Part shown: positions 1-64,000 of the stretch, piece after piece
Position numbering within the stretch: position 1 is the stretch's first letter
How the letters are laid out: every line of letters begins with the position of its first letter
Assembly (NCBI GenBank): GCA_963664725.1
Contig: OY761558.1
Location: 2,156,414 to 2,220,413, forward strand
Length of the DNA: 64,000 nucleotides
Origin: Dehalococcoidia bacterium
GTDB lineage: Bacteria > Chloroflexota > Dehalococcoidia > Lucifugimonadales > UBA3495
Direction of reading: 5' to 3'
Made by a program: the position numbers and the translations under genes
Notes under the pieces: model-generated
What the model saw: the letters and a program-made list of their open reading frames with translations, nothing else
Databases searched by the model: none
What the model was told of the DNA's origin: nothing

Positions 1-79
1 CTTGACGTGCGCCGTGCCTTGCCGGCTTGCATACCCAACTCGAAACCCCACTCCCAGACCCTCCGGTATTCGCCCGCGC

Positions 80-823
80 CTAGACATTTATCGTAGTCCA
101 GTCTGTCGGAGGGAGGTTCACTGCATCGCCCGGCGTGCTGCGGGAAATGGCAGAGACGGACTTGCTGAGCCAGACAAAGAAATCACTGAACCGAAGGTTG
201 TCCAGCTGCTGGGGCTGAAACCTGGAGTTGGGGTTGGGCAGCACCCGGAGCATGGCCTGGACTGCCTCGGCGTTTACCCCAACCTTGAAAATGGTCAGCC
301 TGCTCTCATTTTCCATGTCAACCAGGCGCTGGTTGGCGATTGCCATTTCGTTTCGAGGGCTGGTGGGCAGCCCATCGCTGAACAGGACCAAAATGGGCCT
401 GAAGTAGGGAACCCCGTTCCGGCGATATTGTTCTTTCCGCTCCTCCAGCAGGTCGCAGCCCTGTTGGATCGCCAGGTGCATATTGGTGGCGCCCCGGGCT
501 GCCATCCGCGTACGCCCTTCGTCGGAGACTGTCCCGAAGTCCCGCTCCACGCGGGCTTCGGTGCTGAAGGACAGCAGGGCCACCTCGACCCTGTTGCGGG
601 CGATTTCATCGTCAATGACAGCCCGGTACAGGTCCTCGACCCCCTGGTTCATAGCATCAATGGGACGGCCCCCCATGGAACCACTGCAGTCGGCAATGAT
701 CAAAACGGGACAGCGGGGCTCTGGGTTGTCGGCGAACTCCAGGTCCCCCAGTTCGTCCTCGAACATCAGGTCTTCTTCGTCGGTCATTTCAGAGGAGAGA
801 TTCTCCTCCACTGAGTCACTCAT
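80..823 (-). CDS. von Willebrand factor A (vWA) domain protein, TerY-like
   Basis: MIDAS-type DxSxS motif (DCSGSM) after an acidic N-terminal tail. The overall layout is vWA/TerY-like. GGAG lies 7 nt upstream of the ATG at 823 (MSDSVEEN), so the 904 start in the ORF track is probably too long. Confidence 0.8.
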   Translation of the reverse strand: MSDSVEENLSSEMTDEEDLMFEDELGDLEFADNPEPRCPVLIIADCSGSMGGRPIDAMNQGVEDLYRAVIDDEIARNRVEVALLSFSTEARVERDFGTVSDEGRTRMAARGATNMHLAIQQGCDLLEERKEQYRRNGVPYFRPILVLFSDGLPTSPRNEMAIANQRLVDMENESRLTIFKVGVNAEAVQAMLRVLPNPNSRFQPQQLDNLRFSDFFVWLSKSVSAISRSTPGDAVNLPPTDWTTINV

Positions 824-1155
824 CAGGTTTCTCCTTTGCTTTTCCCTCGACAGTTTGGATCTAGAATGCCACCTTGTCGCTGGCCACCAGGATGGCCCCC
901 GCAATAATGGATGCCGCGATAATCACCGTTCTCCGTTGGCCAAATAGTCTTTCTCTGGCATCCAGGAACATGGCCACCACCAGGACAGCCCAAACTATTA
1001 GAAGTACATTGACCTCCTGGAGGTTCAACTCCTTTGTGTGATATTGAACGGCCTCGCGGCCGACCGATTACGCAAGTAATCCGGCAAGGACAATGTCGAT
1101 AGAGCTCTCCCCTTTGACCTTCTAAACCCGTGGCTTTCGCTTGGCAATCAAGGCT

Positions 1156-1968
1156 CTATCTTGCATCCATTTCGTATCGGGAGGTGATACTGGAGACGTG
1201 AGGATAAACTGGCAACGGGTTCTTACCGTCCCACCACCGGAATGATTCGAACTCTCTGCTACGTATCGTGGGTTCTCCCCCAGCGAAAACGAGAACCACC
1301 TTGTGGTGGTTGCGACTGTCTCCCCGAGTGTAATCGAAGAGCCTTTCGGCCCGGTAGGGCTTCATACCCAGCGTCTCTTCCAAGCCCCGGCATGCGGCGG
1401 TGAGAGCCGCCTCGTGTCCCTCGATACCCACCCCGGGCAGGGAATACCTTTCCTCTCCCTTCCGCCTTACCAGGAGGTACCCGTCCTCCCTTACGACCAG
1501 TGCCGTGGCCCGCTGTAACTTGCGCTCGCCGGTTTCTCCGGACCTTACCGCTTGTTTAGGGGAAGAATAATCCCGTTCCGGCTGGGCCCTGCCGTTCTTT
1601 ATGTCGTTCCACAAACCCAGCGCTTTTCTGTCTCCCCCAAAGGCCAGGTCCTCTGGTTTGATCCTTTCAGGGTTGCGCCAGCGGACGTCCAGGCACTCCC
1701 TGCGCTGGAATTTCAATCTTCCGCCCACCGGCTGTCCCACAAACACCTTGACCGGGTTTCGGTCGCCGGTGAACAACCGGTGTGAGATCTTGACGATGAT
1801 GCCGGTTTCTTCCCTGGTCTCACGGTACGCAGCGTGGCGACTGCTCTCTCCCGGGTCCACCAGTCCGCCTGGCAATGACCATTTCCCTTTTTCTCTTCCG
1901 TAAGCCCGTTGTACAAAAAGTATTTCACCCTTGTCGTTTTCTACCAGGCAAAATGCTGCTTTCTTCAT
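1156..1968 (-). CDS. tandem Nudix-domain hydrolase (canonical first Nudix box, degenerate second)
   Basis: The first box GLVDPGESSRHAAYRETREETGI fits GX5EX7REUXEEXGU exactly. The second region PGVGIEGHEAALTAACRGLEETLGM is Nudix-like but deviates (RG for RE, ET for EE). The likely start is the ATG at 1968 (MKKAAF), because the TTG at 2040 coincides with a -35-like TTGACC. Confidence 0.8.
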   Translation of the reverse strand: MKKAAFCLVENDKGEILFVQRAYGREKGKWSLPGGLVDPGESSRHAAYRETREETGIIVKISHRLFTGDRNPVKVFVGQPVGGRLKFQRRECLDVRWRNPERIKPEDLAFGGDRKALGLWNDIKNGRAQPERDYSSPKQAVRSGETGERKLQRATALVVREDGYLLVRRKGEERYSLPGVGIEGHEAALTAACRGLEETLGMKPYRAERLFDYTRGDSRNHHKVVLVFAGGEPTIRSREFESFRWWDGKNPLPVYPHVSSITSRYEMDAR

Positions 1969-2010
1969 TGAAGTCGTCCCATCGGATTCGTGGTGGAATT
2001 GATTGACAGC

Positions 2011-2040
2011 ACTATAAATCCGGGCTAACCAACTGGTCAA
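2011..2040 (-). promoter_or_regulatory. putative sigma70-type promoter of the Nudix gene
   Basis: The minus strand reads TTGACC, a 17-nt spacer, then TTATAG/TATAGT, about 40 nt upstream of the ATG at 1968. Confidence 0.35.
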
Positions 2041-2105
2041 TTTTAGCGCAGCCGTAGGGAAGGAGAAAACCGCTTGAAGACGGGGAAAGTTTCAAGCCAC
2101 CGCTA

Positions 2106-3680
2106 CTACGGGTCTGCATCGTAAGTATCCGGGGGAAGGACCTTGTAAAACATGGAATGCTCCGACACGACCACGTCTTCCCCCAGGTGCTTCCCCCAGA
2201 CTATTACCGAATACACTCCTGGCCCGTGCGACTCCAGGACTGGTCCGATGTCCGCCCGGACCGCTAGCTGTTCCCCTTTGGCGACCCAGTGGGAGGCGGT
2301 TACCCAAGGGACTCTGATATTCCGAACTGTGCCCATGTTGCTTGCGTCAAAGGCTTCCTGCCATACCCGGTTGGCTTCCTCGGGGGACCGTGGCGCAGGT
2401 GCGTCCGCCGGGACATCGTAAGGGCTCGGACATGGTTCATAGGTCTCCTGGTAAGAGGAGGTCGGCCAGTAGGCGTTGCCGGTCAGCGGTTCTCTCAGTC
2501 CCGCCACCCTCAGACCGCTGTCATAGCAATAGGTGCGTGACACCTGCCCTTGCGTGAGCCCGGACGGCGGCGGGTCGTAGTAGACCTGTACACCCAGGTC
2601 CCTCGGTCTGCTAAAAGTCAATCCGTTCTTCGTTCTGCCCGAAAAGGACAACACGCCGTCGACAAGGGCTGGGGTCTTGTCGTATTCCACGTAGTCCCCC
2701 TCAAAGTGCTGGTACATTGCAACGTTGTACCGGTCCCATGCAATGCCTATGTTCACTTTCCGGTGCCAGGGGTCAAGTATGTTGCCACGGTGTCCAGGGC
2801 TGCCCATCCATCCTGCCATGGTCTCTTCGATTTCACTCCTTATATTGGACAGAGGCCGGTACCCTTGGAAAGACCTGATGCAGTAGTCCAGTCCGCTCCC
2901 GTTTTCCCCGTTTGATTGATAACCCCCGGCTAGGCTGTACCTCATGTATGGCTTTAGCCCGTCAATACCCCAGTGGGAGGAAAAGCAGTTTTCCAGTGCC
3001 GCCTCAGCATGAATTTGGGCGGCGATGTTGTTCCCCAGTGTAACCGGGTTCAGGCCTGCCTGCTCGCGTCGGACATTAATCAGCTGCAGCATGTAGAGCT
3101 TCTCTTCTCTGTGTCTCTCGCTTGGGCTTCGAGAAAGTCCAGCCATCGGAGAATTCAGGGAGGAGCTCTCGGGTTCCGCGGGGACTCGCTCCCCCGTTGT
3201 GGAATCCGGCAATCGGTCCGACATTGCTCTTTCGGCCGGGGCCTTCTCGTCGCCAGCCTCGGAATACCTGTTTGTGATTTCCCGCCCTATTGAGGCCAAC
3301 TGGGCCGGCAACTGCTGCCAATCTATGTCCTGCCGCTCTGCCAACCAGTAGAGGCCAGCGGCAAGCGCCACCAGCAGGAACAGCCAGAAGACGGGGAACC
3401 TCTTCCGCCGCGGCCGGTTTCTGGCAGTCCCTCTGCTGCTAGATATCCTGCGACTCCTTTCCATTCGTGGGATGTCTTTGGCCAGCACGTACGTCTCCGT
3501 GCTGACCGATGCGACACCAGGGGACAGCTGGATATTCTTCAGTGCAGGTGAATCAAACTTTCTGCGGCAACTGCGACATCTCCAGAGAAAGTGTCGGTGT
3601 TTCTGGCGACGAAGATGGATGCGCGTGCTGCGGCAGTAAGGGCATGTTCCTACTTCATTCGTAATCTGACGATTCCGCAT
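2106..3680 (-). CDS. membrane-anchored CAP/SCP (YkwD-like) domain protein with N-terminal zinc ribbon
   Basis: N-terminal CPYC...CRSC zinc ribbon and one TM helix (FPVFWLFLLVALAAGLYWLA). The CAP signature region is INVRREQAGLNPV...SHWG...GENG...GWMGSPGHRGNILDPWHRKVNIGIAW. An uncharacterised tail of about 200 aa follows. Confidence 0.7.
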   Translation of the reverse strand: MRNRQITNEVGTCPYCRSTRIHLRRQKHRHFLWRCRSCRRKFDSPALKNIQLSPGVASVSTETYVLAKDIPRMERSRRISSSRGTARNRPRRKRFPVFWLFLLVALAAGLYWLAERQDIDWQQLPAQLASIGREITNRYSEAGDEKAPAERAMSDRLPDSTTGERVPAEPESSSLNSPMAGLSRSPSERHREEKLYMLQLINVRREQAGLNPVTLGNNIAAQIHAEAALENCFSSHWGIDGLKPYMRYSLAGGYQSNGENGSGLDYCIRSFQGYRPLSNIRSEIEETMAGWMGSPGHRGNILDPWHRKVNIGIAWDRYNVAMYQHFEGDYVEYDKTPALVDGVLSFSGRTKNGLTFSRPRDLGVQVYYDPPPSGLTQGQVSRTYCYDSGLRVAGLREPLTGNAYWPTSSYQETYEPCPSPYDVPADAPAPRSPEEANRVWQEAFDASNMGTVRNIRVPWVTASHWVAKGEQLAVRADIGPVLESHGPGVYSVIVWGKHLGEDVVVSEHSMFYKVLPPDTYDADP

Positions 3681-3992
3681 AACTGCATACGAGCTGACTG
3701 AGCGCCCGCTTCTCCAAAATACTAACGCAGGTCCGTTCTTAGCTTGCCGGATTCATTGCCCTGTCATCCATTACAGCCTGGCAAGCTATCATAGTCATCT
3801 AAAAGGATCTAGACAAAGGCGCTTGCTTGAGTGGAATAAGTTCGACTGCCACCTCAATGGTGATACTGAATATATGAGGGTGAGAACCAAAGGAAAGATT
3901 CTCCCCGAAGTCCAGCGAATAGTAATATATTGCGACTTGCAAGAGCAGCTTGAAGGAAGCACGACAAGAAATTCTGTTTCCCGTTAAAGGAC

Positions 3993-4463
3993 ATGTTACG
4001 ACCTGCCGCAACTGCCAAAAGAATCAGCCACACACCTGAAAAGGACCTAGCCGACATGACAATGGACCAAGTCCAACGAACAATCAGAACCATTCGGTCC
4101 AAGACCGACCCCGAAGCCGAGGGCGTAGCCCTTTACATCGGGTCCCAGTCCGGCGAGGCCCTCCAGGCCATAAGGCCAGCCGGAGAACTGCTGGACCGGA
4201 ACACACCGGTCTTTGGGCTTTCACCCCGCCAGATCGGCCGGAGAGTAAGCCCCGCGGCAAAGGCCGCAGTCCTGGGCGACGGGTTCACCGGTCCCAGCGG
4301 CCGCGTGGGCATGGCCCAGGACCTGGGCAAGACCGGCGCCGAGCTTCCGGCCCTCATGACAGCAAGCCGGTGGAAGAGCTCCACCATGCCGGCGAGATAT
4401 ACCGAACGTCAGGCGGCCGACCGGGGCGCCGTGGCCAGATTCTACCAAAACGGCAAGGAATAA
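3993..4463 (+). pseudogene. tyrosine recombinase/integrase, 5'-truncated C-terminal fragment (copy C1)
   Basis: Peptide RSKTDPEAEG...FGLSPRQIGRRVSPAAKAAVLGDGFTGPSGRVGMAQDLGKTGAELPALMTASRWKSSTMPARYTERQAADRGAVARFYQ matches the box II / Tyr region of phage-type integrases. The box I Arg region is absent and the HxxR His is replaced by Pro. Confidence 0.7.
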
Positions 4464-4631
4464 GAGCGCACAGACACATCTGGGAACCAATACGTCAAGG
4501 CAACGCTGCACCCATGCATGCACACGCCAACTCACCCACGCATACGCGCGGGTCTATTCTCTGCCGGACCATTCCTATTGGATAGCGACATAGCGACCAA
4601 AGTGAGAAACAAAGTGACGTAAGATTGTTTT

Positions 4632-4660
4632 TTGACCAAAGCCCAGACTCTAGATATACT
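4632..4660 (+). promoter_or_regulatory. putative sigma70-type promoter for the peptidase/LRR gene
   Basis: TTGACC (4632-4637), an exact 17-nt spacer, then TATACT (4655-4660), in an AT-richer intergenic patch about 90 nt upstream of the ATG at 4750. Confidence 0.5.
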
Positions 4661-4749
4661 CGCCTTGCAAGAGCAGGTAGTATTGCTCAAATTGCTCCAG
4701 TATCCCGCCTTAACCATTTCCTTTGAATTGTTGATGCAAGGAGGGAACT

Positions 4750-6408
4750 ATGAAGGCTTTGCCAATCATCGCTGGAGTGGCGGTTGTTTTCCTAGTCTTG
4801 GCCGGTTTTGCAGTCTTCCTGGTTACGCGCGGCGACGACAGTAGGCAAGCCGAAACCACCCCCTCGAATTCGATGGCAACAGACCAGCCTGGAGACTCAG
4901 GCCCTTCCGTTAGCCCAGGCCCAGGCTCACCCGGAACCGAGACGGCCCCGCAGGTGGCCGAGTCCCCAGGTCAAACGCAGGAAGGCATAATTGTCTCCCC
5001 CACCACCAATCGGGTGGGAGGACCAACTACCGGAGAGTTCTCTCCTGTCATACTTCAGGGAGAAGGCGAAGCGCCGCAGCACCCTTGGCAGGAAGACGGG
5101 CTGACCGACCTGGAATCCGACGTAGCCGCCAACCTGACAGAGATCAACAGCATCGCACCCCAGGCCGGGACCGCCCTGGCAGGCGTTGGGTGGCTGGCCG
5201 ACGAGATGACCCTGGACGAGGGCGTCGCCTTGACCTACATCAGAGATATCGCCGCCCGCGATCCGGACCTGGCCCTTACGGTGGTGAACCTCCCTTGGAT
5301 CGACGACGACCAATTGGAGGAAGAGGAAGAGTCGGTGCTGGTCCAACTCAGTGAAATTGCAACCGTCCATCCGAAGCTGGCCCTAAGCCTGGCCGGCTCT
5401 CCCCTGCTGAGCGGTGAAGTTACCCTGTCCGAGGAAGCAACCATTTCCATAGTGCAGGGTGTTGCCGCCGATGACCTCGAACTGGCCCAGCGCATGGCAG
5501 AGTCTCCGGAGTTAGCCGACGGTATTGATGCAACCGAACTGGCTGCCTTCACCGGCAGCGATAACTACTTTCTGGACCAGATAAAACTGCTTAGCCCTGC
5601 CTTGGCAGATATTTTAGAGGGCTACGCCTGGGTTACTTCACTTACCAGCCGCAACCCGTCGCAAGAGGACGATTCGCAACGGTACGAGAGGTACGTTCTG
5701 GGAGACCTGTACTGGCTTGCCAGGCTGGACCCTGCACTGGCAGAGCGCGTGGGAGGCTATCCCTGGCTAGCCGACGGGGTGACCGACCTGGAATCCAGGA
5801 TCCCGTCGACTCTCGAATACACGGCTAGGAACAATCTGGAGGTAGCCCGGCGTGTGGCGGGGTTCCCCTGGATGGTCGAGCAGCCGACCAGGGATCACCT
5901 GGTGGCAAACTACCAGGTCTGGCGCCTCACGAAATACTCCCCAGCCCAGGCCGATACCCTGATGAACCAGGGATGGTTCCAGGACGACATAGTCGACTCG
6001 GAAGGAGCATTACTTACCGTATTGCGCGTGGGCTGCAATTTTGAGAGCTACTGCCAGCAACTGATTGAGGCCGGCCAGGTGGAGTCAAAGGTTCTCTCCC
6101 GGCCGACGGGCGACGTAAAGGTGTTCGCGGTAAGCCGCTCTCCCCTGGGAGAAGCCGCAGAGTTCATATTCGATGGCACCCAACTCACCATAGACGGGAT
6201 GGAGGAGCTAATTGGTCCGGCCTGGCCACAGCCCAGGATCGTTGTGTACCTGGAACCGGAGTTCAAGTACATATCCGATATCGGGGGATTCAACAGCCGT
6301 GGTATGGTGATGATTTCCGAATCCCCCCTCTCGGGAGGCTATATCGCGTGGGGCACTCTGTTCCATGAGCTGGCCCACTATTATGGTTATCACGCCCGGG
6401 CCAAGTGA
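4750..6408 (+). CDS. membrane-anchored repeat protein with MA-clan (HExxH) metallopeptidase motif; N-terminal part of an interrupted gene
   Basis: N-terminal TM helix and a Pro/Ser/Gly-rich linker. About five repeats of roughly 45 aa each end in a PW motif (NLPWIDDD, GYAWVTS, GYPWLADG, GFPWMVEQ). LFHELAHYY sits near the C-terminus. The ORF ends at a TGA that is in frame with the next ORF. Confidence 0.75.
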   Translation: MKALPIIAGVAVVFLVLAGFAVFLVTRGDDSRQAETTPSNSMATDQPGDSGPSVSPGPGSPGTETAPQVAESPGQTQEGIIVSPTTNRVGGPTTGEFSPVILQGEGEAPQHPWQEDGLTDLESDVAANLTEINSIAPQAGTALAGVGWLADEMTLDEGVALTYIRDIAARDPDLALTVVNLPWIDDDQLEEEEESVLVQLSEIATVHPKLALSLAGSPLLSGEVTLSEEATISIVQGVAADDLELAQRMAESPELADGIDATELAAFTGSDNYFLDQIKLLSPALADILEGYAWVTSLTSRNPSQEDDSQRYERYVLGDLYWLARLDPALAERVGGYPWLADGVTDLESRIPSTLEYTARNNLEVARRVAGFPWMVEQPTRDHLVANYQVWRLTKYSPAQADTLMNQGWFQDDIVDSEGALLTVLRVGCNFESYCQQLIEAGQVESKVLSRPTGDVKVFAVSRSPLGEAAEFIFDGTQLTIDGMEELIGPAWPQPRIVVYLEPEFKYISDIGGFNSRGMVMISESPLSGGYIAWGTLFHELAHYYGYHARAK

Positions 6409-6420
6409 ATTGTTGAGGGA

Positions 6421-7713
6421 GTGACCAGCTTCTTCGATTCCTACATCTTCTTCGCTGCAGGCGTCGACACCATCAAAGACCAGTACGACCGGTCTCAAAA
6501 GGCGGTGGAGATCGCGTGCATTCGTCAGGGTCAGCCGAACATATACCAGCGAATACTGGCCACCAGGGACTGGACCCGAGCAGAATGGTTATGGAAGAGG
6601 GGCTGCGACTACTACTTGGGTGAGCGCTTTATGCATGCACTCTACATAGACCTCGGCCACGATATGGTAGCCGGGTCGCTGCAAGAATTGCACAGAAGAC
6701 CCGGCGAGAGGCGGTCGCCACTCACTGAGGAGAACATCTATGACATCTTCCTGTCCCACACCCCCTCGGAAAAGACCCAGCTGTTCCAGGACATCTACAC
6801 CTGCTTTCACGGTATGCCCGTATCCGGACAGATCCCGTCTCCCAGCGCCGACTGCGACAACCTCCCTTTGGGTCCGGGTACAGAGGTGAGAGATCCCACC
6901 CTGTTGGTCGAAGCCCTGACCCCCGGCCCCCGACCAACGCCCACCCTCTCGGCCCAAGGCCTGGACGACCGGAAAACCCTGCTGGCAATAGACGATGCCA
7001 TTAACAACGTGACCTCTTGGAAAGAAACCGACCAGATGAACCTGCCCCTCGAAAGCTGGAGGGGCGTCTTCGCCACCGACGAGGCGGGGAATGTCACCGG
7101 CCTCAACCTCAACAACACCCGCATAGACGGTCCCATTCCCCCGGAAATAGGAAACCTGGTCCACCTGGAATGGCTGACAATAACCAGCGCTCACTTGACC
7201 GGGCCATTGCCCCCTGAACTGGGCAACCTGGTCAACCTGACCAAACTGGAACTGAACGCCAACCGGATCACCGGGCCTCTGCCCCCGGAACTGGGCAACC
7301 TGGTCAATCTCCAGGAACTGAACCTTCAGGTAAATGAGGTGGACGGTTCGTTGCCCCCGGAACTGGGCAAATTGACCAGCCTGACATCGATGAACTTTGA
7401 ATCAAACAGGCTGACGGGTTTCATCCCTTCCGAGTTCGGCAACCTCACAGCCCTGGAGAAGCTCAACTTGCGAAATAACCAGTTGACCGGTTCGCTGCCC
7501 CCGGAACTGGGCAACCTGGTCAATTTGATCGACCTGGGCCTGGGAACAAATCAGCTAAGTGGGGAGATACCGGCCGAACTGGCAAGGCTGGAGAACCTCC
7601 GGGGATTTTCTTTGCGAGCCTTCGGTGATAACGAATTCACTGGATGCGTGCCGGCCGGGTCGCCTGACATCGTGGCGAAGGAAATGTATAGACTGAAATT
7701 GCCGGATTGCTAG
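6421..7713 (+). CDS. leucine-rich repeat (plant-type 24-aa LRR) domain; C-terminal part of the same interrupted gene
   Basis: Eight or more repeats of the type LTGPLPPELGNLVNLxxLxLxxNx. It is in the same frame as 4750-6408, separated by a single TGA at 6406-6408, and has no RBS of its own. Confidence 0.75.
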   Translation: MTSFFDSYIFFAAGVDTIKDQYDRSQKAVEIACIRQGQPNIYQRILATRDWTRAEWLWKRGCDYYLGERFMHALYIDLGHDMVAGSLQELHRRPGERRSPLTEENIYDIFLSHTPSEKTQLFQDIYTCFHGMPVSGQIPSPSADCDNLPLGPGTEVRDPTLLVEALTPGPRPTPTLSAQGLDDRKTLLAIDDAINNVTSWKETDQMNLPLESWRGVFATDEAGNVTGLNLNNTRIDGPIPPEIGNLVHLEWLTITSAHLTGPLPPELGNLVNLTKLELNANRITGPLPPELGNLVNLQELNLQVNEVDGSLPPELGKLTSLTSMNFESNRLTGFIPSEFGNLTALEKLNLRNNQLTGSLPPELGNLVNLIDLGLGTNQLSGEIPAELARLENLRGFSLRAFGDNEFTGCVPAGSPDIVAKEMYRLKLPDC

Positions 7714-7899
7714 GCAAGCCAAGAGTACAGGGGCGACCAATGCCGCCGCATGGACATCCTGCCAGACCTGCATTCAGGACCGTAGAGTCTTCACCTTACC
7801 GGCAACAGAACCGGTTATCGCCGCCTCTCCGTGTCCATCATCTCCTCCCACCCCATGGCCCCGGCCGCGACCTACCAGAGCGCCGGACTCCCAAGTAAC

Positions 7900-8158
7900 A
7901 TCGGTCTTCCGGATCTCGCCCCGCCAGATCGGCCGGAGAGTCAGCGCTGCGGCAAGGGCCGCAGGCCTAGGAGAAGGATTCACCGGCCACAGCGGCCGTG
8001 TCGGAATGGCCCAGCACCTGGCCAACACCGGCGCAGAGCTCCCGGCGCTCATGACCGCAGGCCGATGGAAAAGTTCAACCATGCCGGCCCGGTATACTGA
8101 ACGCCAGGCTGCCGACCGGGGCGCCGTGGCCAGGTATTACCAGAATCCGACGGATTGA
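7900..8158 (+). pseudogene. tyrosine recombinase C-terminal fragment (copy C2)
   Basis: My translation is RQIGRRVSAAARAAGLGEGFTGHSGRVGMAQHLANTGAELPALMTAGRWKSSTMPARYTERQAADRGAVARYYQNPTD*. HxxR, W and the nucleophile Tyr are retained, but everything N-terminal of this is missing and there is no start codon. Confidence 0.7.
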
Positions 8159-8190
8159 GAACGCCTCGACACATATACCCCTCTACGCCT

Positions 8191-8394
8191 CTATGCACCA
8201 ACGCGCTGCCGCCGCCGCGAAGCCCCAGTCCCAGGCTCCGCCACGGCTATACCCTGCCCCTCCAGGCACTCCCTGATCGCAGCCTCTCCAATCTCCGAGA
8301 GATTCATGCCAAGTTCCCACTGGGCAGTGTGGAGCGCAAACCTGGCCTCTTCCCAGAAACCGCTAACAAGTACATGTACCGCAAGAATACACAC
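8191..8394 (-). CDS. small hypothetical protein, possibly ribbon-helix-helix-like
   Basis: 67-aa ORF. The segment LGMNLSEIGEAAIRECLEG resembles the helix-helix part of CopG/RHH proteins. The match is weak and from memory only. Confidence 0.3.
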   Translation of the reverse strand: MCILAVHVLVSGFWEEARFALHTAQWELGMNLSEIGEAAIRECLEGQGIAVAEPGTGASRRRQRVGA

Positions 8395-8484
8395 CTGGGC
8401 ATCTCAGCCCGAATTACTCGGGCATCCTGACGCGTATGCCTTCATTGCACACTATTGTCTGGGTAGGGTGCGTTTCTTCATTAG

Positions 8485-8529
8485 TTGACAGGGCAAATGC
8501 CCTTTCACAAAAAGGGCGTTTGCCAATTG
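8485..8529 (+). repeat. 45-bp palindromic element, copy 1 (ACAGGGCAAATGCCC-N11-GGGCGTTTGCCAATTG)
   Basis: The arms GGCAAATGCCCTTT and AAAGGGCGTTTGCC form a stem of about 14 bp. The element is near-identical to 56796-56838 read on the opposite strand, and it overlaps a TTGACA hexamer. Confidence 0.7.
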
Positions 8530-8765
8530 TTTCCGCCGCTGAAGCTGTGGCAACCTATCTTAGTCGTATCTGACAATCGGATCACTTCGCACCTCCCACC
8601 CAGCACGGACTTCAATTTCCAAGAGGCTCAGCTCCAGGCTCGTAATTTGCCCCATTTGGTCTGACCTGCACATTCCAGCAAAGTCCCAAATGGTGAGCCT
8701 CAGGCCTAACTCCAGCTCAAGTTCAAGAAGGCAGCTAAGCTTCTGAATCATTGGAAGAGGTTGGC

Positions 8766-9080
8766 ATGGGCAAACTCCTTCACCGGCACATCCCTGTTAT
8801 CGCCGTAATCTACACATTGGTACCCGTCACGGCAGCAGCCGTCGTCACATATTTGCTGGTAAGGAAAACCCTGGGACCAGAACCAGCTGCGGCTGCCGTG
8901 GTCCTGTATTTGCTGAGTCTGGCGGGCCTGGCCGCCCTGGTTTTCCGCTTCTATCCCAAAGCATTCGGGCTTCGGCGCGGGAACACCTGGTGGGTCAGAT
9001 TGCTTCGTTCCGCATCCGGGACCAGCGGCAAATTAGCGGATAAGGATACAAGCAGATCTTCTGCGGGGCGTTCAAAGTAA
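8766..9080 (+). CDS. small two-TM membrane protein (hypothetical)
   Basis: Two hydrophobic helices (IPVIAVIYTLVPVTAAAVVTYLLV and AAAAVVLYLLSLAGLAALVF) followed by a basic tail. The ATG at 8766 is preferred over the TTG at 8751. Confidence 0.45.
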   Translation: MGKLLHRHIPVIAVIYTLVPVTAAAVVTYLLVRKTLGPEPAAAAVVLYLLSLAGLAALVFRFYPKAFGLRRGNTWWVRLLRSASGTSGKLADKDTSRSSAGRSK

Positions 9081-9135
9081 TCGTCCTCCTGACCTGCTGG
9101 AGGAAAGGGATAAACGACCACCACGGGAGGGTTAT

Positions 9136-9504
9136 GTGGATATTGCAAGCAATTCCCGAGAACTTATCCTGCACGAGCCTGTGATCATCATCAACATCGA
9201 GAGGTCCATAAGCTCAGATCTCTCTCAGGTTCAGCCTTCAGGCATTTGCGCTGCGGTCAGCAGACTATGGACGGCGATGCCCGAGCCAAATTTAGCCGAC
9301 CGAGCCCTGGTCCTTGCCCGAAATTCCAGTGTGGTCGTCGGGGTCTTTCGAGTGAAGCGCTGGATTAAGAACCCCTTAGACAGGAATCGGTGGGGCATGG
9401 TCATCCAAGAGGCAGACGTTTCCAGCCAGATTCGTTACATAGGGAAAAATATCCCAGAAAAGTACAAGGCCGAAGAAGTCGCTCTCTGTCAGCCAGAAGA
9501 CTGA
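9136..9504 (+). CDS. hypothetical protein
   Basis: 122-aa ORF with GGGAGGG 6 nt upstream of a GTG start. The pattern RLW...ADRALVLARNSSVVVGVFRVKRW...NRWGMV...IRYIGKNIP resembles an uncharacterised family that I cannot name with confidence. Confidence 0.5.
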   Translation: MDIASNSRELILHEPVIIINIERSISSDLSQVQPSGICAAVSRLWTAMPEPNLADRALVLARNSSVVVGVFRVKRWIKNPLDRNRWGMVIQEADVSSQIRYIGKNIPEKYKAEEVALCQPED

Positions 9505-9617
9505 TCGCTCCTGCCCAAAAGCGCCACTAAGCTCTACATTCCCCATCATGGAAACGTCCGAGGGATTGAGAAACCGGCGACGCCTTTCCAGGAAGCTCCC
9601 CAAAGTACGTTTGCATC

Positions 9618-10052
9618 ATGCCTATCGCTAAAGCACCATACCCGAACCTGATGGAGGTACTTGTCAGCAAAGGCTACCGGACGACGGCTTCCAGGAAGGC
9701 AATAGTCAACCTCCTGCTCCAGAGGCAGGGGGGCTTTACGGTCGAGGCGCTCTGTGACGAACTCACCTCCGTGAGCAGGGCGACAGTATATCGAACCATA
9801 AAGCTCTTTCTTGAGGCCGGGGTGGTCTGCAAACTGGCCAAGACGGACAGACCTTGCATATATATCATCTGCGGAGTTGGCCACCACCACCACTCAGTAT
9901 GCCTTCAGTGTGGCTCAGCGGAGGAAATCAGGGCAACTGCGCTGGAACCGTTGATAGCCGCCATTAGTGCCGATATTTCGGCACAAATCATAGACCACCG
10001 CGTTGAGTTGTACGTAACCTGTGAGTGCTGCTCCACGACCGGAGAAGGATAA
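9618..10052 (+). CDS. Fur-family metalloregulator (Fur/Zur/PerR type)
   Basis: Winged-helix segment SRATVYRTIKLFLEAGVV, an HHHH run followed by CLQCG, and a C-terminal CECC pair. The length of 144 aa is typical for the family. Confidence 0.85.
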   Translation: MPIAKAPYPNLMEVLVSKGYRTTASRKAIVNLLLQRQGGFTVEALCDELTSVSRATVYRTIKLFLEAGVVCKLAKTDRPCIYIICGVGHHHHSVCLQCGSAEEIRATALEPLIAAISADISAQIIDHRVELYVTCECCSTTGEG

Positions 10053-10353
10053 GCTACCCAGCCTATCAGCGGTGGCTGTCCGGTCCCACGTGAACGCGCT
10101 GGCTGCCACCTACTCAACCGAAGACAATGCCCGAACCTCTCTCAAGATCTTACAAACCGCCGCCTACGGCTTACAGACAATGATTCCCAAGACCGCAGAA
10201 CCTGCAACCTCCACAAGATCCGCAGGGACCTGGCTATCTCCAGGTCGGAGTTCGAACGAGCATAAACGGAGGGCGCCAAAACCCCCTACGAACAAGAACT
10301 CCTGGGGAAATACCTGGCCCACCTGAACGTCAAAGGGCTGATGAGGAAAAAAC

Positions 10354-11565
10354 ATGGCAGGAAGAACCGCTCTGTCTATCGTTTCGATATTCCTGGCCAT
10401 GACGGCTTTCATGCTCCCGGCGTACGGGGCGGCGGACGCTGCCTCCAGTGAAGGACTAGCGCGCAAACCGTCGCTTTGCACTTCGGGACAAATTGTTCCG
10501 GGGAGCATTGAGGTCTTTTCCAACAGTAGCGTAGCAGGGGAAATTGCCGGCCATACCGTGCATTTTAAGTTCTGCCCTCCCCGGGCCAGTGCGGACGCTG
10601 GACGACACGGATCGCCGACAGAAAGTTCCAAGTATTATATTGCGTTCCTTTGGCAGGACCAGTTCAGCCGTCACAACCGAGACGAAATGGACATCACCCT
10701 GAGGGATGCCGGCGGCAGGACGTGGCCGGTGGACTTAACGAAAGCATCGGGCTGGCGGTATTTCTACCATTATGATGGGTACAACGAGGCTGCAATTGAG
10801 ATCCCGCCGTTCCTGTACCGGAAAGAACAGGCCGGTGGATATTCTCCGGTGGATCTGTGGTTTCAGGTCCCTGTTGCCGCAGGAATATCCAACGGGCGGG
10901 TCGGCCCGCATCGCTGGGGAGTGGCCTTCTACCAGGGCTCCGTCAACAATTGTGGCACATCCATAGACTGGGTTGAAAAAGTGCTGGTGCCCGCCGCGAT
11001 TGACATGTCGCAACCGCAAATCCACGTCAACGACACTTCAGGTAGCGCTAGTTCAAGAACAGTCCTATACGGCTCCGGATTTGAACCTTTCGCCCTCCTG
11101 AGCAGCCTTACCATGGGTGGGCTAGACATCAGACTTGACCGGGACCGCCCAATTTTCACCGATGACAATGGCCAGTTCTTTCTTAACATATTTGTCCCGC
11201 CCCTGGACGTAGGTCTTACGAAAATAGAAGTAACCGTGGGAGAGAAAACGGTCTCCACAGGATTTACTGTGACCTATGGCTCCCCAGGTACATTCTTCGA
11301 CCGTGGCCTATTAGTCGAGCGACCGGACCAGGCCCTGGGACCAAATCTGGCAACGGTGTTTCACTATGAACTGAGGTCCGGCCAATGGGTCTTCTACGAC
11401 CCCGAAATAAGCCCACGGAAGAACACCCTGCAGTGGCTTGTTGATGGTGAGTGCTATTGGATTCTGGTGAAGGATCCAGTCGAGGTGGAAGTGTCAGAAA
11501 CGCTGCTGACCTTGACCTGCAGCAGTGATGGAAACTGTTGGAACCAGGTCGTTTGGTGGAATTAA
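10354..11565 (+). CDS. secreted IPT/TIG-domain protein with conserved Cys-pair C-terminal domain
   Basis: Signal peptide (LAMTAFMLPAYGAADA). IPT-like segment VLYGSGFEPFALLSSLTMGGLDI...TKIEVTVGEKTVSTGFTV. The last 77 aa or so align with the C-terminus of the 49916-53293 protein and end CWNQVVWWN. Confidence 0.7.
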   Translation: MAGRTALSIVSIFLAMTAFMLPAYGAADAASSEGLARKPSLCTSGQIVPGSIEVFSNSSVAGEIAGHTVHFKFCPPRASADAGRHGSPTESSKYYIAFLWQDQFSRHNRDEMDITLRDAGGRTWPVDLTKASGWRYFYHYDGYNEAAIEIPPFLYRKEQAGGYSPVDLWFQVPVAAGISNGRVGPHRWGVAFYQGSVNNCGTSIDWVEKVLVPAAIDMSQPQIHVNDTSGSASSRTVLYGSGFEPFALLSSLTMGGLDIRLDRDRPIFTDDNGQFFLNIFVPPLDVGLTKIEVTVGEKTVSTGFTVTYGSPGTFFDRGLLVERPDQALGPNLATVFHYELRSGQWVFYDPEISPRKNTLQWLVDGECYWILVKDPVEVEVSETLLTLTCSSDGNCWNQVVWWN

Positions 11566-11759
11566 TGACAGAGATTCTAGGTGATCCCTTGCAACCTGCT
11601 CTAATTGAAGGACAATCTGACCCGGAGTATTTACGGGCCTGCAGCACCCGCCTTCTCCGCAACAAAGTGTGCGCCCGCGCCCTTTCAACCCCCGGCTGGA
11701 ATACAGGAAGTATGATTTTCTGCCGGCCGGCAACAAACCGGGTTTTCCAACTACCTCAT

Positions 11760-12135
11760 CAGCTACCGACAATGGAACTTTCCAGCCACCCATTTCCAAC
11801 AGCTGGGATCCTCGAGGATTTAGGCGGAGCCAGCAAGGCACAATAGCGGGGTCCTAATGGTGTCAAGCTGCACCGGACCACACCAGTATTCGGGCTCTCA
11901 CCCCGCCAGATCGGCCGGAGAGTCAGCGCCGCGGCAAAGGCCGCAGGCCTGGGTGAGGGGTATACCGGCAACAGCGGCCGGGCGGGCATGGCCCAGGACC
12001 TGGCCAAGACCGGCGCCGAGCTGACAGCCCTGATGACCGCGGGGTCGTGGAAGAGTTCTACTATGCCGGCCCGTGATAGTGAAAGGCAAGCGGCAGACCG
12101 AGGGCGGTAGCAAAGTATTACCAGTCCAAGGAGTA
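11760..12135 (+). pseudogene. tyrosine recombinase C-terminal fragment (copy C3, most decayed)
   Basis: My translation is RQIGRRVSAAAKAAGLGEGYTGNSGRAGMAQDLAKTGAELTALMTAGSWKSSTMPARDSERQAADRGR*. The HxxR His is changed to Asn, the nucleophile Tyr is changed to Asp, and there is a premature stop. Weaker homology (ISNSWDPRG versus IRSKTDPEAEG) extends upstream to about 11760. Confidence 0.6.
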
Positions 12136-12197
12136 AACACCCGACGTTAACGCATTACGGACAGGGTCCGAATTGATAAGGGGGTCCACCAAGAACT

Positions 12198-14330
12198 ATG
12201 GACTTCAATCTTCACAAGCGCATTGTCATAGGCACCCTAATCCTCCTCCTGATCCTGGGATGTCAGGGCAGCGCCACCCAACCTGAACAGCCCGAGGCCG
12301 TCCCGAACACAGCAATTCCAGTACCCACCGCCGCACCATTACAGGAGGCGGCTCCAGTCCCACGCCCGACCATACAGGAACAAGCGGCCGACACCACCGC
12401 GCTGGCAACCCCGCAATCTCCCCTGGTGGTTATACCCTCTACGCGTCCCGCGCCGTCAGGGACATCGCCAACTCCACCGGCAATAGATTCGGCAGAAGCA
12501 GTCGTAGAGACTCCTGCAGCGCCAGCAATAGATTCGGCAGAAGCAGTGGTAGAAACCCCTGCAGCACCACCCTCGGCGCAGGCGCCTGTTCCCACCGAAG
12601 TGCCCGGACCAGCAGCGACTGCACCGCCAGCGGTGGCAATAACGCCGACCACCGAAGCAGGGGTGGACCCCAGGTTTAGCTCCATGAGCGTTGGCGGCCG
12701 CCACGCCTGCGGCGTCAAAGCTGAAGGCGCACCCTACTGCTGGGGGAGCAACGCATACGGCGGGGGCGCCTCTCCGCCCGAAGGCCTGTCGTTGACCGAA
12801 ATCACAGCCGGAGGCTCCCACTCCTGCGGGTTAAGACCCGACGCTACGGCAATCTGCTGGGGCGGGCTCAAGGGAGAAGGCATAATCGCGCCAGGTGTCC
12901 TGCCTGCAGACCTGATGTTTACCAAGTTCAAGTCCCTGTCGGGTGGAACAAACGCTACTTGCGGCATCAAGGCCGATGATTCCGTCGCCTGCTGGGGATT
13001 CCTCAGCCGCGGCCAGGAGTTCTCCAGTCCAAGCCAGACCGAATCATTCTCAATGGTCAGCGTGGGTAGCGCCCATGCCTGCGGGGTAACTACCGACGGC
13101 CAGCTCCGTTGCTGGGGAGACCCACTTGAATACCACACTGCTGACGAGGTGCCTGAGTCGGCGTCCAGCACCCAGTTTGCCACCGTCAGTGCCGGTCCTA
13201 CCAACACCTGCGCGGTGTCCACGGAGGGTACTGTGCTGTGCTGGGGCAGCGACTACGGTGCTGGATTGGTCCCTCACGGCGGGAGCTTCACGTCGGTAAG
13301 CACCGGCGAGGGCCAGGCCTGCGGCGTCCTGAGCAATGCCGCCCTGGCCTGCTGGTGGGACGACCACCTGGCAGCCCCTGTCCCCGGTGGGACCTTCACA
13401 TCGGTGGGAGTATCCACCCTCGAGAAGGACCACCATAAGGGAAGTACAAGCGTGTGCGCACTGAGGACCGACGGGACCGTCGCCTGCTGGGGGGAAGCAG
13501 GCATTGGCCCAGCTCCCGGAGGAGCCTTCAAGTCGGTTGATATTGGCGTAAGAGATGCCACCTGCGGATTGAAAACCGACAACACGGTGGTTTGCTGGAA
13601 CAACGCCGGATACCGCCCTCTGCGGACCGATAATATCGAGCCGCCCCCTGCGGAAACGCCCTTTCTTTCGGTTAGCACCGGAAACAGCCACGTATGCGCA
13701 GTAGCCACCGACGGAGTCCTTCAGTGTTGGGGCGAAATCGACAAGAACAAGGCAGAATTCCCCGCCGGTACCTTTCAGTCGGTCACCGCAGGCTACGAAT
13801 CCGCCTGCGCTCTCAAACCCGACGGGTCGGTGGCCTGCTGGGGCGGTTTTGGCCCGGACAGAGACCTGACCGGGGCCACCGGTCCACCGGATGGCGCCTT
13901 TGTCACCATAGACTCGGGCGGCCACCACACCTGCGGGATACGGACAGACGGCACACTGGCCTGCTGGGGCCTGGCAGCCGTCCGGGGGCTGCCTCCACCG
14001 GAGGGTTCCTTCATTGCAGTGGACGCAGGCGACGACCAGACCTGCGGCATTGAGGCTGATGGCTCTCTCTTCTGCTGGAACGAAGACAAAGTATGGGAGC
14101 AGTCCGGAGGGCCGTACCTGTCTGTCGGCGTGGGAGCGGACCACTGGTGCGCTGTAAAAGCCGGCGGCTCAATAACCTGCTGGGGCAGCGACTCGGACTG
14201 GGCGGCAGGGCCAACCGGTCGGACAGAGCCGCCGCCCGGGCCCTTCGTATCAGTTGAGGCCGGGGATCTCAATACCTGTGGCATCAGACCCGATGCTTCC
14301 CTGGTCTGCTGGGGAGGTTACTCGCGATAA
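12198..14330 (+). CDS. RCC1-like repeat (beta-propeller) lipoprotein, paralog 1
   Basis: Lipobox LLILGCQG and a Pro/Ala/Thr-rich linker. More than 12 repeats follow, of the type xxAGxxHxCGxxxDGxxxCWG (RCC1_2-like). It ends TCGIRPDASLVCWGGYSR. Confidence 0.85.
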   Translation: MDFNLHKRIVIGTLILLLILGCQGSATQPEQPEAVPNTAIPVPTAAPLQEAAPVPRPTIQEQAADTTALATPQSPLVVIPSTRPAPSGTSPTPPAIDSAEAVVETPAAPAIDSAEAVVETPAAPPSAQAPVPTEVPGPAATAPPAVAITPTTEAGVDPRFSSMSVGGRHACGVKAEGAPYCWGSNAYGGGASPPEGLSLTEITAGGSHSCGLRPDATAICWGGLKGEGIIAPGVLPADLMFTKFKSLSGGTNATCGIKADDSVACWGFLSRGQEFSSPSQTESFSMVSVGSAHACGVTTDGQLRCWGDPLEYHTADEVPESASSTQFATVSAGPTNTCAVSTEGTVLCWGSDYGAGLVPHGGSFTSVSTGEGQACGVLSNAALACWWDDHLAAPVPGGTFTSVGVSTLEKDHHKGSTSVCALRTDGTVACWGEAGIGPAPGGAFKSVDIGVRDATCGLKTDNTVVCWNNAGYRPLRTDNIEPPPAETPFLSVSTGNSHVCAVATDGVLQCWGEIDKNKAEFPAGTFQSVTAGYESACALKPDGSVACWGGFGPDRDLTGATGPPDGAFVTIDSGGHHTCGIRTDGTLACWGLAAVRGLPPPEGSFIAVDAGDDQTCGIEADGSLFCWNEDKVWEQSGGPYLSVGVGADHWCAVKAGGSITCWGSDSDWAAGPTGRTEPPPGPFVSVEAGDLNTCGIRPDASLVCWGGYSR
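12480..12569 (+). repeat. 45-bp tandem duplication (x2) inside the linker of RCC1-like paralog 1
   Basis: 12480-12524 and 12525-12569 differ at a few bases. They encode AIDSAEAVVETPAAP twice. Confidence 0.85.
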
Positions 14331-14346
14331 AGGAACAAGGGACAAG

Positions 14347-14375
14347 GGGGCGGGGCCGCTTCCCCGCCCCTTTTT
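14347..14375 (+). terminator. rho-independent terminator
   Basis: Stem GGGGCGGGG, loop ccgctt, stem CCCCGCCCC, followed by TTTTT, 17 nt after the stop of 12198-14330. Confidence 0.75.
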
Positions 14376-14478
14376 CGACAAACCAAGGACGATTTTGAGT
14401 GCCCCAAAAGGCCTTGATACGGCAGAAGCAACCTGTCCTGTAAATTAGCTTTTCATAAGGACGCCTGAGGTTCCCGAA

Positions 14479-14778
14479 ATGACTTTGCAGAACCCTCTCC
14501 GGCCAGCCCTCCAGGGCCCCGCCGAAACCTTGCCACCTGCGCCCAACGGGTCTGCTGGTCCCCTGGACCACCGCGCTTCCGAAGACTCCAGGATGATGTA
14601 TGCCGCCGCAAGGCGGTCCTGCACTCAGTGGCTCCAGGCCCGGGACAACCGCTTCATCACGGCGACTCCAGCCCTGATGGCCGCCACCCGGTTATACCAG
14701 GCGACCCGGCCGCGCACTACACGAGCGCTGCTTACAGTCGCCCCACATTCAAGGCCAGACTATCCCGATTGGAAGTAG
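14479..14778 (+). pseudogene. tyrosine recombinase N-terminal fragment (copy N-A)
   Basis: MTLQNPL...ASEDSRMMYAAARRSCTQWLQARDNRFITATPALMAA parallels copy N-B and the N-terminal core-binding (SAM-like) domain pattern S.N(T/S)R..Y...W..F..W......P. There is no catalytic domain. Confidence 0.5.
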
Positions 14779-14839
14779 TCACATAAGCACAAGACGGCGA
14801 CAACAGGCGTCTTGGATCCATTGGGGAGGTATCGTAGAT

Positions 14840-16897
14840 ATGTTGAAAACGGGCGGCAACGAAGCAGTTCTGCGCTTGGGTAAATACTGCTTCATCGCAG
14901 GGTTGGCGGCCATAGCGGTGGCGGCCGTCGGGATATCATGTGGCGGCAGCAGCCAGGACGCCAGTTCATCCCCCAACCAGGCGGCGGGGGATGGAAGGCT
15001 CAGTACGGCCCAAAGTGGAGTTCCTCCGGAGCCCGGCATATCAGCCGGGGCCGGAAGGGCCCCCGCTTCCCAGGATCTCGCACCGGCTCCTCCGCAAATG
15101 CCACAGTCCGCCGGTCCCGAGCCCGGTGAAACGGAACGACCCATGGCCACAACAGGGGATAATGAGGTGCCCATCCCTCCGGCTGAACTGGCCACCCCCG
15201 GAACAAGTACAAGCCAGGATACCTCCGGAGCCGGGGTAGCTCCTGAAGGCGGCCGTGGACCCACCCCCCAGAATACCGGGCTGGCGCCCACTGAAGTACC
15301 GCAGTCACCCGTCTCCGAAGGCGAAACCGGTGGAGAAAGCGAAGCCAGCAACGCAGGCGTCCCCGGACCAGGTCATTCAGCCCTCTCCACCAGAGACCTG
15401 AAGTCTGTACCCAAAGGGGACTATCCCTGGGTGGTAATGGTGGACACGGACGCATTCATTGCTGGCGACGTTCCTCCGCTAGTCGGTAGCGTCATCGGAA
15501 TCCCCTACATACCCAGTCTGTTGGCCGAGGCTTCAGGTGTCCCGACAGAACAGCTACAGGGCGCCGTACGTTTGTTGGACGGATACGACATTCCCGCTGA
15601 CGCTGTGGAGAAAGCAACCGTGGTGGGAGGTAATTTTGGGGATAACAAACCCCTGGAATTTGCGGTGGTTCTTGAAGGAGATTTTGACTACGCCGAAATT
15701 CTTGACTTCCTGAACAGGAGCGGGTATTGGCTTAGGGCCAAGGGACCTGGCTTATGGTTCTACGAAAGCGAGGATAATGGAGTCGCAAGCTTTGAAGACG
15801 ACGGATACCTGATTATTGGCGACCCCGCTGACGTTGGTGCCGCCTTCGACGAAATGTCCAGGTCTGCCAACAGGTCCGATGTGACCTGGGCTGGAGACAT
15901 CGGTATTTCCACCGGTTCGATCAGGGTTGCCGCGTCCGTCTCAGATGACGATCGGCCATACTCCAAGCGAGTTATCGCTCTGCAAGGGGCCTTCGACTTC
16001 GCCCGGATCAGAAGCCAGCTTTCCGTCAATGGCTATCTTGTTGACCCGGAAAACGTTGAGGGTTACGAGGTTTGGCAACGGCCTGACGACGACATTGTCG
16101 TAGCGCTGGTCGATTACAACGACTACGTACTGCTGGGCGACCGGTACCTCATTTCGGACCTGTTCCATACCACTGTCAGTCCGCTAATTCCAGGCCGCCT
16201 CCTGAGGCAGGTTTACGGGACGAAACTGGCAGAAGTAGATACGCTGGTCTCCCTGGGCGGGGGCACTGCAATTCTGGGCGACTACGACCCGGAAGAATTC
16301 AGAACCGCGATGCAAGGTAATGAACAAGTCGAAGGGGCCACGTCCGAGGCATGGATACTAACCGACCCCGTCACGTCAAGAAATCTTTTCGCGGAACTCT
16401 TGGGGGGCGTCATATATACCTTTCCAGTGGGGGTTCTTGCGGAGGCTGCCGGGGAGACGGAATTGCGGGACGATGCTGGAAATCCCCTGGTCAAGGCAAT
16501 GGAAATAGCCGGACCCGGCTGGCTGTTAGGAGCCTGGTCAGGCCCCTGGTATTGCAAAAAGTTTGTTTTCGACCTGGATGTAGACAGCTGCCAGGCCACG
16601 GCATTGGCGGTTCAATCCGCAGGCAATGAAGCTGTGGCAGCCAACTGGGTTATTCTCATGGATGGTCAAGAGGCGGCAGCCCAGGCCAGCGGTCAGTTGG
16701 AAAGTGCTCTTGCGGCAAAAGAGGACCTGCTGTCGGTGGCAAGCGTGCTTAGCCTGGGCCGGACGGAGGATGGTCTTCTGGAATATGAAGTAACCAATGA
16801 AGGCGATGCAGTCGTCGTGAAGCTGAGAGTAACCACAGAATACGCCGCTCAATTTCTGTATTTGGTCCTTAGTGAGATGAACAAGTCCTTGAGATGA
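14840..16897 (+). CDS. lipoprotein with long Pro-rich linker, unknown function
   Basis: Lipobox AAVGISCGG and a disordered Pro/Gly/Ser segment of about 170 aa. The globular part of about 480 aa contains internally repeated EGDFDYAEI / QGAFDFARI modules. Confidence 0.7.
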   Translation: MLKTGGNEAVLRLGKYCFIAGLAAIAVAAVGISCGGSSQDASSSPNQAAGDGRLSTAQSGVPPEPGISAGAGRAPASQDLAPAPPQMPQSAGPEPGETERPMATTGDNEVPIPPAELATPGTSTSQDTSGAGVAPEGGRGPTPQNTGLAPTEVPQSPVSEGETGGESEASNAGVPGPGHSALSTRDLKSVPKGDYPWVVMVDTDAFIAGDVPPLVGSVIGIPYIPSLLAEASGVPTEQLQGAVRLLDGYDIPADAVEKATVVGGNFGDNKPLEFAVVLEGDFDYAEILDFLNRSGYWLRAKGPGLWFYESEDNGVASFEDDGYLIIGDPADVGAAFDEMSRSANRSDVTWAGDIGISTGSIRVAASVSDDDRPYSKRVIALQGAFDFARIRSQLSVNGYLVDPENVEGYEVWQRPDDDIVVALVDYNDYVLLGDRYLISDLFHTTVSPLIPGRLLRQVYGTKLAEVDTLVSLGGGTAILGDYDPEEFRTAMQGNEQVEGATSEAWILTDPVTSRNLFAELLGGVIYTFPVGVLAEAAGETELRDDAGNPLVKAMEIAGPGWLLGAWSGPWYCKKFVFDLDVDSCQATALAVQSAGNEAVAANWVILMDGQEAAAQASGQLESALAAKEDLLSVASVLSLGRTEDGLLEYEVTNEGDAVVVKLRVTTEYAAQFLYLVLSEMNKSLR

Positions 16898-16997
16898 GGT
16901 ATGCCCTGACTTGGCTTCCTGCGGACAAATTTCTCTTCAGGAGCTCCAGTCAATAAGGCACATATTACGGTTAAAGGACCGGTTAGGGAGGCCAGCC

Positions 16998-17382
16998 ATG
17001 GCCCTGCAGAACCCCCTCCTGCCAAGCCGCCCGGGAGCCCCAGCAAACTCTCCCACGGGCGCCCGTCGGCGGCATCAACCCCACCGACATCGAGCGAGTC
17101 GGCCTGCCCCTCGACAACAGCGCCTCGGAAAACTCCCGGCCAATGTACGCCCCTGTTTGGCGTTCCTTCCAGGCCTGGGCCAAAGTCCAGGGCGCGCTGC
17201 CCATGCCGGCATCAATGTTCCTGGCTACCACCCACCAATCAGAATTGACCGTGAAGCACGACCCTGCGGTGGCCACCGTCCGTCTGCACCGCGCCGCTCA
17301 GGCCGCCATCCGCAAGGCCAGATGCCACGAGGCCCCCACGGGCAACGAGGGTGACAGCCAGGCTCTGCACCGCATCGCCTGA
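16998..17382 (+). pseudogene. tyrosine recombinase N-terminal fragment (copy N-B, frameshifted)
   Basis: It starts MALQNPLLPS and then changes frame to GINPTDIERVGLPLDNSASENSRPMYAPVWRSFQAWAKVQGALPMPASMFLAT...TVRLHRAAQAAIRKA...ALHRIA*. This is the typical integrase N-terminal domain pattern. There is no catalytic domain. Confidence 0.6.
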
Positions 17383-17606
17383 GCATAAGGACGGGCCAGA
17401 CAGTAGGCGATACCGCTCCGGAGGTATCCACACCTGGAAAAGCAAGGCTCAACCCTGGTCCCTGGCAAAAAGCCTGGAAACCAGGGCCCACGCCTCACCA
17501 ATCGAGCCAGCGTAGATTGACAAGATGTACCTTTGCCGGATCAAACCCTCAATAACACCTGGATAATTACGAAGCCCAGAGATTGCAAGGAGGTCCAGTC
17601 AAGACC

Positions 17607-19724
17607 ATGAAAGTAAGCCTTCGGAAAAACATGGGCATCGCCAGTCTGTCACTCCTGTTGCTCTTGGCCTGCCAGGGTAACGTCACCCAAACCGAACAGC
17701 CCACCACCGCCCCAGACTCAGTCATCGCGTCACCCGACGCTACGCCTGCCATCCAGGCGGTCGAAGAAACGGAACAAGCCGTTACCGCCCCACCGGCGGC
17801 AATGGACCAGGAGACGCCCGGACCGCCGGTCGCAACGACCGTAACGCCGCCGGAACCGGGCAGTGCCACGACAAGCACAGGAACGGCGACGGCCACAACA
17901 GAAGCGCCGACAGCGACGCCGGAAGGGATACGTGCAGCGCAGGCAGGCCCTGAGCCCACCGCTCAGCCCCCGGCACAGCCGGCCACGCCCACGGAGGTTG
18001 CCGAACCAGCCGTTGCAACGTCGCCAGCGGCTCAGACCAGCCTGAGCAACGAGGCGGGAGTGGACCCAAGGTTCAAGTCCATCAGCCTCGGGTGGCAGCA
18101 CGCCTGCGGCGTGCTCACCGAAGGGACCCCGGTCTGCTGGGGCATAAATACCCACGGCAACGCGACACCCCTGGGAGGGTTATCCCTGAAGTCAGTCACC
18201 GCCGGATCTGCCCACACCTGTGGACTGAAGGAGGACAGCTCAGCAGTATGCTGGGGAGGAGCCAATGATGACCGAGTAGCATTCAAGGTCGGAGGCCAGT
18301 TCGGGGAAGGCGCCGTACCGACCGACCTGGTTTTCACCAAGTTCATGTCCCTGGCAGCCGGCGGGGGATTCACCTGCGGCGTCAAGGAAGACGGGTCTGC
18401 CACCTGCTGGGGATTCAACGATTCGGGACAAACCAGCGTCCCAACCGACGAGACCTTCACGGTGATCACCGCTGGGGCTGACCATGCCTGCGGGATCAAC
18501 CAGGACGGCCAGATCATCTGCTGGGGCGACCAGAAAGCGAAGAAAGGCATAGCCGTCGTACCCGAGGCGGCAGCAAGCCAATCCTTTGTAGCAGTCAGCG
18601 CAGCATGGCAGAACACCTGCGCCGTGACCGACGGGGGCATCGTGCTCTGCTGGGGCGTGGATTTCGGGGAAGGGTCAGTACCCCACGGCGGCAGCTTCAC
18701 CTCGGTCAGTGTCGGATTCAACCTCTCCTGTGGGGTTCAGACAGACAGCTCCATCGCCTGCTGGAGGCAAAACCTGGAACCAGCCCCAGCTCCATCCGGG
18801 TCCTTCACTGCTGTCCAGGTGGCCAAAGCCCACGAGGGACGGTACCACGCGCCAGGGTCGACCAGCGCCTGCGGGCTGAGAACCGACGGCAGCCTCACCT
18901 GCTGGGGTTACGGGCACGTCAGCCCAGCACTAGGAGGAAGCTTTACGTCTATTGAAATGGCTATTGGCGATGCCAGTTGCGCCCTCAACTCGGACGGCAC
19001 AGCCGCCTGCTTCCTGGTGGAGTTCCACGAGCCTTACCGGCCGGCCCCGCCCCCGCCGGAGGGAACGACTTTCACCTCAGTCAGCCCCGGCTTTGGCCAC
19101 GTCTGCGGCGTAAAGACCGACGGAACTATTCTCTGCTGGGGCAACTCCAGCTACGGGCAATTGAACTCGCCGGAAGGGTCTTTCCAGTCAGTGAGTTCGG
19201 GCTACGAATACGCCTGCGGGCTGAGGAACGACGGCACGGTGGCCTGCTGGGGCCAGGACAGTAGCGGCTCCACCAGCCCACCACCCGATACCTTCGTCTC
19301 TATCGAGTCCGGAGGCCACCATACCTGCGGCATAAGGCCAGACGGTACCCTGGCCTGCTGGGGTCGGGAGGCTCACATGGGGACGCCTCCCGAGGGCACG
19401 TTCACGTCAGTCAACGTGGGGAACACCATCACCTGCGCCATCAGCACCGAGGGAGTTCTGACGTGCTGGAACGAAACAGAGGAATGGAATGAGCCAGGAG
19501 GCCCCTACGCAGCCGTGGCAGTGGGGGCACACCACCGATGCGCGGTAGACACCGGCGGCTCAATAATCTGCTGGGGCAGCGATACCGCATGGGGTGTCGC
19601 CGGAACCATCGGCCGGACCGAAGCGCCGGAGGGTCCCTTCGTGGCCGTGGGCGCCGGAAATTACAACACCTGCGGCATCAGACCGGACGGCGCACTCGTC
19701 TGCTGGGGAGGATACGCGAGATAA
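17607..19724 (+). CDS. RCC1-like repeat (beta-propeller) lipoprotein, paralog 2
   Basis: GGAGG upstream of the ATG at 17607 and lipobox LLLLACQG. It has the same architecture and repeat type as 12198-14330 and ends TCGIRPDGALVCWGGYAR. Confidence 0.85.
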   Translation: MKVSLRKNMGIASLSLLLLLACQGNVTQTEQPTTAPDSVIASPDATPAIQAVEETEQAVTAPPAAMDQETPGPPVATTVTPPEPGSATTSTGTATATTEAPTATPEGIRAAQAGPEPTAQPPAQPATPTEVAEPAVATSPAAQTSLSNEAGVDPRFKSISLGWQHACGVLTEGTPVCWGINTHGNATPLGGLSLKSVTAGSAHTCGLKEDSSAVCWGGANDDRVAFKVGGQFGEGAVPTDLVFTKFMSLAAGGGFTCGVKEDGSATCWGFNDSGQTSVPTDETFTVITAGADHACGINQDGQIICWGDQKAKKGIAVVPEAAASQSFVAVSAAWQNTCAVTDGGIVLCWGVDFGEGSVPHGGSFTSVSVGFNLSCGVQTDSSIACWRQNLEPAPAPSGSFTAVQVAKAHEGRYHAPGSTSACGLRTDGSLTCWGYGHVSPALGGSFTSIEMAIGDASCALNSDGTAACFLVEFHEPYRPAPPPPEGTTFTSVSPGFGHVCGVKTDGTILCWGNSSYGQLNSPEGSFQSVSSGYEYACGLRNDGTVACWGQDSSGSTSPPPDTFVSIESGGHHTCGIRPDGTLACWGREAHMGTPPEGTFTSVNVGNTITCAISTEGVLTCWNETEEWNEPGGPYAAVAVGAHHRCAVDTGGSIICWGSDTAWGVAGTIGRTEAPEGPFVAVGAGNYNTCGIRPDGALVCWGGYAR

Positions 19725-20106
19725 AAAGCGAGGAGCAATTCGCGGGGAATTCACAAACGGGCTTGAAGCCACCAGGTCCAGACTTTAGAATCAGACAAGG
19801 GACCAGGGTAACCTTTAACTGCAGCCGGGCCAGGGGGTAAAATGGTGGGAATATCTCGGCAAATAGCGATATTTTAATAGAAGTTCGAGGCTTCCCTCGG
19901 CACCACCCCTTTGGCAACAATGCAAATAAGCTTCGTCCTGGCAGCAAGAGCCGCCCTTTCCGGGAGGTTTTTCTTGTTCTGCGGGACAAATTGCTGGACA
20001 TACTAACAGTCTGGAACCCTATCAGAACACAGGACTTGGCGTTCTCACCAAATGAAGCAGGCCGACCTGGCAGGAAGCCTTCTATCTGTACCCACTGCCT
20101 GCCAGG

Positions 20107-21088
20107 TCATTGCAGTGCCTTCCGTACCCCGGCGATGACGTTGTCTTTGTCGGGGAGGCAGTATTGTTCCATAATGGGGCTGTAGGGGATGGGGACGTCG
20201 GGGGCACAGACGCGTACTGGCGGAGACTTAAGCGCGCGGAAAGTCTCAAGGTCTTCGGTAATCTGGGCGCTGATCTCAGCAGCCGCGCTGCCGGTGATGC
20301 AGGCTTCGTCCACTATCACCACGCGGCCCGTCTTCCGCACCGAGCGGCGGATGGCCGGGGTGTCCATCGGCACCAGCGTGCGCGGGTCCACCACCTCCAG
20401 GGAAATGCCTTCCGCCTCTAATTCCTCTGCGGCCTTCAGTGCCTCGGGCACCATTTTCGAGATGGCGACGACCGTCACATCGCCCCCCTCCCGCTTCACC
20501 TCGGCCTCCCCGATAGGCACCAGGTACTCCTCCTCGGGAACCGGGAACCGGGAACCGGTCGGGCAGGGCCGCAATAATCTGGTCCTCGAAGAACACCACC
20601 GGATTGTTGTCGCGAATGGCGCTTTTCATCAGGCCCTTGGCGTCGTAAGGATTGGAGGGCATTACCAGCTTCAGACCGGCCAGGTTCATGAACATTGGAT
20701 GGGGGCTTTGCGAATGCTGGGCTGCCGCCGAACGGCCTCCTCCGGTCGAGGCTCGGAACACCAGGGGGAAGGGCGCCTGGCCGCCGAACATATAGTGGAT
20801 CTTGGCCATCTGGTTTACGATCTGGTCCATGGCAGTGAAGGCAAAGGTCATCATCCCGGGACTGATGATGGGCCGAAAGCCGCTGCCTGCGGCGCCGATG
20901 CCCGCGCCCACATAGGCCTCCTCGGAGATGGGCGAGGCCCTCAGCCGCTCAATACCGAACTCGGATACCAGCTGCTCCAGGGGCCCCAGGTTGCCGCAGA
21001 TGTGAAACACCTTCTCGTCCCGGCGCATTTCTTCCCGAAACGCTTCCATTATCGCTTCGGCATATGTTATCTCTCGCATAGTTTGCAC
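20107..21088 (-). pseudogene. 2-oxoacid (pyruvate/acetoin-type) dehydrogenase E1 beta subunit, frameshifted
   Basis: Two overlapping ORFs (20276-21088 and 20107-20574) together give a full E1 beta (MREITYAEAI...NPVVFFEDQ // VPEEEYLVPIGEAEVKREGGDVTVV...). The frame breaks at three tandem GGGAACC units at 20536-20556. Confidence 0.85.
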
Positions 21089-21157
21089 CCGCTCCAGTCC
21101 CTTCCCGAAGGCAGGGGAGACATGGAATTAGCTATGATGATTACTTTTGCAGCAGGT

Positions 21158-22126
21158 TCACGGGGCGAAGACGTCCGTCAGGGCGTCTTCGGGCTTGGGC
21201 AGAGGGCTGGACCGGGCGAACTCAATGGCTGACTCAACGGCAGCGGCGATCTCCTCGTCGGTCTGCCGCAGTTGTTCTGTGGTCGCGACGCCCTGCTCTA
21301 CCAGGAGGTCGATAAATACTGCGATCGGGTCGTGGGACTGGCTAAGCTCAATCTCGCTGGCTGGTCGCGGGTCCGCTGGATTGCCGCGGGACTCCGAGTG
21401 TCCCCGCCAACGGAAGGTCTTGCATTCCAGCAGGGTGGGACCGCCGCCCTCCCTGGCCCGCCGTACCACTTCCTGCGCCGCCTCGTAAACGGCCAGAACG
21501 TCGGTACCGTCCACCGTCAAGCCAGGGATGTTGTACCCTGCGGCCCGCGCCGATACGTCCTCTACCGAGAGGGTGGCCGCCGCCGAGTTGCCCGAAGCCC
21601 AGCGATTGTTTTCGCAGACATAGATAACCGGCAGCTTCCAGATGGAGGCCAGGTTCAGCGAGCCGTGGAACGCCCCTTCGTTGGAGGCGCCGTCGCCAAA
21701 AAAGGCCACCGCCACGCCATCGCCGCCTTCCAGCCTGGCGGCCAGGGCTGCGCCGGTGGCTATGGGCATTCCCGCCCCCACGATGCCGTTGGCGCCCAGC
21801 ATCCCCACGCTGAAGTCTGCGATGTGCATCGAGCCGCCCTTGCCGTGGCAATAGCCGTTGGCACGGCCGAACAGTTCCGCCATCATCAGGTTGATGTCGG
21901 CGCCCTTGGCGATGGTGTGGCCGTGGCCGCGGTGGGTGCTGGTGATACGGTCGGTATCGCGAAGGGCAGAGCACACGCCCACTGCGACGGCTTCCTGGCC
22001 GATATAGGCATGGACCACGCCGGGGATGTTGCCCTCGTGGAACTCCTCGACGGCCCTGGCGTCGAAAGTCCGGATGGTGACCATCCTGCGGTACATATCC
22101 AACAAGAGGCCGAAATTGGTAGTCAT
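21158..22126 (-). CDS. 2-oxoacid dehydrogenase E1 alpha subunit (TPP-dependent)
   Basis: YIGQEAVAVG, HRGHGH, the TPP motif GDGASNEGAFHGSLNLASIWKLPVIYVCENN, and a length of 322 aa. Confidence 0.9.
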   Translation of the reverse strand: MTTNFGLLLDMYRRMVTIRTFDARAVEEFHEGNIPGVVHAYIGQEAVAVGVCSALRDTDRITSTHRGHGHTIAKGADINLMMAELFGRANGYCHGKGGSMHIADFSVGMLGANGIVGAGMPIATGAALAARLEGGDGVAVAFFGDGASNEGAFHGSLNLASIWKLPVIYVCENNRWASGNSAAATLSVEDVSARAAGYNIPGLTVDGTDVLAVYEAAQEVVRRAREGGGPTLLECKTFRWRGHSESRGNPADPRPASEIELSQSHDPIAVFIDLLVEQGVATTEQLRQTDEEIAAAVESAIEFARSSPLPKPEDALTDVFAP

Positions 22127-22429
22127 GTGCCATCCCTCCTAGGCGGGAGATTGGCCGCATTGTATCCTAGCGTATTCCCTACCGCTATGCCAGGCCGTGG
22201 GTGTGTAACTGTTAGCCCATATCTGCCTGGTGCTGATGCCACGCAATTGATTCCAGGACTATAGAAAGTAGAGGAGGCGATACTCATTTAAGCCGGTCAC
22301 GTAGGGTCGTAAACCAGGGTCAAGGCGAAAACCGGTTGTTGGGACGAATAATGTAACGGGCATGGCATAACGGATGGCCAGGCACGAGGTGTGAGCCGAG
22401 TAAGGGAACGGACAAGGTTGCCCGGTTAC

Positions 22430-24124
22430 CTATTCCCCAGGACTCAGGCGCGTGAACTCCACGTCTTCCTGCCACACCCTGGCCTGCCCCCGGGAGTCCT
22501 GCTGAATCATCACGTTGCACAGCCAGTCGTGGTCATTTGACTCAGGGTAGTCGCTGCGGTAATGGGAGCCACGGGACTCACGGCGGGCCAGCGCGCTCAG
22601 ACAGGTGACTTGCGCGACCGCTATTATGCTGCGAACGTCCAGCCACTCCTGCCAGGCCTGGTTGTACTGGCGCACCGCTGGTACCGAGGCTGCCCCGGCG
22701 CGCTGTCCCAGTTCTTCCAGCGAAGCGAGAACCGACTCGAGGCCTGGGCCATCGCGCACAATCCCACCCTTGTCCCACATCAGGGACTCCACCTCCTGGC
22801 GGATGGAGAATATGTTGCCCGAGCCGGACTCCCCAAAGGGCGCAAGAGCGCTTTCTACCAGGGACTCCACCTGGCGCGGCGCAACTGTCGGCAGGGTTCG
22901 ATCTTCTACAAACTCGGCCATGGCATCCCCGGCTATGGCGCCGAACACGGTGGACTCGGCAACCCCGTTTCCGCCCAGCCGGTTGGCCCCGTGTACGCCG
23001 CCCGAGTCCTCACCGGCTACAAACAGCCGGTCCAGGCCACTGCGGCAAAGTTCGTCTATTCGCACCCCTCCCATGTGGAAATGGGCGGTGGGACATACCT
23101 TTACCGGTTCCCGGGCCAGGTCAAAGCCCACTTCCCGGCAGCGGGCTACCATCCCTGGGAAGGACTGTTCCACGAAGTCGACACCCAGGTGGGACACGTC
23201 CAGATAGACGGCGCCGTCGGGAGTGCCCCGTCCTCCCTGGATTTCCAGGTACCCAGCCCGGGAGACCATGTCCCGGGTGGAGCGTTCCATACGCTCCGGG
23301 TCGTACCGTTCCATGTACCTTTGTCCCAGGTCATTCAGCAGGTGGCCCCCCGCGCCCCTCAGGCCCTCTTCCAGGACCGCGCCGGTTACGATGGTGCGTC
23401 CGGCGACCAGTCCGGTGGGATGGAACTGGTACATTTCCATGTCCTGCAAGGCGCAGCCCGCCCAATAACACAGGGCCATGCCGTCGCCGCATTTTTCAAG
23501 TGAGGGAGCGGCGTAGGTGTACATCCTGGCGCCGCCGCCGGCGGCCATCAAAGTCGCCCTGGCTGCCACAGTCATGAATTCACCGGTACGGACGTTGAGC
23601 AGCAACGCCCCCGCAATTCCCCCGGCAGTATCGTGCAGGAGCGAGACAGCGCGGTGTTCGTCCAGGAGGGTCATGTTGGATGCCAGGACATTCTCTTTCA
23701 GCCGGGACATTATCTCGATGCCGGTGAGGTCTCCCCGGTGGACCGTGCGGTCGAAACTCTGACCGGCGAAGGCCTTCTGGAAGATGTACCCCTGGCTGTC
23801 CCGGTCGAAAAAACACCCCAGCGACTCCAACTCGGCGATGATCCGGGGCGCCTGGTTGACCAGCAGCCAGGCCAGTTCCTGGTTGTTGATAAACCCTCCG
23901 CCCCGGATGGTGTCTTCGAAGTGCCTCTCGAAGGAATCCTTTGGGTCCAGGACCGCGTTGTATCCGCCCTGCACCATGCGAGTGCAGCCGCTCTGGCCAA
24001 TCTGGCCCTTGGCGACGACCACGACGTTCAAGTGGGGGTTTTTCCGGTGGGAATGCAGGGCCGCCATCAGCCCGGCTCCGCCGCCGCCGATTATCAGAAT
24101 GTCCGCGTCAATTTGTTCCTGCAT
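22430..24124 (-). CDS. sdhA: succinate dehydrogenase / fumarate reductase flavoprotein subunit
   Basis: FAD fold DILIIGGGGAGLMAAL, plus QFHPTG, RGAGGHLLNDLGQRYMERY and ESRGSHYRSDYP. GAGGAA lies upstream of the ATG at 24124. Confidence 0.9.
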   Translation of the reverse strand: MQEQIDADILIIGGGGAGLMAALHSHRKNPHLNVVVVAKGQIGQSGCTRMVQGGYNAVLDPKDSFERHFEDTIRGGGFINNQELAWLLVNQAPRIIAELESLGCFFDRDSQGYIFQKAFAGQSFDRTVHRGDLTGIEIMSRLKENVLASNMTLLDEHRAVSLLHDTAGGIAGALLLNVRTGEFMTVAARATLMAAGGGARMYTYAAPSLEKCGDGMALCYWAGCALQDMEMYQFHPTGLVAGRTIVTGAVLEEGLRGAGGHLLNDLGQRYMERYDPERMERSTRDMVSRAGYLEIQGGRGTPDGAVYLDVSHLGVDFVEQSFPGMVARCREVGFDLAREPVKVCPTAHFHMGGVRIDELCRSGLDRLFVAGEDSGGVHGANRLGGNGVAESTVFGAIAGDAMAEFVEDRTLPTVAPRQVESLVESALAPFGESGSGNIFSIRQEVESLMWDKGGIVRDGPGLESVLASLEELGQRAGAASVPAVRQYNQAWQEWLDVRSIIAVAQVTCLSALARRESRGSHYRSDYPESNDHDWLCNVMIQQDSRGQARVWQEDVEFTRLSPGE

Positions 24125-24353
24125 GACTTCCTCGACCGCGCCTGTGCCAGGATCGCGCCTTTTCCGCCGGTCCGCTCGCACAATATAGGCGAGATTATCA
24201 AGGGCGGCAACTTGCCCAGCAGGATTCTTTCAAAGGAATCACCGTTATGGTATGTTTAGCGAGCCATGTGAACGGCGAGGGTGCCCTTGCCGGACCGGCC
24301 TGAACAGGGTCCTTTCATATTCAGCCGTTGATATTCAGCCAAAGGGTAATGCC

Positions 24354-25301
24354 ATGTCCACCACGTCCACCGCTATTTCGCGGGAGCTTATCTACCAGGT
24401 AGCTTACGAGACCAACAAGCGGGCCGCCATTGTAGTGCCCCAGGATGGCTTGGCTGCTTTTGGCGAGGCCTGGGAGCGGGAGAGCAAACCCCTGGCCCAC
24501 TTCATACTGGGCCAGATTCTGGAGAACGCCAAGCTGGCGGTGGCTGACGGTCGGCCCATGTGCGGGGATACGGGCCTGCCCCGCTACTACGTGAAGCTGG
24601 GGAACGAAGCCCGGATAGACGGCGGGGTCGTGGCCCTGGAGCGGGCTTTGCGCCAGGCGGTAGCCGACATTACCCAGGACATTCAGTTGCGGTCAAATCG
24701 GGTCCACCCGTTGACCAGGCGGAACCCGGGCAACAATACGGGCGTTTTCGCCCCCAACATAGATTACTCTTTTGAGCCTGGCGGTGACTGGATCGACATT
24801 ATTGCCGTGCACAAGGGGGGCCTGTTCGGGACCGATTACAGGATGCTGTTTCCGGCCGACGGCACCGACGGAATCAAGCGATTCCTGCTGGACAACATGG
24901 CCGAGTTTGCCCGTCGCGGCCTTTCCTGTCCGCCGGTCGTGGTGGGGGTTGGCCTGGGCGGCACCAAGGACCAGGCGGTGACTCTTTCCAAAGAGGCGGC
25001 CTGCCTGAGGCTGATCGGCGACCGGCATCCGGATTCGGAGGTGGCCGCCCTGGAAGAGGAACTGAGGCACCTGGCAAATCAGACCGGGTTCGGCGTCATG
25101 GGGGTGGGCGGCGACACTACCGCCCTGGATGTCCATGTTGAAATTGCCTACACCCATACCGGCGGCCTGCCCATCGCCATTTCCCAGTTCTGCACGGCCT
25201 ATCGCCGGTCGGTAGCCCGGGTTTTCGCCAGCGGAGAGGTCGAGTTTCGTGAGGACCCGCAATGGTTTACCCCGTATTACCGGCGAGAAGGCATCGAATA
25301 A
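24354..25301 (+). CDS. Fe-S type hydro-lyase alpha subunit (class I fumarate hydratase / tartrate dehydratase N-terminal type)
   Basis: PMCGDTGLPRYYVKLG and the overall FumA N-terminal / TtdA pattern. The start is taken at MSTTSTAI. Confidence 0.85.
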   Translation: MSTTSTAISRELIYQVAYETNKRAAIVVPQDGLAAFGEAWERESKPLAHFILGQILENAKLAVADGRPMCGDTGLPRYYVKLGNEARIDGGVVALERALRQAVADITQDIQLRSNRVHPLTRRNPGNNTGVFAPNIDYSFEPGGDWIDIIAVHKGGLFGTDYRMLFPADGTDGIKRFLLDNMAEFARRGLSCPPVVVGVGLGGTKDQAVTLSKEAACLRLIGDRHPDSEVAALEEELRHLANQTGFGVMGVGGDTTALDVHVEIAYTHTGGLPIAISQFCTAYRRSVARVFASGEVEFREDPQWFTPYYRREGIE

Positions 25302-25338
25302 GGACTGCGCGCAAGTTGCCGGAGCAGGAGGACTAAGA

Positions 25339-26013
25339 GTGTCGCAAGGCCGGAACAGGGAGTGGGAGCTTACATGCCCGCTGGTGTCCAGTGACATCGA
25401 GAAGCTGGCTGCGGGAGACTTGGTTTACCTCAGCGGGCCGGTCTATACCGCCCGGGATGGGGTTTACAAGCACATGCTGATTGACGGGAATGCGCCACCC
25501 ATTGATCTTCAAGAACTGACCAACGTCAGCTTGCAGTCGTCTCCGGCTGGCGTGGAAGTGTCGCCGGGAGAGTTTGAAGTGGCTTCGCTCCAGGCCACCG
25601 CCGGCTTCCGTTACGCCCAGTACATGCCGCAATTGCTGGAGGAGTTCGGCGTGAAGGCTGTAGTCGGCAAGGCGGGAATGTCGGAGCAGGTTTACCAGGA
25701 AGTGTTCCGGAAGCATGGCGCCGTGTGTCTCACTACGATGGGCTATGGACTGGGGGCGATTTACGGACGGGCTATCAAGAAGGTTCTGGGCGTGTATTGG
25801 GTGGAAGAGCTGGGCATTTCGGAAGCTCTTTGGACCTTCGAGGTGGACCGGTTGGGGCCGCTCCTGGTGGAAGGGGACATCCACGGGAACAGCTTCTTCG
25901 CGCAAGTCAACGACGATATTAACCGGCAACTGGGGGCGCTGTACGAGGGACTGAAGCCCCCGGTGTACGGGCGTATCGGTGAAGAGCAAAAGCCCGAAAC
26001 AGAACTCTTCTAG
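25339..26013 (+). CDS. Fe-S type hydro-lyase beta subunit (class I fumarate hydratase C-terminal type)
   Basis: GDLVYLSGPVYTARDGVYKHM...VVGKAGMS...AVCLTTMGYGLGA is typical of the FumA C-terminal / TtdB domain. GGAGCAGGAGG lies upstream of a GTG at 25339. Confidence 0.8.
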   Translation: MSQGRNREWELTCPLVSSDIEKLAAGDLVYLSGPVYTARDGVYKHMLIDGNAPPIDLQELTNVSLQSSPAGVEVSPGEFEVASLQATAGFRYAQYMPQLLEEFGVKAVVGKAGMSEQVYQEVFRKHGAVCLTTMGYGLGAIYGRAIKKVLGVYWVEELGISEALWTFEVDRLGPLLVEGDIHGNSFFAQVNDDINRQLGALYEGLKPPVYGRIGEEQKPETELF

Positions 26014-26022
26014 GGGGCTCCG

Positions 26023-26427
26023 GTGGCCTTTTCCCTTCGAGCTTTGTCGCTGCATGCCGGCAATTTCCAGGATCGTTACTCGGGTACCCGTTCCGGCTGG
26101 TGGGCCTGGTTCCTGCAGCGGCTCACCGGCGTGGCCCTGGTTGGCTACCTTTTCCTGCACATAGCGGTGATTTCCACGGCCCGGGCCGGGGCCGACACCT
26201 TCGACACCGTGCTTATCATCCTTCAGAAGCCCTTCTTTGTGGTCCTCGACCTTTTTCTCATTGCTGCAGTGTTGTACCACGCCCTGAACGGCGTTCGGGT
26301 GCTGCTGTTCGACGCCGGAATCGCCATCAGGCAACAGGCGTTGCTGTTCTGGATTTGTATGCTGCTTACCGTTGTAATAACAGGTGTGGCCGGGTACTTC
26401 AGTCTGCCCCTGATTTTCAGGGAGTAG
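26023..26427 (+). CDS. sdhC: succinate dehydrogenase membrane subunit (cytochrome b type)
   Basis: Three TM helices with conserved His contexts (FLHIAV, LYHALNGVR). It sits directly upstream of a second similar subunit and of the Fe-S subunit. Confidence 0.75.
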   Translation: MAFSLRALSLHAGNFQDRYSGTRSGWWAWFLQRLTGVALVGYLFLHIAVISTARAGADTFDTVLIILQKPFFVVLDLFLIAAVLYHALNGVRVLLFDAGIAIRQQALLFWICMLLTVVITGVAGYFSLPLIFRE

Positions 26428-26439
26428 CTGACTGAAGGG

Positions 26440-26850
26440 ATGAAGCCGAGGGATATGTCCGCGCCGTTGACGAGCCGTCAGGAAAATACAGTCACCGGGT
26501 TCTGGCCCTGGTTTCTCCAGCGGGTCAGCGGTTTCCTGCTGATATTCCTGGTAGGCGTGCATATCTGGATGACCCACTTTTCCGGCCTGAGCGACGTGGT
26601 CCGGGGACACCAGGAGGAACTGGTGTTGTTCGAGATAGTGAAACAGCGCCTGGCCCAGGGGTTGTTTATATTCATCGACTTCTCCCTGCTGGCGCTGGTC
26701 TTGTATCACGGGCTGAACGGTATGCGAAACATCCTGTTGGAGTGGGGTCCCGCAGCCAGGCACGCGGCGGGGATGACTGCAGGCCTGTGGCTGCTGGGCG
26801 TTGGGACTTTCATTTATGGAGCCTGGGCTCTCCTGGCCTTCATTCTCTAG
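26440..26850 (+). CDS. sdhD: succinate dehydrogenase membrane subunit 2
   Basis: Paralogous layout to the previous gene (FLQRVSGFLLIFLVGVHIW, LYHGLNGMRN). Confidence 0.7.
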   Translation: MKPRDMSAPLTSRQENTVTGFWPWFLQRVSGFLLIFLVGVHIWMTHFSGLSDVVRGHQEELVLFEIVKQRLAQGLFIFIDFSLLALVLYHGLNGMRNILLEWGPAARHAAGMTAGLWLLGVGTFIYGAWALLAFIL

Positions 26851-26878
26851 CAGACCGGATAGCCTGGGAGGCTGCCAA

Positions 26879-27622
26879 ATGGACACCATTACGCTGTCAG
26901 TAAGACGCGGGTCGCCGGAGCAAAATACCACGGCCTATTGGCAGGAATTTGACGTACCTATAGTGGAAGAGACCATGAGCGTGCTGGACGCGCTCATATG
27001 GGTACAACGCAACGTTGACCCCTCACTGGCATTTCGCAGGGCCTGCCGGGTGGGAATGTGCGGCACCTGCGGCACGGTAATAAACGGCAGAGAAGGGCTG
27101 GCCTGTGGAACCTTGCTAAGTTCCGCAGCCGGAAACGGGAGCGGTACGGTGCGAGTGCAGCCGCTGCGGCATTTGCCCGTGATACGGGACCTGGTAACTG
27201 ACCCGGGGTTGTTCTTTGACCATTTGCGGGGAGTTGACCCCAGCCTCACACCCGGGCCGGGGCTTCAGGAGCCCGTGGTTCTGTCACCCGATTCCAAGGA
27301 GCGGCAGACCATTAACCCCCACCGTGAGTGCATTTATTGCGGGCTTTGCTACTCAGCGTGCTCGGTGGCGGGACTGGATTCGGGTTTCCTCGGGCCGGCC
27401 GCCTTGAACCGGGCCTTCGCCCTGGTTTCAGACAGTCGGGACGCCTCCGGGAAGCAGAGACTCCAGATAGTCGCCAGTGAGCAGGGCTTGTGGCGCTGCC
27501 ATACCATATTCGAATGCACCGCGGTCTGCCCCAAGGGAATACCCATCACCCGCGCCATCCAGGGTCTCAAGCGTAAGGTGATTGTGGACAGGCTGAAGAA
27601 TCTTTTCAGGCTGGGACGCTGA
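26879..27622 (+). CDS. sdhB: succinate dehydrogenase / fumarate reductase iron-sulfur subunit
   Basis: Cys clusters CRVGMCGTCG...C, CIYCGLCYSAC and CTAVCPKGI. GGGAGG lies 8 nt upstream of the ATG at 26879. Confidence 0.9.
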   Translation: MDTITLSVRRGSPEQNTTAYWQEFDVPIVEETMSVLDALIWVQRNVDPSLAFRRACRVGMCGTCGTVINGREGLACGTLLSSAAGNGSGTVRVQPLRHLPVIRDLVTDPGLFFDHLRGVDPSLTPGPGLQEPVVLSPDSKERQTINPHRECIYCGLCYSACSVAGLDSGFLGPAALNRAFALVSDSRDASGKQRLQIVASEQGLWRCHTIFECTAVCPKGIPITRAIQGLKRKVIVDRLKNLFRLGR

Positions 27623-27796
27623 TATTCGGCCAGCGGTACATGGCTATTAGACTGATGGGGTTTTTGCCGTTCGCCCGTAGCCTGTCAAAGCGCGGCCCTT
27701 CTGTGGTTCGACAAGCTCACCGCGAACGGATTCCCCCTTTGGACATCAATCCGATAGCGAAAACCCGTTAGCCCGCGTTCCAGGTCAGGCTGCCAT

Positions 27797-28324
27797 CTAC
27801 ATGCCCGCCCGTCTGCGCTGCTCCTCCTGCAAGTCGTCGATGCTCTCCCGCGACCTGCCGTAGATGTGGGGCACGTCCCAGCCCTCCAGTCCCGCGTAGG
27901 TGTCTATCTGGCTGCGGTGATGTGTCTCGTGCTCGAACAGCATCATCATAATGCGCCAGCCGCTGAGCATCCCGTCAGTGTCTATCATCCTCACCCGGCG
28001 TTGCAGCCACTCCGGCGGGCTGTCGTCCAGACGCCGGTGGAACTCCTCGAAGGAAGTCTCGATGGCCGGAATCCAGTCCGATTGCCGCTCGGTGCTGGGC
28101 GCGGGCCAGTCGTACAGCCAGCCCCGCCCGTAGTAGGCGCTGGCGAAGTAGAGCCGGGATTCCGCGATGTGATGCACAATTTCGTTGATGCTCCAGGCCT
28201 TCTCGCCTTCTCCCCGGGACGGTCGCCAACCGTCGGCCTCCGGGGGCAGGGCCAGAATGTCCCGCACCGTGCGCTGGTGGAAGCGGTCGAAATAGCGAAG
28301 CAGGGTTGGCAGGTCGGTAATCAT
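27797..28324 (-). CDS. DinB-family protein
   Basis: Four-helix-bundle His pattern (VHHIAESR...FEHETHHRSQI) and a length of 175 aa. Confidence 0.8.
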   Translation of the reverse strand: MITDLPTLLRYFDRFHQRTVRDILALPPEADGWRPSRGEGEKAWSINEIVHHIAESRLYFASAYYGRGWLYDWPAPSTERQSDWIPAIETSFEEFHRRLDDSPPEWLQRRVRMIDTDGMLSGWRIMMMLFEHETHHRSQIDTYAGLEGWDVPHIYGRSRESIDDLQEEQRRRAGM

Positions 28325-28491
28325 CTCTAATCCTCGGGGGTAATTCCCTTTCCCAGACTCACGATTCGGTTGCTGGAATGATAGATAGCTGCACCGGCAG
28401 CGTCAACGGCGCTATCGGCCGGCGGGTTTGGCGTCGCCGGGCGGCAGGGTGTAGAATCGGCGCAACATCGCGATGTAAATGAGGAGCGGTT

Positions 28492-30030
28492 ATGAAATAC
28501 GACGTTGTTGTAGTCGGCGGCGGGTCCGCCGGTTCCGTGGTGGCCAGTCGGCTGTCGGAGGACCCCAATCGCTCGGTGCTGCTGCTGGAAGCGGGGCAGG
28601 ACTACGCCGATCCGGAGCAGCTCCCGGAGCCGGTCCGCAACGGGCACTCGTCGGAGGGCGAAGCCATCGGTTCGGAGGTTTCCTGGAACCTGCGCGGCGT
28701 CATCAACGACCAACAGGGTGAGATTAACATCGCCCAGGGCAAGGTCATCGGCGGCTCCGGCTCAATCAACGGCCAGGTTTACCTGCGCGGCCTGCCCGAG
28801 GACTTTGAGCGCTGGGAGTCCCACTTCGGCAACCAGGAATGGGGCTACCTTAAAGTCCTGCCCTACTACCGAAGGGCCGAAACCGACCTGGACATCCAGG
28901 ACGACTTCCACGGCACAGAAGGCCCGATCCCCATCGTCCGCCGCGAGGACGAGGAGTGGCCGGCGGTTCAGAAGGCGTTCTACGACGCCTGCATGGAGCG
29001 GGGCTACCCATCCAACCACGACCTCAACGGGCCAGACTCTGGCGGCATCGGCGCCATCCCCATGAACAACCTTAACGGCTGGCGCATGAGCACCAACGTC
29101 ACCCACCTCACGCCCGCCCGCCACCGGCTCAATCTCACCATACGCGGCGACGTGTTCGTCCGCCGGGTGGTTATCGAGGACGGCAAGGCCACCGGCGTCG
29201 AGGTGGAGAGCGGCGGGGAGATTTTCACCGTCGAGGGCGACCGAGTGGTGCTTTGCGCCGGAGCGCTCAAGTCTCCCCACATCCTGATGCTGTCGGGCGT
29301 TGGCCCCCGCGACCAGCTGGAGGAGAACAGCATCCCGGTCCTGGTGGACTCCCCCGGCGTAGGGCAGAACCTGTTCAACCACCCCATGGGGTCAGTCTCC
29401 TTCCGGGTCAACGAAAACGTCAGGCTGACGGCCAACGCCGAAGCCCTGCGCTTCGGTCTGCGGGTAACGTCCGAGCCGCCGTCCCACCCCAATGACGTCA
29501 TGCTTCACACCCTGGCTGTCTGGAATGTGATGACCGGCGAGATGGTGCCCTCGGGCACTGCCCGCATCGCCTGCGCCCTGGAGCTTCCCGAGGGCACCGG
29601 CTGGGTGCGCCTGCAGTCGGGCGACCCCACGGCGCAGCCTTCCATCAACTACCGCTACCTGCACAACGGGAACGATATGCGCCGGATGCGCGAGGCCGTG
29701 CGGCTGGCGTGCAGCATTCTGGAGTCCGACGCCTACAAGGGCATCTCCGAGGGGCGTATTGCTCCAGATGACGACACTCTAACCAGTGACGACGACCTGG
29801 ACGCCTGGATTCGCCAGACCCTGGGCAGCTCCCGCCATGTCTCCGGCACCTGCCGCATCGGACCCGACGGGGACGCCATGGCTGTGACCGACCAGCAGTG
29901 CCGCGTGCGCGGAGTTGACGGCCTGTGGGTCGCCGACTCTTCCATCATGCCCCAGGTAACCCGCGCCAACACCAACGCCACCGCCATAATGATCGGCGAG
30001 CGCGTCGCCGACTGGGTGGCCGAGAGTTAG
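28492..30030 (+). CDS. GMC-family FAD oxidoreductase (choline dehydrogenase-like)
   Basis: YDVVVVGGGSAGSVVASRLSEDPNRSVLLLEAG, plus GGSGSINGQVY and the C-terminal active-site region SSRHVSGTCRIG...VADSSIMP. Confidence 0.9.
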   Translation: MKYDVVVVGGGSAGSVVASRLSEDPNRSVLLLEAGQDYADPEQLPEPVRNGHSSEGEAIGSEVSWNLRGVINDQQGEINIAQGKVIGGSGSINGQVYLRGLPEDFERWESHFGNQEWGYLKVLPYYRRAETDLDIQDDFHGTEGPIPIVRREDEEWPAVQKAFYDACMERGYPSNHDLNGPDSGGIGAIPMNNLNGWRMSTNVTHLTPARHRLNLTIRGDVFVRRVVIEDGKATGVEVESGGEIFTVEGDRVVLCAGALKSPHILMLSGVGPRDQLEENSIPVLVDSPGVGQNLFNHPMGSVSFRVNENVRLTANAEALRFGLRVTSEPPSHPNDVMLHTLAVWNVMTGEMVPSGTARIACALELPEGTGWVRLQSGDPTAQPSINYRYLHNGNDMRRMREAVRLACSILESDAYKGISEGRIAPDDDTLTSDDDLDAWIRQTLGSSRHVSGTCRIGPDGDAMAVTDQQCRVRGVDGLWVADSSIMPQVTRANTNATAIMIGERVADWVAES

Positions 30031-30059
30031 CGAAGGGGAGACTTTCTACGTTAGAGTCC

Positions 30060-30487
30060 CTATCTGCAACATTGAACGTTGAAAATGGTCGGGCCTGGCG
30101 GTTGCGGGTTGAAGCTCCTGAAGAGGATTTGCGGCCCGCGATCTACTGCTACAGCCCTTGCCGATAAGTGCAGGGGTTGCTCGGCCATTTGGGCCCGTGG
30201 GTACCAGCCAGAACTGTTCCCAGCAGGAAGACAGCCTGGCGGACCTGCGACCAAAATTCGACTGGATACATCCGTCCAACCCTCAAAAGGCTCGTAGTCA
30301 GCATTGCGGAAGGGGGTGGACGGTACGATGAACGGTTTGGAGTGGAATTCATAGAAGCGGTCCAGGTGGAAGTCATCTACGGTCAGGCCAATGTAGACCC
30401 TGGAATGCTGGATTCGTCGGTGGTTGAAGAAGAGGGGCGCCAGTTTACTTCGAAGACCTGATAGACACCGTAGAGGCCGATTTTCAT
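30060..30487 (-). pseudogene. possible decayed gene (stop-free frame without start; family unknown, faintly VOC/glyoxalase-like)
   Basis: On the minus strand, ATG-AAA-ATC (MKIGLYGVYQVFEV) runs into a stop. The adjacent frame is then open for about 125 codons (KLAPLFFNHRRIQHSRVYIGLTVDDFHLDRFYEFHSKPFIV...) with no usable start codon. Confidence 0.25.
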
Positions 30488-30719
30488 ACCCGTGGTGGAC
30501 GGGTTACCAACATGCCCTGCGGGTCGGCATTCAACAACCCTCTTGTGGATTGGCAAGACCTTTCCTGGCCTTCGTCCGCTCCCTCAATCCTGCTGCCGGT
30601 TGATCCCTTGTACATTTGTACATTTCAAGGGATGTCCGGATCCTGACGGTCCGGGCCCCTTGGCACGGCGGCAGTTTCGAGGGTCCCAGTCCTGTAAGAG
30701 AGCTGTGATTCTCGGCGCC

Positions 30720-31823
30720 TTAAAGCCTCAAACCCACAGTCTCGGTTGAGTCCAGATCCCGGATGGCGGAATCCAGCCGTTCCAGGGTGTTACGCAGGTA
30801 CGCCTTCGCCCGGTCACCTTCATACTCGCAGTAGCCTCCGGAGACTATCCAGAAAACAAAGAGGTCCAGCATGGACACCCGGTAGTCATGCAGGCATTCA
30901 TCGAACGAATAACCCTTTACACCCTTGTCTTCCAGGATGGAGTGGTATTCTCGAAGAAGTCCGGTTTCCACTTCCTTCCGTTCCTCAGGAGGGAAGGACT
31001 CATTTACGAAGGTGGCGACGTCATACACGCCCCGGCCCCGGCCGCAAAACTCCCAGTCAATTACCACCAGGGACTGGCGCCCCTCCGCAGTGGTGAAGAA
31101 AAAATTGTCCGGCCGGTAATCCCCATGAACTAGGGTCAAGGGTGGCAGGGAAAGTCGGCCTTTAATCTGGTGGATTTCCGCCGCCAGCCGGTCGCCCAGC
31201 AACCGCAGCCGTCCGGGCATCACGTCCCCTGCCCCTTGAAGCAGCGAAACCCAGGCGCCAGCGTACATCTCCTGGTAGGTTTCCACTTCGGCGCTCCTCA
31301 AGGGCAGCCAGGAGAATCGGTCCAGCAGCGGGCTGTCCCACCACTGGGCCTGGAATTCGGCCAGTTGACCCACACACCGGCGGGCTTCATCCAGGGAACA
31401 ACCGGCCACGCTGTCGCCCTGGCGCGCATGGTGCAAGTCCTCCAGCACCAGGATTGTGGTGCCGGTGACCGGATCCGTGTCGCCGTGGTAACAATGTGGA
31501 GTCTGGATGAGGACCCCGTCGGCCAGTTCCAAGTAGAAATTGACCTCCCTCCGGTTCTGGCCCAGCCGTCTGAAGACCTTCTGCAGCAGGGGATCGACCG
31601 ATGGAAGTTTTACTATTACCGAGCAGGGCATCCCCGGGGCTACCCCGGAGTATTTCAGCTTCAGCCGGTACAGCTGGCTCATGTATCCCTTGCCCTCGAC
31701 GATGGCCTCAACCGAAAATTCGGTCACCGGCGCATCGGAAGGTTCCCCGCTGCCATTCAAGGCCATGGTTAGCCAGCCTGGAGTTATGTCCCCTATCTCT
31801 CGGGGAACTGCTATACCTTTCAT
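30720..31823 (-). CDS. phosphotransferase-family kinase (APH / EcKL-like)
   Basis: Catalytic loop LVHGDYRPDNFFF and the metal-binding segment VIDWEFCGRG. The length is 367 aa. Confidence 0.8.
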   Translation of the reverse strand: MKGIAVPREIGDITPGWLTMALNGSGEPSDAPVTEFSVEAIVEGKGYMSQLYRLKLKYSGVAPGMPCSVIVKLPSVDPLLQKVFRRLGQNRREVNFYLELADGVLIQTPHCYHGDTDPVTGTTILVLEDLHHARQGDSVAGCSLDEARRCVGQLAEFQAQWWDSPLLDRFSWLPLRSAEVETYQEMYAGAWVSLLQGAGDVMPGRLRLLGDRLAAEIHQIKGRLSLPPLTLVHGDYRPDNFFFTTAEGRQSLVVIDWEFCGRGRGVYDVATFVNESFPPEERKEVETGLLREYHSILEDKGVKGYSFDECLHDYRVSMLDLFVFWIVSGGYCEYEGDRAKAYLRNTLERLDSAIRDLDSTETVGLRL

Positions 31824-31874
31824 CTCAGCACAACCGTTGCCATACCTGTTCCACGGCTTTTTGAAGCGCGTCCC

Positions 31875-32567
31875 TCACCCGTCCTTGCGGGCAAAAAAGA
31901 CGCAATGGTCCATGGGCTTTGGGTCCTTGAAGTACATCACGCCGCCGAGCTTTTCTCCTTCCTCCGGTATGACAGTCATGCCCAGGCCTGCCAGCCTGGC
32001 AAGCACCTCTTCAACTTCATAGAGCTGGAATGTGCGGTCTGCCCCATAGTCACGGTCGTAAACGGTGGCGATGCCGCTGCCGCACTTGAACATCAGTTGC
32101 AGCACACCGCCCGCCCTCAACACCCGGCTAAATTCCGGCAGCGTAGTCCCCAGGGAAATGGGCGGTTCTATGTGTTGAATGACCGCGTTGCACAGCACAA
32201 AGTCAAAGGACGAATCGGGGTGGGCAAGGGGTTGCCGAAGATCCACCACCGACACCCGTTCCGCAATCTCCGGATGCAGCCTTTGCACCTCCAGGACGTT
32301 CTCTTCCACGGCGTCTATGCCGTATATGTCGTAGCCATTCTGCCAGTAAATGAAGACGTCCCTGGCTCCCGCGCCGCAACCGGCGTCCAACCCCCGGCTG
32401 CCCGTCGGGACCAGTTCCTGGAGCCGTTCGATCAGCGCCGTATCTCCGGTGAGCGCCGAATGGGACGTGTCGGTGTAAACCGACTGAATGAAATTATGGC
32501 TTACTTCGGCGTAACGCTGGGCGTGGGACCGGTAGAAAGCTTCGGAAAAATCGGGATTCGTGCTCAT
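31875..32567 (-). CDS. class I SAM-dependent methyltransferase
   Basis: Motif I LDAGCGAGARD and post-I/II motifs (GIDAVEENV, FDFVLCNAVIQHI). Confidence 0.85.
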   Translation of the reverse strand: MSTNPDFSEAFYRSHAQRYAEVSHNFIQSVYTDTSHSALTGDTALIERLQELVPTGSRGLDAGCGAGARDVFIYWQNGYDIYGIDAVEENVLEVQRLHPEIAERVSVVDLRQPLAHPDSSFDFVLCNAVIQHIEPPISLGTTLPEFSRVLRAGGVLQLMFKCGSGIATVYDRDYGADRTFQLYEVEEVLARLAGLGMTVIPEEGEKLGGVMYFKDPKPMDHCVFFARKDG

Positions 32568-32597
32568 TTTCTTGCCTTCGTTAACAGGGTTGGAGAT

Positions 32598-33305
32598 TCA
32601 GGCTTCGAACAGGTCAATGAACTGGCCGGACATGAGCTTGGGAGCGTGGGCGGCCAGGTACAGGGCCGCCTGGGCCACCTCCTCTCCGGTTATCCAATTC
32701 GGGTCTCCCTCCGGATAGTAGGACCGGGCCATATCCGTGTCCACCCAATCGGGATTGATGCCGTTGACGCGAATACCGTGGGGAAGTAGCGACTGGGCCA
32801 GGGAAGCCGTGTAGCCGACAACGCCCCACTTCGACGCGGCGTATGCTCCGTTGTCCCCGTCGGGTTGCCGACCGGATGATGAACCGATGTTGACGATGAC
32901 GCCGCCACCTTGCCGGATCATGTGGGGCGCCACCGCGCGGCAGACCAGGTGCACTCCCCGCAGGTTGGTATTCATCACCTCGTCCCACTGCTCCATGGTA
33001 GCTTCCCATACGGGAGTGTCGTAGGTGATCACTCCCGCGTTGTTGACGAGTACGTCAATTCCGCCCCACTTGCCGACAACCTCCTCGGCGACACCGGCAG
33101 CATCGTCCTCCCGAGTCACGTCCAGCTCAAAGGCTTCCGCGACGCCACCACCGGCGCAGATTTCGTCAACAACCTGGGCCAACCGGTCCAGGTTTCGTCC
33201 GGTTACCGCAACTTTGGCCCCTTCCCCCGCGAAGGCCAACGCGATGGCACGGCCGATGCCGCGGCCTGCCCCCGTTATCAACGTTACCTTTCCTTCCAGC
33301 AGCAT
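32598..33305 (-). CDS. short-chain dehydrogenase/reductase (SDR)
   Basis: TGAGRGIGRAIA, NNAG and the catalytic YAASKWGV. Confidence 0.9.
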   Translation of the reverse strand: MLLEGKVTLITGAGRGIGRAIALAFAGEGAKVAVTGRNLDRLAQVVDEICAGGGVAEAFELDVTREDDAAGVAEEVVGKWGGIDVLVNNAGVITYDTPVWEATMEQWDEVMNTNLRGVHLVCRAVAPHMIRQGGGVIVNIGSSSGRQPDGDNGAYAASKWGVVGYTASLAQSLLPHGIRVNGINPDWVDTDMARSYYPEGDPNWITGEEVAQAALYLAAHAPKLMSGQFIDLFEA

Positions 33306-34195
33306 TCTCCGCTTTCATCCTCCAAACATCTATTTGACGTGTATGCTCGAAGTAACAGCCAGCGCCCCTCTTCAGTAAAGACTTGTCGGCGTTGCTACGA
33401 CACTCGGGTGGCCAACGAGTCCCGCATCAGCACATTCAGCCTTGGCGTGGGTAGGGGCCGGAACTTCGGCCTCGTATCTGAACTGTACCAGCATCAATTG
33501 TAGTTCCCACGCATTCCCTGGTTGTTATTCCATCACGTTGTGGGTCGGAGAGTGACATAGGGGGAAAGTACGCAGAGTAGTGGCTGTCATATCTCACTGC
33601 GTCGGCGCCAGGGCATCGGGGGAGGCCTTCTTGATCCACGAGTTGCCACAGGCCCCCGGGTAGTCACTTCGAAAAGCGCTTGTGACTATCCGGATGACGT
33701 CCAAATGGTACCCCAAAACCCCCACAGAGGAACAACCAAGGTTTGAGCGCAAGTCACGCTCCGTTTGCGGAAGTCGCGAAGAACTAGGCAGGTTGCCGGA
33801 GGGGCCCGGTGGACGTTGGGGCTGAATGGGTTTCCGACCGGCCCGTTAGCGGGGCGCCTGCGAGCAAGTATGATAGAACAGCCCACCGCAGTCTTGTGGG
33901 ATGATACGAAGCTGAGGAAATGTAGTCAATGCCTCTGTCAGAAAAATCGAACCCCCATCTGCCCGAGCCGAATAGATAATCAGAACGGGAGCAGGGCGGA
34001 CAAGTGCTGTACGGGACCGGATGGGAGAATGCCCTGTTTCATACCTTGCTTTCCACGGCCCCCGGTTTCCGGGGGTTGTCCGGTAGACCCAGCGGGTATA
34101 TTCTGCCCCTGTGAAGTCCGCATCGTCGGGCGCCCCACCTTGTCCACAAGAAGTTCAACGGCAAATTCACAAGTCCGTCCCCCAAGGGAGGTTCC

Positions 34196-35290
34196 ATGAA
34201 GTTCGGAATCTTTACCATCGTCCCCTACCATGAGGACTTTACCCAGCAGCAGGCGCTGACCCAGGCTCTGGAGCAGATACAGTTCGCCGATGAAGCCGGC
34301 CTTGACGAGGTATGGCTGGGCGAACATCGTTTTTCCCGCCACGGCTTGCTCTCGGGAATCTGGTCCTTCCTGGGAGCCGTCGCCGGTCGCACAAAAAACG
34401 TGCGCATCGGCACCGCAGTCATCGTCCTGCCACTGCATAACCCCGTCCTGGTGGCTGAAGAAGTGGCCATGCTCGACATCATCAGCAACGGCCGGTTCAA
34501 CTTTGGCATCGGCGCCGGTTACCAGCAGCAGGAGTTCGACGGAGTGGGTGTTGACATCGACACAAGCCGCGACCGGTTCCACGAGGCTGTCGACGTGATG
34601 ATCAAGGCCTGGACCGAGGAATCCCTGACCTTCCATGGCCGGTTCACCAACGTTGACGACGTCTGGGTGCTGCCCAAACCTTTGCAGCAGCCCTACCCGC
34701 CCCTGTTCCAGGCCGTCAGCACCAGCCCGGCCAGCATCGACTTCGCCGCCAGCCGCAACATCCAGGTCATAGCCGGCGGCCCCACCGACATCCTCGGCCA
34801 GGCGCCCCAGGTCATCAAGCTGTGGCGGGAGAAGATGGAAGAGTACGGCCACGAGCACGCCCATCTGGACCCGCCCATGTCCAAGTCAATCTACGTTGCC
34901 CCCACTATGGAGGAAGCGGAACGGGACGCTGCCGAACTGGAGAATTTTTCCTCGAGGATTCTGCGGTCAGTTGGCTCTGCCGGGGCGCCCATCGGCATGC
35001 CGATGGACAAGAACGGCAAAGTCGCCAGGGGTTACGAGCACTGGGCCAACCGCCAGCGCGACCGGGACCGCCGCGACGATCCGGGCCACGCCGGACTGCC
35101 GCCGCTTCGGGGCACTCCAGAAGTGGTGATAGAGCGGTTGAAGCAGACCCAGGAAGCCGGCATAAACCATGTTTTTGGCAACTTCGGGTTCGCCGGCCTG
35201 CCCCACGCGAAGGTGATGCGTTCCATCGAGCTATTTGCCACCCACGTCATGCCCCACTTCCAGGACGCGCCTGTAACCGCCGGGGACTAG
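34196..35290 (+). CDS. LLM-class (luciferase-like) flavin-dependent oxidoreductase
   Basis: MKFGIFT...ADEAGLDEVWLGEHRFSRHG, a length of 364 aa, and GGGAGG upstream of the ATG. Confidence 0.9.
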   Translation: MKFGIFTIVPYHEDFTQQQALTQALEQIQFADEAGLDEVWLGEHRFSRHGLLSGIWSFLGAVAGRTKNVRIGTAVIVLPLHNPVLVAEEVAMLDIISNGRFNFGIGAGYQQQEFDGVGVDIDTSRDRFHEAVDVMIKAWTEESLTFHGRFTNVDDVWVLPKPLQQPYPPLFQAVSTSPASIDFAASRNIQVIAGGPTDILGQAPQVIKLWREKMEEYGHEHAHLDPPMSKSIYVAPTMEEAERDAAELENFSSRILRSVGSAGAPIGMPMDKNGKVARGYEHWANRQRDRDRRDDPGHAGLPPLRGTPEVVIERLKQTQEAGINHVFGNFGFAGLPHAKVMRSIELFATHVMPHFQDAPVTAGD

Positions 35291-35523
35291 CCGATTGTGT
35301 TGCGCCCACCCAGGTTCCCTCTCCCGGCAGAAGAGGGGGCATCTTGTGCCCAGCGTTAGAGGTCGGTTCCCGTGGTAACCTGCGGGTAGTCAGCATGGGC
35401 AATCTATGAGAAACGTTGGGACAGCGGAGCGAACCGTCCTTTCGGCACGGGTGGCGCGAGCACATACGGATGTCCGCCAAAGGCTGAAGGTGCGAAATCA
35501 CCTTCAGCCATTTCCCAAGGACG

Positions 35524-35800
35524 TTAAACGCCCTCGACTATCACGGTGGTACTAACGCTGCTCCTGCCGCGAATGTCTGCCAAGCGCACGTAATTTGGGT
35601 CGTTGACGAAACCGTGCGCATGCTCGAGGTCCTCAAATTCTTTGACTACCACACGATGTGGAGTCCTTCCCCCGCCAAGACTTCAGTGCCGCCTCTGCGC
35701 ACCAGGTACCTGCCGCCGTGAGACGCAACCACGAAATTGGTCACGAAAGACACCGCGCTGGACAGCGCGATTACGACACCCTGAAGCGCCACGTTTAGTA
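35524..35800 (-). pseudogene. DUF1330-like protein remnant, frameshifted
   Basis: The minus strand gives HGGRYLVRRGGTEVLAGEG in one frame and PHRVVVVKEFEDLEHAHGFVNDPNYVRLADIRGRSSVSTTVIVEGV* in another. Together these resemble DUF1330 (GGR.LVRGG..E.LEG...P.R.VV.EFPS...A..WY.SPEY......R......++VEG). Confidence 0.4.
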
Positions 35801-36044
35801 TCGCGACAGGGAGACAGTTGTCTTCAGGCTCCTAACGTATTTGTTCGTAGACCCGCATAAATCCTGCTTGGCCAGGTAGCGTCCTGAGGCCTGACCTTGT
35901 TAACTCTACCTGAGGAGTGTTGGCGAGAAGCCGCTGCCTCTTCAAAGAAGTGCTACGGGTGGGCGCCGGTCAAGGGGGACGCGGCGTAGAGCGGAATATT
36001 GTAGCGGGGTTGCCGATGAGTAACTTGGCATTAAAGGTAAGGTA

Positions 36045-36552
36045 ATGAATATCAAAGACCTGATCATCGACGACCGGCAAAGGAGGATTTTCAGGGTCCA
36101 CCGGTCGACTGTGACTTCAATATCTGATTATCAACGACTTTGTGGCCATTACTATCCGGTATTTTGAACCCCTGGCCCCCGACAGTATGGGCGTAACGGC
36201 CTGGCACCTGGTCCCAAAGAAAGAATCGGATGCTTTGCTGGCAATCCGGCTCGACAGCTTCCTCACCTTCCTGGGGCCCGGCGGCTTCGCTACGCCTGAT
36301 TATGTGGAGGTCCTGGAATCGTGCCAGGCTGGCTTTCGTGCCACCGAAATGGAGTGGTCCGATATCTCCAGGGGCATGCTCAAACCTTCCCCGGGCGCCT
36401 CGGATGAACTCCGGATGCGGGGGTTCAGACGGCAATGGCACACCCACATGCAGGGGCAAGGCAATGCCAACGTACCGGACGGACCGGTCACGGCAACTGA
36501 GGGCCGAGTGGCTTCTGACACCGGCGCCAGCCTTCCCGTCGGGCCAGGTTAA
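36045..36552 (+). pseudogene. Rieske-type ring-hydroxylating oxygenase alpha subunit remnant (internal deletion plus frameshift)
   Basis: An N-terminal-like peptide of about 35 aa (MNIKDLIIDDRQRRIFRVHRST...) is followed in another frame by a C-terminal catalytic-domain-like segment (IRYFEPLAPDSMGVTAWHLVPK...FLGPGGFATPDYVEVLESCQAGF...WSDISRG). The Rieske CxH...CxxH cluster and the Fe-binding His residues are missing. Confidence 0.5.
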
Positions 36553-36700
36553 CAATGAAGGCCTGTAGCAAGCCCACGCCGTCTGGCATCGCTGCTCAAG
36601 CCCCGGAGGGTTCCCCCATACCCCCGCCAACAGCCATGTTGCTATAATAGCCCCCGTATCACGGCCTGACAGGCAGCAACACAGAATACAGGAGGCAGCC

Positions 36701-37852
36701 GTGGCAGATTCCACCAATGCAGGGGATGCATGGGGTGCCGGGGCGCTCCACCACCGCCTCGGCGTGGCGCCCATCATCAACGCCGCAGGTTCCATTACCC
36801 GCCTGGGCGGCTCCAGGACCCGTCCCCAGACCCTGGAACTCATGGCCCAGGCCGCACGGGTCATGGTCAATATCGACGATTTGAACCGCGCGGCCGGCGA
36901 GGAACTGGCCCGGCTTACCGGCGCCGAGGCCGGCTTTGTCTGCAGCGGCGCCGCTGGTGGCCTGGTCCTTCAGGCCGCTGCCGTCATCGCCGGCAACGAC
37001 CCCGTCAAGATGCGCCAGCTCCCCGACACCCACGGCCTGAAGAACGAAATCGCCATCCACACCATGCACCGCTTCCCCTACGACCAGGCCTACCGCGCCG
37101 CCGGAGCACGCCTGGTGGAATTCGGCGATTACCTCTTCACCCACCCCTGGCAGCTTGAAGGGGCCATCAACGAACGCACTGCCGCCATCGCCTATCTACT
37201 CGCTCCCTTCTCCAGCAACCGGGTCCTGCCCCTGGAGAGCGTCTGCGAGATTGCCCACGCCCGCGACGTCCCCGTCATCGTCGACGCCGCTTCCATGCTG
37301 CCGCCACGCGCCAACCTCTACCGCTATCTCCAGGAAGGCGCCGATATGGTGGTCTACAGCGGTGGTAAGGGCGTCCGCGGCCCCCAGGGCACCGGCATCC
37401 TGGTCGGACGCGCCGACCTTATCGGGGCCGCCGCCGCCCAGGCCAGCCCCGCCCAGTTCCTCGGTCGCGGCATGAAGGTCGCCAAGGAGGAGATAATCGG
37501 CCTGGTAGCTTCCCTGGCTGCTTTCGTTGAAGAGGACGAGGCCGCGGAAATGCAAGCCTGCCGGGACCTGGTCCAGCCCGTGGTCGATGCCCTGGTGGAA
37601 ATACCGGGCCTGCGGGTGACACTGGAGCACGACACTGTCAACTACCTCCTGCCCCAGGCCGTGATTCGCTTCACCGACCAATGGAACGGACCGTCCCGGG
37701 ATGCCGTGGCTGCCGCCCTCGAGCAGGGCAGCCCACAAATCTACATGCAGACCTTGGGCGGCCCCCACGAACTCGCCGTCGACCCCCTTAACCTTACCGA
37801 AGAAGAAGTAACAACCATAATCCGCCGCTTGGGAGAAGAACTCATCAGGTAG
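36701..37852 (+). CDS. SelA/DgaE-family PLP-dependent enzyme (no SelA N-terminal domain)
   Basis: YSGGKGVRGPQGTGILVGRADLI matches the SelA-type PLP-lysine region (SG.K..GGPQ.GI). The length is 383 aa. AGGAGG lies upstream of a GTG start. Confidence 0.8.
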   Translation: MADSTNAGDAWGAGALHHRLGVAPIINAAGSITRLGGSRTRPQTLELMAQAARVMVNIDDLNRAAGEELARLTGAEAGFVCSGAAGGLVLQAAAVIAGNDPVKMRQLPDTHGLKNEIAIHTMHRFPYDQAYRAAGARLVEFGDYLFTHPWQLEGAINERTAAIAYLLAPFSSNRVLPLESVCEIAHARDVPVIVDAASMLPPRANLYRYLQEGADMVVYSGGKGVRGPQGTGILVGRADLIGAAAAQASPAQFLGRGMKVAKEEIIGLVASLAAFVEEDEAAEMQACRDLVQPVVDALVEIPGLRVTLEHDTVNYLLPQAVIRFTDQWNGPSRDAVAAALEQGSPQIYMQTLGGPHELAVDPLNLTEEEVTTIIRRLGEELIR

Positions 37853-38015
37853 GAATTGCCGCCATCAGGTCCCTTGCGCGGGAGAGACAGAGGGGGGATG
37901 AGAGGCTGGAAATTCCGGCCAGGCCTCCAGAGAGGACGCGGAATTGACAAGCCTGAAGGGGTCTGTTGAAATTGGGCCATCACCAAACAGAATGGCAGAT
38001 AAGGAGGTGGGCGTT

Positions 38016-38999
38016 ATGGCAGGCAAGACATTGATATACGTCGGGGCCGAGGCAGACGGGCTTTATCGCAAAGAGGCAGGCGATTCCCGCTGGGAGAAGT
38101 TGGCCAAGGGCATGCCGCCCTCCCCGCAGGTGCGCGCCATAGTGGTACACCCGGATGACGCCAGCACCATATTCGTCGGCACCCAGCGCGGCGTATACTG
38201 TTCCAAAGACGGGGGCGACAGCTTCGAGCGGATGAACATGACCGAAGGCCGCATCGTCTGGTCCATCAAGTTCCATCCCCATGACTCCAGCATCATGTTC
38301 CTGGGCACCGAAGGCTCAGAGGTGTTCAAGAGCACCGATGGCGGCGAGAACTGGGAGTACCTGTCCACTGTATCCAATCCCGACTCGGTCCAGATGGCCT
38401 TCGCCACCCGCATCCTGGGCATCGGCATCGAGGCAGGCGACACCAACCAGATGTATGCGGCGCTGGAAGTTGGCGGCGCGGCCCACAGTTCCGACGGCGG
38501 CAAGACCTGGACCATCGTCAACAGCAAGTTCGAAGGCGACGTCGACCTCCTGGACCTGCACGGTGTAACCGTTGGCGTCAACGAATCCGTGTTCATCTCC
38601 AACCGCACCGGTGTATGGCGCACCCGCGACCGCGGCCAGTCCTGGGACGACCTGCGGTTCGACAACTTTTCCAACATCCGCTACTCCCGGGGCGTAGAGG
38701 TCGCGCCCAACGACCCCAGCACTCTTTACGCCTGTGTCGGCCTGAACTTCGGCAGTGAAGAGGGCGGCGTCCTTCGCTCCACGGACGGCGGCGACACCTG
38801 GAACAGGTTTGACCAGGGCATTGAGCCCACCAGCACCACCTTCGGCATCGCCGTGAACGACCGTGCGCCGGAGCAGGTCTACTTCTGCACCCGAAAGGGC
38901 CAGGTGTTCGGCACTCACGACGGAGGGGCAACCTGGCACGGCCACGATCTTCCCGAGATGGCGGCCAGCGTGAAGGCCATCGCCTGCACGTCAGCCTAG
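38016..38999 (+). CDS. BNR/Asp-box repeat beta-propeller protein (Ycf48/sialidase-like fold)
   Basis: Six Asp-box motifs: SKDGGDSF, STDGGENW, SSDGGKTW, TRDRGQSW, STDGGDTW and THDGGATW. AAGGAGGTG lies upstream of the ATG at 38016. Confidence 0.8.
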   Translation: MAGKTLIYVGAEADGLYRKEAGDSRWEKLAKGMPPSPQVRAIVVHPDDASTIFVGTQRGVYCSKDGGDSFERMNMTEGRIVWSIKFHPHDSSIMFLGTEGSEVFKSTDGGENWEYLSTVSNPDSVQMAFATRILGIGIEAGDTNQMYAALEVGGAAHSSDGGKTWTIVNSKFEGDVDLLDLHGVTVGVNESVFISNRTGVWRTRDRGQSWDDLRFDNFSNIRYSRGVEVAPNDPSTLYACVGLNFGSEEGGVLRSTDGGDTWNRFDQGIEPTSTTFGIAVNDRAPEQVYFCTRKGQVFGTHDGGATWHGHDLPEMAASVKAIACTSA

Positions 39000-39011
39000 C
39001 TGGCCAAATTC

Positions 39012-39052
39012 CCCCCGAACCCTGACCGGGTGTACTTGTCAGGGTTCGGGGG
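39012..39052 (+). terminator. 15-bp stem-loop after the BNR gene (terminator-like, no U tract)
   Basis: CCCCCGAACCCTGAC, an 11-nt loop, then GTCAGGGTTCGGGGG, beginning 13 nt after the stop codon. Confidence 0.5.
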
Positions 39053-39655
39053 CTGGCCCTGAAATCTCCCCTGCTTCTACGGCCACCCAGGCGAATCCAG
39101 CGGTGAACCACAAGAAAGGGAGCTGGACAACAAGATGTGGCACCTGGCCACCCTGAGCGACCCTCAGTGCCACCGGCCGCGGTACCCATGACGGTCGAAG
39201 CCGATTATTCCCCTACCACGGGGCGTCCATGCCAATGCCGGGTCCGCCAAACTCGCCCCTCAAACAGCGCGGGGGACCCAGGTCAATAGCAATGCCGTCC
39301 GCCCTGCTTGGCAGCAACCCCTGCGGTTAACACACGCACCTTCAAGGGAATGGTGCCTGACGGGAGACGCCCGTTGACAGAGTTAATGGTGAGGAGTATT
39401 ATTCATCACTATTGACATTAACTATCAATAATAACCAGCAGTTTGAGTACCTGGTCGGGGGTGTCAGCCCCTCCAGGCTGCTACAGGCCGCGGGCGTTTC
39501 CAGTAAGGCTGGCAAACCGCCCGGGCGTACCTGTGGGATATTTCCCTCTGGCAGTGTCAACCTATGCCTGGCAGGTGACTTCGCCCTCCAGGAATGGCCA
39601 GCGCCAGTAGAGCAAGATCAGGATCAGCTTTTCCAAACCAAGACGGAGGATTATT

Positions 39656-41470
39656 TTGCGACCATTAGTGATACAGCATATTTATTGGGTTGTTCCAGGG
39701 ATGCTGGCCATATTGATGGCTCTGTCAGTGGCCTGCGGGTCGGCAAGCGCCCCTGCAGTAAGCGACCTGCCTTCTGCCCCTGCGGTAAACGACCCAGTTC
39801 CCGCTCCTGCGGTAAGTGCACCGGCGCCAGCGCCCACGGCAATAGAAGCGGCTCCCGCCGACACCCAGACCCAGGCATTGGCTGCTGCAACCATGGCTCC
39901 CCAGCAACCCGCCCAGGCGACTGAATCGTCGGAGCAGGCGGTGGCGCCGACGGCCGTGGTTGTGCAACCTTCACCTATTGTTGATGCCGGAGTGGAACGT
40001 CCCATCCTTAAGGCCGGTGTTATCTGGCTGGACAGCCCGCTGGACCCGGTGGAGGGCGCCTGGGCTGCCAGTCAAGCGGGTATGGCGGAGAACCTGTTCC
40101 GTGTGTCGGCTGCCAACCTTGGTCCCGAGCCATGGCTTGCGACAGGCGCCGAGCAGATAGACCCGATGACGTGGCAGATTGGGCTACGCGCTGACGTCAG
40201 ATTTCACAACGGTGCGGTGATGGACGCTGACGCAGTCAAGGCGTCACTGGAGAGGACAGCCCTGTTGTCACCCAGTACCGGGGAAAGGCTGGCAATCGAA
40301 AGTGTGGAAGTCAAGGACGCCCATACGATTATCGTGAATACGATGGAGCCGCGTCCCACGCTGCCAGGCCTGTTGACAATTTCCCAGGCGGCCATCGTTG
40401 ACGCCGCCGCGGTTGACGCCGCCGGCGAGGGCAATTTCCTGTCTGCGGGAGCGATGACCGGCCCATACATCCCTACTGAATATGTCCTCAAGGAACGCCT
40501 GGTAAGCGTGGCCAACGACGACTACTGGGGCGGGGCTCCCCCGCTGGCCGGCATCGAGCACGTCGCCATTCCGGATACCAACAGCCGTGAACTGGCCCTG
40601 CAAGCCGGCGACATTGATTTTGCTATGAACATCTCTCCGGAAGCGGTGGAACGTTTCAATGACCACCCCGACCTGCACAGCCGGACGGCCGGCGCGGGAA
40701 CTTCGGTGGTGATGTGGTGGGTCAATTTCGAGCGGGGCACCCTTTCCGATCCGCTGGTTCGCCAGGCCGTGAGCCACGCCATAGACCGGGAAGGCATCTC
40801 CGGGCTGGTGGCGCCGGCGGGCACAGGTTCGTTTGCCGACCTCTTGCTGCCGGAAGCGATGGCGTCCTGCCCCGGAGTGGCCGGGCCGGCTTACGATCCG
40901 CAGCGCGCCGTTGATTTGCTGGCCGAGGCCGGCTACGTGGACTCCGACGGTGACGGCTACGTGGACAAGGACGGGCAGGCTCTGGAGATAGTGATCGGCG
41001 GCTACCCGCAACGGTTCCAGCTGCCAATAATGGCCGAGGCCGCCCAGGCAATGCTGGCGGACGCGGGAATCCGTGCCCAGGTACAAATCACAGAGTGGTC
41101 GGTGGTCAAGGAACCCACATGGGACCTATTCGGATGGTACAACAACGTGGTTGACGCCGGAGACCCGGTATTGAACGTAAGCAAGTTTGTTGGACTGCAC
41201 ACCGACGGCAGCAACAGCGGCGCCAACAACTATGGACAATACTTGAATCCGGAACTGGTGGACATCATTGCCCAGGCTGGGGACGTCGCTGACATTCAGC
41301 AGCGGCAGGAAATAGCGTGCGAGGCACAGGCCGTGGTTGCCGCCGAAATCGCGCTCCTGCCGGTGGCGCACGCATATATGGTTTACGGCGTCAATGAGCA
41401 GGTTACAGGGTTCGATCCGCACCCCCACCGGCTCTACATGCTCGACAACCGCGTCGGTCTGAGCAAGTGA
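39656..41470 (+). CDS. ABC transporter substrate-binding lipoprotein, peptide/nickel (family 5) type
   Basis: Lipobox LSVACGS and an Ala/Pro linker, followed by the SBP_bac_5-like pattern (WQIGLRADVRFHNG...). GGAGGA lies 5 nt upstream of a TTG start. Confidence 0.85.
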   Translation: MRPLVIQHIYWVVPGMLAILMALSVACGSASAPAVSDLPSAPAVNDPVPAPAVSAPAPAPTAIEAAPADTQTQALAAATMAPQQPAQATESSEQAVAPTAVVVQPSPIVDAGVERPILKAGVIWLDSPLDPVEGAWAASQAGMAENLFRVSAANLGPEPWLATGAEQIDPMTWQIGLRADVRFHNGAVMDADAVKASLERTALLSPSTGERLAIESVEVKDAHTIIVNTMEPRPTLPGLLTISQAAIVDAAAVDAAGEGNFLSAGAMTGPYIPTEYVLKERLVSVANDDYWGGAPPLAGIEHVAIPDTNSRELALQAGDIDFAMNISPEAVERFNDHPDLHSRTAGAGTSVVMWWVNFERGTLSDPLVRQAVSHAIDREGISGLVAPAGTGSFADLLLPEAMASCPGVAGPAYDPQRAVDLLAEAGYVDSDGDGYVDKDGQALEIVIGGYPQRFQLPIMAEAAQAMLADAGIRAQVQITEWSVVKEPTWDLFGWYNNVVDAGDPVLNVSKFVGLHTDGSNSGANNYGQYLNPELVDIIAQAGDVADIQQRQEIACEAQAVVAAEIALLPVAHAYMVYGVNEQVTGFDPHPHRLYMLDNRVGLSK

Positions 41471-41510
41471 ACCCCACCGATCTTCAATGCGGGGTTAACC
41501 GGTAACCAGT

Positions 41511-42458
41511 ATGGGAGCCTACCTGGCACGGCGGCTGGTCACGTTGCCACTGCTCCTCCTGGGAATCTCGGGCGTCAGTTTCATTCTTTTGAACCTGGCG
41601 CCGGGAGACCCGGCCGAAATAGTGCTGCGCCAGCGCAACCCGGGGCAGGCGCCCGGCCCGGCCGCTGTGGCCGCAATGCGCACGGAGCTTGGCTTGGATT
41701 CATCGTTGCCGGCGCAATATGCCCGCTGGGTGTCACAGGCCATATCGGGCGATCTGGGCCGGTCATACGTCACCGAACAACCGGTGGCCGCCCAGTTGAT
41801 CCGCCGGACCGTCCCCACGGTGGTGCTCACGGGATCCGCCCTGGCTCTTGCGCTGCTGGTCGCTGTGCCGGTTGGCATACTGTCCGCCCGGCTGCGGGGT
41901 AGTCCGGAGGATACCGCTGCGCGCCTGGTCGCCCTGGTTGGAGCGGCGGCTCCATCCTATGCCCTGGCCTACGGGCTGATTATACTGTTCGCGGTTAAAC
42001 TGTCGTGGCTGCCCGCTCTGGGCTACGGTTCGCCCGCCCAGATAGTGCTTCCGGCCATCGCGCTCTCCCTGGCTCCCATGGCCCAACTGATGCGGCTCAT
42101 ACGCGCCAGCATGCTGGAAACCCTGGGAGAGGACTACGTCCGGACAGCGCGGGCCAAGGGCCTGTCTGAGCAAACCGTAGCTATCAGGCACACTCTCCGC
42201 AACGCGCTGCTGCCGGCCATCGGGGCTACGGGAGTGAACCTGGGTTACCTTCTCAGCGGCTCCGTCATTGTGGAGACTATTTTCACCTGGCCCGGCTTGG
42301 GTCAGTTGATGGTCGGAGCGGTGTTGTCCCGGGATTACCCTGTGGTGCAGGGGTTCGTAACCTACGTCGCCGTGGTGGTCCTGCTGGTCAACCTGGCTGC
42401 CGATGTTGCCCTGCGCGTCGCCGACCCGCGCCTGCGCTTCGGAGGGGTCGAGGTGTAG
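41511..42458 (+). CDS. ABC transporter permease (DppB/OppB type)
   Basis: Typical N-terminus MGAYLARRLV...LLGISGVSFILLNLAPGDP and the EAA-loop region EDYVRTARAKGLSE. Confidence 0.9.
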   Translation: MGAYLARRLVTLPLLLLGISGVSFILLNLAPGDPAEIVLRQRNPGQAPGPAAVAAMRTELGLDSSLPAQYARWVSQAISGDLGRSYVTEQPVAAQLIRRTVPTVVLTGSALALALLVAVPVGILSARLRGSPEDTAARLVALVGAAAPSYALAYGLIILFAVKLSWLPALGYGSPAQIVLPAIALSLAPMAQLMRLIRASMLETLGEDYVRTARAKGLSEQTVAIRHTLRNALLPAIGATGVNLGYLLSGSVIVETIFTWPGLGQLMVGAVLSRDYPVVQGFVTYVAVVVLLVNLAADVALRVADPRLRFGGVEV

Positions 42459-42464
42459 CGGTCG

Positions 42465-43370
42465 ATGGCGGTTGAAACCAAACGAGGTGAGGAGCACGGT
42501 ACTCTGGAGGCAGTGGCCTCCGGCGCGCATGGACGACGGCGCTGGGCGGCGTCTTTGCGGGAGCCGGGAACCGCGCTGGGGTTGTTCCTGGTGGTGTCGT
42601 TGCTGCTGATGGGTTTGCTGTCACCCTGGCTCCCCCTGGATGATCCCACCAGGATAAACTTGTCCGAACGTCTCCTTCCGCCCTCGCCGAGACATCTGCT
42701 GGGCACTGACCACCTGGGTCGGGACACCTTAAGCCGGGTTGCCCACGGAGCGCGCATGACCCTGCTCGCGGCGGCGGCGACCCTGGCGCTCAGCATGACC
42801 ATCGCGTTGACCGTGGGAATCCTGTCCGGATACTACGGTGGCTGGCTGGACACGGCGTTGATGGCCGTGGTGGACCTGCTGCTGGCTTTTCCTTCGCTGA
42901 TCCTGGCCCTGGCCGTAGCGGGAGCGCTGGGGCCCGGCCTGTTCAACGTGCTGCTGGCAGCCGGAGCGGTCTGGTGGGTGGGCCATGCCCGCATCATTCG
43001 CGGAGTGACCCTGGGCGCGCGACAGATGGAATACGTGACGGCGGCCAGGGCTGTCGGAGCCGGACACCTGCGCATCATCTTCCGCCACATCGCGCCCAAC
43101 ATCCTCGGCCCGATCGTAGTAATCGCGTCCCTGGACGTGGGATGGATAATCCTGGGCATCGCCGGCCTTAACTTCCTGGGACTGGGCGCGCAACCGCCCA
43201 CTCCTGAATGGGGAGCTATGCTCAATGATGCCCGCCCACACCTGCAAACCTCGCCCCGCCTGTTGATGATACCCGGAGCGGCGATTTTCCTGGCGGTGCT
43301 CGGATTCAATCTGCTCGGTGATGGACTGAGAGACCTGCTGGATCCTCGGACCGGGCGGCCGGGCGGCTGA
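42465..43370 (+). CDS. ABC transporter permease (DppC/OppC type)
   Basis: HLLGTDHLGRD motif and the EAA-like segment YVTAARAVGAGHLRIIFRHIAPN. Confidence 0.9.
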   Translation: MAVETKRGEEHGTLEAVASGAHGRRRWAASLREPGTALGLFLVVSLLLMGLLSPWLPLDDPTRINLSERLLPPSPRHLLGTDHLGRDTLSRVAHGARMTLLAAAATLALSMTIALTVGILSGYYGGWLDTALMAVVDLLLAFPSLILALAVAGALGPGLFNVLLAAGAVWWVGHARIIRGVTLGARQMEYVTAARAVGAGHLRIIFRHIAPNILGPIVVIASLDVGWIILGIAGLNFLGLGAQPPTPEWGAMLNDARPHLQTSPRLLMIPGAAIFLAVLGFNLLGDGLRDLLDPRTGRPGG

Positions 43371-43605
43371 CCAACCCGGTCGGACAGGCGGGCAGAGCAG
43401 GGGTGTTCTAACCCGACAGCTGTAGGCTCAGGTCACGACGTCTCACCGCTTACGGCTAGGAATGGGGAAATCGCTCCCGGGGCATGCTTCAACGCAGGGG
43501 CCCGGGCCCGGCGGCGGGGAAGTTGAGGTGGCGGCACGCTGGAAGCGCGGGAACTCCGGGGTTGCCCGATCCTGCTTCAGTGAATAGGATATAGGTTAAT
43601 CGAAG

Positions 43606-44526
43606 GTGACAATACAATGCAGGGAGCAGGAGTTGGCGTTGCTAAATCCCACTGACTGCCAGCGCCCCACGGAACATTGGGCTACCATCGGCGAACTGCG
43701 GGTCCGGTACCTGGACTGGGGCGGCGACGGCGAACCGGTCATGCTCATGCACGGCCTGGCGTCCTCCGCCCACTGGTATGAACTGGTCGCCAGCCATTTG
43801 CGCCACAAATACCGGCTCTTCGCCGCCGATGCCAGGGGCCACGGCCAGACCACCCAGGCCCCGGGCGGGTATGACTGGCAAACCCTGGCGGCCGACGGCG
43901 TGGGACTTATGGACCATCTCGGCGTGCCGCGCGCTGCCGTGTTCGGACACTCCTGGGGAGCAACCGCAGCCCTCAACGTGGCCGTCCGTTTCCCGGACCG
44001 AGTAACTGCCCTGGGACTGATCGACGGCGGCGTGGGCAGACGAGTCGGCCCACGGGAACCGTGGGAGGTCGTCAAGGCCCAGGCCCGGCCCAGGGACGTG
44101 TCGGGAACCAGGCAGCAATTCCTGGACCGCCTGCGCCACCAGCTGTCGCTTTGCTGGAATGACGAGATCGAACGCATCGTCCAGACCATGGTGTATGAGG
44201 ACCAGGAAGGCCAGATTCAGGACATCCTGCGTCCCGAGAATCACGTGCAGGTAATGCACGCGATGTGGGAGGAGCCGGCCTCGGAGTCCTATTCCAGGAT
44301 TACCTGCCCGACGGTTATCATTCCGGCGGGGCCGACCCCTGATCGCGCGGACAGCGAGCGGGCCAGGCGGAAAGAGGACGGTGTCGCCGCAGCAGAAAAG
44401 GCCATCCCGGGATGCCGGGTGCGCTGGATACCGGAGACCGTTCACGATATTGGCTACCATAAGCCCGAAGAATTGGCCCGGGTTATGGACGAGTTTCTTT
44501 CGGGCATTTACCGACCGACAGCATAG
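43606..44526 (+). CDS. alpha/beta-fold hydrolase
   Basis: PVMLMHGLASS, DARGHGQT and the nucleophile elbow FGHSWGA. The exact start is uncertain. Confidence 0.85.
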   Translation: MTIQCREQELALLNPTDCQRPTEHWATIGELRVRYLDWGGDGEPVMLMHGLASSAHWYELVASHLRHKYRLFAADARGHGQTTQAPGGYDWQTLAADGVGLMDHLGVPRAAVFGHSWGATAALNVAVRFPDRVTALGLIDGGVGRRVGPREPWEVVKAQARPRDVSGTRQQFLDRLRHQLSLCWNDEIERIVQTMVYEDQEGQIQDILRPENHVQVMHAMWEEPASESYSRITCPTVIIPAGPTPDRADSERARRKEDGVAAAEKAIPGCRVRWIPETVHDIGYHKPEELARVMDEFLSGIYRPTA

Positions 44527-44601
44527 TTACAGCATAGTTAAGGATACCGCTCAACCCTCCCCGGCAGTCGCCGGGGCCAGATTCGTCCCAGAGGAGTATC
44601 G

Positions 44602-46422
44602 ATGACCATGACAGATGACAAGCAGACGCTCTCAGACCGGCTTACCAGACTACACCGGCGGATGAAAGAGGCCCAGGTGGACGCTTACCTTGTACTTTCC
44701 TCCGACGCCCACCTGAACGAGTATGCTCCAGAATATACGCGCCGCCGGACGGCCATCACCGGGTTCCGGGGCTCCGCCGGCGACGCCCTGATCTGCCCGG
44801 ATGGGAGCCACCTGTTTGTGGACTCCCGTTACCACATTCAGGCGGACGACGAGGTGGACCACGACAATTTCCGTGTCCACAAGCTCGGGCTGGCCGGGGA
44901 GAAGTTCCTCAGCCAGTGGTTGACCGAGATGGAAGAGGAACGGGGCAGCATACGCGTGGGATTCGACCCCTTCGTGGTCTCGATGCAGGCCCACTCTGCC
45001 TACCAGGCTGCCTTGAAATCTCCGGACTCCGCCCTGGTGCCGGTAAACGACAACCTGGTGGACGCCGTGTGGGACGAGCAACCGCCGGCGCCAGCAAATC
45101 CCATTTACCAGTTGCCCGACGACCTCACCGGTTGCGGCGTCGCCGAGAAGCTGTCAGACATCCGCAAGGAAATGGAGAATGCGGGAGCCACCCTGCTCGT
45201 GCTGACCAAGCTGGACGAAATTGCGTGGGTAACGAATCTCCGGGGCACGGATATTGCCTACAATCCCGTTTTCGAGGGCTACCTGGTCATTGACCGGGAG
45301 CGCGCCACCTGCTTCACCCGAGTTTCCCCTCCCCAGGATGTGACAGATGCCCTGGCCTCGCTAATCGACTTCGAATCCTACGGCGCCTACGCCGATGCGA
45401 TGAGTCGTTACGGCGCGGAAGCCTCGGGCCTGGTCTGGCTGGATCCCAGCGGGACCACGATGGGTACCAGGTTGATGCTTCACGAAGACCAGAAGCTGCT
45501 GGAGAAGCCCAATCCGACAGTGGCGCTTAAAGCCATCAAGAACGAAACGGAGATTGCAGCAGCCCGAAACTCCCACCGGCACGCCGCCGCCGCTAAAATC
45601 CGCAGCTTCAAGCGGCTGCAGGACTCGATCAGGGCCGGCGAGACGGTCAGTGAGGCGGGTTACAGCCAGATATTGTATGAGGAGTACTCCAGTGAGGAGG
45701 GCTTCTACGACCTCAGCTTCACCACCATCGCCGCAGCGGGAGCCAATGGGGCCATCGTCCACTACGCCGACGCCAGCCCGGATGTTCCGCTCTGCGACGG
45801 TGAACTGTTCCTGGTTGACTCCGGCGTACAGCTAAGGGGTGGCACTACCGACGATACGCGCACGGTGATTGTCGGCGAACCGTCGGAACGCCAGAAGGAA
45901 ATCTACACCCTGGTCCTGCGCGGCCACATCAACCTGGCGATGCAGAAATTCCCCGAGGGAACCGGAGGTATTGGCCTGGATGCCCTGGCGCGCACGTTCC
46001 TGTGGAACGCTGGGCTCGACTACGGGCATGGAACAGGCCACGGCGTCGGCGCCTTTCTGAACGTCCACGAAGGACCCCAGCGAATCACGCCGAGGGGAGC
46101 CGACGAGCCGTTCAAGGTCGGGATGATTGTCTCCAACGAACCCGGCTACTACGAGGCGGGATGGGGTGGCGTGCGCCTGGAAAATCTGTACGTTGTCGCC
46201 CCTGACGAGGAGATGCCCGGGCACCCCGACGGCCGGAAGTGGCTGCAGATGGAAGCGTTGACCCTCATTCCCTTCCAAAGGGAACTCATCGACTGGGACC
46301 AGCTTTCCAGAGGGGAACGCCAGTGGCTGGAAGAATACCACCAGCAGGTGTGGGACACCATCGCCCCCATGCTGGAGGGCGAGGACCGGGAGTGGCTGCG
46401 GGAGGCTTGCCAGACCCCCTGA
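44602..46422 (+). CDS. Xaa-Pro aminopeptidase (M24B, aminopeptidase P family, long form)
   Basis: Creatinase-like N-terminal domains and the pita-bread metal ligands (FLVDSG...DDTRT, HGTGHGVGAFLNVHEGP, SNEPGYY...GVRLEN). GAGGAG lies upstream of the ATG. Confidence 0.9.
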   Translation: MTMTDDKQTLSDRLTRLHRRMKEAQVDAYLVLSSDAHLNEYAPEYTRRRTAITGFRGSAGDALICPDGSHLFVDSRYHIQADDEVDHDNFRVHKLGLAGEKFLSQWLTEMEEERGSIRVGFDPFVVSMQAHSAYQAALKSPDSALVPVNDNLVDAVWDEQPPAPANPIYQLPDDLTGCGVAEKLSDIRKEMENAGATLLVLTKLDEIAWVTNLRGTDIAYNPVFEGYLVIDRERATCFTRVSPPQDVTDALASLIDFESYGAYADAMSRYGAEASGLVWLDPSGTTMGTRLMLHEDQKLLEKPNPTVALKAIKNETEIAAARNSHRHAAAAKIRSFKRLQDSIRAGETVSEAGYSQILYEEYSSEEGFYDLSFTTIAAAGANGAIVHYADASPDVPLCDGELFLVDSGVQLRGGTTDDTRTVIVGEPSERQKEIYTLVLRGHINLAMQKFPEGTGGIGLDALARTFLWNAGLDYGHGTGHGVGAFLNVHEGPQRITPRGADEPFKVGMIVSNEPGYYEAGWGGVRLENLYVVAPDEEMPGHPDGRKWLQMEALTLIPFQRELIDWDQLSRGERQWLEEYHQQVWDTIAPMLEGEDREWLREACQTP

Positions 46423-46565
46423 CGGGCAGGCGCCACCCACCCTGCGCCCGGGCAGCCTGAACCTGCCTGTTCTGCGTGGGCACGAATTTCAGGGAAGAGC
46501 ACGGCGAACTCAAGCCGTGCTCTCCGTTCATCCTGAAGAAATGGGCAGGGCTGCCCCTGGCCAGG

Positions 46566-47093
46566 CTAGATGAACCAGCCCATGCCTTCCCAGTGGCCGC
46601 GCAGGAAGGCTATCTGGCCTCCGTGGACGATGTTGTCATAGACCAGGACACCGATGAGGGTCTCTTTCGGCTCGGGGTCCATGCCGGGCCTCATGCTCAT
46701 GGTGACGCTCAGTTCCTCTTCGGTCACCGTGGACATATACTCCCGGCAGCAGGCCTTCATTGCCTCATAGTAGCCTACCAGGACGTCTTTGGGGGGAGGC
46801 TGCCATGCGGCCACGCGCGCCGCGTCCCAGCCCTGTCCGGTTGTCTCCGGGTCGTCGCTCAGACCGAATTTCTCGCACCAGCCGCCCTCTATCCATACCT
46901 GGGGCTTGCCCTGGAACCTGGTATTCATGAATACGTCCACCACCCGGCTCATGTGGAAGAGGAGCCAGCCGATGGAATTGTCGCTGTCGGATACTCGGCG
47001 CGCCAGCGTCTCATCACTCAGCCCCTCTATGGCACGGTCTACCATTCCCCAGTTACGTTCCAGCGCATTTGATATTCCAGTGGAAACAGCCAT
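46566..47093 (-). CDS. DinB-family protein
   Basis: WLLFHMSRVVD...YDNIVHGGQIAFLRG His pattern and a length of 175 aa. Confidence 0.75.
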   Translation of the reverse strand: MAVSTGISNALERNWGMVDRAIEGLSDETLARRVSDSDNSIGWLLFHMSRVVDVFMNTRFQGKPQVWIEGGWCEKFGLSDDPETTGQGWDAARVAAWQPPPKDVLVGYYEAMKACCREYMSTVTEEELSVTMSMRPGMDPEPKETLIGVLVYDNIVHGGQIAFLRGHWEGMGWFI

Positions 47094-47330
47094 AATTACT
47101 CTCCAGAAGTTTCATCAGGTTGGGGTTGCGGGGCCAATTGTAACAGTCCCAAAACTGGAATGGTAAGGTAGCGCGACGGTGAAGCAAGAGACCTGCTGCT
47201 GGTTTGCGGCTTTAGTATCAGATCAGGACCCTGAATCCGGGAGGGGCATAGACCTGGGGAGAAACCCCGCAATAACCGCCAAAGTTCCAAGTGTGTATAA
47301 TGTCGGCATCTCACATAAGCGGGAGGACGA

Positions 47331-47726
47331 ATGGTCGTAAAAAATTGGGACACCAAGGCATCCCGTGTCGTTTACCACCGCCTGCAAGCGGGGGAATCCC
47401 TTATTAAAAGCATCGAATCCCTGGCTCATTCAGAAGGCATTCGCGAAGCCTCCGTAATGTCCTGCATCGGAAGCCTGACCCAACTCAAGCGCCGCAATCT
47501 CTGCAGTCTCGAAAGGGATCATGAAAGGGAAACCATCGACGAGATTATGGAACTGGTCACCGCTGACGGGTACATTCAGCCTTTGGAGGATGGTGGAGTG
47601 TACGTTCATCTACACGTAGCCGCCGCAAAACCATCAGGCGAAATCGTCGGCGGCCACTGTGAAGACGCTACCTGTTTTACCGGCGCTTTCGTATATCTCC
47701 AGGTAATTGAAGATACACAGAGCTGA
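47331..47726 (+). CDS. PPC (DUF296) domain protein
   Basis: VVYHRLQAGESLIKSIESLAHSEGIREASVMSCIGSL...HLHVAAAKPSGEIVGGH is typical of the PPC/DUF296 fold. Confidence 0.7.
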   Translation: MVVKNWDTKASRVVYHRLQAGESLIKSIESLAHSEGIREASVMSCIGSLTQLKRRNLCSLERDHERETIDEIMELVTADGYIQPLEDGGVYVHLHVAAAKPSGEIVGGHCEDATCFTGAFVYLQVIEDTQS

Positions 47727-47989
47727 AACGCTCCTCCTGAGTATCTAAGAGATCCGGCATCGTCAAACCCCCAGACAGGCGCTGTCTCGGTACAATGGCC
47801 AAGCTTCGAGTAGAGCGAGGCAACCAGCACGCCATGGAGCGCTTATTCAGGGGCGGCGGGTTCCGGGAATCGTCCTACATGCGGCCTGCAGTTCATCCCT
47901 GGCGTTTGGCAATGGCGGGGCAGCGCATTCACGACGCCACTCTGCGCCAGGCCTGCAGGCCTTTTTGTACAAGTAGCAACAAGCCCTTA

Positions 47990-49771
47990 TCAACGGTTCA
48001 GGTATGGATCGCTGCCAATGTCTGCCACCGTCACCTTAACCACATCGACTCCATGGAATTTTTGATGCCGTACCGACTCGGCATAGTGTCTGAGCAAGCG
48101 AAAGGAAGCCTCATTCTCGTCTAACTTATCATCTCTCAAAAGGGCCAGTTGGTCCTGCAAGTTTTGTCCTTCAATTGAAGCGAAGAACTCCAGTTCCATT
48201 TCCGCAGTATGTGAGCGGGCGACGACCGTCAACTTCCCTGGTTCCAGGAGGTCGTCGTCCTCACACAAATCCAGGAGACTCAATAGGGTTTCCTCTCCAG
48301 CAGCGCACAATCGGGTTACTGCTTCCGTATTCCAAGCCCTCCGTTCAGCCACTTTTTGGAGAAAAGAGGTAATCTCCGGCAGGGAAGAATAAGCAAAAGG
48401 GACCTCAACTCGTTGCGGTCGGGAGTCGGTGATTTCCACGAACCAGGTCAGCAGAAGGGCAACCAACGTCCCAGCGGTAAGTCCATTGTTCAAAAAGCCA
48501 GTCCATTTAGCCCCTGGCAACGAGGCAAGAATGCCTGAAATCTCCAAGCCGATCCCCACCGCCATCGCCGCTCCCATTATTAGACCCCGCCGGTGGTCCA
48601 GGCCCTCCTGCGAAACAGTGCGGATGCCCTCCACCATGTAGGTACCCATCAGGAAAAGCAGGTAGGCGCCCATGACCGGCCCTGGAATAATTAACAATAC
48701 GGCCGTCAACTTGGGAGAGAAGGCCAGGGCTACCAGCATGACCCCGGCGGCATACCCCACTCGCCGATTGGCAATTCCGGTAAGACTGACCAGGGAACCG
48801 CTGGCGGCGGAGTTTACTGTCGTGGGTGGAGAGCCGGCCAGGCCGCTCAGCAGCAAACCTGTGCCGTTGGCATACAGAGAGCCCTGCACCAACCGGAAAT
48901 CGGTGGCGCGGGGCCTGCGTCGGGACAGCCTCTGCACCACCACGCTATCTCCCATATTCTTGATGCCGTTGATCCACAATACTATGATGGCCATAGGCAA
49001 CAATGCCACGAATCCGCCAGTGTCCGGCATCTCGAAGTCCGGAAACCAGGCGCCTGGAATGCCAACCCACTTCGAATTTGCAACCAATTGAAAGTCATAC
49101 AACCCAAAGGGGGCGGCAACGACGCAGCCCGCCACAATTCCAAGGATGGGAGTCCACAAGCGCCACCCACCGGATAGCCTCAGGCCCAGAACAACAACCA
49201 CGGTCAAGGTAACGGCGGCAACCACTACCCCCGAGTATGAGAATGAACCAGCGGGAAGGGAGGCAACCCGCTGAGCGGCTATGGGAATCACCGAAGTGGC
49301 GAGCAGCAGGAGGGCCGTTCCTGATACCACCGGCGTAATGACCCGCCTCATTACCGGCAGCCAGGCGGACAGGGCAATTTGCGCCACCGCGCCAGCAATA
49401 GTTAATCCTGCCAGCATTGCGGGCCCACCGGCCGACAGCGCGGGCACGGACACCACTATCAGGGAAACGCTGCCCGCGGTTATCAGGACGTGCCCAGTAC
49501 CGATCCGCCAGATACGGCTGGCCTGGAGCGCGGTAGCCACGCCACAGATTATCAGTGCGGCGAAGGCAGACCAGACCAGGTACTCTTCGGATTGTTCCGC
49601 CACCAGCGCCGCAGTGGTCACTGCCGTCACTATTGGCGTCAGTACCAGTAACACTCCCTGGAATCCTGCAAACCCCCATACAAAGAAGGGGCAGGACTCT
49701 TCCGGTTCGTAGCGGACACGCTGGTTGTCTTCCGATTTAGCCAAGACTCCCTCTGGTAGTTTCTTTCTCAA
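47990..49771 (-). CDS. NCS2/SLC23-like permease with C-terminal cytoplasmic extension
   Basis: About 12 TM helices. The segment LLSGLAGSPPTTVNSAASGSLVSLTGIANRRVG resembles the NCS2 signature region. A soluble tail of about 170 aa follows. Confidence 0.6.
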   Translation of the reverse strand: MRKKLPEGVLAKSEDNQRVRYEPEESCPFFVWGFAGFQGVLLVLTPIVTAVTTAALVAEQSEEYLVWSAFAALIICGVATALQASRIWRIGTGHVLITAGSVSLIVVSVPALSAGGPAMLAGLTIAGAVAQIALSAWLPVMRRVITPVVSGTALLLLATSVIPIAAQRVASLPAGSFSYSGVVVAAVTLTVVVVLGLRLSGGWRLWTPILGIVAGCVVAAPFGLYDFQLVANSKWVGIPGAWFPDFEMPDTGGFVALLPMAIIVLWINGIKNMGDSVVVQRLSRRRPRATDFRLVQGSLYANGTGLLLSGLAGSPPTTVNSAASGSLVSLTGIANRRVGYAAGVMLVALAFSPKLTAVLLIIPGPVMGAYLLFLMGTYMVEGIRTVSQEGLDHRRGLIMGAAMAVGIGLEISGILASLPGAKWTGFLNNGLTAGTLVALLLTWFVEITDSRPQRVEVPFAYSSLPEITSFLQKVAERRAWNTEAVTRLCAAGEETLLSLLDLCEDDDLLEPGKLTVVARSHTAEMELEFFASIEGQNLQDQLALLRDDKLDENEASFRLLRHYAESVRHQKFHGVDVVKVTVADIGSDPYLNR

Positions 49772-49915
49772 CGGTTTGACCTAAGGGGCCGGACAGGCAA
49801 AACCAACCCTGTCGGCCTATTGATAATCTGCCCTGTGGCGAAGGGTTCAATGCAAGAAAGGGGGGATGAATATTAAAACTCTTGGAGTCTGTTCCAACCC
49901 GAAGGGTTGTCTCGA

Positions 49916-52900
49916 CTACCACACAATCTGGTTCCAGCAGTTGTCGTTCCGGCAGGAAAGGTAACGAGTCCTGCCATTCAGGATTGCCTCGGTGTTTTCG
50001 CTGGTCTTTATGTAGTAAACCTCCCCTGGAATCAGGAATTCCAGGGTGCTCTCCTCCTGCACGTGAGGATCATGGAAGGTCCATTCCTTAGTGTCGTTTC
50101 CGAAATGGAATGCAGTCAGGAAGCTATCGCCCAGCGTGGTACTCAGCGCTTCAATGTCGGTGACTGGACCTGTCTCCACTAATGGTGTGCCGACCTGAAA
50201 GTCTGCCAGGACGTAGATGCCGCCGGCCAGGACCACGATTGACTCCTGCCCTGTTTCCGACTGGGGAACCAGCACCTCAAACTCCATCATTCCATTGCGG
50301 TCGGTGAGGGGAGCGGGGGAGGGGGTAACGTTAACCTCTCCCATGATGACCATTGCCACGGATGTAAAGGCGCGAAAACCCCTGCCGGTCACCGTGACCG
50401 TAGTTCCCGACGGGCCGCGATCGGGAGAAACGGTAACCGTGGCCTCTGTAATGAGATGCGTGGTGTTGGTGAAAATTGTGTGTCCCTCGTCATCCATAAA
50501 CTCGGCAGACACAAGGTTGGTGGAAGGTATTTCCACAGCCCGGGGGACAGTCATTTCGGTGGAGAAACGGCCGCCTGCATCTATGGATACGGAAGTTGTT
50601 GACTGACCACTGCCATAGTCATAGGTAATTTCGACCTGGACTTCAGAGCCCCGGTTGTTGCTTACGGGAAAGCCCTGTCCGGAAATGGTTACTGTGTCGC
50701 CGGGGACGGCTTGCTCAGGTGACACCTCGATACTTCTGTGGGGGAAAACGATAGTCGCTTCCCCAAGACGGCGATGTGAATCCCTCACCTGGAGCTTCCG
50801 CTCTCCACCCAGCAGGGTGGAACCATTTACCGGGAGGACGACACTTCCCACCCAGCGGCCGCTGCTGTCGAGCTGTATAGGGCCGTCTGCCCGCTCCCCA
50901 ACCCTGCTGGCCGGCAATTCAACGCCATCCATACTGACGCGAGTTATTTCCGTGCCATGAAAGCCCTGCACTGTCACACGCACCCTTTGGTTGGGCAATG
51001 CCGTCGAAGGAGTAACCTGAACGTGAAGAGAGGTGTCCACCTCCGCTGTGGTATGGAGCTCGAGACAGAAGCCACCGTTTAATTGGTCACCGTTCCTTTC
51101 CTCTTCACAGTCTCCAATTTCCCCTTCGACAACGACTCGAATTTCCTGACGCCCGGGCAAGACGTCACCTGGCATCGCCAGGTGAAAGCTTAACCTTCCC
51201 GTCTCAGGAATCTGCCGGTTGCCCAGTCCCTCCAGGTCGGCGGCAAATCCCCCTATCCTTATGGAATTCAAATGGCCTTCAGGAAAATCCAGCAAATCCA
51301 CCCGTACGGTGGAATTTGTACGAAGGAAGGTTCCCAGATTGACGGTGCCCGCCAGTTCCATCACCTGGAAAGAGTTTTCTACATTCTCCTTCTTCTTTAG
51401 CTGGGTGCCATCCTCCGTATATTCTTCAAGGACAAGGATAGATGTATGTCCCTCGCCGTCTCTTGCGTTAATGAAGTTGCAATTGCTTCCTTCATAATCG
51501 ACGTTGATTTCTCCGACCATTGTGCTGTCATTCGGAACATAGTCACCTGAAAGGTCAAAGGTGCAATCCCCAAAGCCCGGTACAAAAGGAGGATTAGTCA
51601 CCGGTATGGAACAGCGGGCGATTGCCTGGGAGTCGGACTCAGCCCGGCAAAGAACCGCTCCCAGCGCGTCGAACACGCCGTTCATGTTGGAGTCGCGCCA
51701 GAAGATGACCGTCGTACCAACGGCGAAGCCACGGGCAGTCAACTCCAGTTGGTCGCCCCTTCGGGCAATGTGTTCGCCGAGTTCCACTTGAAAGTCTATG
51801 AGCAGGCCGGAAAGTTCATAGTCCTCAACATGGTCGTCGATAGCCTCCTCCATTCTCTTGAAGGCATTGCGAACCGCCAGGTCAGGGTGCTGGGCTGGAG
51901 GAAAATCGTTCAGGTCGCGGGTAGTGCCGACTTCCCATAGGTATGCGCCACCCTCTATGGGATTGGATAAACCGGCCTTCTCTTTGATTATCACTTCCAC
52001 CCTGGCGCTGGCCGGAATCGGTATTGAATTGTCGCCATCGACTATCTTGGGGAATATGGTCAGAGTCGTCGGCCCGCCCCTGCCCACTGGCTCCTTCACT
52101 TCCACCGATGAAGCACTGCCGGAACCGTAAAGCTCATACTCGAGCTCAACCGCTTCGATGATGGACACCGTGGCCTTGTCGATTGTCCCTGCGCCCACTC
52201 CGTTGGGTAAGGTTCCGAATCCCAGCACGACGCTCTCCCCGTTGTTTCCGGACGCATTGAAATCAAAAGTCTTGGAGGTCTCTCCGCTCGGGAAGGTCAG
52301 ACTTGCCGGTACGCCAGAATTCTGGGAAGCGCTGGTCCCGTCGCTGGCGGTCGCCGTCAGTGGGATGGTGATTTCCGTATCCTGGGTGGTGCTAAGAATG
52401 ACTGTCACCTCAACGCTACAGCCCTCAAGTACTGAGTAGGCCGAGGCCTCAAAGCTCACCTCAATATCCATAGAGGAAGAGTCTTTGATGTACACCGTGG
52501 CCTCGCTAGGTGTCCCTCCGCTCACTCCTGTCGGCAAAGTATCGAATCCCAGCTTGACGGTCTCCCCGCTGTTTCCGGACGCAGAGAAAATAAAGGTTTT
52601 GGAGGTCTCTCCCTTCTGGAAGGTCAGGCTTGGCGGTACGCCATAATTTGGGGAAGCGCTGGTCCCGTCCTTGGCAGTTGCCGTCAGGGGGATGGTGATT
52701 GCCCGCCCCGGGTCGGCGCTCAGTGTCACTGTCACGTCCAGGCTGCCGTCCTCCGCCACGCTGTACGCCGACGCCCCGAAGCTCACCTTAAGACCGTGCG
52801 TGTAATGGATATCGATTTCGTCAGCATCGATTTTGCTGGGCAAGTTAATTTGCGGGTCCACGCGAAACACGATGCCATCCTGTTCAGGCAGAAGTTCTTG

Positions 52901-53293
52901 CGGACCGTTAGTGAAGTTTATGACGTACCTGGCGTCGGCCCCGGGGCTTCTGGGGATTGCTTCGACGGTGGGTAAGTCCTCGGGATTTGCAACGGGTTCG
53001 CACATAACCTCCTGGGCATGGGCTACCGGCGGGGCCTGGATGGGCGACCCTCCAAGGAGCGGAACTGCCGCCAGCATTGCGCCAAGGAGAATGGCGACGA
53101 GAACAAAGAGCCGGATAGGGAGATGGCCCTTGTGCGCGTCGAATGGGTTCTTATTTCTGCGTTCTTTCCGATAAATAATGAACACGGTCCTAATATTCTT
53201 GGCGAGGACGCGCCTGTTTGCGTGGTTGCCGGTCACTGCCACGCTGGTCCATAACAGGTTCAACTCGGCGCGGACGTCCGACAGATTGGACAT
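49916..53293 (-). CDS. giant surface protein: Calx-beta-like x2, IPT/TIG-like domains, conserved Cys-pair C-terminal domain
   Basis: Signal-anchor helix. Two repeats of about 100 aa (SFGASAYSVAEDGSLDVTVTLSAD...IPLTATAKDGTSA...LTFQKGETSKTF and its duplicate). Several Ig/IPT-like modules. The C-terminus ends CRNDNCWNQIVW. The start codon is uncertain because there is no RBS and a TATAAT lies 8 nt upstream of the ATG. Confidence 0.8.
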   Translation of the reverse strand: MSNLSDVRAELNLLWTSVAVTGNHANRRVLAKNIRTVFIIYRKERRNKNPFDAHKGHLPIRLFVLVAILLGAMLAAVPLLGGSPIQAPPVAHAQEVMCEPVANPEDLPTVEAIPRSPGADARYVINFTNGPQELLPEQDGIVFRVDPQINLPSKIDADEIDIHYTHGLKVSFGASAYSVAEDGSLDVTVTLSADPGRAITIPLTATAKDGTSASPNYGVPPSLTFQKGETSKTFIFSASGNSGETVKLGFDTLPTGVSGGTPSEATVYIKDSSSMDIEVSFEASAYSVLEGCSVEVTVILSTTQDTEITIPLTATASDGTSASQNSGVPASLTFPSGETSKTFDFNASGNNGESVVLGFGTLPNGVGAGTIDKATVSIIEAVELEYELYGSGSASSVEVKEPVGRGGPTTLTIFPKIVDGDNSIPIPASARVEVIIKEKAGLSNPIEGGAYLWEVGTTRDLNDFPPAQHPDLAVRNAFKRMEEAIDDHVEDYELSGLLIDFQVELGEHIARRGDQLELTARGFAVGTTVIFWRDSNMNGVFDALGAVLCRAESDSQAIARCSIPVTNPPFVPGFGDCTFDLSGDYVPNDSTMVGEINVDYEGSNCNFINARDGEGHTSILVLEEYTEDGTQLKKKENVENSFQVMELAGTVNLGTFLRTNSTVRVDLLDFPEGHLNSIRIGGFAADLEGLGNRQIPETGRLSFHLAMPGDVLPGRQEIRVVVEGEIGDCEEERNGDQLNGGFCLELHTTAEVDTSLHVQVTPSTALPNQRVRVTVQGFHGTEITRVSMDGVELPASRVGERADGPIQLDSSGRWVGSVVLPVNGSTLLGGERKLQVRDSHRRLGEATIVFPHRSIEVSPEQAVPGDTVTISGQGFPVSNNRGSEVQVEITYDYGSGQSTTSVSIDAGGRFSTEMTVPRAVEIPSTNLVSAEFMDDEGHTIFTNTTHLITEATVTVSPDRGPSGTTVTVTGRGFRAFTSVAMVIMGEVNVTPSPAPLTDRNGMMEFEVLVPQSETGQESIVVLAGGIYVLADFQVGTPLVETGPVTDIEALSTTLGDSFLTAFHFGNDTKEWTFHDPHVQEESTLEFLIPGEVYYIKTSENTEAILNGRTRYLSCRNDNCWNQIVW

Positions 53294-53780
53294 TCGTTAC
53301 AATTATAATCATTGCGCCCAATTGCGCCCCCTGGTATGAATAATTCTTTATAATTATTCGGCCTAAGGGCTCCTCCTGGTACGGACAATTCTCTGTCGCG
53401 CCGCTGCCTCGCCCACGGCCCTCCCGCTCAACTATCGGACTGCGTTCTGCGCCATCCCGAGCCAGATGTCAGCCCGTCGTGCTGTACTACCCACGCCCGG
53501 AGGAAATGTGATTCATCCGAGGCCGCTGCCCGGTTGGAAGGCTGCCGGCCGCCCTCTTCCGAGATGATTGGCGCTCCCTCGCCAAAGACTTCGAAACCGT
53601 TGGCGCCAACCCAATTCCATGATGCCTGGCAAGGTCATAGACGAGCGGCGATTGCGGAAAGTACGCTTTTCTCCATCGTCAATGGTTAAGTCTTTCGCCT
53701 TGAACTTACATACCCTCCAATCCCGTATTCAGCTACCCCGGAGCCAGGGTGGCTAAGGTCGTCTCCGCACCCTTTTACAC

Positions 53781-54674
53781 TTACCTTCTCAGGATGCCAG
53801 GCGAGCATCCGGATTCCTCCAGGATTTTCACGGCTTCCTCGGGCAATTCGGTCTTGGCGCTCTCCAGCCGGACCAAGGCATCGACGTAGTCCTGTCCGTA
53901 GTAGCGGGCCATTTGCTCGTATATGTAAAGGCGAGCCAGCTGCTCTTTCTCTTCCTCGGTCCTTGAATCATCGTGCGCCAGTTCCAGCAATCTCGGAAAT
54001 ATAGTCGATGCAAACAGTTCTTCGTTGCCCGCCACTGCAAGGGTTGCCGGACGGCTCTTCGCATATCCAGCGTAAGCGTCCAGAAGGGCGACCCAGGCGT
54101 CATGGTAAGCGCGCAGGCCGGTTGGAGGCTCTAACAGCCCGACGGCTGTGACTGCCTCGTCCAATGCCTGGGCCAGCTCCCCAAACAGCATTGCTTCCCC
54201 AGGCTCGGGCACACTTTGAGGGTCCGTGGCCTGAAGCGAATCGACCAGGACCGCGCAATCAGCGGCATAAGCCACAGACTGCTCCACTGGGTCGGGAGTG
54301 GGGACAGGCTTTGGCGTAGACGTGGGGGGAGGCGCTGCGACTGGTTCGCTGGTTGCGGAGTCTTGGGCCACTGCAGTCGCTACAACAGTAACGGTCGGAG
54401 CTGATGTCGGTGCTGCGGTTGGATCAACAACTACAGGGGCCGGTCCTGCGGATGTAGTCGCGGGGGTTGTGGTTGAGGTTTCGGCTGCCGGCGCGGTTGG
54501 GGCCGCCGTTGGCCCCGGACCCGCCACCGCCCTCACCGGCGCGGCGGTGGCGGTATCCGGAGTCGGCGTATCACCACAGCCAACCAGGGCGAAGGTAATG
54601 AACATAGCCGCCAGGGATCCCAGCCAGGCAATTGAGAGCTTCGGTCCGGTATGAGATCCCCACGATGTCACCAT
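53781..54674 (-). CDS. lipoprotein, unknown function
   Basis: Lipobox FALVGCGD, an Ala/Pro/Thr-rich linker, then a helical domain of about 170 aa. The ATG at 54674 avoids overlap with the upstream gene. Confidence 0.6.
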   Translation of the reverse strand: MVTSWGSHTGPKLSIAWLGSLAAMFITFALVGCGDTPTPDTATAAPVRAVAGPGPTAAPTAPAAETSTTTPATTSAGPAPVVVDPTAAPTSAPTVTVVATAVAQDSATSEPVAAPPPTSTPKPVPTPDPVEQSVAYAADCAVLVDSLQATDPQSVPEPGEAMLFGELAQALDEAVTAVGLLEPPTGLRAYHDAWVALLDAYAGYAKSRPATLAVAGNEELFASTIFPRLLELAHDDSRTEEEKEQLARLYIYEQMARYYGQDYVDALVRLESAKTELPEEAVKILEESGCSPGILRR

Positions 54675-54678
54675 AGTG

Positions 54679-56643
54679 TTAGTCGCTGTCCTCAACCAAC
54701 ACCTTGATTCTCAGTCCGTCAGATCTATGGGCCGTACCTCCCGGAGTGTGGGTGATCCTGGCCCACCCGTTCGTGGTGTTGTCATCCGCAGGGCCAGTAA
54801 TGGTCACGTATTTTTCGATGTGGTAGTTGCCTCGGTTAAAGGTGAGGCTGCTCTTGTTCAGCGTCAGCGCCCCATCCGGGTAGACCGAGATGTCGATAGT
54901 GGTAGTACCTTCGGGATCGTGACTCAGTTTGACCCCGTACCGCTTTGTCCCTCCCTCGTTCACCTTTAGCGCATAAGGTCCGTTCACGTAGGGCCATCCC
55001 AGGGAACTGGTGCTGCTGTTGGAGCTGTTTTCAACGCTTTGCTTATCGAAGTTCCCCAGGGAGTTTCCGTCGGAGTCCACGAACATGCCCACGGACTCCT
55101 TTGCGAACAGGTTGTTGTAGGCGACCTTCACCTGGGCGCCTCTCTTGATGGGCCGGTGCACATTCAGGGTCAGCTTGTTCTCGGAGAGGCTGGCGTTTCT
55201 GACATCCAGGGGGCGACTCTGAATCTCGCCGTAGACGTCGAAGACGGCAGCGTAGAACCGTCCCAAACCTATATTGAAGTCTTCGCTAATGGTCTCAAGC
55301 AGAGCCGGGGGCGAGACTTCCTTGCTAAAGGTTATCGTGACCCGGTTGCCGGCCCTGTTGGTTTCGGCGCTGACAAAGATCGGGGGCGAGGTCGTGCTGC
55401 CGTCCAGCTTGTGATCCGACAGGTGCTCGGTGCCGGGGTAGAGCCTGCTCACCTCCGCCTGGTCGTCCACCGTCTCGATGGACTGCCCGTCCCCAATGTG
55501 AAAGCCGGAGCTGTCGTTGCCTTGCGCGATTCTCAGCCCCTGGGTGTCCGAGTCGTTCTCCTGGACGGTGTACCGGAAGACGATGGTGTCTGTGCCGGTG
55601 CCCCGGTTGTAGGCGGCGGCCCGCCACGTGGAGGCTCCGGTGCCCACCAGGATGCCTATCCTCACGTTCCCCGTCACGTCCACCGCCTCCGAGAAGGTCA
55701 ACTGGACCTCGATGTCGTCATCCCGGTGGTACGTATCCCCCTGCGGCGGCGACGAGATAACGTCAACCGCGGTCACGTGGGGGCTGCCGTCCGCCAGGGC
55801 GTCGGGGAAGTGCCGGCCGTGGTAGTACCGGGATATGGGCGGATCAACTGCGGAACTGGGATTTACCTGCCGCTTGATGTTATGAGTCCCTGTGAGTCCG
55901 GTGGTGCCGTCACTGTCGTCCACCTCCACTCCGTCTGGGTCAATGTCCTCCTCCTGGACGGTGTAGCGGAAATGGACAGTCCACGCGCCATAAATTGCAG
56001 TATCGTCGGGATAGTGGAGTTGGGCCTTCTTCAGGTTTTCGTCCCCGTCTCCCAGCCGGAAGTCCATATAAAGGTCTGGATTACCGACGTAGTTAACCTT
56101 AACTACGGCGTTTGTGTGGGCGGCGAACTCTATCTCCTCCCCTGCCCGGTAGGCTAGGCCATCGGCCGGCTCCGAGGAAACGGAAACTTCCCGAATGCCG
56201 TAGTCGTTATCTACGATGGTGATTTCGCAGGAGGTGTTGTTGCTCCGGTTGTCCTGGCGGCTGAACCGGAGGGTGAATGTCTCGTCGGCTTCTGGGTAAT
56301 CGTCATCAAAGGCTTCAATGGTCCGGGTCATGGTGTTGCCGCTTCTGCGGGAACCCTGCCGCACGCCGTCGAGCGCGTCAAAGTCCTCGTCTCCTGTGGC
56401 CGTCCCGTCCGTGGTGTACCACCAGACGTGGAGTTGGCCGTCCCAGTCGCCGCGCACCTTCACGTCTATGGAGTCACCCTCCGTTATCTCCCCTCCCCTG
56501 CAGTCCAAATCCAGGTCCGTTTCCGCGTAGACCGACCCCGGGGGTGAGAACATCAGAATGGCTGCCAGGAAGACGGACGCCAATAGCGCGAAAGCAGCCG
56601 CGCCGACTCTGACGGTTTTGGGGGTTGTGGCTATCCGGTTCAT
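54679..56643 (-). CDS. surface protein: N-terminal Calx-beta domain plus Ig-like repeat modules
   Basis: AGGAGG lies 7 nt upstream of the ATG at 56643 (MNRIATTPK) and a signal peptide is present. The Calx-beta pattern is TTDGTATGDEDFDAL...DDDYPEADETFTLRF...CEITIVDND. The modules are of the same type as in 60733-64000 (DTYHRDDDIEVQLTFSEAVDVTG...FRYTVQENDSD...HKLDG). Confidence 0.8.
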   Translation of the reverse strand: MNRIATTPKTVRVGAAAFALLASVFLAAILMFSPPGSVYAETDLDLDCRGGEITEGDSIDVKVRGDWDGQLHVWWYTTDGTATGDEDFDALDGVRQGSRRSGNTMTRTIEAFDDDYPEADETFTLRFSRQDNRSNNTSCEITIVDNDYGIREVSVSSEPADGLAYRAGEEIEFAAHTNAVVKVNYVGNPDLYMDFRLGDGDENLKKAQLHYPDDTAIYGAWTVHFRYTVQEEDIDPDGVEVDDSDGTTGLTGTHNIKRQVNPSSAVDPPISRYYHGRHFPDALADGSPHVTAVDVISSPPQGDTYHRDDDIEVQLTFSEAVDVTGNVRIGILVGTGASTWRAAAYNRGTGTDTIVFRYTVQENDSDTQGLRIAQGNDSSGFHIGDGQSIETVDDQAEVSRLYPGTEHLSDHKLDGSTTSPPIFVSAETNRAGNRVTITFSKEVSPPALLETISEDFNIGLGRFYAAVFDVYGEIQSRPLDVRNASLSENKLTLNVHRPIKRGAQVKVAYNNLFAKESVGMFVDSDGNSLGNFDKQSVENSSNSSTSSLGWPYVNGPYALKVNEGGTKRYGVKLSHDPEGTTTIDISVYPDGALTLNKSSLTFNRGNYHIEKYVTITGPADDNTTNGWARITHTPGGTAHRSDGLRIKVLVEDSD

Positions 56644-56742
56644 CAGCAGCCTCCTGCCTGGAATGTTGGGGCGAACCCTGTACGGCCCGCGCGGCAACCG
56701 TGATTCCAGGCCTCGCCCGAGTCACCCCGCCCATCGTTGAGC

Positions 56743-56755
56743 ATCGTTTAACGAT
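56743..56755. promoter_or_regulatory. perfect 6-1-6 palindrome ATCGTT-T-AACGAT (candidate operator)
   Basis: It is preceded by a direct copy of ATCGTT at 56733-56738 and lies about 100 nt upstream of the ATG at 56643, in the divergent region shared with the histidine kinase gene. Confidence 0.3.
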
Positions 56756-56795
56756 ATTCAGTACAAATAGTGTTCCGATTTCTCTCTGGTACCGT

Positions 56796-56838
56796 CAATT
56801 GGCAAATGCCCTTTTTCAACGGGGCATTTGCCCTGTAC
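56796..56838 (-). repeat. 45-bp palindromic element, copy 2
   Basis: The minus strand reads ACAGGGCAAATGCCC-CGTTGAAAAA-GGGCATTTGCCAATTG. The left arm is 15/15 identical and the right arm 15/16 identical to copy 1 at 8485-8529. Confidence 0.7.
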
Positions 56839-57049
56839 GTCGATGGTCTGAGTAACCTTGAAGATGGGAAAGACGATAAATCAATTGAGATGCACAACAA
56901 ATTGATTGCCGGCTGCTGTCGGGAAGCCGTGGGAATTCTTTGTCAAAGTGCGTACCTCCTGAACCTTCGCGTTAAGACACAGGTGCTTTTGCTATGTCCC
57001 TAAGGTGCATTTGCTTCTTGCGGACACGGCTTGGTCTCATTAGATTGTT

Positions 57050-58396
57050 ATGAGCGACGTTGAAATGCCTTCACGCGACTATTCAAACCACCCTGTCAGG
57101 TGCGTGGCTTTGAGAGGAGAGATGTTTCACAGAGTTCTTTCCGCCCAGGGCATGCAACTCGTCTCGAAGGCAGCCCATGCACTGAGGGTGAGCGACTGGA
57201 CGCCAGGATATCTCGACCCTGGGGGGCTCAGGTACGTTACGTCCATTGCGGTAGCGGGGCACTGGTTTGTAATAGTCGTATGCCTGGTCGAACTGGTGTA
57301 CCGTCCCTACTACGGGCTTCCCAGATTCGCGATTTATGCCCTGCTCCTGTTGACCCTGATCGGGCTCAACGGCTACATACACTACCGTCTCCGCACCAAC
57401 CGGCCGATTGCCTGGCACTGGCTCATGGCTCTCTGTACGCTGGACCTGGTCCTGATTTCAGCCGGGATAGCCATAAGCAACGGCTTCAGCCATCCCTTCT
57501 TCCACTTGTTCTACTACCCTGCCCTGGCGGCATTAGCGTCGATGTTCTCGTCTTTCAGGCTCAGTATGGTCCTGGTGACGCTGGTTGCGGCGATTTACAC
57601 CGTGATAAGCCTGACTGCGGGGGACGGGCTGGATTTGGGATCGAGAGATGAAAAGGACCTGCTGGCCAGAATAGCGGTAATGTATCTGGTAGTTATGGTG
57701 GTGAACTTTGCCACCAACTTCGAGCGCCTGCGGTGGAGGCAGGCGCAGGAGCGGGAGCGGGCCCTGGAGCGGGAGCGCGTCGAACTGGCCCAGGCCCTGC
57801 AGCGTGAGAGAATCGAACTGTCCCAGAATATCCACGACACCGCAGCCCAGTCGGCGTACATGATAGGCTTGGGCATCGACACGGCCAGGGAGCTTGCCGG
57901 AGAGGAGAAACCAGAGCTTGCCGCCACCCTTGAAGCGACGTCACGGCTGTCCAAGTCCACCATCTGGGAGCTGAGGCATCCCATAAACATGGGAAGCATC
58001 TACGAGGGCAGGGAATTGGGCCGGGCCCTGCGGTCCCACGCCACCAGCTTTACCAACGTCACCACTGTGACCGCCGAGATGGGGCAGACGGGAGTCGAGC
58101 CGCCCCTTTCCACAGAGACCAGGAGCGTATTGTTCTCGATAGCGCACAACGCGCTAACCAACGCTTACCGGCACGCGGAGGCGACCAGGGTATGCATTGG
58201 CCTGGATTTCAGCCCCGAAAACATCAGCCTTTCGGTGTCGGACGACGGGGTTGGGCTGCCCGCAGATTACGCGGAGCGGGGGCACGGCTTCAGGAACATG
58301 AGCATCGCCGCGGAGCGCCTGGGCGGGTATCTTGTCGTGGAAGAACAGGGCACGCTGGGCGGCGCCAGCGTAACCTGCGTGATACCGTCGGAGTGA
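57050..58396 (+). CDS. sensor histidine kinase, NarL-partner (HisKA_3) type, six-TM sensor without periplasmic domain
   Basis: H-box NIHDTAAQSAY, a coiled coil before it, and an HATPase region (NALTNAYRHA...DDGVGLP...GHGFRNM). About six closely spaced TM helices. The start codon is uncertain. Confidence 0.85.
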   Translation: MSDVEMPSRDYSNHPVRCVALRGEMFHRVLSAQGMQLVSKAAHALRVSDWTPGYLDPGGLRYVTSIAVAGHWFVIVVCLVELVYRPYYGLPRFAIYALLLLTLIGLNGYIHYRLRTNRPIAWHWLMALCTLDLVLISAGIAISNGFSHPFFHLFYYPALAALASMFSSFRLSMVLVTLVAAIYTVISLTAGDGLDLGSRDEKDLLARIAVMYLVVMVVNFATNFERLRWRQAQERERALERERVELAQALQRERIELSQNIHDTAAQSAYMIGLGIDTARELAGEEKPELAATLEATSRLSKSTIWELRHPINMGSIYEGRELGRALRSHATSFTNVTTVTAEMGQTGVEPPLSTETRSVLFSIAHNALTNAYRHAEATRVCIGLDFSPENISLSVSDDGVGLPADYAERGHGFRNMSIAAERLGGYLVVEEQGTLGGASVTCVIPSE

Positions 58397-58420
58397 TAGC
58401 AAATTGACAGGAGGAGGTTG

Positions 58421-59095
58421 ATGACAGCAGACTCACGCATAAGGGTGATGATCGTTGACGACCACTCCATCGTCAGGGTCGGCCTGCAACAGGTCCTGGA
58501 ACAGGCCGGGGATTTCGAGGTCGTGGGACATGCCTCGGACGGGGAAGAGGCGGTACGGGTGGCCGCTGAGGTGACGCCTGACGTGGTTATTATGGACGTA
58601 ATGATGCCAGGGAAGGACGGTGTGGAGGCCTGCCGGGAGATAATGGAGTCCCTGCCGGGGGTCCGCGTCATGATGCTGACCGCCTCGACTGAGGAGGACG
58701 CCGTGGTGGAGGCCGTGGCTGCCGGCGCCACCGGCTACCTCCAGAAGGAGACAGACCGGGAACGCCTGCTGTCCGCCGTGCGAGGCGTGGTCCGGGGCGA
58801 GCTTCTCTTGCCTGCCGACGTGGTCACCAGGACCTTTGCGGCCTTACGGGACGGCGCGGGGGCGGAAGATTCCACGGCTACGGCCGGCCTTACTCCCCGG
58901 GAGCGGGAGATACTCGTTGCCTTCTCCCGGGGCATGTCCTACGCCCAAATAGCCGAGATTCGGGAGGTCAAGGCGGTGACCATTCGCAACGCCATCTACG
59001 GGATTCAGCAAAAGTTGGAGGTCCGATCCATGCAGGGACTGGTGCTCTGGTGTGTGCGTAACGGCCTCCTGGACGACGATGTCGCGGGCGGGTAG
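58421..59095 (+). CDS. response regulator, NarL/LuxR family
   Basis: Receiver domain (VMIVDDH...DVVIMDVMMPGKDG...MLTA) and a LuxR HTH (LTPREREILVAFSRGMSYAQIAEIREVKAVTIRNAIYGIQQKL). AGGAGGAGG lies upstream. Confidence 0.9.
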   Translation: MTADSRIRVMIVDDHSIVRVGLQQVLEQAGDFEVVGHASDGEEAVRVAAEVTPDVVIMDVMMPGKDGVEACREIMESLPGVRVMMLTASTEEDAVVEAVAAGATGYLQKETDRERLLSAVRGVVRGELLLPADVVTRTFAALRDGAGAEDSTATAGLTPREREILVAFSRGMSYAQIAEIREVKAVTIRNAIYGIQQKLEVRSMQGLVLWCVRNGLLDDDVAGG

Positions 59096-59359
59096 TGGCG
59101 GACGGACTTCATTGACGCTGGGGGCTGCGTTGTCAGACGTAGCCCCCATGCGGTGTGTTGCTCTGAAGGCGCGCGGTTGCCCTTTCTGGAGTGGGCTGCC
59201 GGACCTTCGGAGTTCGCGGCTGTCTGCTTTGCTCTTAACGAATTAGACCCAGTCTGGCCGAAGTCAGCCCGTGCCGGGCCGGTGGGGAGGGCGCCCCAAC
59301 CCTGGGCCCGGCGGTGGAAATGCAACTCCAGCTTGTGGCCTATCTGTCCAGCTCCGGCC

Positions 59360-60628
59360 CTACTCGTTGTGAAACCAGCCCGAGCCGAAGGTCAGGCCGT
59401 CCCTGGAGATGGCCCAGATGCGCATCCTTCCCCCGTTGGTTATCCACCCGCCCTCCGCCGGCACCTCAAGAGCCTCGATGCCCAATACGTCGGTCAGGCT
59501 CTGGCCTATCATGGCGGGATTCTGGATGCCCACGATGGTGCCTGCTTCATCGGTGATAAACGCCGCCCATTGGCCCTCTTGGCTGGTGGCGCTGTTGTAG
59601 TATGCGACAGTGGCGGCCAGTCCTCCCGTAATGCTCTCCGGACTGTTGTAGTACCGCATAGTCTCGTGCAGACCGTTGGCCTGGTACCTTTCGACTGCGG
59701 AAAGCACGAGAGCCTTGGTGAATTTCTCCGCATCTATGTACCAGCCGGATAAGAAGAGCAGGTCGTCATGCCGTACCACCCAGGCGTTCTTGAGCTGCAG
59801 TTGGCCAAGATCTCCCACGAAGGGGTTGCCGGCTTCGGGATTGCGGTACACGTAGGAAACCCACTTCCCCTCCTCGGTGGCCGAGAGGATTTCCGGTCCA
59901 AACCGGTAACCGTTGACGTCGGTCCCCACCGGCCCGTTCAGGTCCAGCCCGCGCAGATTCTCGTTATAGTGCCCCAGGACGCTGCCCGAATCGTCTACGA
60001 CTATCATGTACCATTGCCCGTCTATGCTTTCCAGGCTATTGAAATAGTCCAGAGCGGCATCCCTACCTTCCAGCTCATACCTGCTGATGGCGCCGTTGAC
60101 AAAGAACCTGGTGTAGTCTGCAGGGGATGACCTGGTGGGCGCGGAAGCCACCACCGTTCTGGCTATCAACTCCGCCTGTTGAGCAGTAATGCCCCCTTCG
60201 GACTTGGGGGCGTCTCCCGCGGCCGCTCCAACAGCCTCTTCCACTTCCCGGGATATCATTCCCTCCTGGGATTGGCGGAAGTCAGCCATGGCCAGGCTTA
60301 TGGCATCATCCAGGTCCTGCCTGCTGAGTTCCGCCCGTGGCCCAGGAGCGTTTGCCGACTCTGCCCGAATTATCTCCTGGACGTCGGCTGCGGTTAGTTG
60401 CTCCCCTTCTGCGCTGGCCGCCTGCTCCAGGGACGCCTGCACCAAACCTTGAACCTCACCTGAAGTTACTGCAACCGGCGCAGAGGCAATCTCCTCTTGA
60501 ACTATGGCCTCAACTTCCGTCCGGGTGAGGCCGGCGCCGTTGTCCCCGCCTCCGCAGGCTGCCATTAAGAAGGACAGCAACAATATCCCGCTTGCCCCGA
60601 CGCCAATCACGAATTTCCTTCCTCTCAT
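59360..60628 (-). CDS. lipoprotein with two Cache-like (PDC) domains
   Basis: Lipobox FLMAACGGG. There are two copies of a Cache_2-like pattern (DGQWYMIVVDDSGSVLGHY...GKWVSYVYRNP...LFLSGWY and EGQWAAFITDEAGTIVGIQNP...GLTFGSGWF). GGGGGAG lies upstream of the ATG. Confidence 0.7.
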   Translation of the reverse strand: MRGRKFVIGVGASGILLLSFLMAACGGGDNGAGLTRTEVEAIVQEEIASAPVAVTSGEVQGLVQASLEQAASAEGEQLTAADVQEIIRAESANAPGPRAELSRQDLDDAISLAMADFRQSQEGMISREVEEAVGAAAGDAPKSEGGITAQQAELIARTVVASAPTRSSPADYTRFFVNGAISRYELEGRDAALDYFNSLESIDGQWYMIVVDDSGSVLGHYNENLRGLDLNGPVGTDVNGYRFGPEILSATEEGKWVSYVYRNPEAGNPFVGDLGQLQLKNAWVVRHDDLLFLSGWYIDAEKFTKALVLSAVERYQANGLHETMRYYNSPESITGGLAATVAYYNSATSQEGQWAAFITDEAGTIVGIQNPAMIGQSLTDVLGIEALEVPAEGGWITNGGRMRIWAISRDGLTFGSGWFHNE

Positions 60629-60651
60629 TAACTGCTCCCCCTGGTCAATTT

Positions 60652-60687
60652 GGGTCCCCGCAGCAGTTTTTCCTGCTGCGGGGACCC
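60652..60687. terminator. perfect 15-bp stem-loop between the giant gene and the Cache lipoprotein gene
   Basis: GGGTCCCCGCAGCAG, loop tttttc, then CTGCTGCGGGGACCC. No clear U tract follows on the minus (coding) strand. Confidence 0.5.
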
Positions 60688-60732
60688 TTAAGTAATCAAT
60701 CTCTCGCGGCTGAGCGCCCGTAACAGTGTGGG

Positions 60733-63700
60733 CTAAACACCGCCGTGCCCGTTAACAAAGTGGTCCGCATCGGGACCATACGCGCTGTGGGTCAACACGG
60801 CGTCATTGCCGGAGGCATCCTGGATGGAGCCGCCGTTCAGGGTCAGCTTGTTGGCCGCAATCGCCAGGCCGTCGCTGGCCGAGTCGCCCACGGCAACGGT
60901 GTATTCAAACACGACCCGGGCTCCGCCGCTGTTGCTGCTGCTGTAGCTGGCCTGCTGGTTGCTGCTGCCGGGGTCGGCAAACTCCAGCTCCAGCTGCGGC
61001 TCGCCGGTTACGGTGACATCCTCACTGAAGGTGACCGTGACCTGGATGGTGTCGCCGGTGGAGTAGGTGTCATCGTCGCCAGGGTCGCTGGTAACGGCGA
61101 TGGACGAGATGGTCGGCGCCACTGTGTCCGAACCGTCCACCTTGTGACCGGAGTTGGCTGCCAACGCGTCGTGGGTCAGCGTGGCGGCGTTGCCCGCGGC
61201 ATCCTGGATGGTTCCGCCGTTGAGGGTCAGCTTGTCGGCGCCGATGGCGATGCCGTCGGTATCGCTCTCGTCCGGCGCCACGGTGTAGCTGAAGACAACG
61301 GTAGAATCGTAGATGTCAGTGTTCGACTGGGTCGTCCTGTTTGAATCGAAGGGCCCGCCTGTGTGGCTGAAGTCTGCGGTCCTGGCCGTGCCGTCGAAGT
61401 CCAGCTCCAGCTGGGGAGTTCCAGTGACTGTGACGTCCTCGTTGAAGGTGACGGTGACCTCGATGGCGTCGCCCGGTCCGTAGGTGTCATCGTCACCCGG
61501 GTCGCTGGTGATGGCGATGGACGAGACCGTGGGCGGTGTGTTGTCCGAGGCGTCAACCATGTGCCCGGACTGGGATGGTATTGACTTAAGGGTCAGGTCC
61601 GCGTCGTTTTCCGACTCGTCCTGGATGGTGCCGCCGTTGAGGATTAGCGCGTTGTTGCCGATGGCGATGCCGTTGGCGTCGCTGTCGTTCAGGGCCACGG
61701 TGTAGGTGAACTTAAGCTCTGATGGATCCGCTACCTCTGTTCCAAAGGTGCTGACGTAGTCTGCCGTCTTGGCAGTGCCATCGAAGTCCAGTTCCAGTTG
61801 CGGCGTTCCGGTGACGATGACGTCCTCGCTGAAGAAAGCAACTGCCAGGACAACGTCCCCCTCACCATAGGTGTCGTCGTCGCCCGGGTCGCTGACGATG
61901 CGCACAGACGAGATGGTCGGCGCGGTGTCGTCCGGGGCGCTTACCAGGTGCTCCGGATGGTCCGGAATACCGTGGTGGGCCAGGAGGGCAGGGTTGCCCG
62001 CCTCGTCCGCAATGGTGGCTCCATCCGCAATGGTGACTCCACCCTCAATGGTGGCTTCATCAAGCATTAGGCTGCTTGCGATGATTGAGACTCCATCGTC
62101 GTCTTCGTCTCCCTCCTGAACCTGGTAGTAGAATCTGAGCCTTTGGCCTATGGTGAGCCCCCCGGGATCGGTAGGAACCGCCGGATTTGGGTGTACGGCC
62201 TGCCGGACCTTGCCTCCGATGTCCAGATCAATTCGCACTTCCCCCAGTACCACCACGGTCTCGTCGAAGTGCGCCTGGACAACGATCATTTCGCCGAAGA
62301 CGTATACGTCGTCACTGTTGGCTGGGCCGCCGGAAAAGGTGACGGCCCGTACCGTGGGCGGCGTCTCATCCCCATCCAGCAGAGAGCCGTCCACCTTGTG
62401 CTTAATGTCCTCATCCAGAGAATTGATTGCGCCGACAGGGTTGTGGTCATAGGCAACATCATCCTTGTTGGTGGCCGTGATTTCCAGGTTATCCGGCAGG
62501 TCAACGCTGATGCCATCGTCGTCGCTGTCGCGTTCATCGACTGAGTACCGGAATACCAGGACATTGGTGCCATTGCCCGAAGCGTATTCCGCCAGCTTCT
62601 CATTGAGATCTGTATCGAGGCCCAGAATCACATGGGCGAGATCACCGGCAGTGACGGGCTGCCCGAAGTCAACGCTGACCTCGATGTTTTCGTCCCGCCC
62701 GTAGGTGTAGGTATCGGCAACGGGCCTGGAGGATATGGACATCTCCTTGGGGTAGGGCCGGCCGTCAAGCTTGTGGCCTGACTGTGAGTCATACAGTCCG
62801 CTAAAACGCGGGTACACTTCGGTGTCCGTGCCCGCGATGGTTATGGTCCCGTCGCCTCCCAGACCGGTGGGTTCATCGGCTATACCGAGGTCCATTTCGA
62901 AAGTTGACGTGCCTTCCGTGGTTATGCCATCGGGATCCAGGTCGCGTGACCGGACGTCGTATGCAAACACCAGCGTGTTGGTGCCGGAACCCCGGTTGTA
63001 AGTCCCGGCCCTCCAGACGGTATCGCCATCGGGTCCCGACCACAGGTTGATATAGCGGCTGCCTTCGACGTCCAGCGCTGTGTTGAATGTCATGGAGACT
63101 TCGACGGTCTCCCCAAAGCGGTAGGTATCGCCGGTCTCCGGGCTGGAGGTGATTTCGACATTGGTGGCGAGGGGCGCCAGGCTGCCGTCCACCTTGTGGT
63201 TCTCATCGTCATCGAAGCCCTTGTAGGCCCGGTAGACCACCCGGTCCGACGAATGGTGTGTGATGGCGTCGTACCCGGGGAAGTTGTGCCACCGGTCCTC
63301 GCTGTCCTGGTAGCCGCCGGGCATCCTGATGCCGTCGGTGTCCACGTCATCCGCCTTAACGGTGTAGCCGAAGACCAGCACCCTGCTATCTGACCCACGC
63401 AGGTATTGCGCCTGCTTCCAGTCGTCTCCAACCCGCAGGCCAAGACGGGGATTGCCGCCCTCGGCCACCTCCACCCTGTTGCTGAAGGTGGCGGAGATCT
63501 CTATGACCTCTCCCACGCCGTAGGTGTTGCTCTCTCTGGCGGGTTCCGAGGTCACCTCCACCCTTCGGATGTTCGGATCGTCGTCGAGGATGGTGATCTC
63601 GCACTTATTGTCCCAGTCGGGATCGTTCAAATCGACGATGTCATCGTCAGGACCGAAGCGTGCGGTAAAGGTCTCGTCCTCCTCCAATTGGTTGTCGCTC

Positions 63701-64000
63701 CTCGTCCGGAAGACGCGCCTGTCCCGGTCGGCCGCCGCTTCGGCGTCGGTTGTCCAGACTTGGCCAGAGCTCTGGTGGACGTAGTCTGTCTCATCCGCCG
63801 TGCCGGCGTCGGTGTACCAGTTGGCCCAATACTTGGTGGTGTGCTTGTGGTTGGTCACCCGTACCAGGAAGACGTCCACATTCTCCCCTTCCCGGACCTC
63901 GGTGGTCGGGCAGTCCAGGTAATAGGTTGCGTCGTCCGCGGCCACGGGCTGGGGTTCAAACAGACCCCCTGCCCAGCCCAGCGCAATCAATGCTGACAGC
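60733..64000 (-). CDS. giant surface protein (5' end outside window): Calx-beta domain plus 8 or more tandem Ig-like modules
   Basis: The frame is still open at the window edge, with a signal-peptide-like ...LSALIALGWAGG. The Calx-beta pattern is YTDAGTADETDY...EEDETFTARF...CEITILDDD. Repeated modules of about 115-130 aa have the form TSDPGDDDTY..GD.I.VTVTF.EDVTVTG.PQLELDF...FxYTV...D.D.DGIAI....L.LNGGTIQD..GN.A.L.H.......HKVDG. Confidence 0.8.
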   Translation of the reverse strand, partial: LSALIALGWAGGLFEPQPVAADDATYYLDCPTTEVREGENVDVFLVRVTNHKHTTKYWANWYTDAGTADETDYVHQSSGQVWTTDAEAAADRDRRVFRTRSDNQLEEDETFTARFGPDDDIVDLNDPDWDNKCEITILDDDPNIRRVEVTSEPARESNTYGVGEVIEISATFSNRVEVAEGGNPRLGLRVGDDWKQAQYLRGSDSRVLVFGYTVKADDVDTDGIRMPGGYQDSEDRWHNFPGYDAITHHSSDRVVYRAYKGFDDDENHKVDGSLAPLATNVEITSSPETGDTYRFGETVEVSMTFNTALDVEGSRYINLWSGPDGDTVWRAGTYNRGSGTNTLVFAYDVRSRDLDPDGITTEGTSTFEMDLGIADEPTGLGGDGTITIAGTDTEVYPRFSGLYDSQSGHKLDGRPYPKEMSISSRPVADTYTYGRDENIEVSVDFGQPVTAGDLAHVILGLDTDLNEKLAEYASGNGTNVLVFRYSVDERDSDDDGISVDLPDNLEITATNKDDVAYDHNPVGAINSLDEDIKHKVDGSLLDGDETPPTVRAVTFSGGPANSDDVYVFGEMIVVQAHFDETVVVLGEVRIDLDIGGKVRQAVHPNPAVPTDPGGLTIGQRLRFYYQVQEGDEDDDGVSIIASSLMLDEATIEGGVTIADGATIADEAGNPALLAHHGIPDHPEHLVSAPDDTAPTISSVRIVSDPGDDDTYGEGDVVLAVAFFSEDVIVTGTPQLELDFDGTAKTADYVSTFGTEVADPSELKFTYTVALNDSDANGIAIGNNALILNGGTIQDESENDADLTLKSIPSQSGHMVDASDNTPPTVSSIAITSDPGDDDTYGPGDAIEVTVTFNEDVTVTGTPQLELDFDGTARTADFSHTGGPFDSNRTTQSNTDIYDSTVVFSYTVAPDESDTDGIAIGADKLTLNGGTIQDAAGNAATLTHDALAANSGHKVDGSDTVAPTISSIAVTSDPGDDDTYSTGDTIQVTVTFSEDVTVTGEPQLELEFADPGSSNQQASYSSSNSGGARVVFEYTVAVGDSASDGLAIAANKLTLNGGSIQDASGNDAVLTHSAYGPDADHFVNGHGGV

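Follow-up and report, generated by a model that had tools for sequence, protein, structure and literature searches.

The DNA analyzed here is a stretch of 64,000 nucleotides (the window) from the genome of a sponge-symbiont-type Dehalococcoidia. Between CAP/NUDIX genes on one side and 2-oxoacid dehydrogenase genes on the other, positions 3993-19724 contain five same-strand pieces of one tyrosine recombinase family (F1 to F5) and a sixth, weak piece, none of which is intact, together with cargo genes that are all co-oriented with the recombinase copies; the array starts at a remnant of a palindrome that we call P (below). Recombinase residues are numbered on an intact 337-aa relative used as reference, and related loci carry L numbers. 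The features are as follows.

3972-3996, + strand: hybrid P remnant at the left array border, with degenerate left arm TTCTGT, spacer TTCCCG and right arm TTAAAGGACATGT (P-profile match 3980-4027; five-way alignment)
3993-4094, + strand: stub of an HsdR_N-like cargo gene (its first 34 codons) that runs in frame into F1 (92.7% identity to L003 13782-13891)
4095-4463, + strand: F1, recombinase residues 213-333 and stop (tblastn E 7e-52; blastn to F2 and F3)
4750-6408, + strand: 552-aa protein with N-terminal membrane anchor or signal (translation)
6421-7713, + strand: 430-aa LRR protein (LRR Pfam matches)
7718-7893, + strand: weak remnant, recombinase residues ~43-111 (tblastn E 8e-4)
7898-8158, + strand: F2, recombinase residues 252-333 and stop (PF00589 32.3 bits; tblastn E 2e-39)
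8155-10052, + strand: small ORFs and a Fur-family regulator (9618-10052; Fur PF01475 E 3e-20)
10278-10337, + strand: stub, ~20 codons of a conserved array-associated gene of ~75 aa (aligned to L005, L008 and L160; tblastn)
10354-11565, + strand: 403-aa protein with signal peptide (translation)
11853-12124, + strand: F3, recombinase residues 243-326 (tblastn E 5e-32; translation)
12198-14330, + strand: RCC1-repeat lipoprotein 1, 710 aa (PF13540 E 6e-55; visible lipobox)
14434-14462, + strand: degenerate but complete P, TGTCCTGTAA-attagcttt-TCATAAGGAC, 17 nt before the F4 start codon (half-site scan; P-profile match 14408-14497)
14479-~14769, + strand: F4, recombinase residues 1-~92, strongly diverged (tblastn E 1e-10; nhmmer E 6e-10)
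14840-16897, + strand: 685-aa lipoprotein with no known domain (translation, lipobox)
16948-16983, + strand: P remnant before F5, with right arm TTAAAGGACCGGT intact, left arm AGTCAATAAG and enlarged spacer (P-profile match 16964-17016, E 8e-6)
16998-17418, + strand: F5, recombinase residues 1-140, frameshifted (tblastn E 3e-32)
17583-19724, + strand: RCC1-repeat lipoprotein 2, 713 aa, the last module before the housekeeping genes (PF13540 E 9e-61)
20276-21088 and 21158-22126, both - strand: housekeeping genes past the last module, Transket_pyr and E1_dh, respectively (Pfam)

A preliminary description of this DNA had recognized five + strand recombinase fragments, none intact, and blastn, tblastn and PF00589 searches show that they are real and far above chance. 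The similarity that it saw among the C-terminal fragments is strong, F1, F2 and F3 being 80-82% identical to one another over 240-277 nt (blastn E 1e-59 to 1e-72). All three align to profile positions 104-169, at the C-terminal end of PF00589; the F2 score exceeds the gathering cut-off, but F1 and F3 fall below it, and F4 and F5 have no Pfam match. F4 and F5 are true N-termini, as had been proposed, since intact relatives begin with MALQNTLLP or MTLQNPLLP. Two boundaries needed correction: F3 homology begins at 11853 rather than near 11760, and of the region 3993-4463, previously read as recombinase throughout, only 4095-4463 belongs to that gene, the remainder being the 5' end of the HsdR_N-like gene (L003 13782-13891 begins a 190-aa gene that carries PF04313/PF13588). 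At the level of sequence the F1 ORF is thus a proven gene fusion, a chimera of 34 HsdR_N-like codons and recombinase residues 213-333 that a deletion has joined. The catalytic His is Pro in F1; in F3 it is Asn, the Tyr is Asp and there is a premature stop. In F2, H, R, W and Y are still present and the residues before 252 are missing; the weak remnant that adjoins it, within which an N-terminal profile also matches (nhmmer E 0.006 at 7740-7806), makes up with F2 a single, internally deleted recombinase gene. In the window and related loci, C-terminal pieces break at residues 213, 243, 252, 276, 287, 299 and 303 and N-terminal pieces at residues 31, 67, 92 and 140; these variable break points are scars of deletions.

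Signal peptides or lipoboxes are visible, as described earlier, in the translated 552-, 403-, 710-, 685- and 713-aa products, and the LRR and RCC1 repeats are confirmed by Pfam; Pfam did not reproduce the earlier labels "MA-peptidase" and "IPT" and found no family for the 552-, 403- and 685-aa products. The start codon of the 10278-10337 stub is mutated (ATG to AAA). Window positions 8100-8178 and 8195-8355 correspond to L007 18010-18088 and 18227-18387 (82-85% identity), so that the cargo part, 8195-8355, recurs past a recombinase fragment in L007. The two RCC1 lipoproteins share 52% aa identity, and lipoprotein 1 is 65% identical to the product of a gene that in L015 is placed between a P site and the recombinase gene. 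The geometry noted earlier, in which each fragment heads a block of cargo, is therefore correct for the window but does not describe the module structure.

Intact relatives of 337 aa exist in other genomes and are Cre-like. Among PDB entries Cre matches them best (E 5e-21; their residues 40-332 align with Cre 35-339), and they have the simple Cre-type architecture, with core-binding and catalytic domains (PF00589 E 5e-13 and a weak SAM-like N-terminal domain) and no arm-binding domain; the window holds only fragments of this architecture. The catalytic R-K-H-R-W-Y set is present, with Trp replacing the second His: in the HMMER alignment to Cre, GHSGR corresponds to H289/R292, GRW to W315 and ARY to Y324, and LLRRSE and RRSKTD align with the R173 and K201 regions. 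The family includes 3021 proteins with E<=1e-5, and a scan of species-representative genomes keyed on two exact peptide patterns confirmed at least 533 stretches. It is abundant in Dehalococcoidia/SAR202 and other MAGs, many of the matches being sponge MAGs. Among the matches listed from that two-pattern scan no intact copy comes from the source genome, and the 120 best protein matches, which are mostly full-length, include none on contigs of at least 3.7 Mb, the size class of the source chromosome; the best copy in a sibling assembly of the source genome (L011) is a pseudogene, carrying both a frameshift and an in-frame stop. Arrays in which full genes and fragments share one strand recur at a spacing of 3-4.6 kb (L003, L011, L027, L028, L041/L043 and L055), and where further copies are neighbors they lie on the same strand in 19 of 22 cases (p=9e-4). 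Opposite-strand cargo occurs in other arrays (L003 and L011), and one inverted arrangement was seen, in L003 only.

The preliminary description had reported no att-like repeats, but a candidate is present, and it is new in this analysis: a lox-like palindrome, P, lies upstream of the recombinase genes, and three remnants of it are kept in the window. Its consensus is ATGTCCTATAAT-N5-TTATAGGACAT, with inverted arms of ~12-13 bp around an asymmetric spacer of 5-8 bp. The arms vary by lineage (CCTATAA/TTATAGG, CCGATAA/TTATCGG, ACGATAA/TTATCGT) and dyad symmetry is kept. In several intact copies P sits ~20-45 nt 5' of the start codon with no cargo between; it is 3-36 nt upstream of the aligned gene start in L002, L003, L005, L031, L035 and L036, and at a greater distance, separated by cargo, in L001, L007, L008, L011, L015 and L027. 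The ~25 nt that F4 and F5 were noted to share upstream proves to be the right arm of P plus the ribosome-binding region. The P left arm contains TATAAT and P lies just upstream of the ribosome-binding site, and P could be a mere promoter or operator element; a simple scan found no complete sigma-70-type promoter.

Comparison of loci makes P a likely recombination site, on which the enzyme would act. In several independent cases the homology between loci changes partner within P: L001 resembles L002 on its left flank and L027 on its right, with the switch at P, and in the L039/L004, L015/L029 and window/L003 pairs homology breaks within a few nt of the P center. F5-side homology to other loci begins at 16970-16971, the center of that P remnant. 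At the left border, 84.9% identity between L161 and window 1-3989 extends to the P spacer and right arm; past 3989 the window continues with a right arm and cargo stub of L003 type (its homology to the L003 cassette begins at window 3984), and L161 continues with a recombinase 5' end. The comparison of related genomes suggested in the preliminary description thus shows different content at the same chromosomal position in L160, L161 and L163: in L160 a full P is accompanied by a different cargo gene and a recombinase gene that is nearly complete, and L163 has unrelated genes, synteny in these two ending ~200-330 nt short of P.

We consider it reasonably probable that the 16-kb stretch is the eroded remnant of several small gene-carrying elements, a fossil array around Cre-like tyrosine recombinase genes that grew by head-to-tail accretion via P at a chromosomal hotspot and then decayed by deletion, leaving cargo behind. 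Tandem accretion at a hotspot followed by deletions was one of two explanations offered earlier, and it is favored by the differing content of the site by CAP/NUDIX in relatives, the recurrence of arrays and the irregular scars. From intact relatives the module plan would be P, optional cargo, the recombinase gene and then cargo. The recombinase would join P on a circular module to P or a P-like site in the chromosome, and such recombination would explain why modules pile up head-to-tail in a single orientation; stacking was thus probably carried out at the hotspot by a Cre-like recombinase through the lox-like site. Most module borders in the window have no recognizable P, and we infer that modules without a P remnant also arrived through P. 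Ordinary deletions, frameshifts and point mutations would later have removed redundant recombinase genes and most P sites, yielding five or six fragments, the chimeric ORF and the gene stubs, and modules without P would no longer be excisable. The cargo retained under this scheme would be secreted proteins, lipoproteins, LRR and RCC1 proteins and the Fur regulator, and the array hints at how sponge-symbiont-type Dehalococcoidia gain secreted, eukaryote-like proteins.

The second explanation offered earlier was that the recombinase gene is itself the recombination substrate. In an integron-like version, its 3' end would be a portable site, and cassettes consisting of a gene fragment plus cargo would be moved in trans by an intact recombinase. 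A sister array (L011/L027/L007) gives this idea some substance. Its cassettes lack P entirely and still differ in order, a point against accretion through P: X and Y are reversed between L011 and L027 and X is followed by a different cassette in L007; its homology blocks break inside 3' gene fragments, such that the 5' part of a fragment moves with the upstream cargo and the 3' tail with the downstream cargo. In addition, 3' fragments share a constant 3' end and outnumber 5' fragments by 18 to 4 (counts that are phylogenetically non-independent), an excess that is not predicted by random deletion, and the last ~15 codons have a synonymous diversity of 0.17, compared with the typical 0.3-0.5 (only nine genes), and are near-identical in DNA even where the proteins are only 50% identical. 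However, the crossover points differ from case to case and the gene itself contains neither a palindrome nor a P-like sequence (best alignment score 7, shuffle mean 7), so the sister-array crossovers look, from the aligned sequences, like homologous recombination between repeats rather than use of a dedicated site. Homologous recombination of direct repeats could give the same pattern, as could differential deletion from an ancestral array that had X twice. The similarity described past the stop codon extends only ~16 nt rather than a few tens, and no sequence after the stop is conserved across other loci; window 3' fragments decay in the very segment concerned, where F3 carries an indel and substitutions. 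We regard this explanation as unlikely. Under accretion through P, leftover 3' fragments would be direct repeats, on which later and probably homologous recombination would have acted in the sister array to remove or reorder cassettes, and a survivorship argument may account for the promoter-less 3' fragments outnumbering 5' ones because modules lacking P could not be excised.

We find it less plausible still that nothing moved at this locus, and that it is an old, vertically inherited array formed by duplication and decay in which P is an autoregulated promoter/operator and the breaks at P are promoter-module boundaries. The TATAAT hexamer and the position of P would suit this, every window copy is dead, and some fragment-flank units are common to genomes (the piece 11689-11788 upstream of F3 is also conserved ahead of a fragment in L074, and an RCC1 gene is followed by a recombinase gene in L015). 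But relatives with 82-88% identical NUDIX proteins have completely different content at the same site, L161, the closest relative, switches within a few nt of the P spacer, flanks are swapped at full P sites in L001, L002 and L027, identity to L003 is 92.7% in the 110-nt stub that follows P, versus ~74% for the recombinase genes of the same loci, and the family spans several phyla and also occurs on plasmids and viral contigs. Finally, repeated random insertion of the recombinase gene alone into a variable region, as an IS-like selfish element whose neighbors are not cargo, is very improbable: homology between copies is essentially limited to the gene and ~60 nt upstream and a genome can carry many copies (SAR202 bin22 has at least 8 loci), but neighboring copies mostly share a strand, those in the window are co-oriented with cargo, the units int-Z, fragment-X, fragment-Y, P-RCC1-int and P-HsdR_N-int are conserved across genomes, and no terminal repeats or target duplications were found around the gene.

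Several known systems resemble the array that we propose. As in integrons, a tyrosine recombinase is linked here to arrays of accessory cassettes, the cargo is rich in secreted, defense-type and unknown genes, and cassette order differs between genomes. Integron arrays run in one orientation from a fixed platform, which the array here resembles in part, the cargo of the window being co-oriented behind a P remnant. The recombinase here is not IntI (NCBIfam NF011946 19.6 bits against a cut-off of 435, N-terminus only). Integrons have attC hairpins; inspection of cassette ends and of the sequence past the recombinase stop for conserved sequence or palindromes showed no attC-like hairpin, and Rfam had no match in window positions 1-24000. 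The candidate site here lies upstream of the gene and is a double-stranded, lox-like palindrome, and the modules are 2-4.6 kb, often have their own recombinase gene and do not always carry co-oriented cargo (L003, L011). Tandem accretion of site-specific elements is known for ICE/CIME in Streptococcus thermophilus, tycheposon islands in Prochlorococcus and ssrA islands in Dehalococcoides. These, too, repeatedly use one hotspot and leave direct-repeat site remnants between modules, their integrases decay as cargo persists, and content differs in close relatives; in contrast, the target here would be the element's own palindromic site or a look-alike rather than a tRNA/tmRNA gene, the enzyme is simple and Cre-like, and the modules are much smaller and have no conjugation/phage genes. 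A tRNA/tmRNA-targeting island is ruled out, since no such gene was found in the 64-kb window, as had been stated, or adjoining the recombinase genes in 22 related loci. A shufflon or invertible phase-variation locus, which has inverted recombination sites around its invertible segments, is ruled out because every fragment and P remnant in the window has the same, direct orientation.

When SSV-type archaeal elements integrate, the integrase gene is broken into Int(N) and Int(C), which then flank the integrated DNA (review PMC8371274), and the order F3 - RCC1 gene - F4 is superficially like Int(C) - element - Int(N). The candidate site is upstream of the ORF, no P lies inside the gene and the break points are irregular, which excludes a partitioned integrase of this kind; moreover, F4 and F3 do not make a whole gene, residues 93-242 being missing between them.

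The closest parallel among solved structures is Cre/loxP of phage P1, a distant match that is nearly full length and shares the two-domain organization and the Trp in place of the second His. Cre serves plasmid-prophage cyclization and dimer resolution. It is a single gene, whereas the array here is chromosomal, multi-copy, in tandem with cargo and mostly decayed. P fits the cognate site of Cre-type enzymes (inverted ~13-bp arms and a 6-8-bp spacer near the gene), and its use here is a prediction; the sites of Cre, Dre/rox, Vika/vox and VCre are found next to the gene (survey PMC10250229). P-like palindromes also lie upstream of recombinase relatives in other phyla, strong upstream palindromes accompany 16 of 70 phage-contig relatives, compared with 1 of 70 shuffles, and one phage-contig relative has the same TGTCCGATAA arms.

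Five fragments of tyrosine recombinase genes (F1 to F5, all on the + strand) and a weak sixth remnant were delimited in the window, with residue numbers taken from an intact 337-residue relative:

4095-4463, + strand: F1, residues 213-333, catalytic His changed to Pro
7718-7893: sixth, weak remnant immediately before F2, residues ~43-111
7898-8158, + strand: F2, residues 252-333
11853-12124, + strand: F3, residues 243-326, His changed to Asn, Tyr changed to Asp, early stop
14479-~14769, + strand: F4, residues 1-~92
16998-17418, + strand: F5, residues 1-140, frameshifted

The five pieces recognized in the preliminary description are thus real, and, as it stated, none is intact. F1, F2 and F3 are 80–82% identical in nucleotide sequence across 240–277 nt and match the final third of the Pfam tyrosine recombinase catalytic domain (the curated cut-off is passed by F2 only). 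F4 and F5 gave no match in a Pfam search and share a weak mutual similarity (40% over 55 amino acids); their identity was settled by relatives, namely a 271-residue database protein that starts MALQNPLLP...NTRAMYASVWRSFQAWAQARG and the intact 337-residue genes of related genomes, which start MALQNTLLP or MTLQNPLLP. No piece in the window can encode an active enzyme. The first 34 codons of the F1 reading frame (3993-4094) match, at 92.7% identity, the beginning of a 190-residue HsdR_N-like gene that sits just 5' of a full recombinase gene in L003 (one of the loci, numbered L001 to L163, fetched from other genomes for their related recombinase genes or matching flanks); judging from this alignment, a single deletion joined HsdR_N-like codon 34 to recombinase codon 213 to give F1. 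F2 and its N-terminal remnant are one internally deleted gene, and the fragments are deletion scars with different break points in every case. Signal peptides or lipoboxes are visible in the cargo translations, and Pfam confirmed LRR, RCC1 and Fur domains there; it did not reproduce the earlier labels "MA-peptidase" and "IPT", and exact-protein look-ups with the window proteins gave no recorded match. A gene scan of the 64-kb window agrees with the preliminary description in finding no tRNA or tmRNA gene, and positions 1-24000 contain no Rfam family.

In the intact protein, a catalytic domain is accompanied by a weak SAM-like core-binding domain. The protein's scores against the XerC, XerD, XerA and integron-integrase models fall far short of their cut-offs. 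The solved structure that it matches best is the phage P1 recombinase Cre (E 5e-21; residues 40–332 against Cre 35–339), and its GHSGR, GRW and ARY motifs match Cre H289/R292, W315 and Y324. At least 533 stretches of this Cre-like family were confirmed in one-genome-per-species bacterial collections, and 3021 proteins match the recombinase at E≤1e-5. Among the matches listed, the closest members are from Dehalococcoidia/SAR202 MAGs and the more distant ones from Bryobacterales, Vicinamibacterales, Dadabacteria, 'Poriferihabitaceae', Alphaproteobacteria and others. SAR202 bin22, among the genomes richest in the family, is a symbiont MAG of the sponge Aplysina aerophoba, and sponge symbionts are known for many eukaryote-like proteins, defence genes and mobile elements (PMC5649159). 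Plasmids and viral contigs carry relatives at 27–43% identity. An intact copy in the source genome (a 3.75-Mb Dehalococcoidia chromosome, with the near-identical assembly OZ247428.1) is unlikely, since the sole full-length copy in L011, a second array from the same genome lineage, is a pseudogene, disrupted by a frameshift and an in-frame stop, and none of the best 120 of the 3021 matching proteins, which are mostly full-length, comes from a contig of at least 3.7 Mb, the source chromosome's range. No circular contigs were found among close relatives. The ~9.8-kb contig L058 (CAITLU010000026.1, 9843 bp) is probably circular, its ends overlapping directly over 138 nt; it carries a distant member of 32% identity, so that a free, plasmid-like form may exist in that lineage.

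Related loci are organized as arrays. In counts from loci that are not phylogenetically independent, 19 of 22 further copies within the 10-kb flanks lie on the same strand (p=9e-4), and fragments that retain the 3' end outnumber those that retain the 5' end by 18 to 4. Neighbouring copies are typically 3–4.6 kb apart; L003, L028 and L055 have two full genes each, L027 has four copies, and in L011, L026, L041, L043 and L007 a full gene is followed by 3' fragments. No tRNA or tmRNA gene adjoins the recombinase gene in 22 related loci. The cargo of L011 at 10856-20492 comprises a 550-residue serpin, a Uma2-family nuclease, PD-(D/E)XK and REase-ARP nucleases, a Rce1-like protease and a SMODS nucleotidyltransferase; such arrays thus bear defence-type genes besides eukaryote-like secreted proteins.

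Since Cre-type recombination sites are usually palindromes adjoining the gene (PMC10250229), we searched 1 kb around the intact genes for palindromes with 12-bp arms, and found a lox-like candidate site, P, about 45 nt 5' of the start codon:

L002: ACAGTTCCTATAA-TGGACG-TTATAGGAACTGT
L005: CGAGTTCCTATAA-TGAACC-TTATAGGAACTCG
L003: variant form
L031: ATGTCATATAAT-TGCAC-TTATAGGACAT

P-related forms precede the gene in Bryobacterales, Magnetococcales, Planctomycetota, Alphaproteobacteria and other Chloroflexota, and their arms vary yet stay symmetrical (CCGATAA/TTATCGG, ACGATAA/TTATCGT; a 13-8-13 site in L049). A strong upstream palindrome is present in 16 of 70 viral-contig relatives versus 1 in shuffled controls, and one such relative has identical TGTCCGATAA arms. 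Cargo can lie between P and the gene: the order is P, a 12-codon gene stub, an RCC1 gene and the recombinase gene in L015, and P, the HsdR_N-like gene and the recombinase gene in L003, with similar arrangements in L001, L007, L008, L011, L027 and L160. The window itself holds three P remnants (3972-3996, 14434-14462 and 16948-16983). Within the gene no P-like or other lox-like palindrome was found over shuffle level. The left arm of P includes TATAAT and in one cassette the right arm provides a ribosome-binding site and start codon, so P may also drive expression; a simple scan called no complete sigma-70 promoter at P. The arms at L005 7002-7025 and L002 39-62 (GAGTTCCTATA...TATAGGAACTC) closely resemble those of yeast FRT, GAAGTTCCTATTC...GTATAGGAACTTC, a likeness that is probably coincidence and would be relevant should these enzymes be tried as tools. 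L003 also has a 56-nt inverted repeat (86% complementary) around its full recombinase gene and three opposite-strand genes (9689-13437), which may be an invertible segment; the repeat was rejected as a general feature, its distal arm lying in an inverted 5' gene fragment that bears a perfect P-like palindrome of its own, GCACGATAA-TTGCCT-TTATCGTGC.

Homology between loci changes at P in several independent cases. L001 has the left flank and site of L002 and the right flank of L027, L039 and L004 share sequence only rightwards from the site centre, L015 and L029 have only the left flank and left arm in common, and the homology of F5 to other genes begins at the site centre. The left border of the window, for which relatives were fetched via the neighbouring NUDIX gene, is the most direct case. 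Positions 1-3989 of the window are 84.9% identical to L161 in an alignment that ends inside P; in a five-way alignment both have the chromosomal flank, a degenerate left arm (TTCTGT and CCCTGT, respectively) and the spacer. From the right arm on, the window and the L003 cassette are identical (TTAAAGGACATGTTA, then the HsdR_N-like gene), and past the spacer L161 has the 5' end of a recombinase gene instead. As aligned, these sequences place the putative exchange point no more than a few nucleotides from the P spacer. At the same position L160 has a complete P, an Exo_endo_phos gene, a near-full recombinase gene and pentapeptide-repeat genes, and L163 has an IS110 transposase and AAA_15/HNH genes. 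Cassette-level variation between relatives, which the preliminary description had suggested looking for, is thus seen at this border, and its first interpretation, tandem accretion at a hotspot followed by deletions, is supported and sharpened by P, the hotspot and the deletion scars. CAP/SCP-domain genes (cysteine-rich secretory protein family) flank the hotspot in all relatives, are doubled in L161, and are another eukaryote-like secreted family tied to these regions:

window 2106-3680, - strand: CAP/SCP
L160 8577-9866: CAP/SCP
L161 2192-6983: CAP/SCP, doubled
L163 8510-9871 and 16456-17109: CAP/SCP
L001 1202-2218, - strand: CAP/SCP, close to the recombinase gene

The 3' fragments have also recombined. 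The order in L011 is recombinase gene, Z (the serpin), fragment, X (the Uma2 nuclease), fragment, Y (two PD-(D/E)XK nucleases), fragment, V; in L027 it is recombinase gene, Y, fragment, X; and in L007 it is fragment, X, fragment, W, where W is the sequence 3' of F2 in the window. Alignments show that the 5' part of a fragment goes with the upstream cargo and its 3' tail with the downstream cargo, with crossover positions that vary from case to case. No P was found at the cassettes of these three sister arrays. Because these cassettes lack P, the gene lacks any P-like sequence, and the crossover positions differ, we read the exchange, from sequence comparison, as a product of direct repeats, between which either homologous recombination or differential deletion took place. 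Less probably, a dedicated site lies close to the gene's last 15 codons, which are very conserved and show a synonymous diversity of 0.17 (nine genes only). The earlier suggestion that the recombinase gene is itself the recombination substrate is supported only in a weak, homologous-recombination sense. Insertion into the gene was rejected, as P left half-sites are absent before the 3' fragments save one orphan left half (L029); a site just past the stop codon was rejected, as the downstream sequences of 36 copies have nothing in common; and a tRNA or tmRNA target was rejected, as neither the window nor the surroundings of the gene in the 22 loci contain one. The GGTTCGAGTCC-like motif after the stop in L002, L010 and L031 is not recognizable as tRNA. 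A tRNA T-arm-like motif (GCAGGTTCGAGTC / GTGGGTTCGAGTCC), at which ARAGORN calls no tRNA, lies directly 3' of the recombinase stop and might be what is left of a tRNA-type attachment site in one sub-lineage:

L002 1094-1150: T-arm-like motif
L031 10710-10760: T-arm-like motif
L010 ~10790-10830: T-arm-like motif
L012 ~960-1000: T-arm-like motif

No description of such arrays was found in a literature search, and the family looks like a variant of site-specific cassette accretion that has yet to be described. It resembles Cre/lox in enzyme type and in the form of its candidate site, integrons in outcome (it is not an integron, as the integrase test failed and attC-like sites were not seen), and tandem island accretion in its history of integrative element accretion and integrase decay, here without a tRNA target. 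The model of SSV-type split integrases is not applicable to the window's array, since the site lies outside the open reading frame and the break points vary. We propose that the recombinase would act on P, and that circular modules would integrate at P or a P-like chromosomal site, in an orientation set by the asymmetric spacer of P, and so build one-orientation stacks; modules without P would become fixed, which would bias the survivors to 3' fragments.

Our wider reading, to which as a whole we give somewhat less than an even chance, is that these elements are a lox-based gene-capture platform, functionally parallel to integrons, whose Cre-like recombinase would use a palindromic site just 5' of its own gene. 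The platform would be common to symbionts of Chloroflexota, Acidobacteriota and other phyla, many of them sponge-derived, and would carry from genome to genome modules that encode defence-type nucleases as well as secreted proteins of eukaryote-like type (LRR, RCC1, serpin, CAP, pentapeptide); cassettes without a recombinase gene would still be mobilized in trans if they kept P. To our knowledge, the spread of such genes among unrelated symbiont lineages is poorly understood, and a small module of Cre-like type whose candidate site is defined, present in many such genomes and adjoining exactly these gene classes, would be a concrete, testable vehicle for it. If true, this would be a second, independent route by which a tyrosine recombinase builds one-orientation cassette arrays, and would add a large natural set of recombinase/site pairs to the Cre-type toolbox; we judge the family worth experimental follow-up. 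For the window alone the message is more modest: its locus is a dead array with its cargo fixed in the chromosome.

A conserved ~75-residue protein without a Pfam family (MTPYEQELLEKYLAHLNVIGHEGDYPDFEAWYQAVRYAQGPG...) is encoded in six arrays no more than about 1 kb 3' of the recombinase gene, and could be an accessory factor of the element, e.g. a directionality or regulatory protein:

L005 9184-9408: ~75-residue gene
L160 4683-4477, - strand: ~75-residue gene
L074 6685-6464, - strand: ~75-residue gene
L006 10822: ~75-residue gene
L008 7465: ~75-residue gene
L004 3383-3188, - strand: ~75-residue gene
window 10278-10337: stub of 20 codons, ATG mutated to AAA

A multi-copy 512-residue gene in the window (28492-30030) was considered as a transposase and rejected, being a GMC oxidoreductase. 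Another MAG has a copy of it, at 88.5% identity, close to a recombinase gene, and GMC oxidoreductase genes recur near the recombinase in L042 (3100-4890), L022 (two copies) and L015 (17781-19058); they are a multi-copy metabolic gene family outside the element. The C-terminal part of a 403-residue cargo protein has a 28%-identical relative at window 49919-50452. Finally, internal direct repeats at 52159-52791 and 60780-61957 (306 nt, 77%, and ~590 nt, 70% identity) sit inside two very long minus-strand open reading frames, 49916-53293 (1125 residues) and 60733-63990 (1085 residues), and indicate that these encode repeat-domain proteins.
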